Of a stretch of 64,000 nt of DNA, positions 1 through 64,000 are shown piece after piece. The number at the start of each line of letters is the position of its first letter. The first letter of the stretch is position 1. Source of the DNA: an uncultured delta proteobacterium (GTDB lineage: Bacteria > Desulfobacterota > Binatia > UBA9968); assembly GCA_963745035.1 (NCBI GenBank), contig CAVUVW010000014.1, forward strand, positions 576,001 to 640,000, given 5' to 3'. The translations under genes and the position numbers were made by a program. The notes below the pieces were generated by a model that worked only from the letters and a program-made list of their open reading frames with translations, did not search any database and had not been told where the DNA came from.

Positions 1-275
1 ACACGATGCCCTATTTCGTGGGCGGCGGGTTGAGTTACCAAGGCGCGATTCCCGGCCGCGACAACGACATCGCTTCGGCAGGGGTAATTTACGGGGCCTT
101 TAGCCGCTACCTTCCACGCACGACGGCCGAGACGGTAATCGAGGCAAATTACCAGATCAACTTAAAGCGCTGGCTCTCCATAACGCCGGATTTGCAGTAC
201 ATCATCAGACCGAGCGGAAGCAGCGCAATCGGCGACGCGTTGGTATTGGGCGCTCAAGTGGCGATTAGTTTTTAA
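1..275 (+). CDS. Carbohydrate porin (OprB family), C-terminal part; 5' end outside window
   Basis: E-x-x-Y...ITPDLQYIIRPSG...LG-x-x-x-x-x-x-F C-terminal OprB pattern ending in Phe. Confidence 0.8.
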   Translation, partial: TMPYFVGGGLSYQGAIPGRDNDIASAGVIYGAFSRYLPRTTAETVIEANYQINLKRWLSITPDLQYIIRPSGSSAIGDALVLGAQVAISF

Positions 276-578
276 CGCTGAGGTGAAGGCTCAAGACGCT
301 GATGGACAATTAGCAACAACACTTTCACAAAAGGTCGGCGAAAGTGTTTTTCGTTGCCGGTGACGATGGTGAGGTTGTATCGACGGGCGGTAGCCGCAAG
401 GTTTGTTCCGTGCTCATGACTTCCCGTTCAACTGCGGAATCCGGGTTGAAGATCTGATTTTCTCAAAAGGTAATGTGCTAGCGCAAGGTAAGAATCTAGA
501 TCTCTATGCGAGATCGCGCTGCCTCCTGCCGCAACGGACGAGCACGTGGCGCGCTGCCGAGGCCATCCAATTCTCGCG

Positions 579-1577
579 CTACGTCAGCGGCACCGGCTTC
601 GGCAGCCCTTGTCTGAGCTGTTGGGAGAAGGCGGGATCTTTGTCGAAGGCGTGCGCGCGTTCGTTCACGCGGGAGAGCTTTTCCAAGTCGGCAAACGGTT
701 TCGCCGTATCGATGCGGCCGAGTTGGTAGAGATAATCAGGTACATAGCCGCTCAGCAAAACTTTCCACGACATCGGCGGCGACTCGGGATTTACTCGCGT
801 GTGCGTGAGAATGGTCGTCGTGCAGTTGGTCGTCAGTGTATTGTAAAAGCGCGGGTGCTCGCACAGGTCGTTCATCGCCCGAATGTAATCGAGAAAGCTC
901 CGCCGGATGTTTCTCTGCGGCGTGCGCGTGCGGTAGACGTAAACATCTTCCTGTGGCTGACGATAAGTCGTGCGGACACCGATCACGTCTCGCTCGTCGG
1001 CCACGACGTAGTAAAGCTCGTATCGGCGAAAAAAACCCGCCAGAGTCGAATAACTTTCGCCCTTTTCCTTACGTGTCTCGATCGACACCGCCAAGTAATC
1101 CTGGTCTTGGAACCCGAAGCTGACCATGATGTGAGCGGTTGCTTTGCCTGCCCAGTAGACGGCGATGATATCGACGGAATCGAGTTTGCGAAGATCGTAG
1201 GTGCGCTCTTCCCAGCGCGGCGTAAAGTCGCTCTCGCTCCGGTAGTCGAAGTTTCTCACGCCGCGGATCGTGACCAGATCACCGTTGACGGTTGCGTGCG
1301 GTGTGACCGAGACTTCAGGTTGCCAGTCGCGATCGTTAGAGGCGGGTATGCGGCGGAACAAGATCACCAACACAGCGAAGATAGCGAGTGCGGCAATGGC
1401 CGTTCTGGCCGGGCTCGGCAGCAGTGCAAAGGCGACAATAGTCGCCGTGCCGTAGGTCGCGGCGGCAAAAGTGCGCCACCGCGCCGGCAACAGCGGCGAA
1501 AAATACAATGCGCCGACTCCCCACAGCGTGATCGCCGTTATCGTGATCCCAAGTAAAATGTTAATGAAAACTCTCAC
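579..1577 (-). CDS. DUF4105 / Lnb-N-terminal-like membrane protein
   Basis: 3 N-terminal TM segments; SNDRDWQPEV, VRNFDYRSE, AHIMVSFGF and FYNTLTTNCTT motifs typical of this family. Confidence 0.75.
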   Translation of the reverse strand: MRVFINILLGITITAITLWGVGALYFSPLLPARWRTFAAATYGTATIVAFALLPSPARTAIAALAIFAVLVILFRRIPASNDRDWQPEVSVTPHATVNGDLVTIRGVRNFDYRSESDFTPRWEERTYDLRKLDSVDIIAVYWAGKATAHIMVSFGFQDQDYLAVSIETRKEKGESYSTLAGFFRRYELYYVVADERDVIGVRTTYRQPQEDVYVYRTRTPQRNIRRSFLDYIRAMNDLCEHPRFYNTLTTNCTTTILTHTRVNPESPPMSWKVLLSGYVPDYLYQLGRIDTAKPFADLEKLSRVNERAHAFDKDPAFSQQLRQGLPKPVPLT

Positions 1578-1667
1578 GCAAGCCTAACTCTATGCTTCGA
1601 GTGAATCAGGCAAATCTTTAGTCTTCTCATCGCGGCGGGTCGGCCGTGAAGCGGCCGGGCATCTTTG

Positions 1668-3552
1668 TTATGCGATTTCCAATGGGGAAACTGTCTTGAC
1701 TGTTGGCGACATCACTGAGGGAGTCTTAAAAAGCACCGGATCGAGCCGGGCCAGCAGTTTGTGGATTTTGGGGATCTGAACGAGCGCGGCCCGTTCGCCG
1801 ACCGTAAAAAGTTCCCTTGCGCGCATGAACTCCGACAGGTCGAAATCGATAACTTCGGGCTCGATCACGATCTCCGCCGGTCGCACGCCAATGGCGTTGA
1901 GGCTGAAATTCTGCACTTCTAGGGTGCGCAGCAGCGTCTGCAGGTTTGACGGAATTCGCATGCCGAACGTGGGCGTATCCGGCTTATTGGCGCCAAACTG
2001 CCTTGCGATTTCGGCCGTAACGCTGACGGCGATCACGAAGTTGCACCCCTGAGCGATAAGCACGTCGGCGGGAATATTATTCACCAACCCGCCATCGATC
2101 AGGGCCTGTCCGTTGCGGCAGATGGGGGCCGCAAGCATAGGCAAGTTGATGCTTTCGAGGATCGCATGCGCGGCGTCTCCCTGATCGCGGACCACCGCTT
2201 GCCCACTCACCAGATCGGCGGTAATCGTGAGACACGGTACCGCCAGTTGCTCCAACTTCCAGTCGTGCAGGTATTTTCGCAGCATCGGATCGAACTGGCC
2301 GCGGCGATATTTGTAGAGAAGGTACCAGTAGCCGCCGCTGGGAAGCTGGCCGAAGATCCACGGGGGGGTCAGATCGGCGGCGAACCGGCTGGCTAGATAT
2401 TCGCAATCCAGGCCTGCGGAATACATGACCCCGGTCATCGCCCCCGCGCTCGTGCCGGCGACCACATCGACGACGATGCCATTCTGATCGAGGGCGTCGA
2501 GCACACCCAGATGCGCCATGCCGCGGGCAGCCCCACCGCCTAGGGCCACGCCGATCCTGATGCCCCGCAGGTAATGGACCAGGCGCTCCATGCTGTTGGA
2601 ATGCGCCTTTCCCCAGGGATGCGGAAGCGGGGATGCGCAGATTTTGAATTCCCGGCTCGCGAAGTTGCGCAGTTCCGGTACCGCGGGCACCACGCCACTG
2701 CCCTCGTCCAGCTCCCACACGATGGCGATCTTGTCGCGCCAGCCTTGTGACGCCAAGTTCAACGCGCGCAATCGCTCTATGGCTGAGTCGATCTCATGCG
2801 GCCGAATAAACACCAGGGCGCAATCGGCTGGCCGCAAGAGCACGGCCCAGTCCAAATTTTGAGCAGCAGTAATATCGACGACGATGCGTTTGGCGTGATT
2901 CCACTCAGCAATCTGGTCGGCGCATCTCTGCCACCTCGATGAGCCGGTTGTCCTTCAACAGTGAACGGAACCCCACATCGGGCATCGACCGCCAAGAGTC
3001 GGCGTCGCTGAGAACGCAGATGGCTTCGCCCAACTCTTGCAGCCGCCCAATGATCTTTTGGGCGAGGTTGCGGGTCGCCGGGGATTGGTGGAGCATTGCG
3101 ATCACCTTCGGCGACTGCCCGGCGGTAGGCTCCAGAAAGCGCCGCCGCAGGCTGCGGGCGTAACTCTGCAACCATTGCCGGCGCAGGTCGGGGTGCAGGA
3201 GCACCAACTCCATCGACTTTTCATGATCCAAACGCAGGATCGTCGAAGGCTCCAGCGCGAAAATTCGGACGGGGATGGATTCGCCAAGGCCGCCCAGTAT
3301 CATGCCGTACTGCTCGCCGCGCTCGAACATCTGAAAGAGATGCTCATCGCCGCGCGAGTCCACACGCACGCTCTTCAGCCGACCCCGGAGTATAAAGCAG
3401 ATTGAGCTGAGGGGATCGTTAAGCTGGTGGACGACCGCAGCAGTGTCGTAGTTAGTGATCGTCCCAAACCGGGCGATTTCCCCGAGTGCAGTGTCGCTGA
3501 CGCCGCGAAAGTATTCATGTGCCTTGAGGAGGTCAATTACGTCGTTGTCCAT
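1668..3552 (-). CDS. cNMP-binding domain + patatin-like phospholipase (NTE/RssA-like), split by frameshifts near 2860-2910
   Basis: ORF 2905-3552 has a cNMP-binding fold pattern; ORF 1668-2855 has patatin motifs GGGAARG, GTSAG and DGG. Confidence 0.8.
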
Positions 3553-3747
3553 AGCACTCCTTTTGATGTCCTACGAATGGCCGCGGCCGCGACGGTCTTC
3601 ACCGGTTGACTGCGATGGCCGAGCCGGGCGTGCCTCCTTCCAACACCTTGGTCAAAGCTTGGGAGAGGAATAATTCTTTCGCGAAAACTACCTCCGTGAA
3701 TCCTCGTGGCTTGACTGCTTCTAGTAGTAAACAACGGCTTTCGTGCC

Positions 3748-3767
3748 TATTGGACCAAAGACCAATA
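3748..3767 (-). promoter_or_regulatory. Palindromic operator box 1 (TATTGGTCTTTGGTCCAATA on - strand), upstream of cNMP-patatin gene
   Basis: 15/16 match to TATTGGAC-N4-GTCCAATA; on - strand TACTAG starts at 3726, 22 nt past the box. Confidence 0.75.
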
Positions 3768-3948
3768 TCCAGGGCATGACACAGGGAACGCACCCAGTAT
3801 ACTGCCGAAGTCACGGCTGGCCAATTAAGAAGATGAGCCGCCCGCGCTAGTACGCAAATAGCCGGCGACTTCTGGACGTGCCCGTCTGTGAGCAGCGAAT
3901 GGCCGGAATTTCTCGAACAATCTTTGCTTAGATGCAGCGAGCCCGCCG

Positions 3949-3968
3949 TATTGCACCAAAGTCCAATA
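3949..3968 (+). promoter_or_regulatory. Operator box 2 (TATTGCACCAAAGTCCAATA), upstream of porin-carbonic anhydrase-mscS
   Basis: 15/16 match; TAGAAA starts at 3990. Confidence 0.8.
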
Positions 3969-4103
3969 TACAGATTTGCTGCTATTGGCTAGAAAGGACG
4001 GTATTACGCGAACTCAGACATAATTCATAATTGACGGCGATGTATCACCGAAATTTGCATGTTATCGAGCATTTTTAGGGTGACTTTAGTTAAGATAAAC
4101 ACA

Positions 4104-5460
4104 ATGAGCGGAACGGTTTTACTGTTTTGCATCGCCTTTTACCGCGCAGCTCTGGGCGGGCGAAGCGGCATTGTCGGCGCCATATTCCGGTAATCTTCTG
4201 ACCCGCACCACGCTCAGCGGCGATTGGGGTGGATTGCGCAACGAGTTGGCCGCCAAAGGCGTGACGATCGACATGAGCCTGACTCAGTCCGCGCAAGGCA
4301 TCGTTCACGGAGGCAAAGACACCGGCTGGCAGTACAGCGGCGGGCGCGGCGACATCATCCTCAACCTGGACACGCAGAAACTCGGCCTCTGGCCTGGCGG
4401 CTTTTTTAACCTCGAAGCGGAAGGCAATTTCATCCCCGCAGATAATTTACGCAAGTCTATCAACGGCAGAACCGGCGCGCTGATGTACGTCAACAACAGC
4501 CAAATATATCCGACAACCGCGGGCGACAACTTCAACTTGCCCGCATTAAACTTTACTCAAAATCTTTCACCGTACTTTGGTTTGACGATCGGCAAGTATG
4601 CCACAATCACCTCCAGCTCTGGAGATATGAACGAGTTTGCCCATGGCAAGGGCGACACGCAATTCATGAATATGGCATTCAACGTGAATCCGGTTACCGC
4701 CTTGACCGTGCCCTATTCCACCTTGGGAACCGGGGTGATCGCGTGGCCGACGAAAGATCCTAAGCAGGCGATATTGAGTTTTTATTTAATGTCATCGACC
4801 GGCAAAGCCAGCACCAGCGGCTTCGATGACTTGAACGACGACAATTTGACCTTTGCCGGCGAGGGGCAAATGAGAACGGACTTTTTCGGTTTGACCGGAC
4901 ATCAGCTTTTCGGCACGATTTTCTCGAACAGGGAATTTTCGTCGATCGACCAGAACGCGCGCTTCATCTTCGAGAACGGAGCTCTCGAAGGCAAGAAAGG
5001 CTCGTGGAACGTTTATTATAACTTCGACCAGTACGTCTACGAGCCTAAGAAAGGATCCGGAGAAGGCATCGGAATTTTTGGCCGCTTCGGCGCATCGGAC
5101 GGCAATCCCAACTTCATGCATTTTTTCTACAGCTTGGGGATCGGCGGCAAAGGGGTGATTGCCAACCGCGAACGCGACCAGTACGGCTTTGGTTTTTACT
5201 ACATCGACGTCAAAAATCCGGAACTTCGAGGTTTGTTTCGGAGCATCAAGTTACTGCGCGACGAGTACGGCTTCGAGGCTTTCTATAATATCGCCATCAC
5301 GCCGTGGCTGATGCTGACTCCTGACATTCAAGTTGTCCGAGGCGCGCAGAAGGAGCAAGTCACAATCGGACGCAGCCTCCCGGGAGTACCGTTCATCGCC
5401 AGCCGGAAAAGCATTGGCACCGCGACGGTTCTCGGACTGCGCATGCAGATGGTGTTCTGA
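4104..5460 (+). CDS. Carbohydrate porin (OprB family); signal peptide joined by +1 frameshift in T-run ~4137
   Basis: TLSGDWGGLRNELAAKG N-terminal motif, EAFYN...LTPDIQ, terminal Phe; ATG 4104 gives a signal-like MSGTVLLFCIAF. Confidence 0.8.
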
Positions 5461-5520
5461 AAAGGAAAGAGGTCGACGAACGAAAGAGAATAGACAACCA
5501 ACAAAAAGGACCAACTCAGA

Positions 5521-6258
5521 ATGACACGACTGAAAATTGCACTCGGGTTCATCCTGCCGCTTGCCATCGGCTCGACAAGTTCGGTGCTGGCGCAACATTG
5601 GAGCTATGAGGGCGACTCCGGACCGCAGAACTGGGGCAAGCTGGATGCGAAGTTTGCCGTTTGCGCCAGCGGCAAGAACCAGTCGCCCCTCGACCTCAGA
5701 AACTTTGTCGAGGCCGATTTGAAGCTGCTCAAGCTCGACTACAAGGCAGGTGCCGCGGACATCGTAAATACCGGCCACACGGTGCAGATCAATTACGCCC
5801 CCGGAAGCGCTCTCTCCGTCGACGGCATCAGTTTCGAGTTAAAACAATTCCACTTTCATTCACCCAGTGAAAACAAGATCAATGGCAAGCAGTTTCCGCT
5901 CGAGGGCCACCTGGTGCACGCCGATAAAGAGGGCGATCTCGCGGTTGTAGCGGTTATGATCGAGGAAGGTGCGGCCAATCCTCTGCTCACCAAGCTCTGG
6001 GAGAAGATACCGAAAAAGGGTGAAAAAGGGCCGGTCCCCGGCGGATTGAGCGTAACGCAACTGCTGCCGAAGGGTCGGGATTATTACCGCTTCGACGGCT
6101 CGCTCACGACGCCGCCGTGCAGCGAAGGCGTGCGCTGGTTCGTCATGAAGCGCCCCTCCACCGCTTCGAAGGCGCAGATCGAGCAGTTTTCCAAAACTCT
6201 GGGCTTTGCGAATAACCGCCCCGTGCAGCCGGCCAACGCGCGCGTCGTTCTGCGATAG
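5521..6258 (+). CDS. cah: Secreted alpha-class carbonic anhydrase
   Basis: Signal peptide, HWSY, QSP, QFHFH (Zn His), EGHLVH, GSLTTPPCSEGV, NNRPVQ. Confidence 0.95.
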   Translation: MTRLKIALGFILPLAIGSTSSVLAQHWSYEGDSGPQNWGKLDAKFAVCASGKNQSPLDLRNFVEADLKLLKLDYKAGAADIVNTGHTVQINYAPGSALSVDGISFELKQFHFHSPSENKINGKQFPLEGHLVHADKEGDLAVVAVMIEEGAANPLLTKLWEKIPKKGEKGPVPGGLSVTQLLPKGRDYYRFDGSLTTPPCSEGVRWFVMKRPSTASKAQIEQFSKTLGFANNRPVQPANARVVLR

Positions 6259-6611
6259 CGCGGCTACGGGAGAATTTGCATGCAGTGTTCGGCCGCAAAT
6301 TTCGAGTCGGGGGGCATGGTAGGATTTCGCCGACGCTGTGCAGGTCCGAAGCGATCTCGCGGCCGCGGTTTACCATCCGGTGCATGGCTGAGGGTCTTGT
6401 CCTTTCCTTTGTTGCAGTGTGAAATCCGTTTGTTGCGCGACGGGTGGATCGGATGAACGCGAAGATCTATCGAGAATTTCTCCACGAGGACAGAAAGGTG
6501 GCCTTTCCGAGAGCTGATAGCCGTTCGCTAGCAGACACCATTGCAAGCTCTAAGACTGCCAAACAACTTAAGATGAGTAGAAGCGCTGCTCGGCAACGCG
6601 GCGTGAACAGA

Positions 6612-8261
6612 ATGATGATTCTAAGGATCATGCGGCAGATGTTGTTGGCAAGCGGTTGGGCGTTGGTGTGGATCATGGTGAGCTTTGCGCCGCCGGCGTT
6701 CGCCGCGGAGGGAACTCAGGCTTCGGGTTTAGATGCGGAGCTGCCGTCCGCGCCCGTCGAGGTCGATGGCTATGTACTTTTTCGTGTGCGCGGCGCGTCG
6801 TTTTTTCCGGCGGAAAAACGCGCCGCGGCCATTGCAGAACGGATCGAGGCCTTCGCCGCTGACCCGAGCGTACGTGCCGACGCCGTCATTCCCGTCGAAA
6901 TTGAAAACGGCATTGCGATCATGGCGGGAAGTCAACGCTTGATGGTGGTGGTGGAAGAGGATGCCAAGCTGGAGTCCGTTGACCGCACGGTGCTGGCAAA
7001 GGGTATCGCGCGCAGCATAAGTCAGGCTGTTGCGCGGCATCGATACGCGCGCAGCCAGGAAGCGCTGATTCATAGTCTCCTGCTTGCCGCCGGCGCTACC
7101 CTGGTCTTCGCGGCGTTCATCGCACTCGTCCTATGGCTGTCAAGGCGATTGCACGCGGGCTTGGAGCGACGCTACCACAAACGCGTTCACTCGGTGGGCA
7201 TCCAGTCTTTTCAGATCGTCCGCGCCGAACAGATCTGGGGCACGCTCAAAAGATTCATCAATGGAACACGCCTGGCGGTTATCTTGGTGATGGGTTTTCT
7301 CTATCTGCAATACGTGCTCGCCTCCTTTCCCTGGACGCGAGGAGCTGCGAATCGATTGCTCACTTACGTCCTCGGTCCGATTGGCACGATGGGGCGGGGC
7401 ATTGCAAACGAGATCCCGGATATCATCTTCCTGGTCATCTTGTTTTTCGTCACGCGCTACGTGCTCAAATTGCTGCATCTCTTCTTCGCCGCGGTCGGGC
7501 GCGGCGAAGTCTCGTTTGCCGGTTTCGACCGTGACTGGGCCGATCCGACGTACAAGCTCCTGCGATTGGGGATCGTTATTTTCTCGGTGGTCGTCGCCTA
7601 TCCTTATATCCCCGGCTCAGGCTCGGAGGCGTTCAAAGGAATCTCCATCTTCGTCGGCATCGTTTTCTCGTTAGGCGCGTCCTCCGCCGTTGCAAATATG
7701 ATCGCCGGTTACATGCTGACCTACCGGCGCGTTTTCAGAGTCGGTGATCGCGTCAAAATCAACGACATCATGGGTGACGTCATTGAGACCCGGCTTCAGG
7801 TGACGCATCTGAGGACCGTCAAGAACGAGGAGGTGATTGTTCCCAATTCCACCATCCTCAGTAATGAAGTGGTGAACTACAGCTCGCTGGCGCGCAGAGG
7901 AGGGCTGATCCTGCACACCAACGTCGGTATCGGTTACGAAACGGCGTGGCGCCAAGTCGAGGCGATGCTCCTGATGGCCGCTGAGCGCACTCGCGGCTTG
8001 ATGAAAGATGCTCAGCCCTTCGTTCGTCACCAGGCGCTCAACGACTTTGCGGTGAACTACGAGATCAACGTTTACTGCGATGACGCCCAAAAGATGGGAG
8101 AGATTTACACCGATTTGCACCGGAATATCCTCGACGTGTTCAACGAATACGGCGTGCAGATCATGACTCCGGCCTATGAGGGTGATCCGCAAGAGCCAAA
8201 GGTCGTGCCAAAGGAGCAGTGGTTTAGCGCGCCGGCGAAAGTCGGTGCCGAATCAAAGTAG
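6612..8261 (+). CDS. Mechanosensitive channel, MscS family, with periplasmic N-domain (start approximate)
   Basis: TM segments followed by FRVGDRVKI, VIVPNS and IGYE MscS motifs. Confidence 0.9.
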   Translation: MMILRIMRQMLLASGWALVWIMVSFAPPAFAAEGTQASGLDAELPSAPVEVDGYVLFRVRGASFFPAEKRAAAIAERIEAFAADPSVRADAVIPVEIENGIAIMAGSQRLMVVVEEDAKLESVDRTVLAKGIARSISQAVARHRYARSQEALIHSLLLAAGATLVFAAFIALVLWLSRRLHAGLERRYHKRVHSVGIQSFQIVRAEQIWGTLKRFINGTRLAVILVMGFLYLQYVLASFPWTRGAANRLLTYVLGPIGTMGRGIANEIPDIIFLVILFFVTRYVLKLLHLFFAAVGRGEVSFAGFDRDWADPTYKLLRLGIVIFSVVVAYPYIPGSGSEAFKGISIFVGIVFSLGASSAVANMIAGYMLTYRRVFRVGDRVKINDIMGDVIETRLQVTHLRTVKNEEVIVPNSTILSNEVVNYSSLARRGGLILHTNVGIGYETAWRQVEAMLLMAAERTRGLMKDAQPFVRHQALNDFAVNYEINVYCDDAQKMGEIYTDLHRNILDVFNEYGVQIMTPAYEGDPQEPKVVPKEQWFSAPAKVGAESK

Positions 8262-8371
8262 AACAGGAACACCGAACGATCTGACCCCCTCTATTTCAGC
8301 ATTCGAACCGTAGCGCTCAACGCAACGAAAAATCTGTTTGAGCTGCACATTCCAATCTTCTGTCCGTTTCT

Positions 8372-8391
8372 TATTGGACCAAAGTCCAATA
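8372..8391 (+). promoter_or_regulatory. Operator box 3 (TATTGGACCAAAGTCCAATA, perfect), upstream of lipoprotein cluster
   Basis: Perfect 8-4-8 palindrome; TTCGC then TAGATT starting at 8413. Confidence 0.85.
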
Positions 8392-8894
8392 TACGCGCTT
8401 GATCGGGTTCGCTAGATTTCAAATATCGACGCTATCGGTATCTCGAGCCTTACTCGGGATCGCTTCTTGGACGAGGAAGCGAAATCTACGTGCAACATCA
8501 TCCGAGCAAAAGTCATCAGGAAAAGCCGGGCGAATTTTATGATGACGTTGCACGGATTTGGATGATTGCGCTGCCGGCGTATGCTTCCGCGGTTAGATCC
8601 ACTGCACGGTTCGCCGAAGCCCTGCAAGTTCGCGGTTCGTTGGAATTGGCGGTGGTCTCCGAACGAGACTTCGAGCCACGCAGCAGCGGCAGTTGCGCGT
8701 CGCGCATCTACGGCAAAGCTTCCAGCAATCTGCCCTGGACGATTTTGTCGCGGGCACGATACGACCAGGAATGGCACGATCGAACAGGTGCTATTCGACA
8801 GCATGAGCCGCGATGACGCGACCGAAATCGCCACCGTGAGCTATGCCAGTATGCATCATCAACCATGGTCGCCATTCGTCGAGGAGATCATCTC

Positions 8895-9636
8895 ATGAAG
8901 ACAACCACCCTGCGATGTTTGGGAGTCTTGGCGTTTTGTTTTTTCGCTGGCATGCGGCCAGACCGGAGTTCGCGAAGCCAAACGGATTCCGCAAACCGAT
9001 CTGCCGCGACCCGGCCGGATCCTCGTCTATGACTTCGCGGTGAGCGAGCAGGAAGTCAAAGGATATCAGGAAATCATGCGGCAACAGCCGGCGATCAAAG
9101 ATGTCGCCGAGCGTGAACGCCTGGTTGCGCAAGAAGTCAAGGATGCGCTGGCGGAGGAGTTGGTCGATGCATTAAAGCCGCTCGGATTCATCGTCGAGCG
9201 GGTGCCGCGCGGTACTCGCGTTAGCGATCACGATCTATTGATCGTCGGCCAGTTCATGACCGTCGAAGAAGGCAATCCGTCAAAGCCGTTTACGGTGGGC
9301 TTCGGCAGCGGCGCTTCGGGTGTCGGGACGGAAGTGCAGGTATATCAGGCGCCGCAATCGCGCAGAGTGCTGCAATTGATGACGCAATCGGACAGCGGCA
9401 AGCTGCCCGGCGCGGCGCCTCTGCTGGGCGCGGGGGCGGTAGCGCAGGGAGGAGTCAGCGCCGGAATGGCCGTGCCCAAGGCCACCGTTTCCGGCGTGAA
9501 AACATATCAATCGGTTGTCGCCCGGATGGCTGCAGCAAGCGGCAATCAGGTGGCACGTTACCTATCCGAGTTTTTTGCCAAGCAAGGATGGATCAGATCG
9601 GATCAGGTGCGAAAAGCGACGGTGATCACTGAATAG
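8895..9636 (+). CDS. DUF4410-like lipoprotein; +1 frameshift in T-run ~8940
   Basis: GAGGAG RBS; MKTTTLRCLGVLAF... joins LACGQTG...LPRPGRILVYDFAV and ORF 9040-9636 (VGFGSG, SGKLPGAA). Confidence 0.65.
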
Positions 9637-9722
9637 TTTAGCACGGCAGATGACGACAAGTTCCGCACGCAGGGAAGGATGGCGCCAGAGAAAAACCAAG
9701 AATTCGCTGGCCGAGGAGTCAG

Positions 9723-10115
9723 ATGACAATGGTTCAAGCACTGATGAAAATAGCACTGGCTAGAGCAATGCAACCGACTGCTCGCCGATGGCTCGGTATT
9801 ATTATCGTCGCAACGATCGCGTTTACCGGGTGCGTTGTCTACGAGCCGGTGCCTGTGCCGGCCCCGAGCACATTCGATCGTTCCTGGAACGCCGCCCTCG
9901 CCGCGGCACAGGACGAGGGCGTGCGGATTACTTCCGAGAATCGAGGCAGCGGAGTGATCCTGGGTTCTCGTAACGAGCAGGAGGTCACGATCAGCGTTCA
10001 GTCCCAGGCCGATGGCGGTGCGCGCGTGGAAATCAGTGCGCGCGGGCCGAAGGGCGCCGACACCGGCTTGGCTAATCGAATTTCCCGCGCCTACGACCGG
10101 CGCATGGGGAGATAA
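9723..10115 (+). CDS. Small hypothetical lipoprotein
   Basis: Hydrophobic segment with FTGC lipobox; true start may be the later Met (MQPT). Confidence 0.65.
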   Translation: MTMVQALMKIALARAMQPTARRWLGIIIVATIAFTGCVVYEPVPVPAPSTFDRSWNAALAAAQDEGVRITSENRGSGVILGSRNEQEVTISVQSQADGGARVEISARGPKGADTGLANRISRAYDRRMGR

Positions 10116-10158
10116 CACGCAGTTCGGATGGTCGCTCACGAATCTAAGGAGTACTCAT

Positions 10159-12042
10159 TTGGATCGCCATTCAATTCTATGGGTGCTGACGGCGCTACTG
10201 TTTCTGGCGGCCGGGTGCGCGACTCCGATCGGCGTCAATCAGGTCGATCGCGCTGTCGCGTATCGTTCGCTCACCGCCAATGCGATGTCGGCGGGGAGGG
10301 CAAGCTCTTTTTCGGCGCGCGAGCTGATGAACCGCGACTTGTACCAGCGCTTCGATGAAGATCCTGAGAATGCTCTCGCCGAACTGCACGCCGATCTGGC
10401 ACCGCAGGGCGATGAGGACCGCCTCTTCGCGCTCGCCGAGCTTTCTTTTCTTCACGCACTGAACAGCGGCAATCGCTCGTACTATCTCGCCGCGGCCGTC
10501 TACGCGTACTCGTTTGTCCTTCCAGGCAAGCGCGGCACCTCGCCAAGGGGCATCGACCCGCGGCTGCGTTGGGCGGTGGATCTGTATAACCAGTCGCTCT
10601 CCCAGGCTGCGAAATCGGATGAAGGACCCTACGCGGTCCCTATGGGCGGTACGTTCAAGCTTCCGTTCGGCGAATTGACCGTGGAATTCGACGAGCGCGA
10701 TCTCATCTGGTCGGGCTTCCGCATGAAGGATTTTATTCCCGCGGCAGATGTGGAAGTGCGTGGCTTGCGCAACCGCTACCGGACACCCGGCATCGGCGCC
10801 GCGCTCGCCGCTTCGATCGAGCCGATTGAGGGCGTGACGGATAAAAGCTCCATGCGCATTCCGCCCAGGCTCAGGATTCCCGTCACGGCCTTTTTGCGGC
10901 TCGACGATCCGCGCGCCGCTTTGGCTTCCGGCCGGTTGAAAGGGAAATTGGAATTCTACACGCAGGACTCGAGTCGGTCGCTCAAGATCGAAGGACTGGA
11001 CGTTCCGATCGAGTACGAAACCACTTCCGCTCTGGCCCTTACTTTGGAAGGCTCGCCGGTTTGGGATTTCGAGATCGCCGGTTTTCGCTCCGGTGACTTC
11101 ACCATCGGTGGAGCAAATCTCCGCGAAGGTCTGTTCATGCTCCATCCGCGCAAGGCCGGCCGGACCCCGGTCGTGCTGGTGCACGGAACAGCTTCGAGTC
11201 CGGCACGGTGGGCGGAGTTGGTGAATGAATTAGAGAACGACCCGCGATTTTGGCAGAATTATGAGATTTGGCTGTTCATGTACAATACGGGTAATCCCGT
11301 CGCTTATTCAGCGATGCTCCTGCGCGAAGCGTTGACCCGCGTTGTCAAAGAATTGGATCCGGACGGGACCGATCGGGGACTCCAACAGATGGTCGTCATC
11401 GGCCATAGCCAAGGCGGTTTGTTGACCAAGATGACGGCGATCGACAGCGGCATGCACCTCTGGCCTTTCAAGGTGCCGGCCGAAGAATTGGATGTCGAGG
11501 CGGAAAGTCGTGAGCTTCTGACCAATGCATTGCTGATCAAACCTCTGCCGTTTGTCCGCCGGCTGATCTTTATTGCAACGCCGCACCGGGGCAGCTATCA
11601 GGCTCTAGGGCTCTTGGGCAATTTGGCCTCCTGGCTGGTGCATCTACCCGGCCGCTTTACCAAATTGAGCCTGGAGCTGTTGACGCTCCAGAGCAAGGGC
11701 ATTCTTCTCGCCCCGGTGACCGGCATGCCGACCAGCGTCGATAATATGAACCCCAATAACCGCTTTATTCGAGCCTTATCGGCGATTCCCATCGCTCAGG
11801 GAGTAGTCGCCCACTCGATCGTCGGTGTCGATGGCAGCGGCCCGCCGGCGGAGGGTGGCGATGGTGTAGTCAAGTATTCCAGCGCTCACATCGACGGTGT
11901 CGAGTCGGAGAAGATCGTGCGCTCGGGGCACTCCATGCAGGGCAATCCGGAAACCATTCAAGAGGTGAAGCGCATCCTGACCGAACACGCCCAAAAAATT
12001 GCGGCGGGCGTTGAGAGCGGCATAGCCGGGTCCTTGCAGTAA
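10159..12042 (+). CDS. Alpha/beta-hydrolase lipoprotein (lipase/esterase-like)
   Basis: AAGGAG RBS + TTG start; LAAGC lipobox; VLVHG, GHSQGG nucleophile elbow, ATPHRGS, DGVV, catalytic His region SGHS. Confidence 0.85.
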   Translation: MDRHSILWVLTALLFLAAGCATPIGVNQVDRAVAYRSLTANAMSAGRASSFSARELMNRDLYQRFDEDPENALAELHADLAPQGDEDRLFALAELSFLHALNSGNRSYYLAAAVYAYSFVLPGKRGTSPRGIDPRLRWAVDLYNQSLSQAAKSDEGPYAVPMGGTFKLPFGELTVEFDERDLIWSGFRMKDFIPAADVEVRGLRNRYRTPGIGAALAASIEPIEGVTDKSSMRIPPRLRIPVTAFLRLDDPRAALASGRLKGKLEFYTQDSSRSLKIEGLDVPIEYETTSALALTLEGSPVWDFEIAGFRSGDFTIGGANLREGLFMLHPRKAGRTPVVLVHGTASSPARWAELVNELENDPRFWQNYEIWLFMYNTGNPVAYSAMLLREALTRVVKELDPDGTDRGLQQMVVIGHSQGGLLTKMTAIDSGMHLWPFKVPAEELDVEAESRELLTNALLIKPLPFVRRLIFIATPHRGSYQALGLLGNLASWLVHLPGRFTKLSLELLTLQSKGILLAPVTGMPTSVDNMNPNNRFIRALSAIPIAQGVVAHSIVGVDGSGPPAEGGDGVVKYSSAHIDGVESEKIVRSGHSMQGNPETIQEVKRILTEHAQKIAAGVESGIAGSLQ

Positions 12043-12214
12043 AGAGCGACTTTGCCCTGTCAATCAATACATCGATTGCGATGCGGATGGACATGCGAAT
12101 CTTATTGTTGTACGCAGAGTACGTTTCGCGTGCTCGCACGCCCGTGCTGGGAAAACTGGATTGCAGCGCGCTGCGGCGCCAGACAATGGGTTTGGGTCAT
12201 GGGAGGTAATTGAG

Positions 12215-12655
12215 ATGAATTCGAATCTCTTCAGGTCGGCCTGCGTTTCTCTGACGCTCGTCATGGCTCTCGGCTCGAGCTCCACGCTCTATGCCATCGA
12301 CAATAATCACCGGTACTTCGCCTACGGCCTCGGGCAACGGAGCTGCGAAGACTACGTGAAATTCAGAGAGAAAAAACTTGAATCCCTAGAACAAAAGCAC
12401 GAACGCTACACGAGGGATGAGCTTTACGAGATCGTCGATCGGATCGTCGAGCACTGGATCGCCGGGTTTCTCACCGCGCACAACTTCTACGTGAGCGACA
12501 CTTATGATGTCGCCGGAAAAACCGACATCAACGATATAGAGGCGCGGCTGGAGAAAAGCTGCCGGGCCAATCCGAAGCAGCGCTTCGCCGAAGCCATGAT
12601 CTCGGTCGTGCAGCAGCTCAACCCCCAGCGAGTAAGGGCGGAAGGCGTCAAATGA
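12215..12655 (+). CDS. Secreted helical protein with Cys pair, possibly HdeA/HdeB-like
   Basis: GGAGG RBS, signal peptide, SCEDY...WIAGF...CRANP pattern. Confidence 0.55.
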   Translation: MNSNLFRSACVSLTLVMALGSSSTLYAIDNNHRYFAYGLGQRSCEDYVKFREKKLESLEQKHERYTRDELYEIVDRIVEHWIAGFLTAHNFYVSDTYDVAGKTDINDIEARLEKSCRANPKQRFAEAMISVVQQLNPQRVRAEGVK

Positions 12656-12710
12656 GAATCATGGGAGGTCTGAAACTCGGTGTGGCAGAGAACCCGTTAA
12701 GGAGTCAGCA

Positions 12711-13043
12711 ATGAAAGTGACCAAATGTCTTTCAGCGATGATCTTGACCATCTTGTTTCTAGGATGTTCGGAACCTATGACGACGCGGGAGAAGGGCGCG
12801 GTGGTCGGCACGGTCGGCGGTGCCGGCTTGGGTGCAATCATCGGCAGCGCCACCGGTAATGCCGGCGCCGGTGCCGGGATCGGCGCCGCCGTCGGGCTTC
12901 TCGGCGGAGCGGTGATCGGCGATCAGATGCAGGCGCGCCAGCAACAGGATGCGGCAGTGCAACGACAGATGCAGGCGCAACAAGCCGAGATCGATCGCCA
13001 GCAAAGGGAGTTGAACCAACTCAAGGCACAGCAGGCGCGCTAG
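12711..13043 (+). CDS. Glycine-zipper lipoprotein
   Basis: FLGC lipobox, GAVVG...GAIIG...GAGIGAAVG glycine zipper, Gln-rich coiled coil. Confidence 0.85.
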   Translation: MKVTKCLSAMILTILFLGCSEPMTTREKGAVVGTVGGAGLGAIIGSATGNAGAGAGIGAAVGLLGGAVIGDQMQARQQQDAAVQRQMQAQQAEIDRQQRELNQLKAQQAR

Positions 13044-13194
13044 GCCGCTGTCCGTTCAGGATGGAGGATAGATAAAACGTAATCCGGGTCTTATGCGGGA
13101 ACTTGAACATCGCACCACGAGCGCAGTTTTCATCCGTTCTGTCTCGCTGCCTGCCTATATAGCGCTCGCCGGCAACAATTTCTCGTTTGCCCTC

Positions 13195-13214
13195 CATTGG
13201 ACTAAGGTCCAATA
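13195..13214 (+). promoter_or_regulatory. Operator box 4 (CATTGGACTAAGGTCCAATA)
   Basis: 15/16 match; TTCGC then TAAGCG starting at 13236. Confidence 0.85.
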
Positions 13215-13324
13215 CCGTCACTTTTTTGAATTCGCTAAGCGTTAGCTGGCGAGGCTGCTGGAACCCGTAAAGCAGCTCCAATGGTGGTCGTGCGCACGCT
13301 TCACGGTTCTTCTGGAGACGAACA

Positions 13325-13778
13325 ATGACATGGAGACATTTTGCATTAATAGTGGGACTTGTCGCGCTGTTGGGGGGCTCTGCGGCCGATGCTGGGCAGA
13401 CGGCTGATGGCACGGTGAAGATCACGCAGTAGATCGGTCGCGGAAGGAATCGGACTCACGTGGGGTGAAGGCGTGTTGACCTACAAGGGCAACAATTATC
13501 CGTTCACCTTTCACGCCAGCGGGCGACTGCGGGACGTGGACGTCAAAATGACCGCCGCGGAATTGTCGGGGCAGGTTTTCAACTTAAAAAATCTCGACGA
13601 CTTCAATGGCAACTACAAGGCGAGCGAAGGGGATAAGACGGGCGATGGCGGGGGTACTCGCGCCAGCATCAAAAATCAAAAGGGCGTCGTTGTAAACCTT
13701 GTTTCCACGGCGGAAGGCCGTAAGTTCAGCGTAATGCGTGAAGGTGTGGACATCGAACTCAAGAGTGCCAAGCCCTAA
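13325..13778 (+). CDS. Exported DUF1134-like protein; frameshift ~13427
   Basis: Signal peptide MTWRHFALIVGL...; SVAEGIGLTWGEGVLTYKG...GQVFNLKNLDDFNGNY pattern. Confidence 0.55.
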
Positions 13779-13926
13779 ATTCGGCGGGTAACGAAATGGC
13801 TGACATCATCCGGCCAAAAGGCGCGGTATAGCCATTTTTGTTGAGCTCGCAGGTCTTGCGCGTGCAGACGGGGCTGCGAAGGATCACTCGTCTCGGCTAG
13901 CCCGGAACAGGAACAGAGGAGGCTCT

Positions 13927-14298
13927 ATGCCATTTACCATTATCGACGCGGCCGGGCCGGTCATCACCGCCAAGATCAGCGGCGAGCTCGGCAAATCCGA
14001 GGTCAATCAGTTGCAGGCCGCAGCGCTCGGCGCGATCAAGCGTCATGGCCGAGTCAACGCGCTCTTCATTCTTGAAAACTTTCAAGGTTGGAAACAAACG
14101 GGCGACTGGGGAGACATCACCTTCATGACCGAGCACGACGACCAAATCGGTAAAATCGCCGTGGTCGGAGCGGAAGACTGGCGAGATATGATCTATGCCT
14201 TTCTTGCCAAAGGCTTTCGGCAGGCGCAAGTCGAATACTTCCTGCCGCCCGAGCTCGCGAAAGCACGCTCCTGGCTGGAGGAGAATAACCGCTCCTAG
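13927..14298 (+). CDS. STAS/SEC14 (SpoIIAA-like) domain protein
   Basis: GGAGG RBS; ISGEL, FQGW, KIAVVG-x-x-x-W, YF...KARSWL. Confidence 0.8.
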   Translation: MPFTIIDAAGPVITAKISGELGKSEVNQLQAAALGAIKRHGRVNALFILENFQGWKQTGDWGDITFMTEHDDQIGKIAVVGAEDWRDMIYAFLAKGFRQAQVEYFLPPELAKARSWLEENNRS

Positions 14299-14312
14299 CA
14301 GCGCGGATTGCC

Positions 14313-15008
14313 GTGCCAAACCTCAGGCCAATATTGCGATTGTTTGTCGGACTCGGGACCGTCCTGGTTTTTTCCTCTTGCTCGATACAGCCTCAAATTC
14401 CCAGCATGGCTGACCATCAGGTCGAAAGCATGCTCCGCAACGAAGCGGCGGCTATGCTTACGGCCGTAGAGGGTCGCGAGAATCCGACCACGTATCGCTT
14501 TTTCCTTTCCGAGTTCCCGCGCAAAGATATTCTCGGCATGAGTGTCGGCAACGGGCGGATCTACATCAGCTACAAACTGGCCACTCTGGCATTGGCCGAT
14601 CCGGATCATCGCTGGTTGCTCAGACAAACGCTGGCCCATGAGATCGCCCATGAGACCGCCGGCCATGCCAACCAAAAAAGCCCAGTGTGGTTCAACCAGG
14701 TTTCTGCTGCTGGCCCGTCCGCACGCGACATCGGTCTACCCTGGTATGTGCGCCTGGTGAACTACTCGATCGAGAAGGAGCTCGAGGCGGATCGGATCGG
14801 ACTCGGCTACTGGAGTAAGCTCGGCTGGAATTGCCGGATCTGGGTGCGTATTCTCAAAGACCTCGAGAAGCAAAACTATCGCGGCGACGATTTCCACCCC
14901 ACCGAGCGCCGATTGCAACAAGCCGAGAGCGTCTGCGCGGCCGAGGGCCGCTATCGGGCGGTCGTCGCGCCGATCGATAGTGTCTCGTTGCCTTCATCGC
15001 CAGATTGA
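14313..15008 (+). CDS. M48-family Zn metallopeptidase, probable lipoprotein
   Basis: LAHEIAH (HExxH), ELEADRIG, FHP-x-x-RR. Confidence 0.85.
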   Translation: MPNLRPILRLFVGLGTVLVFSSCSIQPQIPSMADHQVESMLRNEAAAMLTAVEGRENPTTYRFFLSEFPRKDILGMSVGNGRIYISYKLATLALADPDHRWLLRQTLAHEIAHETAGHANQKSPVWFNQVSAAGPSARDIGLPWYVRLVNYSIEKELEADRIGLGYWSKLGWNCRIWVRILKDLEKQNYRGDDFHPTERRLQQAESVCAAEGRYRAVVAPIDSVSLPSSPD

Positions 15009-15098
15009 GTTAAGCGGACTGATCGCGAGTCCTTGCTGCTTAAGCGCCGCGCGCTCAAAGCAGGACGCTGTCGCGCAAGGATTCGGCATTGCGGCCCC

Positions 15099-17262
15099 GT
15101 GAGCTCTTCCAATAAAATCCTGATCGGACTTTGCGCCGGTGCCTTCGTCGGAATTTTCCTCGGCGAGCACGCCGGTGTGTTCAAATTCGCCGCGGATGGA
15201 TTTGTCAAGCTGCTGCAGATGACGGTGCTGCCGTACATCACTCTCTCGATCGTCACGAGTCTGGGAACTTTGAATTATACGCAGGTGAAGATCATCGGCC
15301 TTCGCGGTGGCGCAGTGCTTGTCGGCCTGTGGTGTCTCGCCCTGATTTTTACATTCCTGATCCCATTCGCATTCCCGGCCCTCGAAACCGCGTCATTTTT
15401 CAGCTCGACCCTGATCGCAGAGCGCCGGCCGTTTAATTTTGTCGATCTGTTCATTCCATCCAATCCGTTTCATGCGCTGTCGAACAACATTGTCCCGGCG
15501 GTCGTTCTGTTCTTTATTTTTTTCGGTGTCGCGCTCATCGGCGTGGAGCGCAAGCAAGTCGCGCTCGACGTTTTTAACGTCGCCAAAGAGGCCTTATCGA
15601 AAGCGACCAAAGCCATCGTGACTTTGACGCCTTATGGGGTTTTCGCCATCGCCGCAAATACCGCGGGCACCTTGAACCTCGACCAACTAGCCCGAATTCA
15701 GGTTTACCTGATCACGTACGTGATCGTTGCTCTCCTCGTGGCCCTTTGGGTATTGCCCGGTCTGGTCGCGGCGCTCACCCCCTTCAGCTATCGAGAGGTG
15801 CTCGGGCCGACGCGAGACGCGCTGATCACGGCATTCGTGGCGGCAGATTTGTTCATCGTCCTGCCGATCCTGATCCAGGCATGCAAGGACCTGTGCGAGC
15901 GTCATCAGCTCGTCGACGAGCGGACAAGGGCGCTGCCGGAATTGATCGTGCCCACGTCCTTCAATTTTCCCCATACCGGCAAGCTCCTCTCCATCAGCTT
16001 CATCTTGTTCGCCGGGTGGTTCGCCGATGCGGCGGTGCCGTCGTCGGAATATCCGCGCCTGGCACTGGCGGGTCTGCTTACGTTCTTCGGTAGTCTCAAT
16101 GTGGCGGTGCCGTTCCTGCTCGACCTGTTCCGCATCCCAACCGATACGTTTCAGCTTTTCCTGGCCACCGGCGTCATCAACTCAAGATTCGGCTCGCTGC
16201 TCGCGGCGGTCCACACGGTGGCGGTGGCGCTGCTCGGAAGCGCGGCGATTGTCGGTGCGCTGCGCTTCCGTCCGGCGCGCATCGCCCGCTATGTTGTGGT
16301 TACGGCCGGAGCTAACGGCTGTGATCATTGGTGGCTTGCGAGTAGTTTTTGACACCGCCCTAGCGGGAAGCTTTGCGCGGTGAGGAGCTGGTCTACGGAA
16401 TGCGTCCGCTCATGACCGCTGGTGATGCGCGGCTGTTGAAACCCGCCGAGCTTGGTGAGGGTGGAGAAGCGGCTGCGTCGGCGGGACCGCGGCTCGACAC
16501 GATCACACAACGTGGTACGCTCCGCGTCGGCGTGTTTGCTGATCGCCTGCCGTTCGTTTTCATCAACCGAGAAGGTCATCTGGTCGGGTTCGACGTCGAG
16601 ATGGCCCAGCTCCTTGCCCGTGATCTTGGAGTCATTGTTGAATTCGTCGAGATGGAAGCGGCCGGTCCGCGAAGTGCCCCCTTGTTGGCGGCGGGCATAT
16701 CGATGTGGCCATGACGGGATTTCCAGTGACGCGCGGCGCGCCAGCCAAATGCTTCATTCCGAGCCCTACCTGGAGGAGACCCTTGCGTTCGTGGTGAAAG
16801 ATCAACTGCGGGAGGAGTTTTCCAGCTGGGCTAACATACGGGAGCTCGGTAGTTTCTCTGTGCTGATTCCTGCCTTGCCGTACTTTATCGATGTGATAAG
16901 AACGCGCGCGCCACTGCTGAAGCTCACAGTGGCGGCCTCCATGATGCAAATCGAGCAGGCGATTAGAAATGGAACATCCGATGCGGTCGTGCTCCCCGCC
17001 GAGCGCGGCTCGGTTCTGAGCCTTGCTCTATCCAAAGTACACCGTGGTTGTGCCGGAACCGGGAATTGTCAAAATACCACTCGCCTATCCGGTGGCCCGC
17101 CGCGATCACGAGTTGGCAACGTTTCTAAATACCTGGATCGAGCTGAAACGGCGCGACGGCACCATCGAGGCTCTCTACGAGCCATTGGATCTGGGAAAGC
17201 AGGCAACCAGAAATCGGGCCCGCTGGTCGGTCATTCGCAACGTGCTCGGCTGGGTCGACTGA
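15099..17262 (+). CDS. Cation:dicarboxylate/amino-acid symporter (DAACS) fused to SBP family 3 domain; several frameshifts
   Basis: FVKLLQMTVLPYI, LTPYGVFA DAACS motifs; downstream fragments RGTLRVG...LVGFDVEMA...LAYPVA...FLNTWIE are collinear in shifted frames. Confidence 0.75.
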
Positions 17263-17298
17263 TTCCTAGCGGAACAGTCAATACGAAATTCCCTGCGC

Positions 17299-17318
17299 CA
17301 TTGGACCAAGGTCCAATA
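17299..17318 (+). promoter_or_regulatory. Operator box 5 (CATTGGACCAAGGTCCAATA), upstream of RND operon
   Basis: 15/16 match; TTCGA then TATCTA starting at 17340. Confidence 0.85.
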
Positions 17319-17442
17319 TCCGCAACTGACGCATTTCGATATCTAACGCTAAAGTCCGGCGGTGGTCTTTATAGCAATCGCGGACGATCGCGGATAGGAA
17401 TGGTGCGCGTACCGTAGAACATTCGATAGAGAACGCGCTTAT

Positions 17443-18625
17443 ATGCTGGAGGATCTCGTGAAAGTGAACCGTCTTACGTCACATAAAGCACGACTGCTGC
17501 CCATGCTGAACTCGATATATGCCTGCTGTGCGCTGGCACTAGCCGTTGCGTGCTCCAAAGAGGAGCCGCCGCCGCCTCCTCCGCCGGAGGTCCAGGTCAC
17601 TGCGGCCGTTCAGAAAGATGTGCCGATCTACATCGAGCTTGTCGGCGCAACGCTGGGGTCGGAGGATATCGAAATCCGCGCTCGCGTGGAAGGCTACCTT
17701 GCTTCGGTCAACTTCACCGAAGGCGCCTTCGTCAAAAAGGGGCAACTCCTTTACAAGATCGACCCCCAGCCCTTTCAAGCGGCATTGGCCCAAGCCCAGG
17801 CCAATTGGAGACCGCTCAAGCCCGGTTGGAAAAGACCAATAACGATGTGGCTCGGTATAAACCACTGGCCGAGCAGAAGGCGGTGAGCCAACAGGAGCTC
17901 GACAATGCGTTGTCGGCTCAAGAGGCGGCGCGGTTCCAGGTTACGGCCTACGATGCGCTGGTTTCCAAAGCCAAACTCGATCTTGCCTACACGACGATTA
18001 CCTCGCCGGTCGATGGTCTCATTGGGACGACGCAGAGGAAAGTCGGCAGCTTGGTGGGACGCGGTGAAAACACCTTGCTCAACACGATCTCGCAGGTCCA
18101 TCCGATTCTCTTCCGCTGCGCCATCGCCGAGGCGGAGTATCTGAGAATCGCCCGCCGCGGCGGCGATAGGAATAGATCTCTCGAGAAACAATTCGGCGTC
18201 GAGCTGATTCTCGCCGACGGAACCGTCATCCGCACAAAGGACGGCTCGACGCCATCGAACGCGCGGTGGATCCAACGACCGGCACTCTCACCGGGCAGTT
18301 TAGCTTTCCCAATCCTGAGCGGATTCTGCGCCCGAGCCAGTACGGGCGAGCACGATTCGTCACCGATCTGAAGGAAGACGCCGTTCTGATACCCCAACGC
18401 GGAGTACAGGAGATTCAAGGCCTGTATAGCGTCATGGTCGTCAAGCCGGATTCGACGGTGGAGCAGCGTATGGTGAAAGCCGGCGAACGCGTCGGCAGTT
18501 TGTGGGTCATCGAGTCGGGCATCAAGCCGGGAGAAAAGGTCGTCGTGGAGGGCGTTCAACGAGTCCGCCCGGGAGTGCAAGTGAACGCGAAACCGGAGAA
18601 GCCGCAAGAAACGATCGCCAGCTGA
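17443..18625 (+). CDS. RND efflux periplasmic adaptor (MFP); frameshifts ~17805 and ~18230
   Basis: Lipobox VAC, EIRARVEG, GQLLYKIDP, ITSPVDG, DPTTGT, GEKVVVEG across three frames. Confidence 0.85.
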
Positions 18626-18681
18626 GACCAAACGCGCCGCCGCTGGAAGGCCCTGCCAAGGACGCGAAAGGAAAGTAGGCC

Positions 18682-21600
18682 ATGGCAAATTTTTTTATCC
18701 GCCGGCCCATCGTCGCCATCGTCATTTCCATCATCATGGTTATGATGGGGCTTTTCACGCCTGAAGGGGCTCAGCGTCGAGCAGTATCCATTTCTCGCCC
18801 CGCCCACCATTCGCGTGACGGCGACCTACCCCGGCGCCTCGGCCGTGGCGGTCGAGCAATCGGTGGCGACCCCCATCGAGCAGGAAGTCAACGGCGTCGA
18901 CAAGATGATCTACATGAAATCGTCGAACACCAGCGACGGCCGCATGCAGCTCGACGTCAATTTCGAGGTCGGCGTCGATCAGGACACGGCGAACGTCTTG
19001 ACCCAGAACCGGGTCTCGTCGGCGCAGGCCCGGCTGCCGCAGGAAGTCGTGCAGCAGGGAGTCACCGTCAAAAAGCAAAGCCCAAGTATTTTGATGCTTA
19101 TCTCTCTCTACTCGCCGAAGGAAAGCTACGACGCCAATTTTCTGATCAATTATTCCGGCATCAACCTGCGCGACCAGATACTGCGGATTCCCGGGATCGC
19201 CCAGGTCGATCTCTTCGGCGGCGCCGACTACGGCATGCGCATCTGGCTGCGCCCGGACCGGCTCGCTAATCTCGCCGTCACTCCTGCCGACGTGATCTCG
19301 GCAATCAGGGAGCAGAACCTGCAGGCGCCGGCCGGGCGCGTGGGCATGGCGCCCTCTCCCAAGGACCAGGAGTTTACCTGGACCGTGAGCGCACCCGGCC
19401 GTCTCGTCAATCCGGAGGAGTTCGAGAACATCATCATCCGCCAGACCCAAACCGGCGCGCAGATTCGAGTCAAAGACGTCGGCCGCGCCGAGCTCGGCTC
19501 GCAGGACTACAACTCCTTCGGCCGTCTGGATGGGAAATCCGCCGGCACCATGGCCGTCTACCTGCTGCCGGGCGCGAACCAGCTCCAGGCATCCGAGGCG
19601 ATTTACGAAACCATGAACCGTGCGAAAGCGCTGTTTCCGCCGGACATGGACTACAAGATCGTCTATGACACCACGCCCGCGGTCGAAGGCCTCCATCGAG
19701 GGGATCGTTCATACGTTTCTCGAGGCGATCGTCCTGGTCACGCTCGTCGTCTTTATTTTCCTGCAGAATCTGCGCGCGACCATCATCCCGCTTATCACCG
19801 TGCCCGTGTCGCTGATCGGCACGTTCATTTTTTTCCCGGCTGCTCGGCTTTTCGGTGAACACTCTTTCGATGTTCGGCCTCGTGCTCGCCATCGGTATCG
19901 TCGTCGACGATGCCATCGTCGTCGTCGAAGCGGTGATGCACCACCTCGAGCACGGCATGAGTCCCAAGGGAGGCGACCATCCAGGCGATGAAGGAAGTGT
20001 CGGCCCCGGTCATCGGTATCGCGCTCATCCTCTCCGCCGTGTTCATTCCCGTGGCGTTCCTGGGCGGCCTCACCGGACGCATGTATCAGCAGTTCGCCCT
20101 TACCATCGCGATCTCGGTGCTGCTCTCGGCTTTCAGTGCCTTGTCGCTCTCGCCGGCGCTCTGCGCCATGTTCCTTGCGCGCGCCAAAACCGGCGCGCGG
20201 TCCTCTGGGAAAATTTTTCGGCGGATTCAACTGGGTCTTCGAGCGCTCGACGACAAAGTATGTCAACGCCACCCGGCTGCTCGTGCGGCGGTCGATGCTG
20301 ACGATCGTGATCATCGCTGGAGTGGCTGTCGGGAGCGGGCCTCTTCGGTACCGCGCTGCCGGCGGGTTTCATTCCCGAAGAAGACCAGGGGATGTTCGGC
20401 ATCAACGTGACGCTGCCTCCCGCCGCATCGCTCGAGCGAACCGGCAGAGTTTTGTCCCAGGTGGAGCAGATCGTGGCGAAGACCGAGGGAGTCGACGCGT
20501 TTACGACGCATCGGCGGCTATGGAGTCGTGACCAGCACGTATCAGCCCAACTTCGGCTACGATCTTCGTTCGTCTGAAGCCGTGGGATGACCGACATACC
20601 GAAGCACTGCACGTGCGCGGCATCATGGCGACGCTTGCAGACCGCAGCTAGCGAAGATTTCCGAGGCGATCATCTTTCCGTTCAATATCCCGACGATTTC
20701 CGGGTTTGGCGCATCGGCGGGCTTCAATTTTCTGCTGCAGGACCGCAGCGGCTCGCTCACCGTGCAGCAGCTCGGCGAGCTGTCGCGCCAGTTTCTCGAC
20801 GCGGCGCGCAAACGGCCGGAGCTCGCCAATCTCTTCACCTCCTTCGATCCGCGCTATCCCGCAAATCAAAGTTGATCTCGACCGGGAAAAGGCGCGCAAA
20901 CTCGGCGTACCGGTCAATGAGGTGTTCCAGGCGCTGTCGGCGGTTATGGGCGGCACCTACGTGAACGACTTCAACCGCTTCGGCCGCTTGTTCCGCGTCT
21001 ATGTACAGGCGGATGCCGACTATCGCCGCAAGCCCAAAGATATCGGCGACATCTACGTGCGCAGCGAAACCACCAAAGGCATGATTCCGCTTTCGACGCT
21101 GGTCACCATCACTTCGGAAAGCGGCACCGAAGTCACCAATCGGTTCAATCTGTTCCGCTCGGTGGAAATCAACGGCGTTCCCGGCCGCGGCTTTACCTCC
21201 GGCCAGTCGTTGGCAGCGCTGGAAGAGGTGTTCAAGGAGACGATGCCGAAGGAAATGGGTTTTGCCTATTCTAGCCTTTCCTATCAGGAGAAGGTGGCGC
21301 CGCCGGCGCGGCCCGACGTTCGTTCTCGCCATCGTGTTCGTCTTCCTGCTGCTCGCCGCCATGTATGAGAGCTGGCGCTTGCCCTGGGCGGTTTTGCTCG
21401 GCTCGCCGCTGGTTGCCCTGGGCTCGTTCTTCGGCGTCTGGCTGATGGGCTACGACAACAACGTTTACGTTCAGATCGGCAATATCATGCTCATCGGCCT
21501 CGCGGCGAAAAACGCGATCCTGATCGTCGAGTTCGCCAAAGCAAAACACGAAGAAGGCATGTCGCTTCAAGAGGCCGCTTTGGAGTCGGCGCGCCTGCGC

Positions 21601-21849
21601 TTCCGGCCGATCCTTATGACTGCGTTTGCGTTCATCCTGGGCGTGGTGCCGTTGATGATCGCGAGCGGCGCAGGCGCCGGCGCGCAGAACGTGATGGGGA
21701 CTGCGGTCTTTTGGGGTATGTTGGTCGCCACTGCTCTCGGCGTTTTCCTCATCCCAGGAAACTTTGCGTTTGTCATGGGTCTCGGGGCAAAGAAGAAGCA
21801 AGCTCCAGTGGCGGTTCCCACTGTGCCATCGCACGAGGGGGCGCACTAG
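18682..21849 (+). CDS. RND efflux permease (HAE1/AcrB-like); about 10 frameshifts
   Basis: [66 protein letters not shown]. Confidence 0.9.
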
Positions 21850-23248
21850 ATGGCACACACTTTACTCGCGTTGATCGTCGGCTTGGTGCTTAGTGGATGC
21901 ACCCTGGGGCCGGACTATCTTCGGCCCAAGTTATTGATCCCGAATAATCACCGCGGAGTCGTCACGGCGCCTCAGGCGGAATCGCTCGCGGACATACCCT
22001 GGTGGGAGCTGTTCAAGGATCCCGGTCTTGCAGCAGCTCACCCGTGAGGCGATCGCCAACAATTATGATCTGCGCGACGCTGCGGCGCGCGTCGAAGAAG
22101 CCAGAGCCCAGGTCGGCGTGGCGCGCTCGTTTCTTTACCCACAATTCAGTGCCAATGCCGGCGGCAGGGCGGAGCAGGTGTCCCGCAGCACGGACCCCTC
22201 CCAGGCCGTCAACGGCAATCGGAATTATCAAAATTGGTTGCTCGGATTGAGCATGGCGTGGGAGCTCGATGTGTTCGGTAGAATCCGCCGAGAAACCGAA
22301 GCGGCCACCAACCTGTTTCTGGCAACGGAACAGGGGCGCCGCGGGGTGCTGATCACGCTGATCGCCGACGTCGCGCAGTCCTATTTCGCTTTGCGCCAGC
22401 TCGATCTCGAGCTCGAGATCAGTCGGCGGACACTGAGGGTCAACGACGACACCGTGGAATTCTACCGTCGGCGCCTGACCGGCGGAGTGTCCAACCAGCT
22501 CGAGCTCGACCAATCCATCGCGAACCGCTCGCGCACTGCGTCAAACATCCCGGAGATCGAGCGCCAGATCGCAATCCAAGAGAATCTCATCAACTTTCTC
22601 GTCGGGCGCAATCCCGGACCGATCCCTCGTGGCGCAGCATTGACGGATCAATACCAGCCGCCCACCGTGCCCGCAGGATTGCCGTCGGATTTGCTCGAAC
22701 GGCGACCGGACGTGAGGGCTGCCGAGGATGTGCTGGCGGCAACCAATGCCAACATCGGCGCCGCCAAAGCGCTCTTCTTTCCGAGCTTCTCGCTGACTGC
22801 GGCCCTCGGCGGCACCAGCCACGATCTTTCGAACATTTTCGACCAGCGCGCGGCGGTCTGGTCGGTCGCGGGCGGCATGCTGCAACCGGTTTTCCAGGGC
22901 TGGCGGATTTTCTCCAATTACGAAGCGACCAAAGCCCGCTTCGACCAGGCGCTGGCACAGTACGAAAGGGCGGCGCAAAACGGCTTTCGCGAAGTCGCGG
23001 ATGCGCTGGTGAGCGTCGAGAAATTGCAAGAGTTGCGAGTCGAGCTGGAGAGAAGCGTCGAGGCTCTCGGCAACGCCGCACGCCTGTCGCGACTGCGCTA
23101 TGACACCGGCCTCGCAAATTACTTGGAAATTCTGATCGCGGACCAACAGCTTTTCGATCAAGAGATTTTACTTGCCCGCGCTCGGGGCGCGCAGCTGACC
23201 GCCGTGGTGCAACTCTACCGCGCTCTCGGCGGCGGATGGGAGCCATAA
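21850..23248 (+). CDS. RND outer-membrane factor lipoprotein (NodT/OprM-like); frameshift ~22022
   Basis: LSGC lipobox, WWELFKDP, WELDVFG, PSDLLERRPDV, LYRALGGGW. Confidence 0.9.
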
Positions 23249-23445
23249 TTCGAAGTTCAATTCGTTCAAGTGGCTCGGAGAGTTAAACCGTTTTGCCCAT
23301 GAGTATCATCACGTTGTCGTCGTTCTCGTCGCAAGATATCGCTCAGAGTATTGGACTCATGGAAATGAGTGTTTGGTAGGGAGTCCGCCGATCAAAACTA
23401 AAGAATGATGTTCTCAGCAGCTAGAAAAACACAGAGGAGGGTTTC

Positions 23446-23892
23446 ATGAGGAGAATCATGCTGTTTTTGCAAGTCAGTGGGTTCATCCTCGGAGTCCAAG
23501 CAGCGCTTGCTTGTGCTGTTTTTGCGGCCAGCGCAAAGGCTCAGTGGTCGCCCATCCCGATCGACGACGTGAAGAGCATCTCCGGAAATTGGGAAGGGCT
23601 CATGATTCGAACGCCGACAGCCAAAAACGACGATTGGGTGAACGTCAGCATCCAAGATAACGGAGACTACGAATTTGCCTCTTATCGGACCATCGGCGTG
23701 TTCAGCGGTAAAGGCAACTTGGCCGTGAAAGACGGCAAGGCCGTGACCCAAAGCGAAAGGGGCACCGCGACGCTGCAGCTCTTCACAGAGCCGACCAAGG
23801 GCGAAAACATGCTGAAAGTCGAGAGCAAGGGAAAAGACGGTATCTCTTATCGAGCCGAGCTGAGGAAGGCGAAGCCGCGCAAACAAAAATAA
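23446..23892 (+). CDS. Exported hypothetical protein (paralog of 54412-54843)
   Basis: GGAGG RBS, signal peptide, shared YEFASYRTIGVFSGKG block. Confidence 0.75.
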   Translation: MRRIMLFLQVSGFILGVQAALACAVFAASAKAQWSPIPIDDVKSISGNWEGLMIRTPTAKNDDWVNVSIQDNGDYEFASYRTIGVFSGKGNLAVKDGKAVTQSERGTATLQLFTEPTKGENMLKVESKGKDGISYRAELRKAKPRKQK

Positions 23893-23949
23893 CGAGGGTC
23901 AGGCCAAGTCGATATCTTCAAAGGGGCAACCGCTAACTGAATTGCGATC

Positions 23950-24411
23950 ATGAATCCTGAAACAGGCAGAAAAGTTGGCGCGATCATTTTCGGCGCGGTT
24001 GTCGGGCTCGGACTCGGTGTCGGCGCATACACTCTTCTTTATGCCAAGGGTTGGGCTTACTTGACCAATGACCCGGCGGCCTGCGCCAACTGCCATATCA
24101 TGCAGGGGCATTTGGATGCGTGGATCAAGTCGACTCATCGGGCGGTTGCAACCTGTAACGACTGCCACACGCCGCACAACTTTTTCGGCAAATACTATGT
24201 CAAGGCGGATCACGGCTTCTGGCACTCCTACGCGTTTACCACGGGCAACTTTCACGAACCGATTCACATGACGGCGCGCAGCCAACAAGTTACCGAAGGC
24301 GCGTGCCGCAACTGCCACGAGGAAATTGTCCACGCCATCGAAACCATACAAAGCAACGGCGGCCAATTGTCCTGCATCCGCTGCCATGGCTCGGTCGGCC
24401 ATCCTATGTGA
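23950..24411 (+). CDS. nrfH: Cytochrome c nitrite reductase small subunit (tetraheme)
   Basis: N-terminal TM; CANCH(IM), CNDCH, CRNCH, CIRCH; directly upstream of nrfA. Confidence 0.92.
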   Translation: MNPETGRKVGAIIFGAVVGLGLGVGAYTLLYAKGWAYLTNDPAACANCHIMQGHLDAWIKSTHRAVATCNDCHTPHNFFGKYYVKADHGFWHSYAFTTGNFHEPIHMTARSQQVTEGACRNCHEEIVHAIETIQSNGGQLSCIRCHGSVGHPM

Positions 24412-24442
24412 CCTAGGTACAAGAAAGGACGGTGTTCCATTC

Positions 24443-25858
24443 ATGAGCGCGCAAAGCAATCCGCCCGAACGGCCATTAAATTGGCCGAGGTTCCTGCTGT
24501 TTGTCGGCGTCGCGGCACTCATCACCGCGGGCATTGCGGCGCTCCTTGTAAACATCTTCGAGCGCAAGCAGGAGGCACGCAATCCGTTCTATCGGGTCGT
24601 CGAGTTGACCGACGACACAGAAGATCCGGCGGTGTGGGGGAAGAATTTTCCGCTGCAATACGACGACTACAAAAGAACCGTCGATCAGGTGCGCACCCGC
24701 TTCGGTGGCAGCGAGGCGCTGCCGCGTACTCCGAGCAAGGTCGATCCGCGCTCGACGCTTTCACAATCGAAGATCGAGGAAGACCCACGCTTGAAAGTAA
24801 TGTGGGCCGGCTACGCCTTCGCCAAAGACTTCCGCGAGGAGCGCGGTCACGCTTACATGCTCGACGATCAAACCTTGACCGAACGGCAAAAGGTGGTCAA
24901 GCAACCGGGCACATGCATCCAATGCCATGGTTCGGTCTACGTGCCCTACAAGAAGGCGGGAAACGGCGACATCATCAAAGGCTTCGAGAAATTGAATCAG
25001 ATGCCTTTCTTCGAAGCCCGCAAGCTGGTCTCGCACCCGGTGAGCTGCATCGATTGTCACGATTCGAGCACCATGCAATTGCGCGTTACCCGTCCCGGTT
25101 TCATCGAGGGGATCCGCGCCTTCAAAGCCTCACAGGGAATTCAGAATTATGACGTCAACAAGCAGGCGACGCGCCAGGAAATGCGCGCGTATGTCTGCGG
25201 CCAGTGTCATGTCGAATATTATTTCAAGGGAGCGGAAAAGCGGCTCGTGTACCCATGGGCCAAAGGGCTCAAGGTCGAAAACATCCAAGCTTATTACGAC
25301 GAGGAGCAGTTCAAGGACTGGACCCATGCCGACACGGGGGCTTCCACGCTCAAAGCCCAACACCCGGAATTCGAGCTGTGGAGCCAGGGCATCCACGCGC
25401 GCTCGGGCGTGACCTGCGCCGACTGCCATATGCCCTACAAACGCGAAGGCGCGCTCAAGATCAGCGACCACCACGTGCGCAGCCCGGTGCTCAACATCAA
25501 CCGCGCCTGTCAGACCTGCCACAAATGGCCCGAGGAAGAGCTCAAGGCGCGCATCGAGACAATTCAGGAGCGTACCTTCAAGCTCCGCAATGTGGCAATG
25601 GACGCGCTGATGGATCTGGTCAAGGATCTCAAGGCGGCGAAGAGCGCCGGCAAGACCGACAAGGAGCTAGCCGCGTCGCAGGATTTTCAGCGCAAAGCGC
25701 AGTTCTATCTCGACTTCGTCGAGGCGGAAAACTCCACCGGCTTTCACGCGCCGCAGGAGGCGGCCCGGATACTCGGTGAGTCGGTGGATTTCTCCAGGAA
25801 GGGTCAGATTGCGCTGCGCGATGGTAAAGGTGGAATGGGATCTCAAACGGCTAAATAG
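24443..25858 (+). CDS. nrfA: Pentaheme ammonia-forming nitrite reductase, CXXCH-heme-1 variant
   Basis: WAGYAF, ERGHAY, CIQCH, CIDCH, CGQCHVEYY, KAQHPEFE, CADCH, CQTCH, ENSTGFHAP. Confidence 0.93.
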   Translation: MSAQSNPPERPLNWPRFLLFVGVAALITAGIAALLVNIFERKQEARNPFYRVVELTDDTEDPAVWGKNFPLQYDDYKRTVDQVRTRFGGSEALPRTPSKVDPRSTLSQSKIEEDPRLKVMWAGYAFAKDFREERGHAYMLDDQTLTERQKVVKQPGTCIQCHGSVYVPYKKAGNGDIIKGFEKLNQMPFFEARKLVSHPVSCIDCHDSSTMQLRVTRPGFIEGIRAFKASQGIQNYDVNKQATRQEMRAYVCGQCHVEYYFKGAEKRLVYPWAKGLKVENIQAYYDEEQFKDWTHADTGASTLKAQHPEFELWSQGIHARSGVTCADCHMPYKREGALKISDHHVRSPVLNINRACQTCHKWPEEELKARIETIQERTFKLRNVAMDALMDLVKDLKAAKSAGKTDKELAASQDFQRKAQFYLDFVEAENSTGFHAPQEAARILGESVDFSRKGQIALRDGKGGMGSQTAK

Positions 25859-25925
25859 TCAATGTGATCCTACCGTGAGGATCAATACGCATCCAGAGAG
25901 GGAACAAAGGGGGAGGGTGACGCTT

Positions 25926-26756
25926 GTGTTTAAGATTCTAGCTAATCGCGTTTGGTACGGGATCCTGGCGCCTTGCTTGATCGTTTTTGCTTCATCGGGT
26001 TGCATTGTCAACACTTACCAACCGCCTAAACCGGAGCCGCCGCCCCCAGCGTCGGGCACTCTGCTTAAATCTCAGTTACGAGTCGGCATTTCACCCGATT
26101 ACATGCCGCTGGCTTTCAAAGATCCGGCGTTGGGACTTGTGGGAGTGGAAGTAGACTTTGCCGAAGGAATCGGCAACGGGCTTGGAAAAAAGATAGTTTT
26201 CGTCGAGACCCCGTTTCCCGAATTGATCCAATCGCTGCTTGAAGACCGCATCGACATGATTATGTCCGGCATGACAATCACCAAGGAAAGGGCCGAACGG
26301 ATAAGCTTTACCGATCCTTATGCGCGCATCGCTCAGATGGCACTGGTGCGCGCCAAAGATCGGTCCGACTTTCCCAACGCGCAGTCCTTTTATCGACTAA
26401 CTTCGAAGGTCGGCTACGTGCAAAAAACCAGTGGCGAGCTGGCGGCTAGAACGTTCTTTCCGCAAGCGACCATAGCGCCTCAGCCAACCATTGAGGCGGG
26501 CGTTGCGGGCCTGCGCAAGGGGGAAATAGCAGTATTCATCCATGATGCACCTACGGTTTGGCGCATTGCCGGCAATCCGAGCGAAAAAGAGCTGGTGGGG
26601 TTGTACTGGCCGTTGACACAAGAGTCGCTGGCCTGGGCGGTGAGAAAAGACGACGAGCCTTTGCGGTTTGCGCTCAATCGCGAGCTTGACAATTTGAAGT
26701 TAAGCGGCCGCTTAAAACAAATACTGTCCAAATGGGTTCCTTTAAGAATCTGGTAA
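25926..26756 (+). CDS. Substrate-binding protein family 3 lipoprotein (amino-acid type), no ABC partners nearby
   Basis: SSGC lipobox, LRVGISPDYMP, GVEVD, IDMIMSGMTITKER. Confidence 0.85.
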   Translation: MFKILANRVWYGILAPCLIVFASSGCIVNTYQPPKPEPPPPASGTLLKSQLRVGISPDYMPLAFKDPALGLVGVEVDFAEGIGNGLGKKIVFVETPFPELIQSLLEDRIDMIMSGMTITKERAERISFTDPYARIAQMALVRAKDRSDFPNAQSFYRLTSKVGYVQKTSGELAARTFFPQATIAPQPTIEAGVAGLRKGEIAVFIHDAPTVWRIAGNPSEKELVGLYWPLTQESLAWAVRKDDEPLRFALNRELDNLKLSGRLKQILSKWVPLRIW

Positions 26757-26890
26757 GCAACGCGAGCGCATTAGGACCGCATCAAACTGCTAAGCCTAAT
26801 CCGACCCTGATTGCGCTGCGCGACGGCAGAAACGAAACAAAGTCGGCGGTCGCAAGATAGCCAACTCGGACTCACGTTAGGGAGGCCTTT

Positions 26891-27076
26891 ATGAATAACG
26901 TGGTTCATATCGGCACGCGATTGGAGAAAGAGCGAAAACGTCGTTGGCCCAACACGCTGGCGATGACGGTGGGTCCACTGTTGTTGCTGATCATCTATTT
27001 TCTTCTGCTCGAACAGAACGGATTTCCAATTCTTGATCTGAACGGTGACGAGCAAGTCGTCGAAGCGACGCCGTAA
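26891..27076 (+). CDS. Small single-TM hypothetical protein
   Basis: GGAGG RBS, 61 aa, one hydrophobic segment. Confidence 0.45.
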   Translation: MNNVVHIGTRLEKERKRRWPNTLAMTVGPLLLLIIYFLLLEQNGFPILDLNGDEQVVEATP

Positions 27077-27156
27077 GCCGCTCGATAGCACTGACCAAGC
27101 GCTTGTCGGAAGCGTCAAGCAACTGACGCGATGCGGCAATCGCTCAGGGATCTACG

Positions 27157-27176
27157 TATTGGACCAAAGTCCAATA
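27157..27176 (+). promoter_or_regulatory. Operator box 6 (TATTGGACCAAAGTCCAATA, perfect), upstream of fdh operon
   Basis: Perfect palindrome; TATTGG starts at 27198. Confidence 0.85.
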
Positions 27177-27363
27177 CCATGCTATCTAAGCTTCGAATAT
27201 TGGGAGTCATGCTGGTCGCGCGGCGATCCGAGCAGACATTGATGAATTGAAGTCCACTGCATCGAACGTGCGACGTAATACCGAAGAAGCGTAGCACCCC
27301 GAGATCTACTCCTGATCACCTTCCGCGTCTGCGTAGACCTTTTGAAAAATAGAAAGGCACAAG

Positions 27364-30300
27364 ATGAAAAAAGCCGATGGAGAGGAGCAAAGGCCGGATG
27401 GTCACGATGACGCGAAGGCGGCATCGCTGAAGCCATCGCGGCGGCAGTTTCTCAAGGGGCTGACTACAGGCACCGTCGCGATCAGCGCCTTGACTCAGTC
27501 GGGCTGCGCTCCCGCCGTTCCTCCCCTCAAAACCCGCGGCGCGACCAATACGACGACGGTCTGTCCCTTCTGCGGCGTCGGCTGCGGCCAGGTGGTCTCC
27601 GCGCGCGGCGGCAAGGTGATCCACATCGAGGGCGATCCGGACCATCCGATCAGCGAAGGAACTTTGTGCAGCAAAGGCGCGGCCGGCATCCAGGTAGTGA
27701 ACAATTCGCGGCGCCTGCAAAAGGTGCTCTATCGCAAACCCAACGGCGCCAAATGGGAAGAAAAAAGCTGGGACTGGGCATTCGAGCGGATCGCCGCGCG
27801 AGTCAAAGAAACACGCGACAAGACCTTCAAGCAATCCCTCGACGGGCGTGTTGTTAACCGCACCGAGGCGATCGCTTGTCTCGGCGGCTCGGCCTTGGAC
27901 AACGAGGAGGCTTACCTCCTCGTGAAACTGATGAGGGCCCTCGGCCTGGTGTACGTCGAACACCAGGCGCGGCTCTGACACAGCTCCACGGTCGCCGGTC
28001 TGGCGGCCTCGTTCGGCAGAGGGGCGATGACCAACCATTGGGTCGACATGCTCAATGCCAATGTCGTCCTGATCATGGGCGGAAACCCGGCGGAGGACCA
28101 CCCCATCGCGATGAATTGGCTGGCGCGCGCCAAAGAGCAGGGCACCTACATCCTGCACGTCGATCCGCGTTTCAATCGCACCAGCTCGATCGCCGACGTG
28201 TTCGCCAAACTGCGCTCGGGCACCGATATCGCGTTCGTCGGCGGCATGATCAACTACGCCATAGAACATAATCGCATCCAGCAGGAATACGTACGCGAGT
28301 ACACCAACGCCTCCTGGATCGTCGGCGACGGCTACAGCTTCACGGACGGGCTGTTTGCCGGCTACGATCCCAAAACCAGCCGCTACGATCGATCCCAGTG
28401 GATCTACGCGCTGGACGCGCAGGGACGGCCGCGGCGCGACCCTACGCTCAAGCATCCCCGCTGCGTGTTTCAACTATTGAAGCAGCACTTCTCGCGCTAC
28501 AACCCCGACGCGGTGTGCCGGATCACCGGCACACCGAAAGAAAACTACCTGAAGGTGTGCGATCTCTACACCTGGACCTATGCTCCCGACCGGGCCGGCA
28601 CGTGGCTCTATGCCATGGGCACCGCGCAGCACAGCCACGGCACACAGAACATCCGCTCCTATGCCATCCTGCAGTTGCTACTCGGCAATATCGGCGTCGC
28701 CGGAGGCGGCGTCAATGCGATGCGCGGTGAGTCCAACGTACAGGGTTCCACCGATCAAGGCCTTAACTATGATGGCCTGCCAGGATACCTGCGGCTTCCG
28801 GTGGAGGGTGACATAGATTTAAAAACGTATCTTTCACGTGTAACGCCCATCAGCCACGATCCTACCAACAGCGCGAACTGGCTGCAGAACACGCCGAAGT
28901 ATGTCGTCAGTTTGCTGAAAGCGTGGTGGGGCGAGCACGCGACCAGAGAGAATGACTTCGACTTGGCTCACCTGCCGAAGCTCGGCAGTGGATTTCAAGG
29001 ACAGGGCTATGCGTTTCTCGCGCTCACCCACGCCATGCTTGCCGGCGAAATCAAGGGACTCTTTTGCTTCGGCCAGAACCCCGCGGTGGGCGGCGCCAAC
29101 GCGCGCTTGATCCGCGCCGGACTGGATAAGCTCGAGTGGATGGTGGGCGCGGACTTATTCGAGCACGAGACCGCGGGCTTCTGGAAGCGGCCGGGCGCGG
29201 ATCCGGCTCGAATTCCCACCGAAGTCTTCGTTCTGCCTGCCTGTTCCGGCGTCGAAAAGGAAGGCAGCATCGTCAACAGCGGACGCTGGGTGCAGTGGCG
29301 TCACCAGGCCGTCAAGCCCATCGCAGACAGCCGCCCCGACCTCGACATCGTCGACGGCCTCGCCAAGGCGATGAAGCGTGCCTACGAGAAGGACGGAGTA
29401 TTTCCGGAGCCGATCCGCCATCTCGCATGGGACTATGGAGAGCACGCCGACCCTCATCGCGTCGCGCGCGAGCTGAACGGGCGCTTCTTAGTCAATGTGG
29501 CTGAAAAGGACGGTAAAGAGTTCACTGCCGGCAAGCAGGTGCCGGGCTTTGCACAGTTGCGCGACGACGGCAGTACGATGTCGGGGAACTGGATCTACTG
29601 CGGCGGTTACACCGAAGAGGGCAATCTGGCCGCTCGGCGCGATACCACCGATGCGCCAAACAAGATCGGACTCTCTCCGAAATGGGCATGGACGTGGCCG
29701 ATGAACCGGAGGATTCTCTATAATCGCGCATCGGTCAATCGCAAAGGCGAGCCGTTCAACCCGCGCAAGTGGGTGATTCGCTGGAACGCCGAGAAGAATG
29801 CGTGGGAGGGCGATGTGCCCGACGGCGGCATGCCGCCAGGCGAGGCCAATCCCTTTATCATGCTGGCATCCGGAGTCGGACAGCTCTATTCGCCAGACCT
29901 CGTGGACGGTCCTTTTCCCGAGCATTACGAGCCGGTCGAGAGCCCGGTGAAAAACCCGTTCTCGAAAATTCAATCGAGTCCGTGCGCGCAGGTCTGGCAT
30001 TCCACCGAATTCGATCGCTATGGCAAACCCGATGTGTTTCCGATCGTCGCGACGACATACCGGGTTTCGGAGCACTGGCAGACCGGCGCCATGAGCCGCA
30101 ACATGCCCTGGCTTGCCGGCCTGGTACCGAGCCCCTTCGTCGAGATCGGCACCGCCTTGGCGAAGCGCCAAGGAATCGAGAACGGCGACAAGGTGATCGT
30201 CAGCAGCGCGCGAGGTTCCATCGAGGTCTACGCGCTCGTGACCGAACGGTTCCAACCGTTTTTTGTCGAAGGCCAGATGATCGACGAGATCGGCCTGCCA

Positions 30301-30435
30301 TGGCACTGGGGCTACGCCGGTCTCGTGCAGGGCGACATCTGCAATGATCTTACCGCCAGCGTCGGCGACCCCAACTCATACATCCCCGAGAGCAAAGTAT
30401 TTCTCTGCAACATCAAGAGGAAGGACCGAGCATGA
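27364..30435 (+). CDS. fdnG: Tat-exported formate dehydrogenase alpha subunit (FdnG type), selenocysteine at UGA 27976-27978; ~1023 aa
   Basis: SRRQFLK Tat motif, CPFCGVGC...C 4Fe-4S, EHQARL-UGA-HSSTV...FGRGAMTNHW in frame with ORF 28027-30435; RGESNVQG. Confidence 0.93.
27979..28008 (+). promoter_or_regulatory. Bacterial SECIS hairpin
   Basis: GGTCGCC-GGTCT-GGCGGCC stem-loop (27990-28008); the GGU CUG apex has the same spacing from UGA as the E. coli fdhF SECIS. Confidence 0.8.
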
Positions 30436-31241
30436 GCACACCCGCAGTGAAGCCGAAAGCGATGATTCAGGACAATACCCGGTGCATCGGCTGCCGCGCG
30501 TGCATGGTGGCCTGCAAGTCTTGGAATGACCTTCCGGAGGATAAGACGGACTTTTTCGCCGGCGACGGCTATCAGAACCCGCGCGATCTCGACGCCAACA
30601 ACTACAATCTCATCACCTTCAATGAGATCGTGACCGGCGCCAAGCCCGACTGGGTGTTCGGGCGCCAGCTCTGCATGCACTGCGAGCATCCCGCCTGCGC
30701 GTCGGCGTGCCCGACCACGGCGTTGACCAAAACGCCGATCGGCGCCGTCGTGTTCAACGAGGACCGCTGCATCGGCTGCCGCGCCTGCATGCAAGCATGC
30801 CCGTTCATCATTCCCAAATACGACTACAACAGCTTCGCGCCGAAGATCCACAAGTGCACGTTCTGCGCCGACCGTCTCGAGGTTGGCATGGACCCGGCCT
30901 GCGCGACCGTGTGCCCCACCGGCGCGATCAGTTTCGGCGATCGCGAAGATATGGTGACCGAAGCGAAGCGGCGCATCGCCGCCGCTCCGGGCACTTACAT
31001 TCCCGAAATCTATGGGCTGGAAGAGGTCGGCGGCACCAGCGTGCTGCACCTTTCTTCCGTCCCGTTCGAGCAGATCGGTTACATCACCAACCTGCCCAAG
31101 ACGCCCATGCCCGACCTCACGCACCGATGGCTACGCGTCACGGCTCCGGTGTTTGCCGTCTTGTACGCAGTGTTCGGCGCCCTGAATTGGATCGTGCGAC
31201 GACGCATGCGCCGCCAAGGCCACGAGGGAGAGCACGCATGA
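30432..31241 (+). CDS. Fdh beta / HybA-like four-cluster Fe-S subunit with C-terminal TM
   Basis: CIGCRACMVAC, CMHCEHPACASAC, CIGCRACMQAC, CTFC...CATVC; YGLEEVGGT. Confidence 0.9.
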   Translation: MSTPAVKPKAMIQDNTRCIGCRACMVACKSWNDLPEDKTDFFAGDGYQNPRDLDANNYNLITFNEIVTGAKPDWVFGRQLCMHCEHPACASACPTTALTKTPIGAVVFNEDRCIGCRACMQACPFIIPKYDYNSFAPKIHKCTFCADRLEVGMDPACATVCPTGAISFGDREDMVTEAKRRIAAAPGTYIPEIYGLEEVGGTSVLHLSSVPFEQIGYITNLPKTPMPDLTHRWLRVTAPVFAVLYAVFGALNWIVRRRMRRQGHEGEHA

Positions 31242-32419
31242 ACTGGCGCATCCGGCTGACGTGGTGGGATAAATTGCTGCTCGCGATCATTGCGGTGGCC
31301 GCCGTCGTCGGCTTCGTGCGGTTCGCGACCGGCATCGGCACAATCGCCAACATCAACAACGCCTACCCGTGGGGTTGGTGGGTCGGCTACGGCATCATGA
31401 CGATGATCGCCATCGGAGGTGTCGGCTTCACGATCACGGCCTTGGTCGAAATCCTCGGCGTGCACCGCTACCACTCTTTTTTGCGTCCGGCCGTGCTCAT
31501 GGCTTTTCTCTGCTATATCAGCGCGATCACCATGCTCATGGTGGAACTTGGCCGGCCGTGGAAAGTCTGGTTGGTGCTGGTTTCCTGGGCGCCGACCTCG
31601 GCGCTTTACGAAGTCGGCTGGTGCGCATTTTTGTATCTGACTGTGCTCGCTTTGGAATTCGCGCGGGTCCCTCTCGAGCAGGCCGGCTGGCGACGCGCGT
31701 TTCGCATCGTGAGCGCGATTTACATTCCAATCATGCTCCTCGGCGTGACGCTGTCGCATCTGCATCAGTCATCGCTCGGCACTTTGATGACGCTTATTCC
31801 GCACAAGGTGAACGAGCTTTGGTGGTCGGATAATTTGCCATTGGTCTATCTCTTCTCCGCGATGATGGCCGGACCGGCGATGGCAATCCTCGAGCATCTC
31901 GCGGCGGCGCGTTGGCTCGGCTTCGAGCCGCGCATGAATCTGCTCGCCGGCCTCGCGCGCATCGAAGCCTGGCTCGTCGGCCTCTTCTTCGCCTTCCAGA
32001 TGGGCGATCTTTTTTATCGTGGTGCTGCTGACGCTATGTTCATCAGTTCATGGTTCGCCGTTTCCTTTTGGGTCGAGATCGTTTTCGGCCTGATGCTCCC
32101 CTTTGTTCTACTGATGATGCCGGAAGTCCGCGAAACGCGGCGGGCGCTCGCCACAGCGTGTGCTTTGGTGATTGCGGGCGTGTTGCTGCATCGCCTCAAT
32201 GTGGCGGTCATCGGTCTGCGGGCACGTCACTGGGAAACCTATGTGCCTTCGTTGGGCGAGGTCACGATCACTCTCGGCATTACTGCAGCGGCAATATTTG
32301 CGTTCGGCTGGCTCGCGCGCATTCTTCCCATTCACGAAGAATTGCCTGCGCCCGAGACAAGGCCTCTTCCTGCGGGTCAAGTTGCCGGCACATGGCGCGG
32401 CGCCGAAGGAGTGTCTTGA
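31238..32419 (+). CDS. HybB-like NrfD/PsrC-family membrane anchor
   Basis: YPWGWW, ELGRPW, SALYEV, LSHLHQSSLG, LHRLNV, YVPS motifs; ATGA coupling to the upstream gene. Confidence 0.85.
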   Translation: MNWRIRLTWWDKLLLAIIAVAAVVGFVRFATGIGTIANINNAYPWGWWVGYGIMTMIAIGGVGFTITALVEILGVHRYHSFLRPAVLMAFLCYISAITMLMVELGRPWKVWLVLVSWAPTSALYEVGWCAFLYLTVLALEFARVPLEQAGWRRAFRIVSAIYIPIMLLGVTLSHLHQSSLGTLMTLIPHKVNELWWSDNLPLVYLFSAMMAGPAMAILEHLAAARWLGFEPRMNLLAGLARIEAWLVGLFFAFQMGDLFYRGAADAMFISSWFAVSFWVEIVFGLMLPFVLLMMPEVRETRRALATACALVIAGVLLHRLNVAVIGLRARHWETYVPSLGEVTITLGITAAAIFAFGWLARILPIHEELPAPETRPLPAGQVAGTWRGAEGVS

Positions 32420-33005
32420 TGACCACAGAACCACCTCCGCGGTTTCCCACTTTTCGCGTCATCGTCCTGCTCGTGCTGCTCGTCAATCTCATCCTCACCG
32501 TAGCCCTGGTGAGCCAGGTGCGCGAGCTGCAGCAGCGCGTTGCGAGCTTGCCTCCCGATCTCGCCGTCAAGCGCGACGTGGCCATGCTGCGGCCGCTCCG
32601 GATTCGCGAGATCATCACGCAGAACTGCGTGGAGTGTCACAGCACCCGGCGTCTCGGCGTGACGGTGTCCATGGAACCGTCAGAGGTCCAGCGCACAGTA
32701 GAGCGCATGCAAAACCACCCGGGCGCCAATATCCCGCCAGCGGAATTCGAGCGCATCACCGCTTCCCTGCTGGTGGCTCGCTGCGCGCGCTGCCACGGCG
32801 AGGAGACGCTTAACCTGATGGTCCTCAAGACCAGCCTGAGCGCTTGGCCACGATCCGTCGCATGGCGGCGCTCCCCGGCTCGGGCGTGCGGCACGATCAG
32901 GCGCTCGCCATTGCAGAAGCGTTCGAGAAGCTGATGAGCGACGGTGGCGACCGTGGTCGGACGGATGAGAAAAATAATTTGTCGACGGTTCAGCCGTCCC
33001 GGTAG
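32419..33005 (+). CDS. Membrane-anchored diheme cytochrome c; frameshift ~32832 (ORF as given ends 32934)
   Basis: N-terminal TM; CVECH...TVERM...PG and CARCH...(shifted frame) TIRRM...PG repeats. Confidence 0.75.
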
Positions 33006-33020
33006 TCACACGGGAGCAGC

Positions 33021-33590
33021 GTGCCAATTGAGATCCATGATGCTGTTCGAGGAAAAGTGACTTCTCGACAACATCTGTTACGGCTACCCGTGTCGCGATG
33101 GCGAGTCTTCGCCGTTCTCCTGCTGATGGCCGCGTGCCGCCCGCCCGCCGATCCCACGACACAGACTCCTGCCGGCGAATGGCGCGCGTTCGAGGGCACG
33201 TGGACCGCAGCAGGTACGCGCCGGACGCTGCACCTGGGCACGAATGACCGTGCGGCGATCTTCGAAATGACGGGATCCGTACTGCTCACCGGCGCACAAC
33301 GGCCGGCGGTCGGTTTCAGAGCACAGGCGATCGGCTTCTCCGACAGCCGCACAGGCATGCAAGGGCGCTCCGTCTGGACCGACGAGCGCGGCGACATGGT
33401 TTACAGCGAGTTGAAGGGCGAGTTCGTCGGCACCGGTAACCAGATCACAGGCACGTTCATCGGCGGGACGGGCCGTTACGCCGGCATGACTGGCGACTAC
33501 AGTTTTAAGTGGCAGTACCTGATCGATGCAGAAGACGGCGCGGTGAACGGGCGAGTCGTTGATTTCAAGGGCCGCGCGCGGTTCGGCTAG
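33021..33590 (+). CDS. Hypothetical beta-rich lipoprotein (start uncertain)
   Basis: LLLMAAC lipobox; GGTGRYAG motif. Confidence 0.65.
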   Translation: MPIEIHDAVRGKVTSRQHLLRLPVSRWRVFAVLLLMAACRPPADPTTQTPAGEWRAFEGTWTAAGTRRTLHLGTNDRAAIFEMTGSVLLTGAQRPAVGFRAQAIGFSDSRTGMQGRSVWTDERGDMVYSELKGEFVGTGNQITGTFIGGTGRYAGMTGDYSFKWQYLIDAEDGAVNGRVVDFKGRARFG

Positions 33591-33622
33591 GCCGCGATCG
33601 AGCCTGCAGAAGATCCCGCCAG

Positions 33623-35038
33623 ATGAATGTCGCCGCCGTCCATCGCCGCGAGCTAGGAAAACGAGCCCTGTCATTCGCCCTGGCACTCGGCATCTGGTTC
33701 GCGCCCATCCCGGCAGGCTTGACCCGTGAGGCCTGGCACCTCTTCGCGGTTTTCGCGGCAGCGATCTTCTCGGTCGTCGTGAATGCATTTCCGCTCCTGA
33801 CGGCCTCGCTGCTCGCCGTAGGCGCAGTCGTGCTGACTGGCACTGTCGAGCCGGCCAAGGCCTTTGCCGGCTTCGCGAACTCGAGCGTGCTCCTCGTCAT
33901 AGTGGCGTTCCTGGTAGCCCATGCGGTGGTGAAGTCCGGACTCGGTCGTCGCATCAGTCTGCTTGTGGTGAGCGCATTCGGACGATCCACGCTCGGACTG
34001 GGGTACAGCATCTTTCTAACGGACGCGTTGATCGCGCCGGCGTTTCCGAGCAATACGGCGCGCGCCGGCGTGCTCTACCCGATCATTCTTTCCCTGGCTC
34101 AGAGCGCTGGTTCCAAGCCGGATGATGCCAGCGGGCGCCGCATGGGCGGTTACCTCATGTTCTGCGGCATGGCGAGCCTGAGCGTCTCGTCGGCTCTATG
34201 GCTCACCGCCACCTCCGCCAACCCCATCGGAGTATCGCTTGCGGCGCAAGCCGGGATAAAAATCACCTTCGGCACGTGGCTGCTGGCTGCGTCGGTGCCG
34301 GCGCTGGCCGCCATAATTCTGCTGCCCCCGCTTCTTTGCTGGTGGTTTCCACCAGGAGGAACCGCCACGCCCGATGCGCCCGGGTTGGCGCGTAAGGAGC
34401 TCCACAGCATGGGGGCGCTCGCACGCGACGAGTGGATCGTCGCGGTGACTTTTGCAGTCATGGTGACCGGATGGGTGATGGCGGACAGCCTGCACCTGAG
34501 TCTTACTGCAGTGGCCTTTGCCGGCCTGGGAGTGCTCCTCGCAACCAATGTCCTCACGCTCGAGGACATCAACCTGCAGGGCAGCACGCTGGCCACCTTC
34601 CTCTGGCTGGCGGTACTTTTCGCGTTGAGCGGCCAGCTGAACGAGCTCGGTTTCATGGGTTACGTCGGCGGGAGGCTTACCACGATGCTCGGAGGCGTAG
34701 CCTGGCCGGTCGCGTATGTCGTTTTGCTGGTGCTCTACGTGCTGATGCACTATATGTTCGTGAGCCAGGCGGCGCAGGTCCTCGCGCTCTTCGGTGTATT
34801 TCTCGACGTCGCCGTGCGCACCGGCGTCCCCGCATCGCTGATGTCCTTTGCGCTGCTCTTCGCAAGCAGCTACTTCTCCACCATCACTCCGCAGGGCGGC
34901 AGCCAGAACGTCATCTTCGTAGGCAGCAACTACCTAACACAGGGCGAGCTCTACTGGCTTGGCCTGCTGACTACGGGGTTTTGCCTACTCGTGTTCCTGG
35001 TGCTGGGAACGCCCTGGTTACTGTTCATCGCAAGGTGA
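33623..35038 (+). CDS. DASS-family anion/dicarboxylate transporter (CitT/TtdT-like)
   Basis: KSGLGRRI, PAFPSNTAR-x-G, LTATSANP; many TMs. Confidence 0.9.
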   Translation: MNVAAVHRRELGKRALSFALALGIWFAPIPAGLTREAWHLFAVFAAAIFSVVVNAFPLLTASLLAVGAVVLTGTVEPAKAFAGFANSSVLLVIVAFLVAHAVVKSGLGRRISLLVVSAFGRSTLGLGYSIFLTDALIAPAFPSNTARAGVLYPIILSLAQSAGSKPDDASGRRMGGYLMFCGMASLSVSSALWLTATSANPIGVSLAAQAGIKITFGTWLLAASVPALAAIILLPPLLCWWFPPGGTATPDAPGLARKELHSMGALARDEWIVAVTFAVMVTGWVMADSLHLSLTAVAFAGLGVLLATNVLTLEDINLQGSTLATFLWLAVLFALSGQLNELGFMGYVGGRLTTMLGGVAWPVAYVVLLVLYVLMHYMFVSQAAQVLALFGVFLDVAVRTGVPASLMSFALLFASSYFSTITPQGGSQNVIFVGSNYLTQGELYWLGLLTTGFCLLVFLVLGTPWLLFIAR

Positions 35039-35143
35039 CGCCGGTGGGCATAACACTACGACAGCGCCAAGCATTCGAGAGTCTGATCGTCGCAACGGCA
35101 CCGGAGACGAGCCACTTCTGGAGGTGATCTGGAGGTGATATAG

Positions 35144-35453
35144 ATGCGTGCTCGAAAATACAAAAGAGATTGCGCGCTTGAAGCCAAGCTCACCGTTGCT
35201 GAGGAACGCGTCCTGACGCTGATTTCTCAATCGATGACGAACCGAAGCTGCTCATAAATTGGGGACCAGCCCTGCCACGGTAAAGCGGCACCTGGAAAAT
35301 ATTCTGCGCAAGCTACCAGTGCGTAATCGCTTCGAAGCGGCGATATATCGCATGAGCATGGATCGGTCTTGCGCGCGCAACAAAAGCGATTGTCCACTCG
35401 CTAAATGGCGAAAATCTTACGATGACAAGGTAAATGGACCGATCGGCCGATAG
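35144..35453 (+). CDS. Stand-alone LuxR/GerE-type HTH regulator; frameshift ~35245
   Basis: GGAGGTG RBS; LTVAEERVLTLISQSMTNR / AAHKLGTSPATVKRHLENILRKL-x-VRNR matches the LuxR C-terminal HTH. Confidence 0.75.
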
Positions 35454-35635
35454 ATTGAACTTTCACATCAATGCTATAAGCCCATCCTAAAAAGCCCATC
35501 CTCAGCCTTTCGCTACCTGTAGCAGGCCTGAAAAAAAAGAGAGAAGTCCAATATTCCTTTGCAGCATTGAACTGATGGACGCTTCAATTTGATATCACCG
35601 GAGATTGGATTGATGGAGAATTCAATTCAATTACA

Positions 35636-35728
35636 CGGTAACGACAAAAGCTCAGCGACCCGGCCCGCGAGGGCGTGCGATTGCAACCAGAGCGCGATGG
35701 CCGGGTTCGCTGCAGCGCCTGGTTAGGC
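35636..35728 (-). mobile_element. Integron attC-like recombination site
   Basis: On - strand: R'' GCCTAAC, 5-nt spacer, L'' GCTGCAGC, GC-rich palindromic arm, L' GCTGAGC, R' GTTACCG; L'' has one extra base relative to L'. Confidence 0.8.
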
Positions 35729-36939
35729 GTTGTTGCGGTCATATGCCGAAGATTGAACTCAGGGCACGAACGCGAGAAAAAGATACGCGGCAAACAGGAC
35801 TAGATGGACTGCCCCCTGCATCAGGTAAGTGCGCCCGGTGCCGAGAGTGACGGCGCTCACCAGAAACGTGAGCATGAGCATCGCGATGTCCTTGGACTCC
35901 AAGCCCAAAACCAGGGGCAGACCGAAGGCAGCCGACGCCAGCACCACCACGGGAACCGTGAGACCGATGCAGGCGAGCGCGGAGCCGATCGCCAGATTCA
36001 TGCTGCTCTGCAGTCGATCCGCCCGGGCAGCGCGCACCGCGGCCCACGTTTCCGGCAGCAAGACCAGCGCAGCAATCACGATTCCGACCACGGCCCTCGG
36101 CGCATTGGCCGCCTCGACGGCGCGCTCGATGGTCGGCGAAAGCATTCTTGGCCAGGCCTACGACCGCCACGAGCGAGACGAGGAGCATCCCGAAGCTCAC
36201 CCACGCCTCCCGAGTCGTCGGCGGCTCGGCATGCGCGTCCGGGTTGGCCGCGTCGGTCACGGGAATGAAATAGTCGCGATGGCGGACGGTCTGAACGAAG
36301 ATGAAGATCGCCCAGAGTGCGGCCGAGCTTACCGCCACGAACGCGAGTTGTGAGCTGCTGTAAGTGCCGCCCGGCGTGGTGGTCGTAAACACCGGCAGGA
36401 CGAGCGTGAGCGTCGACATCACGATCAGCGCGGCAAGGCCTGCTCCAGCGCCCTCGACGCGGAAGGTCTGCTCACGGTGCGCAAGACCGCCGAGCAGAAT
36501 GCAGATACCGACAACACCGGTGCAGATGATCATCACGGCAGCGTAGATCGAGTCGCGCGCCAGGACCGCCATGTCATTGCCGCCTGCGATCACCATCGAG
36601 AGAATGAGCGCCGTCTCAATCACCGTCACGGCCACGCGCAAGAACGAGGGTGCCAAAGGGCTCACCGACGCGATGAGCGACGACTTCGGCATGGTGGACG
36701 GCGGCGATGACCGTCCCCATCAGCACGACGCCGCACAGCACGGTGAGCCACGTTCCCACGCCTGCCACGAGCGCAGCAACGAGCGAAGCGAGCGCCAACA
36801 CAGGGATAAGCCAGGTCCAGATAGGCATGTTGTCGGTTGTAGCTCAGAAAGCGGTCATCCCGAAGATTAATCGCGAAGGACCGCAACCGGCCCGCAGTCG
36901 TCGTCGCGCCACGATGTGACGTGCGCCCCGTAGCCTAAC
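35642..36939 (-). mobile_element. Solitary integron-type gene cassette carrying the CaCA antiporter
   Basis: 5' core site GTTAGGC (36939-36933, - strand) is the exact complement of the attC R'' GCCTAAC; single gene, antisense to all neighbours. Confidence 0.7.
35759..36828 (-). CDS. Ca2+/H+ antiporter, CaCA family (ChaA/Y4hA-like); frameshifts ~36637 and ~36147
   Basis: AVHHAEVVAHRVGEPFGTLVLA-AVTVIE, LLPE, NLAIGSALACIGL. Confidence 0.85.
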
Positions 36940-37425
36940 TATTAAGTGAGCCGCCGTAGCTGGCAACAAATGCCGGTCGGCTTATCCCGGCGACAGCTTG
37001 GCAGTAAAAGTTCAAGTTGCCGTGGAATATCCATCAGCTCACCTGGATTGTCAACGTAGAGTTTTTCGTTAAAAAGCCGACCGGCGCGGCAGCTTTTTTA
37101 CCTAACGATCGGCGGCCTATTTCGGCCAGACCATCGCAAAACTTCCGCAGGATTGAACTGTACGACGCTTCAATCGCCAGATGCAATTTCTCCGATAGGC
37201 TAATAGCGCAATGTTGAGAGCGAACGCGCCATACACCACTTGCTCATAACAATCGCTAGAAATGCCGATTGGCTGATGCTAAACGTTGACTGTTTCGAAC
37301 GCAGTGTTTATGACGCGATATATAGGCATCGTATCGGGTATGTTTGAACTAGCCTTAGCTCTGCTGCCCAACGCGACCTAGGAACTCTGCATCGCCCGCA
37401 CGGAACAACGTTCGAGGATAAGCCA

Positions 37426-38028
37426 TTGGCAGAGCACGCCGTTACGATTCTCATTATTCTGAGCGTTGTTCTTATCGGTCTGCTGATCGTTCGGCCGTCG
37501 CTTACCGCGGTCACCGGCGGCAAGATTCTAGCCTTTATCGCCCTATTTATTTTGCCGATCACCGCGCTAGCATTGGGCTCGGCGGTTCATCTCAAAGAGG
37601 CCACATCCACCAGCTTCTGTCTATCCTGCCATCCGATGGAGGCCTACGGAAATAGTCTGCGCATTGACGATCCAACCTATCTTCCCGCCTTCCACTTCCA
37701 AAACAATCTCATTTCGCGAAGTGAAGCTTGTTATACCTGTCATACTAACTACGCGATGTTTGGCGGCTTACACGCCAAGCTCGGCGGCCTCAAGCATCTC
37801 TACGTCTACTACTTCGGGACGGTCCCGGAAAAGCTCGCTCTTTATGAGCCTTACAACAATCGTGAATGCCTGCACTGCCACGACGGCGCGAGATCGTTTG
37901 AAGAAACCTCGCCTCACAAAGAAATGCGGGAGCAGCTGGGCACCAATGACATGTCATGTCTGACCTGTCATAACAAGATCCATGACGTTCCGCAGGTGGA
38001 CACGATGAAGCTGTGGAAAGGACCGTGA
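37426..38028 (+). CDS. NapC/NirT-family tetraheme cytochrome c
   Basis: Two N-terminal TMs; FCLSCHPM, CYTCH, CLHCH, CLTCH. Confidence 0.85.
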   Translation: MAEHAVTILIILSVVLIGLLIVRPSLTAVTGGKILAFIALFILPITALALGSAVHLKEATSTSFCLSCHPMEAYGNSLRIDDPTYLPAFHFQNNLISRSEACYTCHTNYAMFGGLHAKLGGLKHLYVYYFGTVPEKLALYEPYNNRECLHCHDGARSFEETSPHKEMREQLGTNDMSCLTCHNKIHDVPQVDTMKLWKGP

Positions 38029-38285
38029 TGATGGCCGAGATTACCTATCGATTGCAACGAAGGCTCAAGATCGCCGCTTACCTGCTGATTGCCGGGCTGC
38101 TGGTGGAAGCCGTGACGTTGTACTGGTCCAGCCCCCTGAGTTTCATGCTTTTCATCGGGGTCGGCGGAACTCTCATCGGTTTGGGCATCATCGTTTACCT
38201 CACGGCCATCGTTGACCCCATGAACCGGCCGAACGCGACGGCTGAAACAATGTTTCGAGGACGTAAAAGAACGAATTTCAAATGA
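38028..38285 (+). CDS. Small two-TM hypothetical protein
   Basis: Two hydrophobic segments; coupled to the stop of the upstream gene. Confidence 0.6.
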   Translation: MMAEITYRLQRRLKIAAYLLIAGLLVEAVTLYWSSPLSFMLFIGVGGTLIGLGIIVYLTAIVDPMNRPNATAETMFRGRKRTNFK

Positions 38286-38296
38286 GGAGAAAAGCA

Positions 38297-38500
38297 ATGA
38301 ACATAGCGCGTACATTAGCGATCAGCAGCATCGTTTGTTGTTCGGCTGGCCCGTTTCACGGGTTGTGGCCGCTGATGCCCAGGCGGGTAAGGTAGTGTAT
38401 GACAAAAATTGCGCGGGGTGCCACGGCGCCGACGGCAAAGGAAATCCGGTCTATGATCAAAGCTCCTCGGAGAAAAAGGCTTGAATATCGTCACTCTCAT
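38297..38500 (+). pseudogene. Degraded class I monoheme cytochrome c
   Basis: GAGGAG RBS, ATG 38297; shifted frame reads ADAQAGKVVYDKNCAGCHGADGKGNP (CXXCH 38410-38424), then frameshifts and truncation. Confidence 0.65.
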
Positions 38501-38668
38501 GTGGATCGTCACGCGGAGATCTCCGTGACTAGCTCATAGTTTCTTACTTACTGGACTCGTGCCAAAACCCCCTCGCAGTCGGCCGATTACTGGCGACTGT
38601 GCACCATCTTTCGACTCTTTTTCTTCGCGATCTTCACCGCGGCCTTTCTGCCCTGGGTGCTCGCGCCA

Positions 38669-38688
38669 TGTTGGACTAAGGTCCAATA
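38669..38688 (+). promoter_or_regulatory. Operator box 7 (TGTTGGACTAAGGTCCAATA), upstream of frd operon
   Basis: 15/16 match; TGA then TACGCG starting at 38710; extra half-site GTCCAATA at 38744-38751. Confidence 0.85.
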
Positions 38689-38785
38689 TGCGCCCCAGCG
38701 GCTTCCTGATACGCGTTTAAGAAAACTCATCCCGGGCTACCACGTCCAATACTGAATCGAGCGGCATAGAGATGGAGGAAGAGCC

Positions 38786-39559
38786 ATGAACGACCAAGTC
38801 GATGTCATTGCCGGAACCGGTCTCGACCTCAAGGCGCGAAAGAGTCACTGGCCGGCGCGTTTGGATTTTGCCCAGAGCGCGAGCGGATTGTTCTTGGGCC
38901 TCTTCATGTGGGGCCATATGGCTTTCGTATCGACGATTCTGATCAGCAACGATGCCATGTGGTGGGTGACCAAGATGTTCGAGGGACAGTTTATTTTCGG
39001 CAAAGCTTATCCCGGTATCGTGGCTGCAGTCGTCGCCGTGGTTTCGTTCCTGTTCGTGCTCCATGGCTTGCTCGCCATGAGAAAATTTCCTGCGAACTTT
39101 CAAGAATACAAAGGTTTCGCCAGCCACCGGCAAATGCTGCGCCATGAAGACACCACACTTTGGTGGGTGCAGGCGTGGACCGGCTTCGCGCTCTTCTTTC
39201 TGGCTTCGGTTCATCTCTACCAGATGCTCATGCATCCCGGCGACATCGGCCCTTACGAATCGGCGGAGCGCGTGTGGAGCGGCCGCTGGTGGCCGCTGTA
39301 TCTCGTCTTGTTGTTTGCCGTCGAGCTGCACGGTGGAGTCGGCTTGTATCGCTTGGCGGTAAAGTGGGGCTGGTTCGAAGGCAAAGATCCGAATCGGACG
39401 CGCAAGATGCTCAAGCGGCTCAAGTGGGCGATCACGATTTTCTTTCTCACGCTCGGGCTGCTCACCTTGGCCGCATACATGAAACTCGGCCACGAGCGCC
39501 GCGACCGGTTAGGCGAGCGCTATGTGCCATCCCACGCCGCGCCGGCCCAGCAACGCTAG
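38786..39559 (+). CDS. frdC: Fumarate reductase diheme cytochrome b subunit (Wolinella type)
   Basis: QSASGLFLGLFMWGHM, HGLLAMRKFP, HEDTTLWWVQ, SVHL, VELHGGVGLYRLAVKWGWF. Confidence 0.92.
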   Translation: MNDQVDVIAGTGLDLKARKSHWPARLDFAQSASGLFLGLFMWGHMAFVSTILISNDAMWWVTKMFEGQFIFGKAYPGIVAAVVAVVSFLFVLHGLLAMRKFPANFQEYKGFASHRQMLRHEDTTLWWVQAWTGFALFFLASVHLYQMLMHPGDIGPYESAERVWSGRWWPLYLVLLFAVELHGGVGLYRLAVKWGWFEGKDPNRTRKMLKRLKWAITIFFLTLGLLTLAAYMKLGHERRDRLGERYVPSHAAPAQQR

Positions 39560-39567
39560 CGGGGCCA

Positions 39568-39725
39568 AAATTCGAAGCACGAAACCCGAAATCCGAAACA
39601 ATCTCAAATGATCAAAATACGGAAAATTCTAAACGAGAGGCATTCGGATTCGGTAATTTGGATTTGCCGGTTTTGAAAATTTTGTCTGTCTTTGTTTCGG
39701 ATTTCGATATTCGGATTTCGAATTT
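39568..39725. repeat. AT-rich palindromic element with heptamer-periodic arms
   Basis: Left AAATTCG-AAGCACG-AAACCCG-AAATCCG-AAACAA; right TTGTTT-CGGATTT-CGATATT-CGGATTT-CGAATTT. Confidence 0.75.
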
Positions 39726-39799
39726 GTTTCGCTGGTTGTTGGCAGGAGAAAATTCTTGAAGTGCTTCTGACGAACATTTCAAAAGGAAGAAGTTAAGCC

Positions 39800-41812
39800 A
39801 TGAAAATCATTTACACCGACGTTCTGGTTGTCGGCGGAGGTCTTGCCGGCCTGCGCATCGGCATCGGCGCCAAACGGCGCGGTCATGACGTGATCATTCT
39901 GTCTCTCGTGCCGCCGAAGCGCTCGCATTCCGCCGCGGCACAAGGCGGTATGCAGGCGAGCCTCGGCAACGTCATCAAGGGCGAGGGCGACAACGAAGAC
40001 GTGCACTTCGAAGACACGGTGCGCGGCAGCGACTGGGGCGCCGACCAGGAAGTCGTGCGCATGTTCGTCGACACCGCGCCCAAAGCGGTGCGCGAGCTGG
40101 CGGCTTGGGGTTTACCATGGAGCCGCGTCACCAGAGGCGACCGCGACGTGATCATCAACGGTCAGAAAGTCACGATCACCGAGCGCGATGAAGCCCATGG
40201 ATTGATCGCCCAGCGCGCCTTCGGCGGCACCAACAAGTGGCGCACTTGTTATGTCTCGGACGGCACGGGGCACGCGATGCTGTTTACGATGAGCGACCAA
40301 GCGATCGCTCATCAGATCCCGGTGCACGAGCGCGCCGAAGCGATCGCCTTGATCCATGACGGTGCTCGTTGTTATGGCACCATAGTTCGCAACTTGGTCA
40401 CCGGCGAGTTGGTAGCCTACGTCTCGAAAGCCACCGCGATTACCGGGGGCGGTGCAGGGCGGCTCTATCGCGTGACGACGAATGCGGTGATCTCCGAAGG
40501 TATTCCGACCGCCATCGCGCTGGAGACCGGCGTTGCCACCCTGGGGAACATGGAGGCGGTACAGTTCCATCCGACGCCTGCCTTTCCGGCAGGCATTCTT
40601 CTGACCGAGGGCGCGCGCGGTGACGGCGGCTTGCTGAAAGACGTCGACGGCCACCGTTTCATGCCCGACTATGAGCCGGAGAAAAAGGAGCTCGCCTCCC
40701 GCGACGTGGTTTCACGGCGCATGGAAGAGCACATCGCCAAGGGCAAAGGCGTCAAGTCGCGATTCGGCGACCATCTGTGGCTGGATATCACGCTATTGGG
40801 CGAGCACCACATCAAGCACAACCTGCGTGAGGTTTACGAGATCTGTCATTACTTTCTTGGCGTCGATCCGGTGAAAGACTGGGTGCCGGTGCGGCCGGCA
40901 CAGCACTACACCATGGGCGGCGTGCGCACGAATTATACCGGCGAAAGTCCGACCTTGAAGGGATTATTCTCGGCCGGCGAAGCGGCGTGCTGGGACATGC
41001 ATGGCTTCAACCGGTTGGGCGGTAACTCGGTGGCCGAGACAGTGGCAGCCGGCATGATCGTCGGCGAGTTTATCGCCGACTTCTGCGAGAGGGACAAGGC
41101 CGGGAATATTCCTACCGGCGTGATCGAGGAAGCGCTGCGCCGGGAGCAAGCCAAGATCGACGTATTGATCGACGGCCGCGGCACGGAAAACGCCGCGACG
41201 ATCATGGGCGAGATGCAGACGCTCATGACGAATAAAGTCGGCATTTTTCGTCGCGGCCCAGTGTTGGAGGAGGCGGTGCACGAGTTACAGCAACTCTTAT
41301 TGCGCAGCCGCAACATTGGCCTGCGCTATAAGGCGCGGGGCGCCAATCCTGAGCTGGTGACGGCCTATCGGGTGCAGAAAATGCTCAAGATGGCGCTGTG
41401 CGTCGCCTATGGCGCGCTCCAGCGAACCGAAAGCCGCGGCGCTCACTTCCGCGAGGACTTCCCGCGCCGCAACGACGCCGAGTGGCTGAACCGCACCTTG
41501 GCGACTTGGAAGTCGGAAAGCGACACCCTGCCGTCGCTCGCCTACGAAAAAATCGATGTCATGAAAATGGAATTGCCGCCGGGCTGGCGCGGCTACGGCG
41601 CCAAGGACCACATCGATCATGCCGACACGGCCAGACGCATGGCGGAGGTCGATGCGCTCAAGCAATCGCGAGATGGCGCGGATCGCTTTACGGTACAGGC
41701 GAAGCTGATGCCCTACGAGCATCTGTTGCCGAAGACCCTGCGCGGCAAGAATGAACGGCTTGGCGAAACGATTGCGGACCGTGGAGAGCCTCGCGACCTG
41801 CGAGCAGGATAA
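39800..41812 (+). CDS. frdA: Fumarate reductase flavoprotein
   Basis: [16 protein letters not shown] (covalent FAD His), [32 protein letters not shown]. Confidence 0.95.
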
Positions 41813-41951
41813 AATTTCGGACCCGAGTGAATGCGAGAGCGTTCAGCGTTGAACTAACGTTTCGCAATGCGCAATCGAGACGGATCACCTTGAAGCGGCT
41901 CGAGTCCCCCTTTTTGCGGTATTGTAGCGGGACACGAAAGGAGTATCCGCC

Positions 41952-43350
41952 ATGGCTGAGACTCGGATCGAGAAAGATACTATGGGCGATATTGCGGTCC
42001 CATCGGACCGTTACTGGGGCGCGCAGACACAGCGGTCTCTCAAATATTTTCAGGCGGGGGCGGGACGCGACACGATGCCGAGAGAGCTCATCAAGGCTTT
42101 CGGCATCCTCAAAAAGGCCGCCGCGATGGCCAATGTCGAGCTGGAACTTTTGCCTAAGGAAAAAGGCGATCTGATCATTCAGGTCGCCGACGAGGTCATC
42201 GCGGGCAAGCTCGACGAACATTTTCCGCTGGTCATTTGGCAGACCGGTTCGGGTACCCAGACCAACATGAACGTCAACGAGGTGATCAGCAACCGGGCCA
42301 TCGAAATTTCCGGCGGCGTAATGGGGAGCAAAAAACCCATCCATCCGAACGACGACGTCAACAAAGCGCAAAGCTCCAACGACACCTTTCCCACCGCCAT
42401 GCATATCGCTGCAGTGGAGGTGTTGGGCCGGCTGGTCGAAGCATTGAAGGATTTGAAGAAAACTCTTGAAAACAAGGCGAGCGCTCACGCCAACGTAATC
42501 AAGATCGGCCGCACTCACCTCATGGACGCCACGCCGCTCAGCCTGGGTCAAGAGATTTCGGGTTGGGCGCAGATGGTGGACCACGGATTACAGCGCATCG
42601 CCGCGACTCTGCCTCAACTGTACGAGCTGGCTCTCGGCGGCACGGCGGTTGGAACCGGCCTCAACACACATCCCGAGTTCGCCACCAAAGGGGCGGCAAA
42701 GATCGCATCGCTGACCAACCAACCCTTTGTCAGCGCTCCGAACAAATTCGAAGCTCTGGCCGGCCACGACGCGCTGGTTTTCGCCCATGGGGCGCTCAAA
42801 ACGTTGGCGTGCTCCCTGATGAAGATTGCCAACGACGTGCGCTGGCTCGCCTCGGGTCCGCGGGCGGGCCTGGGGGAAATCAGCATTCCGGAGAACGAGC
42901 CCGGCAGCTCGATCATGCCGGGCAAGGTCAACCCCACGCAGAGCGAGGCACTCACCATGATCTGCGCCCAGGTCTTGGGCAACGACGTGGCTGTCAACAT
43001 CGGCGGAGCCAGCGGCAACTTCGAGCTTAATGTCTTCAAGCCGCTGATGATCCACAACTTCATTCACTCGGCGAAGCTTTTGGCCAAGGGGGTCGAGGGT
43101 TTCACTCGATCATTGTGTCGCCGGCCTCCAGCCCAACGCCGCCCGCATCGACGAGCTGATGAAGAAAAGCTTGATGCTGGTGACCGCGCTCAACCCGCAC
43201 ATCGGTTACGACAACGCGGCCAAGATCGCCAAAAAGGCTCACGCCGACGGCACGACCCTCAAAGAAGCCGCGCTGGCGCTTGGGTTGGTGAAAGCGGAGG
43301 ACTTCGACAAGTGGATCAAGCCCGAAGAAATGATCACTCCGGGAATGTGA
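41952..43350 (+). CDS. fumC: Class II fumarate hydratase; frameshift ~43106
   Basis: [39 protein letters not shown]; C-terminus [18 protein letters not shown] in ORF 43159-43350. Confidence 0.93.
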
Positions 43351-43386
43351 GCCTGGTCTCGCAGTGGTGTGCGTAGGGTGACCGGC

Positions 43387-43457
43387 TTGAACGGAGCGAA
43401 GCGATTGAACGGAGGCGCTGCAGCGCCGGTTGAACGAAGCGCGAAGCGCGATTGAAC
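43387..43457 (+). repeat. Four TTGAAC units separated by mini-hairpins
   Basis: TTGAAC at 43387, 43405, 43430 and 43452; spacers contain GCGAAGC, GGCGCTGCAGCGCC and GCGCGAAGCGC. Confidence 0.7.
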
Positions 43458-43484
43458 CTAGGTTTAATTGAAGGAGAGTTGAAA

Positions 43485-44225
43485 ATGGAAAATAAAGCCG
43501 TGCCCCGCAAGCTGAAGATCAGCGTTCTGCGCTTCAATCCGCAGGAGCCGGGAAGCGTGCCGCGCATGCAGACGTACGAGATCGAAGAAGCCGAAGGCAT
43601 GACGCTGTTCATCGCGCTCATGGAGATTCGCGAGAAACAAGATCCATCACTGGAGTTCGACTTCGTCTGCCGCGCCGGCATCTGCGGCAGCTGCGGCATG
43701 TTGATTAACGGCAGTCCGACCCTCGCCTGCCGCATGTTGACGAAAGACTTGGGTACTGAGATCTCGTTGGCGCCGCTGCCGGTTTTCGAGCTGATCGCCG
43801 ATCTCTCGGTCAACACCGGCAAGTGGATGCGCGGCATGAGCGAGCATCTAGAGACCTGGTTGCATATGAAGCAGCCGGAGGTCGATCTGCGCAGGTTCGA
43901 AGAGAAGATGGAGCCGGAGCTTGCCGAAAAAATCTACGAGCTCGATCGCTGCATCGAGTGCGGCTGTTGCGTCGCCGCCTGCGGCACGGCGCGCATGCGC
44001 GAGGATTTCGTCGGCGCAGTGGGACTCAACAAAATCGCGCGCTTCCGTCTCGATCCGCGCGACCGGCGCAACGATGACGATTATTTCGAGTTGATCGGCG
44101 ATGACGACGGCGTTTTCGGCTGCATGTCGCTTATTGCTTGTCACGACGTCTGTCCGAAGGAGCTGCCACTGGCGACTCAAATCGCGTTTCTCAGACGTAA
44201 AATGGTTTCGGTTGGATTGAAATAG
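43485..44225 (+). CDS. frdB: Fumarate reductase Fe-S subunit
   Basis: CRAGICGSC...C, CIECGCCVAAC, CMSLIACHDVCP. Confidence 0.95.
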   Translation: MENKAVPRKLKISVLRFNPQEPGSVPRMQTYEIEEAEGMTLFIALMEIREKQDPSLEFDFVCRAGICGSCGMLINGSPTLACRMLTKDLGTEISLAPLPVFELIADLSVNTGKWMRGMSEHLETWLHMKQPEVDLRRFEEKMEPELAEKIYELDRCIECGCCVAACGTARMREDFVGAVGLNKIARFRLDPRDRRNDDDYFELIGDDDGVFGCMSLIACHDVCPKELPLATQIAFLRRKMVSVGLK

Positions 44226-44275
44226 CGTGGGAAAGCGGGTTGTAACAACCCGCAGCGGCGGAAAAGGAGGCTCAT

Positions 44276-45787
44276 ATGAGTAAGGTAGAAACCGGGACGG
44301 TAACGCCCGCCGTAAGTGCCAAGAAAGAGAGCTCTAAAAAAATCGGCTGGAAACATTTCGCCCCGATTGTTGTGGCGCTCATTGTTGCGCTCATCCCTGC
44401 GCCGGCGGGGCTGCCACAGTATGCGTGGTACTACTTCGCCATTTTTGCCGGCGTCATCGTCGGTCTGATGTTCGAACCTTTGCCCGGTGGCGCAATCGGC
44501 TTGATCGCCGTGACTTTGGTCGCGCGACTATCCGAGTACGTCCTCTACTCGCCGGAGCAACTCGCCAAGCCCGGTTTTAACGCGCTTAACGCCTCCTTGA
44601 GCTGGGCGCTTTCGGGCTTCTCGAATAGCACGGTTTGGCTGATCTTCGGCGCGTTCATGTTTGCTCTCGGTTATGAAAAGACCGGCCTCGGCCGGCGCAT
44701 CGCGCTGATGCTGGTAAAGGCGATGGGGCGAAAGACACTGACTCTCGGCTACGCGGTAGTGATTGCCGATACGATTCTGGCGCCGTTCACTCCTTCCAGC
44801 ACCGCGCGCAGCGGCGGGACGATCTATCCGGTAATCAAAAATTTGCCGCCCCTCTATGATTCGAACCCCAACGACCCATCCATGCGGCGCATGGGCTCCT
44901 ATCTTATGTGGGTGGCGATCGCGGCGACTTGCATAACCAGCTCAATGTTTCTCACCGCTCTGGCCCCCAACCTGCTCGCCGTCGAGCTGGTGCGAAAGAC
45001 CGCGCAGATCGAGATCGCGTGGATCGACTGGTTTAAATACTTCGCTCCCGTCGGCATCCTTCTGCTCGCGGTGTTGCCGCTGCTGGTCTACTGGATCTAT
45101 CCGCCCCAGGTGAAGGAGGGAGCGGAGGTCCAGAGCTGGGCGGCCAAGGAGCTGGAGAAAATGGGCTCGTTCACGAAGCGAGAGATTATCCTGGCAGTTC
45201 TAGTCCTGATCGCTCTGGTGATGTGGATTTTTCGAGGGGATGAAGTGAACGCCACCACCGCTGCGCTCATCGTCATCTCATTGATGCTGCTGACCAGCGT
45301 GGTAACCTGGGATGACATCGTCAAAAATTCCGCGGCTTGGAACACGTTGGCGTGGTTCGCGACCTTGGTCGCGCTCGCCGACGGCCTGACTCGCGTGGGG
45401 TTCGTGAAGTGGTTTGCGGAGACCGTCGCGAGTCAACTGACCGGCACTCCGCCGGCAATAGCGGTTGCGATGCTGCTGCTGATCAATTTTTTCGGCCACT
45501 ATTTGTTTGCCAGCGTCACGGCCCACGTTACCGCAATGATTCCGGTGCTGCTCGCGGTCGCGTCGACGATTCCCGGAGTCAACATGCATACGCTCGCTCT
45601 CGGTCTCTGCTTGCAGCTCGGCATCATGGGCATCATCACGCCATACGCGAGCGGGCCAAGCCCGGTGTACTACGGCAGCGGGTATCTGCCGGCCGCCGAC
45701 TACTGGCGCCTCGGCGCGATTTTCGGCGTGATCTTCTTCGCCGTATTTCTGGCCATCGGCGTGCCTTGGATGCTGGTCATACGGTAA
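44276..45787 (+). CDS. DASS anion permease (CitT/TtdT-like antiporter)
   Basis: KTGLGRRIA, PSSTARSGG, LTALAPN, HYLFAS-x-TAH, TPYASGP. Confidence 0.92.
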   Translation: MSKVETGTVTPAVSAKKESSKKIGWKHFAPIVVALIVALIPAPAGLPQYAWYYFAIFAGVIVGLMFEPLPGGAIGLIAVTLVARLSEYVLYSPEQLAKPGFNALNASLSWALSGFSNSTVWLIFGAFMFALGYEKTGLGRRIALMLVKAMGRKTLTLGYAVVIADTILAPFTPSSTARSGGTIYPVIKNLPPLYDSNPNDPSMRRMGSYLMWVAIAATCITSSMFLTALAPNLLAVELVRKTAQIEIAWIDWFKYFAPVGILLLAVLPLLVYWIYPPQVKEGAEVQSWAAKELEKMGSFTKREIILAVLVLIALVMWIFRGDEVNATTAALIVISLMLLTSVVTWDDIVKNSAAWNTLAWFATLVALADGLTRVGFVKWFAETVASQLTGTPPAIAVAMLLLINFFGHYLFASVTAHVTAMIPVLLAVASTIPGVNMHTLALGLCLQLGIMGIITPYASGPSPVYYGSGYLPAADYWRLGAIFGVIFFAVFLAIGVPWMLVIR

Positions 45788-45788
45788 A
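45725..45788 (+). repeat. 64-bp direct repeat, copy 1 (3' end of DASS gene)
   Basis: 61/64 identical to 47228-47291. Confidence 0.9.
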
Positions 45789-45810
45789 CCGCGAATTTTG
45801 AGATACCAGG

Positions 45811-46518
45811 ATGATTCAAATTCAGCTCACGAGGAGATTTCGCGGAATAATCCCGCCATTGGCGGCAGCGCTCATTGTTGGTTGCACACCTTTATATTTG
45901 GCGGATACACACACCACGTCTACTCCGAGGCCACCGTCTTTCAATGTCACCGAACTGGCGCACGAGCAGGTGGCAACACTTGGCCTTCTCACGCCGGCCG
46001 GTCTCCAGGGCTTCAACCCGCCTCTGTCTCACGCCCTCAACGCGGCGCTCTCGGAAACGTCCCCTCCCATCCGCGGAATTGCGGCTCATGAGGCAGTGAA
46101 TGTGCTCAATCAACAGGGCCTGGCCGCGGAGTACGGCACCTTGATCGCGGGCTTTGGTCGCGGGGGCATTCTGGAGAGCAAGCCGCTACGGCAGATCGGA
46201 TCGGCCCTTTCCTCCCGTTACGTGCTGCTACCAGGGCTCGCGGAGTTCAATCAAGTCATCATCGACCGGCTTTCGATTTACGGCTGGAACTTTATTCAGA
46301 GTCGGGTCACGACGCTGAGACTGTGGCTGCAGCTATGGGACACGCAGACGGGAAAGATTGTTTGGGAGTCAGCTGGGGAAGTCACCGTGGCGACCAAGCT
46401 CCTAAGTTCGGAGCAGACCGTCGCTCTTGACGAGATCGCGCGGAAGCTGTGGCTGCGCATGATCCAGGATAACTTGCTCGAAGGGAAAACTGGATCGCAT
46501 TTTTTCTTCACCAGTTGA
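45811..46518 (+). CDS. Hypothetical lipoprotein
   Basis: LIVGC lipobox; LQLWDTQTGKIVW resembles CsgG/LpoB-like folds. Confidence 0.7.
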   Translation: MIQIQLTRRFRGIIPPLAAALIVGCTPLYLADTHTTSTPRPPSFNVTELAHEQVATLGLLTPAGLQGFNPPLSHALNAALSETSPPIRGIAAHEAVNVLNQQGLAAEYGTLIAGFGRGGILESKPLRQIGSALSSRYVLLPGLAEFNQVIIDRLSIYGWNFIQSRVTTLRLWLQLWDTQTGKIVWESAGEVTVATKLLSSEQTVALDEIARKLWLRMIQDNLLEGKTGSHFFFTS

Positions 46519-46533
46519 GAGAGAGAAGTCTAG

Positions 46534-47187
46534 ATGGATATCCACGCTTTAAACTACTTGGTGCATTTCTCGAACATCCTGCTGGTTGTATCGTACTCGG
46601 TGCGGGAGATTTTGTGGCTGCGCTGGTTTGCGGTTGCCGCCGCCCTCACCAACATCCCCTACTTCCTCCTTCAGGATACTGTGCTCTGGCCACCGGTTCT
46701 CTGGGCGCTCGTATTCACCGCGATCAATCTCTATCAGATTGTGCGCATCTATCTCGAGCGACGTCCGATCGTGCTATCCCAGGACGAACAGAAGCTTTAC
46801 GATCTAGGGTTCCGTTCGCTTCGTCCGCGCGAGTTCGTTTCACTGTCGCTCGTGGGCGAGTGGAAGAGCGCCGAGGCCGGCGAGAGGATCGTAACCGAAG
46901 GGGAGCCGGTTTCGTGCGTCTGCATCCCGATCACCGGGAGCGCAGACGTACGCAAGCAGGGTGCGAGTATCGGGGCGCTGAGACCGGGGCACATCATCGG
47001 CACCGCGCTGGCCCTCACGGGCGATCCATCACCGGTGGAAGTGACCTTCACCGAACCCGCACGTTACATGCGCTGGTCGCTTCCGAGCCTGCGAAGTTTC
47101 ATGGACAAGCGGCCGGACCTGCGCGCCACGCTGCAAGGTCTCGTGAACCGCGACTTGGCCGGAAAACTGGAACGACTGTTCACGTGA
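46534..47187 (+). CDS. Popeye-domain-like membrane protein with cNMP-binding domain
   Basis: SYSVREILWLR, 3 TMs, INLYQ, ERRP-x-x-L, F-x-x-L-x-x-x-EF, then a cNMP-type beta domain (PGHIIG). Confidence 0.75.
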   Translation: MDIHALNYLVHFSNILLVVSYSVREILWLRWFAVAAALTNIPYFLLQDTVLWPPVLWALVFTAINLYQIVRIYLERRPIVLSQDEQKLYDLGFRSLRPREFVSLSLVGEWKSAEAGERIVTEGEPVSCVCIPITGSADVRKQGASIGALRPGHIIGTALALTGDPSPVEVTFTEPARYMRWSLPSLRSFMDKRPDLRATLQGLVNRDLAGKLERLFT

Positions 47188-47227
47188 AAGAACATAGCGG
47201 TGGTCGAGAAAGCGGCCCGCGGTTGTT

Positions 47228-47291
47228 GGCGTGATCTTCTGCGCCGTATTTCTGGCCATCGGCGTTCCTTGGATGCTGGCCATACGGTAAA
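47228..47291 (+). repeat. 64-bp direct repeat, copy 2 (orphan copy of DASS 3' end, upstream of aspA)
   Basis: 61/64 identical to 45725-45788, including the stop codon. Confidence 0.9.
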
Positions 47292-47318
47292 ACCCACGAA
47301 CCACAGAAGGAGAAGGCT

Positions 47319-48767
<1,449 letters not shown>

Positions 48768-48897
48768 CGGTTGCCATTTTGCTGCAATCCATGGTCGTAC
48801 TTGCGGGAATTTGGGTCCGCGCCCGCTTGAGCGGCATCGGCTTGGGACTATCGGACGCTGTGGGACTGGTGATTGTTCTAGCCATGAGCCTCTCCGC

Positions 48898-50403
48898 ATG
48901 ACGGCCGCGAATTTCACACGCATCGGTTTACTCGGCGGGCCAGTGCTGGGGCTGTTTTGCTATCATCTGCTGCCGCTTCAGTACTCGACCGGGTCCGGGC
49001 AGTGGGTCGAGTTCACGGCCGCGGGCCGCGCTACCCTCGGCATGATGGTCTGGATGGCGACATGGTGGATCACCGAGGCGGTGGATATCGAGGTTACGGC
49101 GTTGCTGCCGATCGCGACATTCCCGCTGTTCGGCATTGCGCCTTTGAGTAAAGTTCTCCCGCCTTATGCCGCAGACGTGATCTTCCTCTTCATGGGTGGT
49201 TTTATCATCGGCCTCGCCATCGAGCGCTGGGGCCTCGACCGGCGCATCGCCTTCTTCACTCTTCGGTTGGTCGGCGCGCGCCCGAGCGCGATCGTCGGCG
49301 GCTTCATGGCCGTCACCGCGTTCCTGAGCATGTGGGTTTCGAATACCGCGTGTGCAGCCATGATGGTGCCGATCGCGTTGAGCATCATCGACCTCGTGTT
49401 GCGCAGCCGTGGCGGGGCCGGTCTGAAGGAATCCGGGGGCATACCGCAGGACCGCATTCCCGAGCGCAATTTTGCCACGGGTCTGCTACTTTGCGTCGCC
49501 TACGCGGCATCGATCGGCGGGGTCGCGACCATCATCGGCTCTCCGCCCAACGGCATCGCGGTACGCTACCTGCAGCAGACGTTTCAGCAGGAAGTGAGTT
49601 TTTTCGACTGGCTGCTGGTGGGCGGGCCGTTCACGCTGATCTTCCTCCCGATCGCCTGGTTGCTGATTACCCGCGTGTTATTTCGCGCTGACATCGGCGA
49701 AATTGCGGGCGGCCGGAAGCATTTCGACGAAGAGTACCGCAAGCTGGGCCCGCTCACCCGAGGCGAGAAGGTGGTCTTGGCCGTATTTTCCCTGAGCGCG
49801 CTTCTCTGGACCTGCAGCCCGTTGCTCAAACCGATCGCGATCGCGGGCATGAAGCCGCTGGCTGGGCTCTCCGACACCGGCATTGCCATGCTGGCAGCGA
49901 TGGCGCTGTTTTTGATTCCGGTGGACCGCGCCAACTGCGTCCGCGCAATGGACTGGGGCACGGCTGTGAAACTGCCCTGGGGTGTGCTGATGTTGTTCGG
50001 CGGCGGCCTCACGCTCGCAGCTTCGATCGAAGCGAACGGCGTCTCAGATTTCATCGGCAACGCGAGTCGCGGCTTTGCCGGCTTGCACCCCGTTCTACTC
50101 CTGCTTGCGATTACGACCATGACCGTATTCCTTTCCGAGCTCACCTCCAACACAGCGCAGGTGGCGACCATGCTTCCGGTGCTTGCTGCTATGGCGCCAA
50201 AACTCGGAATCGATCCTTATGCCCTGGTCATCGCGTGCACCTTGGGTGCGAGCAGCGCCTACATGATGCCGGTGGGCACGCCGCCGAATGCAATCGTGTT
50301 CGGAACCGGGCTGGTGCGCATGCCGCAGATGATGAAGGCGGGAATCTGGCTGAACCTATCCGGCATCCTGGTCATAACGGCGCTGTGCGCGCTGTTACTC
50401 TAA
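48898..50403 (+). CDS. SLC13/DASS Na+:dicarboxylate symporter (SdcS-like)
   Basis: WWITEA, SMWVSNTA, GSPPN, SELTSNTA, PVGTPPNA. Confidence 0.92.
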   Translation: MTAANFTRIGLLGGPVLGLFCYHLLPLQYSTGSGQWVEFTAAGRATLGMMVWMATWWITEAVDIEVTALLPIATFPLFGIAPLSKVLPPYAADVIFLFMGGFIIGLAIERWGLDRRIAFFTLRLVGARPSAIVGGFMAVTAFLSMWVSNTACAAMMVPIALSIIDLVLRSRGGAGLKESGGIPQDRIPERNFATGLLLCVAYAASIGGVATIIGSPPNGIAVRYLQQTFQQEVSFFDWLLVGGPFTLIFLPIAWLLITRVLFRADIGEIAGGRKHFDEEYRKLGPLTRGEKVVLAVFSLSALLWTCSPLLKPIAIAGMKPLAGLSDTGIAMLAAMALFLIPVDRANCVRAMDWGTAVKLPWGVLMLFGGGLTLAASIEANGVSDFIGNASRGFAGLHPVLLLLAITTMTVFLSELTSNTAQVATMLPVLAAMAPKLGIDPYALVIACTLGASSAYMMPVGTPPNAIVFGTGLVRMPQMMKAGIWLNLSGILVITALCALLL

Positions 50404-50480
50404 AGATAAAAGCTATGCCGGTTACTAACTCTCCTGCAACGAACAAGGCCCGCGCACCGCTACAAGAAAGGAAACTAGCC

Positions 50481-51698
50481 ATGCATCGGTCGCGACAACT
50501 CCGGCACATCGCGTGTGTGCTCCCGATACTTGTAATCGTGATGATGGGGGCGGCGCCCGATCTGGGGCCGCTCCGAGCCGAGCCGGAATCTCTCGAACAA
50601 GCGAAGCCCGAGCTGATCGAGCGAATCCGAGCCGACCAGTACGATTATTTCCGATTCGTCAACCGCTCCTGGATCGCGCGTGCCTGCGACATATTCGAGG
50701 CAGATGTGCGGGACCTGCCAGTCGTGCGGTTGCACGGCGACGCGCATGTCGAACAGTTCGCGGTAGCGCAGGATGAATGGGGGCTCGACGACTTCGACGA
50801 CTCCGCTCGAGGCCCGGCCGCTATCGATATCGTGCGGTTTCTGGGCTCCATCGATCTCGCGGTTCGTCAGCGTTCCTGGGAAAGAGATCGTGACAGGTTG
50901 TTTGATCGATTTATCGAAGGTTATAAGCGGGGTCTCACCGAGCCTAACTATCGGCCCCCTCCGCCCGACATCGTGCGTCGGCTACGCGCCCAGGCGCCAC
51001 CGACACGCGCGGCGTTCCTTGCGTGGGGCGAGACCAGGATGCAACCTCTGGCCGATGAGTCAATGAAGGCTGTCATCGCAGGGATCGAAGCGTCTGCGCA
51101 GGTCCTGCTGCGCGAGCGGCCCGATGTTGCGCCGGAGTATTTTCGTGTGGTTCGCGCCGGCTCGCTTTCAGGCGGAGTCGGCAGCGCCGTGAATCCGAAA
51201 ATCATGGTGCGCGTGCAGGGGCCGTCGGACGATCCAGCCGACGATGAGCTCCTCGAGATGAAAAAGATCGGAGATCTCAGCGGCCTACGTTGCCTTCAGA
51301 CGCCTACGGTTCAACCAACGCTGCGCATCGTCGAGGGAAGCAAAAAGATCGGTCGGCTGCAGTACAGCATACTGGCCGCTGGACCCGAGCTAGTTGTCCC
51401 TGAGGTGATGTCCCGTGGGGAGCGGTTGCAGGATTGGTGGGTCCGCAGTTTGGATCCGTCCTACCGTCAGATTCGTTTGGCCGAACTCCAGTCCGTCGCA
51501 GACCTCGCCGCCATCGTCTACGATTCCGGCGTGCAGCTCGGCGCGGCCCGCTTTCAGGGCCAGACGGTGCAGCTGAGCGAATACGACCGGAAACGCATAC
51601 TCGGCGGGACGGGCAGGCTCGAGAAACGGTATCGCGAGGAAACGTCGAAAATGGTCGGTGACCTGCTCCGCGGATGGCGTGAGCTCGGAGCACGATGA
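50481..51698 (+). CDS. DUF2252-family (kinase-like) protein with N-terminal hydrophobic/signal segment
   Basis: YFRF, LHGDAHVEQF, DDFDD, GGVGS, LLEMK. Confidence 0.7.
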   Translation: MHRSRQLRHIACVLPILVIVMMGAAPDLGPLRAEPESLEQAKPELIERIRADQYDYFRFVNRSWIARACDIFEADVRDLPVVRLHGDAHVEQFAVAQDEWGLDDFDDSARGPAAIDIVRFLGSIDLAVRQRSWERDRDRLFDRFIEGYKRGLTEPNYRPPPPDIVRRLRAQAPPTRAAFLAWGETRMQPLADESMKAVIAGIEASAQVLLRERPDVAPEYFRVVRAGSLSGGVGSAVNPKIMVRVQGPSDDPADDELLEMKKIGDLSGLRCLQTPTVQPTLRIVEGSKKIGRLQYSILAAGPELVVPEVMSRGERLQDWWVRSLDPSYRQIRLAELQSVADLAAIVYDSGVQLGAARFQGQTVQLSEYDRKRILGGTGRLEKRYREETSKMVGDLLRGWRELGAR

Positions 51699-51844
51699 GA
51701 GAACTATCGTGCCCAAACGTCCGGCTGGGGCAACAGACGCTGCTCTGCTTAGAGGTCAGCTTTCGGTATCAATCGCTGCGCACATTTGATTTGAGTAACG
51801 ATCAAATATGAAGCGTCTTCGGATCATGCTTGAAATCGTTCCTC

Positions 51845-54230
51845 ATGTTTAACAGCCAACGCAGTTTTTTGATGCTCTCCGGTTCCTTCTCACAGCGCGC
51901 TTATGGTGCGCTGTTATTGGTGTTCGGCCTGATTGCCATCATTACGGCTTTTAGTGCAGGCGCTTGGGCGATTTCCATACTGGGCCTCATCCTGCTGCTC
52001 GCCGGCGTTGTCCAGATCGTCCACGGCCTACAAACACAATTGCCGTCTTCGACCTGGGCAACCTATCTCACGGGCGTGTTGATGATACTCGGCGGGTTAC
52101 TGCTTTTCGCCCGGCCGGTCATGGTCATTGGCGGACTGTTGGCGCTCATCGCGCTACTCATGGTGGCAGACGGCGTCGCGAAGATCGTCAGAGCATTCAA
52201 GGGTAAGGCCGGTCAAGCGCGCTGGTGGACAATTTTCAACGGCATCGTCAATTTCCTCCTCGCGTTGCTGATTTGGCGGCAGGGCGCCTCCACGGGAGCC
52301 GTTGTTCTTGGGGTCGGCCTCGGACTTTACATCATGTCTACCGGGTGGACGGCGCTCTTCGCTCCAGACGAAGGCATCGAAAACGTCGATGTCGCTCAGG
52401 CGGCCAATGAACATCCGGATGAACGACTGGGCCTGCCGCCGCACGCCGAATTCGGCCGGCTCCGTGTAGCCGCCGTCGAGCGCGAACTGGCGGCGCTGCC
52501 GATCGATACCTTCTGGATCATCGTTATGATCTTGGTGTTCTTCGCTATCCACGCCGGACGTCTGCAAGCAGATTGGACCTGGCTTGGCCTGATTTCGCCG
52601 CTGGTCGCCGTCATCGGCGATGTACTGACGGCGTTGCTTGTCGCGGTGCTTCTGCTTCCCCTCTGGCTCACGCTGCGGCGGCTTACGCGGCCCATCGAAC
52701 GGCGCGCTTGGGAACAGCGCCTCTCGGATCAGACCCAGGAGAAGAGCTTGGGTCTCGGTGAGCGCGCCGTGAATTGGTGGCTCGATAGCCGGCTGCGCTG
52801 GGGCGTGCGCTTGCGGCTCACGCGCGGTTCGTTGCGCGCCGCTGTCTCACAGTGGCTCCGCACGGGCCTACCCATCGTCGCCGTGGTCGTCGCCATCAAT
52901 CCGATCTGGGGCTTCAGCTGGTACTTCAACACCGAGAACTGGGCAAGCGCCTTCTGGGAGAAGGTCGCCGAAGCGCGCACCGACGCCTGGCGCGAGGCGA
53001 TGATCGCGGCAGTCGAGCGCGAGGTGCTGCCGACCGGCGTGGCCAAGGATTCCTTGTTCGAAGTACGGCCCGAGGGCGTCGGCGACTCCACGGATTTCAG
53101 CTTCCTCGTCATCGGCGATCCCGGCGAAGGCGATCCGTCGCAGGCGTCTTTGCGCGACCGCTATCTGGACCTTGGCCGGCGCCCGGACGTGAAGATTTTT
53201 GGTTGTATCGTCGGACGTGATTTATCCCGGCGGGGCGATGCGTGATTACGAGTTCAACTTCTATCTGCCGTTCAAAGGCTTTGCCAAGTCGATCTATGCC
53301 ATCCCCGGCAACCACGACTGGTTCGGCGCACTCGACGGTTTTGCGGCGAACTTAATGGAACCGGTCGCGGCGCAGGCGGCGATGAATGCGCGCGAGAAGT
53401 TAACCGAACTGGTTACGCCGCCTGACCGCCAGGGCGTCGTCAGCGCGATAAACGAGGCTGCGCGGTTGCGGAGTGAATATGGCATTCGAACCGCCGAGCA
53501 GCGCGCTCCGTTCTTCGAAATCCAAGGACGCGAGTTTGCCTTGATTGCCGCCGACACCGGCATTCTGCGCCGTTTCGATCCCGCGCAGTTGGCATGGTTC
53601 GAACGCGCCTTGGCGCGAGCGCAGGGCCGATTCACGATGGTCATCCTCGGCCATCCGTTCTATGCCGGGGGCGCTTACCAGGGCGTTGATGAAACTTTTG
53701 GCAGAATCCATCGTCTCCTGCGGCAATATAAGGTTCCGATCGTAATGGCGGGAGACACTCACGACTTCGAATTCTACCGGGAAGAATATAATAACGGCGA
53801 CGGTCCGCGAGTGATGCATCACTTCGTCAACGGCGGCGGCGGCGCCTATCTCAGCATTGGCACCGCGCTCGACTGGCCTTCAGCGGCGCCGGTACGGGAC
53901 TGGGCGTTTTACCCGAGCACAGAGGCCGTCCGCGCCAAGCTGGAGAGCGAGACCGGCCGGTGGAAATGGCCAGTGTGGTGGTGGATCAAGCGCTTCAAAG
54001 CCTGGCCGGCTTCGGTGGAAGCGCTGTCGGGGATGTTTGACTTCAATCATACGCCGTTTTTTCAGAGCTTCATGGAAGTTCGCGTGGAAGGCTCCGCGCG
54101 ACGGGTGCGATTGATACTGCATGGCGTCCACGGACCGCTCCAGTGGCGCGACCTGCAGATCGGCGGCGCGACTCGTCCAAAGGGAGCAAGGCCGGACGAT
54201 TTGGCCGAGTGGGTCGTGGCGATGGAGTGA
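51845..54230 (+). CDS. HdeD/DUF308 membrane domain fused to calcineurin-like metallophosphoesterase; frameshift ~53197
   Basis: N-terminal HdeD-like TM repeats; GDPGEGD / SDVIYP, PGNHDW, HPFY, AGDTH, GGGGA. Confidence 0.8.
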
Positions 54231-54411
54231 ACGCTATCAGGGAATTGGACGAGGGAATTTCGAAATCCAAAATAGGGGAATTCCCGATTAGAAAAAGTCT
54301 TACGAGATTATAACTTCGCTGCAGAGAAGGATTTGCGTTGCGCGTCATTGTCGAGCAAATCCACGACGATCGATATCCAGATTTTGGCACAGTAACGAGC
54401 GGGAGGTTGAT

Positions 54412-54843
54412 ATGACAAGATTCGTTCGGGTTTTACAATTCGGTATCATGATTATCGCGTTTCAAGCCTGTAGCTCGGGCGTTTCTCAGGATACGCGCCA
54501 ATGGGCGCCGACCGCTGTGACGGACTTCAAAAGCGTCGCGGGAACCTGGGAGGGCATCTTGTCCGGAGTCGCGGGGCCGCGCGCGGATGAAGACTGGGTT
54601 CGTCTGACCATTTCGGAGACCGGCGCTTACGAATTTGCCAGCTATAGGACAATCGGCGTGTTCAGTGGGAAGGGCAAGTTCAACTTGACCGACGGAAAAC
54701 TCACGGCGCAGTCCGATAAGGGCAAAATGGCGCTCCAGCTTTTCAGAGAGCCCGCAAAGGGTGAGCATATGCTCCGAGCCGAGGCGGCAACCAGCGACGG
54801 GCAAAAGTACTTGGCGCAGCTCAACCGGCGTGGAAGCAGTTGA
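54412..54843 (+). CDS. Hypothetical lipoprotein (paralog of 23446-23892)
   Basis: GGAGG RBS, FQAC lipobox, shared YEFASYRTIGVFSGKG block. Confidence 0.75.
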   Translation: MTRFVRVLQFGIMIIAFQACSSGVSQDTRQWAPTAVTDFKSVAGTWEGILSGVAGPRADEDWVRLTISETGAYEFASYRTIGVFSGKGKFNLTDGKLTAQSDKGKMALQLFREPAKGEHMLRAEAATSDGQKYLAQLNRRGSS

Positions 54844-54986
54844 AAATAACGACGGCACGATCGCTCGGAATCCCCGGTCGATTTGATCAACGATCGTAAA
54901 GCCGCGAAGGCGGCCTCCAAGACGGATGCGTCTATCTGCCCTCGAATAACAGACGCGCTCCCGTGAGATGATAGGAACCTCGCGCC

Positions 54987-56084
54987 ATGAAACTGTCGCT
55001 GCGGCCTTCAGTCAATTGGCTGTTTGTATTTGTGCCCATCACGGTCGCGCTGGAGCACATTAGAGGTCTCCCCGCTCCGCTCGTGTTTTTCGCCGCGGCG
55101 CTTGCCATCGTTCCGATTGCGAGCTTGCTCGTTCACGCGACGGAACAGCTTGCGACTCGGACCGGTGACGCGGTCGGTGGCCTGCTGAACGCGACGTTCG
55201 GCAACGCGCCCGAACTCATCATCGCCGTGGTGGCGCTGCAGGCCGGTCTGCTCGACATGGTGCGCGCTTCCCTCATCGGCGCGATCCTCGCCAACCTCCT
55301 GCTCGCGCTCGGCATCGCATTCCTGCTCGGCGGCATCCGCTTCCATGACCAACGCTACAACCCCGGCGCCGCTCGGGTCTACAGTTCGATGATGCTTATC
55401 GCCGTCATAAGCCTGGGCGTGCCGAGCGCGTTCAGCCGCTTCTTTTCGCCCGAGGAGACCATTCGCCAGGAGGTGCTGCTCAATGTTGGCCTTGCCGTGG
55501 CGCTGCTGCTCACCTATGCGCTGTATCTCGTGTTCATGCTCAAGACGCATCCAGGCGCGTTTGCGACAGAGGGCGGCCACGAAGCGAACGCCGAAGAGGG
55601 CGCGCGCTGGAGTCTCCCGCGCGCAATCGGGAGCCTCGTGGCCGCTTCCGTGCTTGCGGCGTGGATGAGCGAGATCCTCGTCGGCGCGGCCGAGGGCACC
55701 GGCCGGGCGCTCGGCATGTCGCAGGTCTTTATCGGCATCGTGTTTCTCGCCATCGTCGGCGGCGCCGCCGAGAGCGGCTCGGCGATCGCGACAGCGCGGA
55801 AAAATAAGATGGACCTCGCGGTGGGGATTGCGCTCGGGAGTTGCATCCAGATCGCGCTCTTTGTGGCTCCGGTACTGGTCTTGGCGAGTTACTTCATTGC
55901 ACCAGCGCCGTTCGAACTCTCATTTAGCCGCGCGGAAGTCGGCTCGCTGTTCCTCGCCGTATTGATCGGTACCCTGGTTTGCGGCGACGGTCAGTCCAAC
56001 TGGTTCAAGGGCGTGCAGCTCACCACGGTGTACTTAATCATGGCGTTGTTATTTTACTTTATGCCTGAGGTGACGCCGGGATGA
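54987..56084 (+). CDS. Ca2+/H+ exchanger (CAX/ChaA, CaCA family)
   Basis: GGLLNATFGNAPELII, IVGGAAE, GSCIQIALFVAP, NWFKG. Confidence 0.92.
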   Translation: MKLSLRPSVNWLFVFVPITVALEHIRGLPAPLVFFAAALAIVPIASLLVHATEQLATRTGDAVGGLLNATFGNAPELIIAVVALQAGLLDMVRASLIGAILANLLLALGIAFLLGGIRFHDQRYNPGAARVYSSMMLIAVISLGVPSAFSRFFSPEETIRQEVLLNVGLAVALLLTYALYLVFMLKTHPGAFATEGGHEANAEEGARWSLPRAIGSLVAASVLAAWMSEILVGAAEGTGRALGMSQVFIGIVFLAIVGGAAESGSAIATARKNKMDLAVGIALGSCIQIALFVAPVLVLASYFIAPAPFELSFSRAEVGSLFLAVLIGTLVCGDGQSNWFKGVQLTTVYLIMALLFYFMPEVTPG

Positions 56085-56764
56085 ACAGAGCCAGCGAGGT
56101 CGGAGCCGCCAGTCCACGCACGCTCGGAAACGCGTACCTCTGCCGGCGTTACGAGATCTTGTTTTACACCCTCATCCTTACAATGGTGGCGGCTCCGCTT
56201 GTAGCCGCTTTAGAGTTGAACGGAGCGCTGCTCGAGTTCCTGCTAGCCGCCAATCTGCTCGCGGCGGTGATGCCGGTTAGCACCGGCAGAGGTCGCCGCG
56301 TCTTGCTGGCCATTGTAGCCGTGCTATGGCTGGCGCGTGCGGCGACCGCTTGGTTGGGTCATCCGGCAGTCTCGGCTCTGACACTTGGACTGTGGACACT
56401 GCTCGCGATGTTCGCAGCAGGCGGCGCTTTACGTTTTGCAATGCGAGCCACAACGGTAGATGCGGAGCATCTGTACGCGGCGCTTAGCGCCTATCTGCTC
56501 GCGGGAATTTTCTTCGGCATTTTCTATTGGGTTATTGAGCGCGCCGGACCGGGCACATTCGCCGCCCCCGCTGAGTTCTCGCGCATGAGCGCGATCTATT
56601 TTAGTTTCGTCACGTTGGCGACTCTTGGCTACGGCGATATCGTCCCGCGCACAGATGTGGCGCGCGGTCTCGCAATCGTCGAGGGAGTCGGCGGGCAGCT
56701 TTTCCTGGCCGTCTTGATTGCACGTTTGGTCAGCCTTTATGGTCGCGGCAAAGAAACCAACTAG
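56081..56764 (+). CDS. Potassium channel family protein (Ion_trans_2)
   Basis: YFSFVTLATLGYGDIVP selectivity filter. Confidence 0.88.
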   Translation: MNRASEVGAASPRTLGNAYLCRRYEILFYTLILTMVAAPLVAALELNGALLEFLLAANLLAAVMPVSTGRGRRVLLAIVAVLWLARAATAWLGHPAVSALTLGLWTLLAMFAAGGALRFAMRATTVDAEHLYAALSAYLLAGIFFGIFYWVIERAGPGTFAAPAEFSRMSAIYFSFVTLATLGYGDIVPRTDVARGLAIVEGVGGQLFLAVLIARLVSLYGRGKETN

Positions 56765-56935
56765 ATCGTCGCCCCTCGCCAGAAAAGACTCCAAAACGCA
56801 CGGTCCAAGAGTTTGCGCCGGTGCGGCTGGCGTACTGCCCCATGTCGCAAACGGTATCGTCGAAAATTGTTCAAACAAGATCTGCATTAAGGATAGGGAG
56901 TCTGGGACGAGGACCAGACAGAAAGAGGTGAAGCG

Positions 56936-57847
56936 GTGGACGACAAAAAAATGAAAAATTTCATCAAGGCGGCGCGCAAAATCGCGAAGCCTTTCCGCGT
57001 CACGAACGACCGCTTTCGTCTGAAGGACTTTGACCCAGACGACACGCTGGGATTTGACTCTGAAGACAAACCGCGCGCCAAGGAAGCGCTTGCCATGGGC
57101 GTCGATCTCCTGGCGGAGATGCAAGATATGCTCTACGCTCAGGACCGTTGGGCCGTACTGCTCATCTTTCAGGCCATGGACGCCGCCGGAAAGGACGGCG
57201 CCATCAAGCATGTCATGTCCGGTATCAATCCGCAGGGCTGCCAGGTCTTTTCATTCAAGGCGCCGACCAGCGAAGATCTCGATCACGATTATCTTTGGCG
57301 GTGCATCAAATGTCTGCCCGAGCGCGGCCGCATTGGCATCTTTAATCGCAGCTATTATGAAGAGACGCTGGTGGTGCGGGTACATCGGGACTTCTTGGAG
57401 AAGCAGAAGCTGCCGGCTGAACTGATCACCAAGGACATCTGGAAGGAGCGTTTTCAAGACATCCGCAGCTTCGAGAGCTACCTGGCGCGCAACGGCGTTG
57501 CCATTCGCAAATTTTTTCTCCACGTCTCGAAGAAGGAGCAGAAGAAACGCTTCCTCGGGCGCATCGAGGAGCCCGAGAAGAACTGGAAGTTTTCGGCCAA
57601 TGACGCCAAGGAGCGCGAATACTGGGACGACTACATGGAAGCATACGAAGACATGATTCAGAACACCGCCACCAAAGCGGCGCCCTGGTACGTCGTGCCC
57701 GCGAATAACAAGTGGTTTACGCGCGTGGTCGTCGCCGCTGCGGTGATCGATGCGCTGGACGATTTGAACCTGCATTATCCCAAAGTGGACGATGCAAAAT
57801 TAAAAGAGCTGGCGGCGGCGAAGCGCGCGTTGCAAGCCGGAAAATGA
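56936..57847 (+). CDS. ppk2: Polyphosphate kinase 2 family, class III type
   Basis: QAMDAAGKDG, SFKAP, FNRSYYE, KNWKF, APWYVVPA. Confidence 0.92.
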   Translation: MDDKKMKNFIKAARKIAKPFRVTNDRFRLKDFDPDDTLGFDSEDKPRAKEALAMGVDLLAEMQDMLYAQDRWAVLLIFQAMDAAGKDGAIKHVMSGINPQGCQVFSFKAPTSEDLDHDYLWRCIKCLPERGRIGIFNRSYYEETLVVRVHRDFLEKQKLPAELITKDIWKERFQDIRSFESYLARNGVAIRKFFLHVSKKEQKKRFLGRIEEPEKNWKFSANDAKEREYWDDYMEAYEDMIQNTATKAAPWYVVPANNKWFTRVVVAAAVIDALDDLNLHYPKVDDAKLKELAAAKRALQAGK

Positions 57848-57854
57848 TGGCAAA

Positions 57855-59114
57855 ATGTTTGATCTGGATTTGGCGCTCCGGTTCGGTGCCGCCCTCGGTC
57901 TCGGCTTATTGCTCGGCCTGGAGCGCGAGCGAAAGCGCGATGCCGAAGCCGAACTATTGTTCGGTGGGATCAGGACTTTCGCGCTGATCGCTTTATTGGG
58001 TGCCCTTGGTGCTTTCATGGAACGCGAGTTGAACCAAGGCTGGCTTGGTCTCGCCGCCTTCATTGCATTAAGCGCTCTGGTGATCGTCTCCTATGCGACG
58101 ACGGCGGCGCGCGGCGAACTGGGAATTACCACTGAAGTCACCGCACTGCTCGCTTTCATTGTCGGCGCGTTGTGCGGCTGGCGGCACGTGGGGGTAGCCA
58201 GCGTCGCAACCGTGGTTTGCCTGCTGCTTCTCACCCTGAAGGATTTCTTGCACAGTCTGGCGCGGCGGGTGGAGGTCGCGGACGTCGAAGCGACGCTTAC
58301 CTTTGCCGTCATCAGCGTGATTATCCTGCCGCTGCTTCCCAATCAGAATTTTGGGCCGCCGCCTTTGGACGTAATCAATCCTTACAAAATCTGGTTGATG
58401 GTGGTGCTGATCGCCGGGCTGAATTTTTTGGGTTATCTGCTGGTGAAAGTTCTCGGCAATGAACACGGCTTTCTTCTTACCGGCGTCCTCGGCGGTCTCG
58501 TGTCGAGCACGGCCGTCACCTTGAGTTTTTCTCAACGCAGCCGTCAGGAACCTGCCATGTCGTCGGCGTTTGTCCTGGCGATCGTGGTCGCGTGGACGAT
58601 TATGTTTCTTCGAGTCCTAGTCATGGTGGGGGTGGTCAATAGGGCATTGGCAGCAAGCCTCGCCTTGGCGCTCGGATGCATGGCGGCGGTGGGACTGATT
58701 GTTTCCCTTGTTCTTTGGCGGCGCGCAAGAACACACGAGAAGGGAGTGGTGGCTGCGGGTGCAAACCCATTTGAGCTCAGCGAAGCGATTAAGTTTGGCT
58801 TGCTGTTCGGTATTGTCACGGTCGTAGCCAAAGCCGCGCAGACCTACTTCGGGGCAGCGGGACTTTATCTCGCCGGCGCACTTGCCGGACTCACCGACGT
58901 GGATGCCATTTCGCTGTCCATGGCTAATCTCGCTACAACCAATCCGGACAGCCTGGCAGTCGCGGCTCGTACCATTGTCATAGCCATTCTTGCGAATACG
59001 CTGGTGAAGGCCGGAATGGCCGTGTTTATGGGGGCTCCCCCGCTGCGCCGCACCGTCCTCTTGGCCACGGTTCTATTACTGATCGCGGGAACGGCCGGAA
59101 GCTGGCTCGCATGA
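57855..59114 (+). CDS. MgtC/SapB + DUF4010 membrane protein
   Basis: LLGLERE, GIRTF, GITTE, GGLVSSTA, GLTDVDAI. Confidence 0.88.
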   Translation: MFDLDLALRFGAALGLGLLLGLERERKRDAEAELLFGGIRTFALIALLGALGAFMERELNQGWLGLAAFIALSALVIVSYATTAARGELGITTEVTALLAFIVGALCGWRHVGVASVATVVCLLLLTLKDFLHSLARRVEVADVEATLTFAVISVIILPLLPNQNFGPPPLDVINPYKIWLMVVLIAGLNFLGYLLVKVLGNEHGFLLTGVLGGLVSSTAVTLSFSQRSRQEPAMSSAFVLAIVVAWTIMFLRVLVMVGVVNRALAASLALALGCMAAVGLIVSLVLWRRARTHEKGVVAAGANPFELSEAIKFGLLFGIVTVVAKAAQTYFGAAGLYLAGALAGLTDVDAISLSMANLATTNPDSLAVAARTIVIAILANTLVKAGMAVFMGAPPLRRTVLLATVLLLIAGTAGSWLA

Positions 59115-59275
59115 CCCATTGCATTGACCGGCGGAAAGACGGAAACGACAGTGCCGGAACCAGTTGTTTGAAAGAATCGCATGAACGAAGGAACAAGCGC
59201 GACGATGCAAGACCGGACCGTGCGCCTGGCGCGGCGCTTGGCGCTGTGTGAATTTTAGCGAAGCGAACGGGGAGC

Positions 59276-60961
59276 ATGAATCACTATCCGACAGCTACAA
59301 AGGAAAACCAGTCCGCTACTGCCCCGCTGCGCTTCGACATAGTCGCCGGCCTGACAGCGGCGGCGGTGGTGCTGCCAAAGGCGATGGCCTATGCGACGGT
59401 TGCCGGCTTGCCCGTTGCGGTCGGCCTGTATACGGCGTTCGTACCCATGGTGATCTACGCACTGCTCGGTTCGTCGCGGGTACTAAGCGTGAGCTCCACC
59501 ACCACGCTTGCCATCCTAGCAGGCACGCAGCTCGGTCTTGCCGTGCCGGATGGCGATCCTGGGAAGCTCGTGACGGCGACAACTACGCTGACCCTATTGG
59601 TTGGCGCGATGCTGCTCCTGGCGCGGGTGATGCGTCTAGGATTTGCCGCCAACTTTATTTCCGTGCCGGTGCTGACGGGCTTCAAAGCGGGAATTGGGCT
59701 TGTAATCGTGCTGGATCAGATGCCGAAGCTCCTAGGAATTCATATCGAGAAGCAAGGCTTCTTCCGCGATCTTCTCAGCGTCGCGGGTCATGTGCCGGAG
59801 ACTTCGATGTTGACGCTTGCCATCGCCGCCGCGACGCTGCTCGTGCTAATCGGAATGGAGCGACTCATACCGCATTCTCCGGCTCCGCTGGTCGCGATTG
59901 GCGGCGGTATTGCTGCGGCATGGCTCTTCGGGCTACAGGCACTCGGGGTCTCAACGGTCGGCTCGATCCCGCAGGGCTTTCCTGCGCTGACGCTGCCGGA
60001 CCTCGCGCTGGTCGAGGCAATGGTGCCGGGCGCGCTCGGAATGGCCCTGATGAGTTTCACGGAAACGATTGCGGCGGGTCGTGCGTTTGCGCGACCTGAC
60101 GATCCGCCCATCGATGCCAACCGCGAGCTAGTCGCCACCGGAGCAGCCAATCTCGGCGGCGCGCTATTCGGCGCAATGCCCGCCGGCGGCGGCACCTCGC
60201 AGACCGCGGTCGTCCGCGCTGCGGGAGGTCGGTCGCAGAAAGCGTCGCTGGTCACCGCGGGCACGGCGGCGGCGACAATGCTGTTGCTCGCGCCGTTGCT
60301 GGCCTTGCTGCCCAATGCCACGCTGGCGGCGGTGGTCATCGTGTACTCGGTCGGATTGATCCAGCCGTTGGAATTTCTTGCCATTCGCAAAGTGCGGACA
60401 ATGGAATTTCGGTGGGCGCTCATCGCCGCGCTAGGGGTACTGCTGTTCGGGACGCTCAAGGGCATCGTGGTGGCGATCATCGCGTCCCTGATCGGCCTTG
60501 CCAGCCAGGTCGCCTACCCGCGCGTGTCCATCATTGGGCGCAAGCGCGGAGCCGATGTGCTGCGACCGCTCTCGCCCGAGCATCCGGACGACGAGACCTT
60601 CGATGGCCTGTTGATCGTACGCCCCGAGGGACGTCTTTTCTTTGTAAATGCGCAGTATGTGGCGGAGCAGATCGGCGCGTTGATCGCGCAGCACAAGCCG
60701 CGTGTACTGGTGGTGGACATGAGCCGGGTTCCCGATATCGAGTACTCGGCGCTGCAAATGTTGATCGAGAGCGACAAGCGCTCCACCGAGCGCGGCGCCG
60801 TTGCGTGGCTTGTCGGCTTGAATCCCGGCGCGCTGGAGGTCGTGCGCAATGCTGGGCTAGACGAGCGACTCGGGCGTGAGCGGATGCTGTTTAACACCCG
60901 CGTCGCGATCGAACGCTACCAGGCGCTGCAGCGGAAGCCGGGCGCGCCCGAAGCTGACTAA
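59276..60961 (+). CDS. SulP/SLC26 anion transporter with STAS domain
   Basis: DIVAGLT...PKAMAYA...GLY, NRELVA, C-terminal STAS (LFFVNA). Confidence 0.92.
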   Translation: MNHYPTATKENQSATAPLRFDIVAGLTAAAVVLPKAMAYATVAGLPVAVGLYTAFVPMVIYALLGSSRVLSVSSTTTLAILAGTQLGLAVPDGDPGKLVTATTTLTLLVGAMLLLARVMRLGFAANFISVPVLTGFKAGIGLVIVLDQMPKLLGIHIEKQGFFRDLLSVAGHVPETSMLTLAIAAATLLVLIGMERLIPHSPAPLVAIGGGIAAAWLFGLQALGVSTVGSIPQGFPALTLPDLALVEAMVPGALGMALMSFTETIAAGRAFARPDDPPIDANRELVATGAANLGGALFGAMPAGGGTSQTAVVRAAGGRSQKASLVTAGTAAATMLLLAPLLALLPNATLAAVVIVYSVGLIQPLEFLAIRKVRTMEFRWALIAALGVLLFGTLKGIVVAIIASLIGLASQVAYPRVSIIGRKRGADVLRPLSPEHPDDETFDGLLIVRPEGRLFFVNAQYVAEQIGALIAQHKPRVLVVDMSRVPDIEYSALQMLIESDKRSTERGAVAWLVGLNPGALEVVRNAGLDERLGRERMLFNTRVAIERYQALQRKPGAPEAD

Positions 60962-61020
60962 GAATGGCGGACAGCACGTGAAGTCGATGGCGATTAGACA
61001 GAACGACAACGAGAAGCGCC

Positions 61021-61393
61021 AAGCTCATCAAGTACTGGCTGGAAGTCAGCCACGAGGAACAAAAGCGCCGTTTCGAAGCGCGTATCGTCGATCCGCTGCG
61101 GCAGGGGAAGCTGAGTCCCACGGATCTGCCGTCGCGCAGCCGCTGGTACGACTATTCGCGGGCGCGCGACATCATGGCTCGAGGCCACCGATACGAAAAT
61201 TGCGTCGTGGTACATCCTGCGTTCGGACGACAAACGCCGCGCGCGCCTCAACTGCATCTCGCGTCTCCTGAGTCTCATTCCCTACGAGACGGTGCCGCGG
61301 GAAAAAGTGAAACTGCTCGAGCGCATCGAGACCGGCGCCTACGATGACCAAGCCACCTTGAGCGGCCGGAGCTTCGTCCCCGAGAAGTACTGA
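61021..61393 (+). pseudogene. C-terminal remnant of a second (class I type) ppk2
   Basis: KLIKYWLEVSHEEQKRRFEARI-x-DPL...KLSP-x-D...WYDYSRARD-x-M / TDT...W...SDDKRRARLNCI; N-terminal half missing. Confidence 0.8.
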
Positions 61394-61470
61394 GGGGAGC
61401 GCCGATATGACCGAGCAATGATTTCCGTGCCGATGCAAAATTTCGGCACGCACCACAAGGAGGAACTCTG

Positions 61471-62901
61471 ATGGCACAGGATACAAACGCGACGAAAGCG
61501 GTGGGTCTTGCAATGGAGGTCGCCAATGCGGACACGGTGTATCGAGACTTCTATCTTAGGCGGGCGAGACAGCTTTTGAGCCCCACGCTGGATGAATCCG
61601 CCTACCGATCGATCGGCTCGACGGAAACGGAAATAGAAGAGGTCCTGCGCCGCAGCCGAACTGCGGTGCTCCAGCGCGACTGGGGGCATGCCGCCGAGCT
61701 GTCGGGACAGATCGACAGCATGCGCCAGCGGTTAGCGAAGATGGGCAAACTTGCCGCAATCGGGAAAGACGTGTATGAGGCTGAACCAATTGTCTTTGAC
61801 CCATTTTCACCGGGAAAACACTTGGGGCCGAATGCACAGGCGTCTCAAGCAAGCCAGCGCACGCACGCGATGGATGCGCTCGCGTCGCTGGCCAAACTGG
61901 ACGGCGGCGCGAAGCCATTTTATGAGAAGCGGCGCAGTTATTTTTCCGGACTGGAAGTGAAGACTGCGGCGGTTTCGCAAAAGGGCGCGCAGCGCGACCG
62001 GGCGCAAGCGGAGAAGCTCGCGATGGAAGCCGCCGAGCGCGGCGACACTGCGGCGCTACAGCGGCTGGCGAAAGAATTGCGCGACTGGAAAGAGAGCAAA
62101 ACCGCCGTGACGAGCGGAAGCGCGCCGGTTACGTCAGGTCGCTACGAATCTCCCATCGATCTCGCTGCGCCGTTCGCGCCGAAAGTGGTCGAACGGGCTC
62201 GGGCTTTTGGCCTTGCGGAGGCGCGGACCGCGCCTTATGCCGAATTCGCAAAGGCGCGCGAAATTATCTATATGCATGTCGACCAGCCTCTTCCGGCCCG
62301 TCCGGATATGGAGCGTGAAGGCGTGCTGCATGCCAGGACCATGGCCGAGAAAGAGCTTCCGGTCGGGTTCGACTCCGAAGAGCCTCGAATTCTGGCGGGT
62401 CAGTTCATTCAGCAGATCTTTGTCAATTCGGGAGGAGCGCGCTACCTTCCTCCGCTCGCCAACGAAACGGTGCTGGTGGAGGACTTCGACGAAAATGAAT
62501 CGGCGGCTGACGCGCCGTCAAATCTGCTGGCGGCGTTGGGGCTGGCGAAGCACAGCGGCCTTTCCCGCCTGGAGATCGAGGCTGCGCTCATGCGCGCCGG
62601 TGCGGAAATTCTTGAGAATAGCCTGGGCTTGGATCCCCTAGAGTTTCGCCTGGTCTGTATTCCCTACGATCTCTACGCGCGCTTCGGCCGGGAACGGGGC
62701 TTTGGAAAATGGCACCATTGGACGCATTTCGATGGGTACCAGGTCATGGCCGGCAACCGGCTGCGCGCTCTGGCCGGCGGCGACGGCCGGTTCGGCGGGC
62801 TCTACGATCTCGTCAGCATCAGTCCGAGCGATGGGCGGGAAGGCGTCTATGCACGCTTCGCGGTCGTGCGCCGCGCGCGTATGACCTTGCGCTGGCGATA
62901 A
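61471..62901 (+). CDS. Hypothetical protein, 476 aa
   Basis: AGGAGG RBS, long intact ORF, no motif I recognise. Confidence 0.75.
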   Translation: MAQDTNATKAVGLAMEVANADTVYRDFYLRRARQLLSPTLDESAYRSIGSTETEIEEVLRRSRTAVLQRDWGHAAELSGQIDSMRQRLAKMGKLAAIGKDVYEAEPIVFDPFSPGKHLGPNAQASQASQRTHAMDALASLAKLDGGAKPFYEKRRSYFSGLEVKTAAVSQKGAQRDRAQAEKLAMEAAERGDTAALQRLAKELRDWKESKTAVTSGSAPVTSGRYESPIDLAAPFAPKVVERARAFGLAEARTAPYAEFAKAREIIYMHVDQPLPARPDMEREGVLHARTMAEKELPVGFDSEEPRILAGQFIQQIFVNSGGARYLPPLANETVLVEDFDENESAADAPSNLLAALGLAKHSGLSRLEIEAALMRAGAEILENSLGLDPLEFRLVCIPYDLYARFGRERGFGKWHHWTHFDGYQVMAGNRLRALAGGDGRFGGLYDLVSISPSDGREGVYARFAVVRRARMTLRWR

Positions 62902-62918
62902 TCGGACCGAGCGCGCGC

Positions 62919-63050
62919 GGTTTCAGGTTCAGGTTCAGAAGAAATCGGCAGACCTGGAAAAATGAAAGACTGAATTAATCGTTCCATCCTTCCATCTGGC
63001 GATAGAAGTAATAAGACTAAAAGCTGAAACTCGACGCTGAACCGGAAACC
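62919..63050. repeat. Small inverted-repeat element with (TTCAGG)n arm
   Basis: GGTTTCAGGTTCAG(GTTCAG) ... CTGAACCGGAAACC (13/14 complementary) around an AT-rich core. Confidence 0.55.
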
Positions 63051-63106
63051 GGAAAGCAAGATTTCTTAGCGCTCGAGAGTCCGGTGCTTTATTCCATGGA
63101 GAACCT

Positions 63107-64000
63107 ATGACAGCCATCAAGGACAATCTGTCCGAGGCCTTCGCTGGAAATCGTCAGCAAAACATTCGCACCGGACTCGCGGCGGATGCCATCGCCGAGG
63201 CGCTGATCGACAACTTGCACTATCTCCAAGCCAAACTGCCGAAACACGCCACGCGCAACGACTGGTATATGGCGTTGGCCTTCACGGTTCGTGACCGCAT
63301 GCTCGACCGCTATATCAAAACTGTGGAAGCGATTGCCCGCGCCGACATACCGGTCAAGGCTGTTGCTTATCTCTCGGCGGAATTTTTGACTGGACCTCAT
63401 CTCGGCAACAGCCTGATCAATCTCGGTATCTGGCATGCGACAGAAAAGGCAGTCGCCCAAGTCGGCCAGAATCTTGGCGAGCTTCTCGAGCAGGAAGAAG
63501 AGCCGGGTTTGGGCAACGGCGGCCTAGGCCGCTTGGCCGCTTGCTACATGGATTCGCTGGCGACGCTCAACGTTCCGGCGATCGGTTACGGCATCCGTTA
63601 CGAGTTCGGCATCTTCGACCAAGCGATTCGCGACGGCTGGCAAGTGGAACTGACCGACAAGTGGCTGCGCTTCGGCAACCCGTGGGAGATCGTGCGTTCG
63701 GAAATCGCCTTCGAGGTGAAGTTCGGCGGTTGCACCGAAAGCTATTGTGACGAACAGGGCCGCTATCGCGTCCGATGGATTCCGGAAAAAGTTGTCAAAG
63801 GCGTCGCCTACGACACTCCCGTGCCCGGCTATCAGGTTCCGACTACGAACCTGCTGCGACTGTGGAAGGCGGAAGCCGCCGAATCGTTCGATTTCGAAGC
63901 ATTCAACGTCGGTGATTACTATGGCGCGGTGGACGAAAAGATCCTATCGGAAACTATCTCCAAGGTTCTCTATCCCAATGACGAGCCCGAAGCGGGCAAG
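63107..64000 (+). CDS. glgP: Glycogen/alpha-glucan phosphorylase, runs off window end (absent from ORF track)
   Basis: Translated by hand: YLSAEFL-x-G, EPGLGNGGLGRLAACYMDS, GYGIRYEFGIF-x-Q, LRLWKA, ISKVLYPND. Confidence 0.93.
   Translation, partial: MTAIKDNLSEAFAGNRQQNIRTGLAADAIAEALIDNLHYLQAKLPKHATRNDWYMALAFTVRDRMLDRYIKTVEAIARADIPVKAVAYLSAEFLTGPHLGNSLINLGIWHATEKAVAQVGQNLGELLEQEEEPGLGNGGLGRLAACYMDSLATLNVPAIGYGIRYEFGIFDQAIRDGWQVELTDKWLRFGNPWEIVRSEIAFEVKFGGCTESYCDEQGRYRVRWIPEKVVKGVAYDTPVPGYQVPTTNLLRLWKAEAAESFDFEAFNVGDYYGAVDEKILSETISKVLYPNDEPEAGK

Follow-up and report, generated by a model that had tools for sequence, protein, structure and literature searches.

The window (the whole 64,000-nucleotide stretch of DNA analysed) contains seven copies of a palindromic box, RTTGGAC-YAAR-GTCCAAT, an 18-bp element with a 16-bp core, each followed by a predicted promoter. 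Box 1 (3749..3766, minus strand) is the variant ATTGGTC-TTTG-GTCCAAT as read on that strand, with a spacer reversed relative to the other window sites, and faces cNMP-binding and patatin genes (3552-1668, minus strand); its predicted promoter (3721..3749, minus strand) consists of -35 TAGGCA (3749-3744) and -10 TACTAG (3726-3721), with an inferred start near 3714. The remaining sites are on the plus strand. Box 2 (3950..3967), the variant ATTGCAC-CAAA-GTCCAAT, precedes genes for an OprB-family porin (4171-5460), a carbonic anhydrase and MscS, and its predicted promoter (3967..3995) reads -35 TATACA, TTGGC, -10 TAGAAA (3990-3995), with a start expected near 4002. Upstream of a frameshifted DUF4410 gene (to 9636) and lipoprotein-like genes lies box 3 (8373..8390; ATTGGAC-CAAA-GTCCAAT), with a putative promoter (8390..8418) of -35 TATACG, TTCGC, -10 TAGATT (8413-8418) and a start near 8425. 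Box 4 (13196..13213; ATTGGAC-TAAG-GTCCAAT) precedes genes for a small secreted-looking protein, a SpoIIAA-like protein and an SDF transporter; here the predicted promoter (13213..13241) is -35 TACCGT, TTCGC, -10 TAAGCG (13236-13241), with a start near 13248.

Downstream of box 5 (17300..17317; ATTGGAC-CAAG-GTCCAAT) and its predicted promoter (17317..17345: -35 TATCCG, TTCGA, -10 TATCTA at 17340-17345, start near 17352) lie an RND efflux operon and, after it, nrfH/nrfA-like genes. Box 6 (27158..27175; ATTGGAC-CAAA-GTCCAAT) is found before a formate dehydrogenase-N operon (27364 onward), with a predicted promoter (27175..27203) of -35 TACCAT and -10 TATTGG (27198-27203) and a start near 27210. 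Finally, box 7 (38670..38687; GTTGGAC-TAAG-GTCCAAT) precedes frdC-frdA of fumarate reductase, fumarase, frdB and a DASS transporter (38786 onward); the putative promoter (38687..38715) reads -35 TATGCG, CCTGA (a TGn motif), -10 TACGCG (38710-38715), with a start near 38722.

A genome-wide search allowing at most two mismatches gave 32 matches, 24 of which were kept as boxes; the eight dropped matches all lie outside the gene cluster described here and all have no YAAR-type spacer. When scored with a profile trained on the YAAR sites of relatives, the kept boxes reach at least 25.5 and the next unrelated match 18.3. A single 160-kb gene cluster of this uncultured soil bacterium holds 23 of the 24 boxes, and many of the predicted target genes encode envelope proteins or hydrolases. 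The boxes are single, the sole close pair (C14:651363 and 651391) facing opposite genes, and at divergent gene pairs a box faces each gene. More than 200 box sites were seen across all sets examined.

Spacing and promoter elements

At all seven window sites a TA-initiated hexamer occupies the coordinates given in the initial annotation and is separated from the 18-bp box by 22 nt (offset 23), and the TTCGN preceding three TAs (8413, 13236, 17340) and the TGN preceding one (38710) are likewise as described there. Given an intergenic TA frequency of 0.045, and allowing for either side and 40 offsets, the probability of this spacing arising by chance is approximately 1.6e-6. For offset counts the boxes were oriented by their polar YAAR spacer. 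In the source genome a TA begins at offset 22, 23 or 24 in 3, 15 and 5 of the 24 boxes, respectively (23 of 24, versus 2 of 24 on the opposite side), and the spacing is therefore 23 ± 1 rather than invariant; the constraint previously proposed is real. Relatives agree: of the 85 boxes in 15 genus genomes, 82 are followed by a TA at offset 22-24, and the opposite side has one in 11. A wider collection scan, which takes in Binatia and is unevenly sampled, was run with a query that did not include the TA; the matches listed contain 126 non-redundant boxes, of which 62 have a TA at 23 and 8 on the opposite side, with per-position counts of 71 for T23, 86 for A24 and 69 for T28. A TA at 22-24 is missing from 43 of the 119 boxes among the matches listed, some of these carrying a TTG -35 together with a non-T base at -12. 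Overall, the position of the box is kept to ± 1 bp across several phyla.

Polarity is similarly consistent. Six window sites carry the AA of the spacer on the promoter strand, and the site at 3726(-) is the opposite, being the only one of the 24 boxes without a TA at 22-24 on the AA side; its TA lies on the other side. This site is probably real despite the reversed spacer, because the variant box and a minus-strand GTTTAC-TAC block at offset 24 are kept in one related genome (G019). The TA-bearing sites of relatives (n = 91), counted by hand with an unbiased spacer, comprise 85 xAAx and 6 YTTR.

By its base preferences the TA is a sigma-70 -10 element, as had been proposed: T-12, A-11 and T-7 stand out across phyla, and outside the genus the element reads TAnnnT, which also places the centre of the box near -43.5, in agreement with the position previously deduced from the -10. 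This value presumes that the T is at -12; a start 1 nt further would give -44.5. T-7 is present at 70% outside the genus and 35% inside, the latter equal to its frequency at TTGACW-17-TA sites genome-wide (35%). The tRNA promoters of the source genome use TAGAAA, TAGTTT and TAGATA behind TTGAC, so that the hexamers called weak in the initial annotation are normal for this organism. The degenerate element is instead the -35, whose commonest form is TATACA. This hexamer, 17 nt upstream of the -10 and with its first T belonging to the box, averages 3.1 of 6 matches to TTGACA (offsets 0-5) versus 1.9 on the opposite side, and among the matches listed TTG occurs at offset 0 in 29 of 119 boxes versus 9 of 119 on the opposite side. 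The 16-bp core ends at -36, with only the outer TA flank on -35/-34, and the box abuts the -35 rather than overlapping it as first described.

Both hexamers are rarely strong together. At least 10 of 12 consensus matches are reached at 0 of 87 genus sites and, among the matches listed, at 3 of 119 other sites. Among the 81 sites that have A-11, T-12 is mostly missing where the -35 has TTG (15/22) and mostly retained where it does not (49/59); Fisher's test gives p 2e-5, with related genomes not being independent. Furthermore, a TTG -35 is found at none of the 15 offset-23 promoters of the source genome and at one of the 63 in the genus, unlike the tRNA promoters, which have TTG.

A candidate regulator and its kinase

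Located 57 kb upstream of the window, a gene at C14:519110-519871 of the source genome (G000) encodes a receiver domain (PF00072) and a LuxR-type HTH (PF00196), likely a two-component response regulator of the FixJ/StyR type. It follows and adjoins a gene encoding a 1259-aa multi-PAS histidine kinase (PAS-HisKA-HATPase), and downstream of it come a box and a gene for a single-domain receiver. Of 24 genus genomes, 12 gave a match to the regulator, and each of these carries boxes; 0 of 7 box-free genomes has it, and five box-bearing genomes, all fragmented assemblies, gave no regulator match. An exact, co-oriented box lies approximately 0.5 kb or less downstream of 10 of the 12 regulator genes. 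Within the family to which a Paraburkholderia genome belongs (251 genomes), an EKT[IV]K[VA]HR helix is encoded in 7 of 7 genomes with an exact box versus 12 of 244 without, and 11 of these 12 have a variant box near the helix gene; gene-proximal boxes in this family have a TA at exactly 23 in 14 of 16 cases. Among HTH rows in loci where a box was found, 22 of 25 have this helix, and the StyR and Cupriavidus controls do not; no box-like site was found at 10 paralogue loci with other helices, and 6 of 20 fetched helix loci show no box. The recognition helix tracks the box across genomes, and it resembles that of EL222.

Assignment to FixJ itself was rejected, the regulator scoring 215 bits against an NCBIfam FixJ cut-off of 255 and the kinase part 424 against a FixL cut-off of 850; in addition, FixJ-like paralogues with other helices have no box. 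The closest solved full-length protein is StyR (1yio, E 6e-59). The StyS/StyR system, together with TodT, TutB and TmoT, is reported to share the kinase-regulator-box order, a 6-4-6 dyad and a single proximal activating site, however it serves one catabolic operon, compared with about 24 promoters here (PMC2442086, PMC5874301). The StyR site, ATAAAC-N4-GTTTAT, is unlike the present box, and its STY2 site lies 21 nt from the likely -10 rather than 23, 2 bp closer. Comparison of the helix EVTVKVHRHNI in StyR with EKTIKVHRARV in the regulator indicates that K175 and V176 are kept but that His179 is not, being Ala, and membership of the StyR/TodT subfamily was not assigned given these differences in helix, box and spacing. 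EL222, a LOV-HTH protein of Erythrobacter litoralis, has the helix EKTVKMHR, with EKT-K-HR in common. Its consensus RGNCYWWRGNCY (PMC10521638) fits six of the seven window boxes, and it is reported to activate synthetic promoters from a site just upstream of the -35; however, it is a one-component blue-light LOV sensor, unlike a receiver domain with a separate kinase (PMC10521638, PMC5001607, PMC10374173). The present box is also longer and stricter, with outer ATT/AAT.

As one PAS domain of the kinase aligns best with heme-PAS sensors and the targets include fdn, frd and nrf genes, it may be speculated that the signal in the genus includes oxygen or redox. The 3 genus orthologues compared all retain the heme-type His, which is absent from Burkholderia-type kinases, so oxygen sensing would not be general.

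Mode of activation and alternative explanations

From features read directly in the DNA (the box, its fixed spacing, a sigma-70-type -10, a degenerate -35, a polar spacer and co-occurrence with one helix type), binding, start sites and activation are inferred: RTTGGAC-YAAR-GTCCAAT is probably the binding site of the upstream FixJ/StyR-type regulator. Once phosphorylated, the regulator would bind the palindrome as a dimer whose centre lies near -43.5, immediately ahead of the -35, and activate housekeeping sigma-70 promoters predicted to be weak in its absence. Activation is likely because promoters with both hexamers close to consensus are hardly ever seen.

The geometry is that of NarL at yeaR, whose 16-bp binding site, also centred at -43.5, lies immediately ahead of the -35; activation there involves alpha-CTD contacting template bases -44 to -42, and the mode has been called non-canonical class II (PMC10853779). 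Common to both are a NarL/FixJ-type HTH, a 16-bp dyad at -43.5 (here judged from the -10) upstream of and abutting a weak -35, a central AA on the non-template strand and, as predicted here, activation (PMC10853779). The two differ in the site, 7-2-7 TAACCAATAAATGGTA in NarL, and in placement, NarL sites being reported at varied positions (-44.5 and -77.5 at ogt) and the boxes at nearly one (PMC10853779); NarL is also distant from the regulator (E 7e-17), which falls below the NarL model cut-off. By analogy, alpha-CTD may be recruited into the minor groove between the monomers, a contact shown for NarL, in a mode lacking contact to sigma 4 (PMC10853779), and proposed here only tentatively. Alpha-CTD recruitment would account for the orientation of the spacer AA (-44/-43) along the direction of transcription, and this AA coincides with the template bases contacted at yeaR (PMC10853779). 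Counting against this detail are the reversed spacers seen in window box 1 and, as the variant TTGGTC-CTTG, at several related loci in Burkholderiaceae, the symmetric STY2 spacer of StyR, and the reported contact of DosR, at about -43.5, with sigma region 4 (PMC13486717). The WW centre of the EL222 consensus suggests that A/T in the spacer may reflect the regulator's own readout.

A variant of the favoured explanation, not exclusive of it and with a little less than an even chance, is that the same regulator acts as a canonical class II activator in the style of StyR, DosR or LuxR, covering the -35 region and working via sigma region 4, with the polar spacer only a DNA-shape preference. The -35, however, keeps TTGACA-like content that trades off with T-12, suggesting that sigma 4 still reads it; STY2 is differently spaced, and a symmetric dimer alone leaves the 85:6 polarity unexplained. 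The DosR/DevR regulon of Mycobacterium tuberculosis offers a further likeness, with GGGACT-type half-sites, an A/T-rich centre, a proximal site at -42.5 to about -43.5 and many promoters, however DevR is reported to need tandem in-phase boxes (PMC3177182, PMC13486717), unlike the single boxes and one close divergent pair here. Cargo types are partly common to both, including a Usp gene. No DosR chain is among the matches listed for the regulator, which belongs to the FixJ/StyR branch, and membership of this regulon was rejected.

It is improbable that the box is a repressor operator blocking the -35/UP region of otherwise active promoters. Repression from a site touching the -35 is possible, StyR acts as a repressor at other sites (PMC2442086), and half-sites occur at 38744, downstream of one predicted start, but steric blocking needs no precision of the kind seen over several phyla, and the promoters are seldom strong in both hexamers, with a TTG -35 nearly absent from the own and genus offset-23 promoters; the preference for an activator over a repressor in the initial annotation therefore appears well founded.

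The comparison drawn there with FNR/CRP is not supported, and a CRP/FNR-family protein binding TTGGA-N6-TCCAA as a canonical class II activator is very improbable. Written as 5-6-5, the box takes the form of a CRP site; operons such as fdn, frd and nrf are usual targets of FNR; and the genome has three CRP-family HTH genes. These genes, however, lie on other contigs (C2 and C20), outside the cluster, and the box follows one response-regulator helix in two distant lineages. Class II CRP/FNR proteins likewise activate next to the -35 at promoters with a poor -35, but they belong to another family, are centred at -41.5, cover the -35 and contact sigma 4 (PMC10853779). With T at -12, the box centre of -43.5 is 2 bp off this position, as it is off that of StyR.

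Even less probable is a bipartite promoter of box and TTCGNTA for an alternative (ECF or sigma-28-like) sigma factor without a separate activator. In the genus, TTCG is conserved from -17 to -14 (G-14 81-93%), resembling a sigma-28 -10, but TTCG fades outside the genus as TAnnnT appears, no sigma region-4 matches were found inside C14:510-672 kb, a 16-bp dyad points to a dimer, and the box follows the response regulator. Least probable of all is a recombination or cassette site whose TA spacing was inherited by copying: the concentration of 23 of 24 boxes in one cluster, the directional spacer and the variable gene content among relatives would fit, but conserved positions are confined to the box, -35 and -10 with variable sequence between, boxes face each gene of divergent pairs, and 7-4-7 is short for a recombinase site.

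Activation by a response regulator is a mechanism class already known; the regulon and box are apparently undescribed in the literature searched, which comprised open-access articles without supplements, no paper printing the box being found by its full spellings or in titles and abstract beginnings. A wider joint reading, which we consider doubtful, is that a widespread, as yet unnamed response-regulator family with the EKT[IV]K[VA]HR helix, shared with the EL222 DNA-binding domain, would control entire regulons through the -43.5 mode, which structural work has so far shown for NarL at yeaR. The spacer would be read by alpha-CTD and not the regulator, such that one 16-bp dyad encodes occupancy and direction, core promoters would be kept weak by trading -35 against -12 quality, and in Binatia a heme-PAS kinase would gate an anaerobic-respiration and envelope cluster. 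The boxes provide a large natural promoter set with one activator predicted at one position, in contrast to the single promoters used in structural studies, and give an uncultured soil lineage a candidate regulator and regulon for its anaerobic respiration and envelope genes. The yeaR alpha-CTD model also becomes simply testable through four spacer bases. Two boxes spaced in this way are also present on pBPHY01 of P. phymatum STM815, a cultured strain, with TATTCT/TAGGCT at offset 23.

Box-to-promoter spacing and promoter class

The seven TA hexamers first noted in the window (C14:576001-640000; 3726 on the minus strand, and 3990, 8413, 13236, 17340, 27198 and 38710 on the plus strand) were confirmed at those positions, each 22 nt past an 18-bp palindrome, RTTGGAC-YAAR-GTCCAAT (the box), a spacing with a chance of ~1.6e-6 for the window sites alone. 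The fixed distance holds for these seven sites; genome-wide, the TA offset varies between 22, 23 and 24. An open-spacer scan of the 7.4 Mb genome allowing up to two mismatches returned 32 matches; the eight discarded lie outside the box-rich cluster and lack the YAAR spacer, although one, C5:239940, nevertheless has TA at offset 23. The 24 retained comprise 23 within C14:510408-670002 and one at C13:352882, and all have AA central in the spacer on one strand. Oriented by this AA, TA starts at offset 22, 23 and 24 in 3, 15 and 5 of the 24 boxes, respectively, against 2 on the opposite side and a background TA of 0.035. The sole box outside the cluster (C13:352882, L023) lies ~1.2 kb after tRNA-Pro (C13:351560), ahead of a gene for a secreted-looking protein. 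No island-like GC shift was seen (GC 0.57-0.60).

Of the 24 genus genomes, 17 carry the exact box, which none of 16 genomes from other families of the order has. Across 60 regions from 15 genus genomes, picked by box search without a TA criterion, all but 3 of the 85 sites (82) have TA at 22-24 (63 at 23, 19 at 24), and 11 have it on the opposite side. A hand count in relatives, with the spacer open and TA required, gave 85 xAAx and 6 YTTR spacers (n = 91). The collection-wide scan yielded at least 122 loci, 80 of them labelled; labelled loci among the matches listed belong to Proteobacteria, Desulfobacterota-type genomes, Acidobacteria, Bacillota, Rokubacteria and others. Matches on Sinorhizobium plasmids were confined to query positions 14-30 and fell short of a full box. 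Among the matches listed, 126 non-redundant boxes have TA at 23 in 62 cases and on the opposite side in 8, with base peaks at T23 (71), A24 (86) and T28 (69).

These peaks, shared across phyla, correspond to the T-12, A-11 and T-7 signature of a predicted sigma-70 -10 element, the role initially proposed for the TA. This assignment would place the 16-bp core of the box at -51 to -36, in agreement with the suggested centre near -43.5, with the -35 hexamer directly following the core and just the outer TA of the box reaching -35/-34. The description of the -10 hexamers as weak does not stand, as T-7-poor -10s are ordinary for this genome: in the genome as a whole, TA peaks 17-18 nt past TTGACW, and T-7 is present in 35% of these sites; spacers of 17 and 18 nt are about equally common in its T-7-poor housekeeping promoters, and tRNA-gene promoters, selected on TTGA and TA, have T-7 in 11 of 22 TTGA-spacer-TA rows (19 distinct). 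TAGAAA, TAGTTT and TAGATA are among the -10s ahead of its own tRNA genes. The genome encodes two short CarD-domain proteins besides Mfd; T-7-poor promoters that depend on CarD are reported from Rhodobacter (PMC7703639).

The degenerate element of the box promoters is the -35, not the -10. The commonest -35 is TATACA; among sites with offset 23, a TTG -35 occurs at none of the 15 own and at just 1 of the 63 from the genus. In genus box promoters the degenerate -35 goes along with a TTCG block (-17 to -14). A sigma-54 reading of TTCGC/TTGGC was rejected, as there is no GG 10 nt upstream. A consensus promoter scan of window 3400-18000 recovered none of the five box promoters there (7 matches, 5.9 +/- 2.2 by chance), as expected because these promoters are T-7-poor. 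No published start-site map for a box-bearing strain was found in the literature; RNA-derived assembled contigs came from nine runs (shares 0.05-0.10), four of which aligned to window 37000-46000, mostly <95% alike and with no usable ends.

Proposed activation geometry and the polar spacer

Class II activation of the CRP type had been proposed from the box position; however, CAP binds its class II site at -41.5, whereas the 16-bp site through which NarL activates yeaR is at -43.5, immediately upstream of the -35; NarL there leaves sigma 4 untouched, with alpha-CTD in the minor groove between monomers and contacting template bases A-44, T-43 and T-42 (PMC10853779). The StyR site STY2 of P. putida S12 lies 21 nt from the likely -10, compared to 23 for the box. 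Since CAP and STY2 differ in this way and the box core is centred at -43.5, the predicted geometry is that of NarL at yeaR, not of CRP or StyR.

By our preferred reading, the polar spacer AA at -44/-43 would reflect alpha-CTD contact. A quite plausible alternative is a sigma-4-contacting mode, or readout of the spacer by the regulator itself: DosR near -43.5 also contacts sigma R4 (PMC13486717), and box sites with reversed spacers occur. The EL222 recognition helix, EKTVKMHR, is close to the EKT[IV]K[VA]HR type of the predicted regulator, and the EL222 consensus site, RGNCYWWRGNCY as given by a citing paper (PMC10521638), is matched by 6 of the 7 window boxes and has an A/T centre of its own, as the box spacer does.

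Activation is predicted in preference to repression for two reasons: the box position stays within +/-1 bp in the different phyla, and box promoters are rarely strong; matches to at least 10 of 12 consensus positions number 0 of 87 genus sites and 3 of 119 other sites among the matches listed. At A-11 sites among the matches listed (n = 81), T-12 is lost in 15 of 22 with a TTG -35 and kept in 49 of 59 with a non-TTG -35 (p 2e-5, inflated by related genomes), in a set with labelled or likely Binatia loci removed and 42 unlabelled loci kept unscreened. This trade-off suggests that sigma region 4 may still read the -35. New here are the correction of the promoter class, the calibration of -10s to this organism, the trade-off between -35 and -12, the spacer polarity test and a cultured strain for testing. 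Full spellings of the box were not found in the literature, though the motif could appear in supplementary material, in subscription journals or in the primary EL222 paper; the switch type is already known, and the regulator family and regulon seem undescribed.

Box 1 (3749..3766, minus strand), facing cNMP-binding/patatin genes (3552-1668, minus strand), is the only one of the 24 without TA at 22-24 on the AA side, its AA being on the plus strand and its TA on the minus, and has one half-site altered. In the relative G019, the variant box and a minus-strand GTTTAC-TAC block are kept at offset 24 while the flanks have diverged, and several related Burkholderiaceae loci have a similar TTGGTC variant whose spacer is likewise reversed; the minus-strand promoter call is therefore probably right, with one relative as backing, though it breaks the polarity rule. 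Just right of box 1, the consensus scan picked up ATGACA-16-TATACT (10/12, plus strand, window 3776-3803), which is not kept in G019. In the cNMP/patatin leader (window 3640-3700), a block around TCGCGAAAACTACCTC (plus strand) is kept there though outside the called ORF.

Candidate regulator

The box tracks a response regulator rather than a protein of the FNR/CRP type drawn on in the initial analogy, the three CRP-family genes being on other contigs. A receiver-LuxR-HTH protein is encoded within the cluster at C14:519110-519871, 3' of a 1259-aa multi-PAS kinase gene; next come a box and a gene for a single-domain receiver. Among proteins of solved structure the regulator is closest to StyR, and near relatives in sequence databases carry the label Candidatus Binatia; assignment as FixJ was rejected on a score below the cut-off. 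Of the 24 genus genomes, 12 encode the regulator, every one of them box-bearing, and none of the 7 box-free genomes does; five box-bearing genomes with fragmented assemblies gave no match. In 10 of the 12 an exact box lies just downstream of the gene.

At box-found loci, the helix EKT[IV]K[VA]H (EVTVKVH in StyR) appears in 22 of 25 HTH rows. With the relaxed helix pattern adopted, a regulator match was obtained in all 5 box genomes, 3 of which a stricter version overlooked. In a second set of 251 genomes, from the family of a Paraburkholderia record, the helix is present in 7 of 7 exact-box genomes and 12 of 244 others, 11 of these 12 having a variant box near the helix gene. Gene-proximal boxes at helix loci have TA at exactly 23 in 14 of 16. 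The box is absent from 6 of 20 helix loci examined, no box-like site occurs at 10 paralogue loci with other helices, and the 40 kb covered in Cupriavidus necator pBB1, where the helix is EVTIKVH, contain no box at <2 mismatches. P. phymatum STM815, a cultured strain in which box promoters can be tested, has boxes at pBPHY01 400020 and 401153; no helix-type regulator gene was found in the 40 kb examined. In Burkholderiaceae (L262, L265, L266, L269, L274), a second box lies 500-600 nt past the regulator; its spacer is reversed, one half-site reads TTGGTC, and it is accompanied by a TTG -35 and a C-12 -10.

Three other candidates were rejected: a broken LuxR-type gene (window 35140-35450) and a truncated HTH (C14:510193), both without a receiver domain, and a NarL-like gene (C13:1399914, EKTVKTH) outside the cluster. 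The first belongs to a frameshifted stand-alone LuxR-type HTH gene (35140-35453), with a lone GTCCAATA half-site at 35546. The second (C14:510193-510425; L016 14190-14430), an HTH whose helix (EKTIKVD) is of the regulator's type, marks the left edge of the ~160-kb cluster, with the first box directly after it, and resembles what is left of a second copy of the regulator.

Targets and signal input

Predicted box targets in the window include genes for a porin, carbonic anhydrase, RND efflux, nrfHA-like proteins, formate dehydrogenase-N and fumarate reductase; elsewhere the cluster holds genes for Mla-type transport, sulfatases, PPK2, phosphoketolase, Usp and DUF3300/DUF2950. PAS domain four of the kinase (L017 1620-2012) aligns best to heme-PAS sensors, resembling those of DosP and FixL. 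All 3 of 3 genus orthologues retain its His, which aligns with the heme-ligand His of DosP and is missing from Burkholderia-type kinases, a lead towards a possible oxygen or redox input in this genus only. A second kinase in the cluster, an orphan MASE1-PAS histidine kinase (L017 10566-12641), could also signal to this regulator.

The formate dehydrogenase-N alpha gene (window 27364-30435) has an in-frame stop (27976-27978) after HQARL, with both halves in the same frame; tRNA-SeC is present in the genome, and the stop is likely read through as selenocysteine. Single frameshifts split many genes, including those at window 1668-3552 (patatin), 17443-21849 (RND pump) and 30707-32934 (NrfD-like), and are likely long-read errors rather than decay. 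Window 38786-44225 has the order frdC-frdA-fumarase-frdB, then DASS transporters and an aspartase-like lyase. A GTCCAATA half-site at 38744-38751, ~22 nt past the predicted start of frd transcription, may represent a low-affinity downstream site comparable to STY3 of StyR.

Follow-up and report, generated by a model that had tools for sequence, protein, structure and literature searches.

The described systems that most resemble the one reported here are the StyS/StyR and TodS/TodT pairs of Pseudomonas, the FixL/FixJ pair of rhizobia, Caulobacter and Burkholderia, the DosS/DosT-DosR (DevR) system of mycobacteria, and EL222 of Erythrobacter litoralis, a one-component light sensor in which a LOV domain is fused to a helix-turn-helix (HTH). 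As far as the extracts of the cited articles go, StyR has the consensus ATAAAC-N4-GTTTAT, a dyad with a 4-bp spacer, and its residues K175, V176 and H179 correspond to a helix with a conserved KVH (PMC5874301), whereas EL222 has a consensus without outer arms (PMC10521638) and activates sigma-70 promoters from a site that overlaps the -35 element (PMC5001607). FixJ works mostly through fixK and nifA. DosR is a LuxR-type response regulator with an 18-20-bp palindrome carrying a GGAC/GTCC-type core, a clustered regulon that includes Usp, and a heme sensor. Extracts of PMC12071387 also describe Lxa, a large low-oxygen gene cluster of Burkholderia cenocepacia with genes for Usp, metabolism, electron transfer and regulation, and they name Usp as common to the DosR, Anr and Lxa regulons.

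The stretch of DNA analyzed here (64 kb, C14:576001-640000; hereafter 'the window') carries seven copies of the palindrome TATTGGAC-N4-GTCCAATA. A first-pass annotation had claimed that all seven match at least 15 of 16 consensus positions, and a motif scan of the window bears this out with 0-1 mismatch per box. Shuffled sequence yields a mean of 0.15 such sites and a maximum of 2, and there are no further sites with up to 3 mismatches in the window. The palindrome repeat is real. Its spacer is kept as well as its arms and is oriented (YAAR), giving the full box TATTGGACYAARGTCCAATA with strict outer arms (TATT...AATA). The gene-proximal half, GTCCAATA, said earlier to be invariant, is indeed so when the site at 3748 is read leftwards, in line with the -10-like TA found only on the left side of this site.

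Box 1 (3748..3767, minus strand) faces ORFs with Pfam matches to cNMP and patatin domains (3552..1668, minus strand), and its -10 hexamer, TACTAG (3721..3726, minus strand), is predicted from the fixed spacing described below. The other boxes are on the plus strand. Box 2 (3949..3968; predicted -10 at 3990-3995) precedes genes for an OprB porin, a carbonic anhydrase and MscS (4171..8261), and box 3 (8372..8391; predicted -10 at 8413-8418) precedes those for a DUF4410 lipoprotein, an alpha/beta-hydrolase-like protein and a glycine-zipper protein (9040..13043). After box 4 (13195..13214; predicted -10 at 13236-13241) come an uncharacterized ORF, SpoIIAA-like and M48-like genes, an SDF/DAACS transporter and SBP_bac_3 pieces (13473..17262). 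Box 5 (17299..17318; predicted -10 at 17340-17345) is followed by an RND adaptor/permease in several ORFs, OEP, an uncharacterized ORF and nrfH-nrfA (17443..25858), and the order box-RND-OEP-nrfHA is repeated in a related genome, G003. Box 6 (27157..27176; predicted -10 at 27198-27203) heads formate dehydrogenase-N alpha, a HybA/HmcB-like FeS protein, an NrfD-like subunit, a cytochrome c and a DASS transporter (27364..35038). Here fdnG reads as a single gene of 1023 codons (27364..30435) with an in-frame TGA at codon 205 that probably encodes selenocysteine, the residue present at this position in FdnG. Finally, box 7 (38669..38688; predicted -10 at 38710-38715) precedes frdC-frdA-fumC-frdB-DASS and then a co-oriented run (aspA, DASS, HdeD-like, Ca2+/H+ exchanger, ion channel, PPK2, MgtC, SulP) that continues beyond the window end. 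Most of the gene labels proposed in the first-pass annotation are backed by Pfam or NCBIfam (cNMP, patatin, OprB porin, carbonic anhydrase, MscS, SpoIIAA/STAS, M48 weakly, SDF/DAACS, RND, nrfHA, fdnG and frdCAB), but 'DUF1134', assigned to the ORF at 13473, has no Pfam match at E ≤ 0.01.

The first-pass annotation had proposed a genome-wide scan with a position weight matrix. There are 24 sites with up to 2 mismatches in the genome, and a matrix trained on the seven window sites gives them scores of 24.8-36.6 bits, while the reversed genome that served as control peaks at 20.5 bits. All but one of them (23/24) fall inside a 160-kb island around the window (C14:510407-670020), and the single outlying site, on C13, lies before an OmpA-family gene. 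The regulon reaches far past the window limits. The earlier claim that the boxes are intergenic extends to 24/24 genome sites as judged by our own crude gene caller, despite the island being 81% coding, and the sites are always directed at a gene start. The island is co-oriented. Several of its ORFs are broken up (RND, sulfatases, cNMP-patatin), and decay or mis-assembly may thus affect part of the regulon.

A two-component regulator whose gene is close by very probably docks at this palindrome. The gene for P0001 (C14:519224-519871), a 215-aa protein with REC and LuxR HTH domains (PF00072, PF00196), is located some 57 kb upstream of the window. The gene directly before it (C14:515460-519149), which has no box directly upstream, encodes P0002, a 1229-aa membrane kinase with a substrate-binding-protein-like N-terminal domain, five PAS domains, HisKA and HATPase. 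A receiver, a GerE/LuxR HTH and an adjoining histidine kinase are the features of a NarL/FixJ (LuxR-HTH) response regulator, and P0001 is assigned to the StyR/FixJ subfamily as the likely binder of the box. The fourth PAS of P0002 has 14 sequence matches in the PDB, 13 of which are FixL or DosP, and His785 and Arg805 align with His77 and Arg97 of DosP; by sequence only, this PAS has the proximal His and distal Arg of a heme-b domain.

The recognition helix links box and regulator. Within the source genome, the helix EKT[IV]KVHR occurs only in P0001, and no other LuxR HTH exceeds 42% identity, setting aside a 30-residue fragment on C25 and a remnant immediately ahead of the island's first box. 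Among 45 loci chosen by protein similarity to P0001, a perfect 16-bp core lies 89-517 bp downstream in 17/17 loci with the helix EKT[IV]K[VI]HR[AS]R, compared with 0/28 loci with other helices that have a site within 1 mismatch. These data support the earlier proposal that one factor of the LuxR/NarL superfamily controls the boxes, and narrow the candidate to a StyR/FixJ-subfamily response regulator. The linkage is repeated in Caballeronia, Paraburkholderia and Desulforhabdus genomes, including the symbiotic plasmid of P. phenoliruptrix, where 3 boxes within 24.6 kb accompany the orthologue WP_015004202.1. For each of two rhizobial regulators whose helix reads EITVK, the 16.6 kb searched contain no box. 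A FastTree phylogeny of 69 regulators contains an 18-member clade in which every member has a box (support 0.93, or 0.97 for receivers alone); its deep branches are weak, and thus no conclusion on ancestry or transfer is drawn. Across this tree, box and helix coincide in 31/34 versus 0/35 regulators, a partly circular table that takes in 17 loci from records picked by box, and for this reason we rely on the similarity-based comparison.

StyR is the best whole-protein PDB match to P0001 (1YIO, E = 3.5e-59), and HTH similarity falls from StyR (1e-16) through EL222 (3e-11) to DosR (E = 0.0014). The StyR dyad shares its spacer length with our box, and the helices compare as EVTVKVHRHN in StyR and EKTIKVHRAR in P0001. 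However, the StyR/TodT operator, as given in the source above, has one window site with 2 mismatches (chance 0.63) and is not enriched, the targets here are not aromatic catabolism genes, and P0002 has no internal receiver. FixJ and FixL are the best NCBIfam families for the two proteins, which likewise are encoded by adjacent genes, and P0002 has the FixL-like heme-type PAS, an optional feature among its orthologues. The equivalog cut-offs are not reached (P0001, 216 bits against 255 for NF006900; P0002, 422 bits against 850 for sens_FixL_Rhizob), the FixJ helix (PRTIEV) is unlike that of P0001, and the FixJ sites in extracts of PMC4999443 differ from the box. Unlike FixJ, P0001 appears to exert direct control over some 24 promoters. 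The parallel with DosR drawn in the first-pass annotation survives as a similar mode of working, but is otherwise a poor fit: the DosR consensus as written there has 6-9/20 mismatches at all 24 sites, the HTH is distant, and P0002 is a HisKA kinase with PAS domains and no GAF match, in contrast to the GAF heme domain of the mycobacterial sensors.

EL222 is closer. Its helix aligns with P0001 at 7/8 residues (EKT.K.HR, with I and V counted alike; read as E-K-T-I/V-K-V/M-H-R), and 22/24 box cores fit its 12-bp consensus RGNCYWWRGNCY perfectly, the other two with one mismatch, where the consensus is taken second-hand from extracts of PMC10521638 rather than from the original site paper. The characterized DNA specificity closest to that of the candidate P0001 is EL222's, although the P0001 box adds the strict outer arms and P0001 carries a receiver domain and has a cognate kinase in place of LOV. 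An FNR/FixK regulon was rejected, consistent with the earlier statement that this is not an FNR box, as evident by the finding of 0 TTGAT-N4-ATCAA sites within 1 mismatch in the window.

Relatives, which are not independent observations, retain the pairing of box and regulator. In the 22 family genomes that are at least 90% complete, 5/5 with a P0001 orthologue at 67% identity or more have boxes, and the 16 box-less genomes have no regulator match above 51%. Boxes are present with no regulator match in G006 (430 contigs), and five fragmented assemblies (G011, G012, G013, G016 and G022) have at least one site and no regulator match at E ≤ 1e-55. Conservation before orthologous operons is observed for fdnG, which is preceded by a box in 4/4 genomes carrying it among the 38 searched. 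For frdC, a box is directly upstream in only 2/6 genomes, G018 among them; two other loci are at a contig edge, in G003 the box that reaches frdC is 10 kb upstream, and frdC of G213 has no box within 1.3 kb. The regulon suggested earlier, combining respiration, uptake, pH and envelope functions, is real, but anaerobic respiration is an accessory component of it, with frdC in 6, nrfA in 9 and fdnG in 4 of the 38 family genomes, and nrfA also found in 3 box-less genomes. The core common to relatives consists of envelope, transport and stress genes.

On the YAAR side of the boxes, a -10-like TA occurs at +21 to +23 in 23/24 sites of this genome and 109/118 foreign sites; on the opposite side, the corresponding counts are 2/24 and 19/118 (background 9.8%). 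This spacing is fixed within 1 bp across phyla on one side only. The overlap of box and -35 position amounts to about 2 bp, boxes are absent from the interval between -35 and -10 and from the region downstream, and, outside T, A and the last T, the -10 hexamers conform weakly to the consensus. Class II activators bind at a fixed distance, centered near -42 and overlapping -35. The fixed one-sided spacing is present here, and the predicted box center near -43.5 points to geometry of the lux-box, class II activator type, for which LuxR at the lux box is a precedent. Small shares of four metatranscriptome runs gave assembled contigs that are mostly 90-95% alike and so come from relatives; lacking start, strand or level, they are no evidence here.

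We favor an explanation, which we consider quite probable as a whole, in which the box is the operator of P0001 and the kinase drives class II activation of the island promoters. P0002 would phosphorylate P0001, which would then dimerize and place one subunit on each half-site of the dyad. Because the box is centered near -43.5 and overlaps -35, the dimer would act as a class II activator and bring in sigma-70 RNA polymerase. About 24 promoters, nearly all in one co-oriented island, would be turned on together, with anaerobic respiration (Fdh-N, NrfHA, Frd), pH and ion handling, and envelope and stress proteins as output. Binding of the box by P0001 is highly likely, and activation rather than repression is likely. 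Falling oxygen is slightly favored as the trigger in this genome because one PAS is of the FixL/DosP heme type, and would probably be joined by a second, extracytoplasmic signal. The mechanism itself is conventional.

It is conceivable, if less than probable, that the same regulator and box respond mainly to acid/pH or to an extracytoplasmic ligand read by the N-terminal domain, with the heme PAS an optional module and the respiratory genes recruited for proton use or ammonia release (NrfA, AspA). The N-terminal ABC-substrate-binding-like domain is retained, whole or partly, in 11/17 orthologous loci, compared with 6/17 for the heme PAS; the absence of this PAS from 11/17 means that oxygen cannot be the family-wide signal. 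The island moreover contains two carbonic anhydrases, two SulP, a Ca2+/H+ exchanger, HdeD-like, AspA and an ion channel, and on the P. phenoliruptrix plasmid the genes faced by boxes encode a cation:proton antiporter, a TrkA-C-domain protein and DUF3300-DUF2950. However, both key residues of the heme PAS are conserved here and among 6 relatives, and Usp, PPK2, phosphoketolase and the anaerobic reductases suit a hypoxia programme.

Repression by P0001, with the genes on upon its release from the -35 region, is unlikely. The 2-bp overlap would allow it, and R. palustris FixJ can repress when unphosphorylated (extract of PMC13327599), but the one-sided spacing fixed within 1 bp is needed for polymerase contact and not for a repressor, and the box positions and weak -10 hexamers described above also speak against it. 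That another protein binds the box and the regulator gene is a mere neighbor is very improbable. An AraC gene lies within the island here and adjoins it in G003, and some fragmented box-bearing genomes have no regulator match, as might be expected if an AraC protein, a Crp/Fnr-type protein or an alternative sigma factor were responsible. Against this, the box tracks helix type rather than neighborhood alone, and the window cNMP protein has no HTH match. A perfect dyad is, to our knowledge, unsuited to AraC or sigma recognition. The core, in addition, fits the experimentally derived EL222 consensus as relayed in the source cited above. The reading of the repeat as a site of recombination or of a mobile element (a cassette junction, an IS end or REP) has almost nothing to recommend it beyond clustering in an island whose gene order is shuffled among relatives. 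It is largely refuted by the one-sided -10 spacing; moreover, the flanks share only promoter-like positions, the sites always face a gene start, C14:480001-696000 yielded no tRNA, and the proteins scanned gave no integrase or transposase Pfam match.

The first-pass annotation did not recognize the motif, and full-text literature likewise yielded no published description of motif or regulator among the matches listed, as judged from titles and abstract openings and with motifs shown only as logos or in supplements liable to escape. The topics covered were the motif letters, FixJ/NodW with DUF3300/DUF2950, Burkholderia FixJ motifs, Binatia regulation and Paraburkholderia FixJ-family DAP-seq. At least nine phyla contain the exact box. 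We tentatively raise the rather doubtful proposal of an old, cross-phylum master switch, overlooked since it resides mostly in uncultured soil and sediment bacteria. If this were true, a single FixJ/StyR-type regulator with an unchanged helix and operator would directly run a DosR-like low-oxygen/acid survival programme without FNR or FixK, its targets would be gathered physically into a 100-160 kb co-oriented island, and its kinase would gain or lose the heme oxygen-sensing PAS in modular fashion. Paralogues that differ by one or two helix changes, beside altered palindromes, would then give a readable recognition code for the subfamily and explain the origin of EL222 specificity.

The findings tie an exact, widespread operator to one of many unassigned 'FixJ family' regulators, and the EL222 match provides a natural high-consensus site for that helix type. 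With regulator and boxes present in cultured Paraburkholderia and Caballeronia, the model is directly testable. The regulon places many uncharacterized envelope genes (DUF3300, DUF2950, DUF3604, DUF4410 and SYLF lipoproteins) in one stress programme, and suggests how soil Binatia-type bacteria turn on fumarate, formate and nitrite-ammonifying respiration.

All seven boxes reported by the first-pass annotation were recovered in the window, at positions 3748, 3949, 8372, 13195, 17299, 27157 and 38669, each with zero or one mismatch to a palindrome whose full consensus is TATTGGACYAARGTCCAATA and whose spacer is conserved rather than free. No further box was found in the window at up to three mismatches (mean in shuffled sequence, 0.15). 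The 7.43-Mb host genome holds 9, 11, 4 and 7 sites with 0, 1, 2 and 3 mismatches, respectively, and 23 of the 24 sites with at most two mismatches lie within C14:510407-670020, the stretch of the window's contig that we call the island; the window itself spans C14:576001-640000. A genome scan of the kind the annotation had proposed, using a position weight matrix of the seven window sites, picks out exactly these 24 sites (24.8-36.6 bits), and the best score of the same matrix on the reversed genome is 20.5 bits. As had been claimed for the window, all 24 genome sites fall between genes as delimited by our own simple gene caller, although 81% of the region is coding. The observation is confirmed and more extensive than first described. 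Most island genes point the same way: of the 126 ORFs called there at 300 nt or longer, 107 are on the + strand. Back-to-back boxes at C14:651362 and 651390 (L006:15362-15409), 28 bp apart, serve divergent PLD-family and GH63-like genes, and similar close pairs occur in the related genome G107. The sole box outside the island, at C13:352881 (L009:9881-9900) on another contig, precedes an OmpA-family gene and then a PLD-family gene.

The sites also share a promoter-like arrangement. On the YAAR side of the box, a TA starts at +21-23 in 23 of the 24 host sites and in 109 of the 118 from foreign genomes, versus 2/24 and 19/118 at the matching distance on the other side (intergenic background, 9.8%). 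Only site 3748 departs from this, with its TA to the left, facing the cNMP and patatin ORFs. Alignment on the TA places a T at the sixth base in 80 of 132 cases, which is the pattern of a sigma-70 -10 hexamer, and the -35 position comprises the last two box bases plus the next four, which lean T/G, A/C, C. With the start site predicted from this spacing, the box centre would lie near -43.5, and the box-to-TA spacing, as read from the sequence, is what a class II activator promoter would show.

At the upstream end of the island, the gene for a 1229-aa kinase (P0002; C14:515460-519149) is followed by that for a 215-aa response regulator with a receiver and a LuxR HTH (P0001; C14:519224-519871), by a box (C14:519937) and by a single-receiver gene (C14:519996-520436; L003:1-436). 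A single-receiver protein also follows the regulator-linked box in many relatives and foreign loci; by analogy with the feedback element FixT, it may serve as a FixT-like feedback element. A second kinase, of MASE1-PAS type, is encoded at C14:526584. The solved structures most similar to P0001 are StyR (E=3.5e-59) and, next, FixJ (1.9e-43), and its score is below the FixJ family cut-off. Proteins closely homologous to P0001 carry the name Candidatus Binatia, which makes a Binatia host probable. A 53-codon remnant of a second regulator HTH (C14:510214-510375; L002:10214-10375) immediately precedes the island's first box, and the two repeat the regulator-then-box layout.

P0001 is the only intact LuxR-type protein of the genome that bears the helix EKTIKVHRAR, and we examined the linkage between helix and box in 45 loci chosen by similarity to P0001, its own locus included. 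All 17 loci with the helix EKT[IV]K[VI]HR[AS]R (own included) carry a perfect core 89-517 bp downstream, versus none of the 28 loci with other helices, even at one mismatch; one of these 28 is located 55 bp from a contig end, and five carry altered dyads at two mismatches. In the paralogous loci L032, L035, L031, L171 and L180, with helices ERTIKAHR, EKTIKFHR, EKTIKQHR and EKTIKVHRG, altered dyads lie 24-152 bp downstream. The altered paralogue dyads have GTAC, GCAC or different outer arms, and this joint change of helix and dyad hints at a recognition code. Of the 22 family genomes with a completeness of 90% or more, six have boxes and five of those six have a regulator orthologue (67-73% identity); in the 16 box-less genomes, the best match to P0001 never exceeds 51%. 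Counting against the linkage, sites occur with no regulator match in G006 and five further fragmented genomes of the genus, and related genomes are not independent observations. Together, these sequence comparisons make P0001 the likely binder of the box.

The boxes of the window head cNMP-patatin genes (3748), OprB, carbonic anhydrase and MscS (3949), lipoprotein and hydrolase genes (8372), SpoIIAA, M48 and a DAACS transporter (13195), RND, OEP and nrfHA (17299), a formate dehydrogenase cluster (27157), and frdCA-fumC-frdB followed by DASS, AspA, HdeD-like, Ca2+/H+ exchanger, channel, PPK2, MgtC and SulP genes (38669). Beyond the window, the island encodes an Mla-type ABC system, DUF3300/DUF2950, sulfatases, glycogen phosphorylase, phosphoketolase, G6PD, a PLD-family protein, Usp and a SYLF lipoprotein. 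Two long-contig relatives have islands of ~100-115 kb with a common gene pool in changed order, which contain homologues of 70 and 35 of the 152 island proteins.

Anaerobic respiration had been prominent among the targets first proposed, and boxes do head the nrfHA, fdh and frd groups; its weight was overstated, and the respiratory genes are an accessory part of the regulon. Only 4 of 38 family genomes have fdnG, all four with an upstream box (0-2 mismatches). The frdC gene is present in six of the 38, all box-bearing, with a box directly upstream in two, and nrfA in nine, three of them box-less. In three genomes (G003, G011 and G019), nrfA has a box in the same orientation 8.6-8.9 kb upstream (intervening genes checked in G003 alone). 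The window's fdnG (27364-30435) reads as a single gene of 1023 codons with one in-frame TGA, at codon 205, which probably encodes selenocysteine. The window's frdCAB operon (38786-44225) has fumC between frdA and frdB. Protein identity over this region is 87-93% with G003, and 98% for frdC with G018. These values exceed the 54-78% found for the domains of regulator and kinase and suggest that island modules were exchanged recently. Split genes are found for RND (17443-21849), cNMP-patatin (1668-3552) and an Na/Ca exchanger (35739-36692) in the window and for sulfatases (L003:13757-19138); ORFs in G003 are split at other places, and the splits may be assembly indels or decay. Two short intergenic stretches (39691-39725 and 35679-35710) are matched by many unrelated metatranscriptome contigs and are probably common terminator or repeat hairpins.

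The signal is best approached through P0002, which has an N-terminal domain resembling an ABC substrate-binding protein, five PAS domains and, as read from its sequence, a likely membrane helix. PAS number four (residues about 729-851) has 14 PDB matches, of which 13 are FixL or DosP, and its His785 and Arg805 align with His77 and Arg97 of DosP. These would be the residues that ligate the haem and stabilise bound O2, respectively. FixL senses O2 via haem (PMC4999443). Given this haem-type PAS and the targets Frd, Fdh-N, NrfHA, Usp and PPK2, low oxygen is our best guess for the signal in the host genome, and one we would put slightly ahead of even. However, orthologous kinases vary by whole PAS modules, from one to five (L197-L210, L194), with two tandem kinases ahead of the regulator in G018, and the haem-type domain is restricted to 6 of 17 orthologous kinase loci. 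Because of this restriction and the many pH-related targets, acid or a ligand has to be weighed seriously as the signal in place of low oxygen, possible rather than probable in our judgement; the two kinds of signal may also be combined.

The proposal of a single LuxR/NarL-type factor was broadly right, but its likening to DosR was not upheld. The DosR consensus, as first written, differs from the genome sites at 6-9 of 20 positions, and the DosR HTH is distant from that of P0001 (E=0.0014); EL222, StyR and FixJ are nearer. The EL222 helix EKTVKMHR is nearly identical to EKTIKVHR of P0001, and 22 of the 24 genome sites agree, over their central 12 bp, with the EL222 consensus RGNCYWWRGNCY (PMC10521638). 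Published FixJ sites are unlike the box (PMC4999443, PMC13327599), and the StyR/TodT operator ATAAAC-N4-GTTTAT (PMC5874301) is not enriched in the window. FNR boxes were looked for within the window and none was found. The system appears to work like DosR or the Lxa locus (PMC12071387, PMC4082495), and its parts are of FixL/FixJ and StyS/StyR type. By the tests applied, it does not qualify as a member of the DosR, FixL/FixJ or StyS/StyR systems.

With one mismatch allowed, the box pattern occurs in 18 of 24 same-genus genomes versus 1 of 16 others of the order, and a backwards control pattern matched once among 41 genomes; within the class, the 18-base pattern is matched exactly in 9 of 251 genomes. 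The exact 20-mer is found at no fewer than 117 loci among GTDB genomes (chance estimate, ~4). The matches listed include Binatia, several Desulfobacterota groups, Paraburkholderia, Caballeronia, Alpha- and Gammaproteobacteria, Acidobacteriota, Verrucomicrobiota, Planctomycetota, Rokubacteria/Methylomirabilis, Aminicenantes, a Bacteroidetes, an actinomycete and a Heliomicrobium bin, names that are in part MAG labels, which can err. An island-protein homologue accompanies 67/117 of these loci versus 2/117 for an equal-length control stretch. In five foreign genomes the best regulator match lies 28-670 bp (three), ~2 kb (one) or 21 kb (one) from a box. An orthologue of P0001 in P. phenoliruptrix BR3459a is WP_015004202.1. 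Three of 63 plasmid matches were looked at more closely. The symbiotic plasmid of P. phenoliruptrix encodes a regulator with an identical helix and has three boxes within 12 kb. These point towards a cation:proton antiporter, a TrkA-C-domain protein and DUF3300-DUF2950. The other two matches, rhizobial regulators whose helix contains EITVK, have no boxes.

No description of the box motif was found in the accessible parts of the literature, and supplementary motif tables could bear on its novelty. The regulon is apparently undescribed so far, and it is a widespread and directly testable one with a mechanism of known kind.
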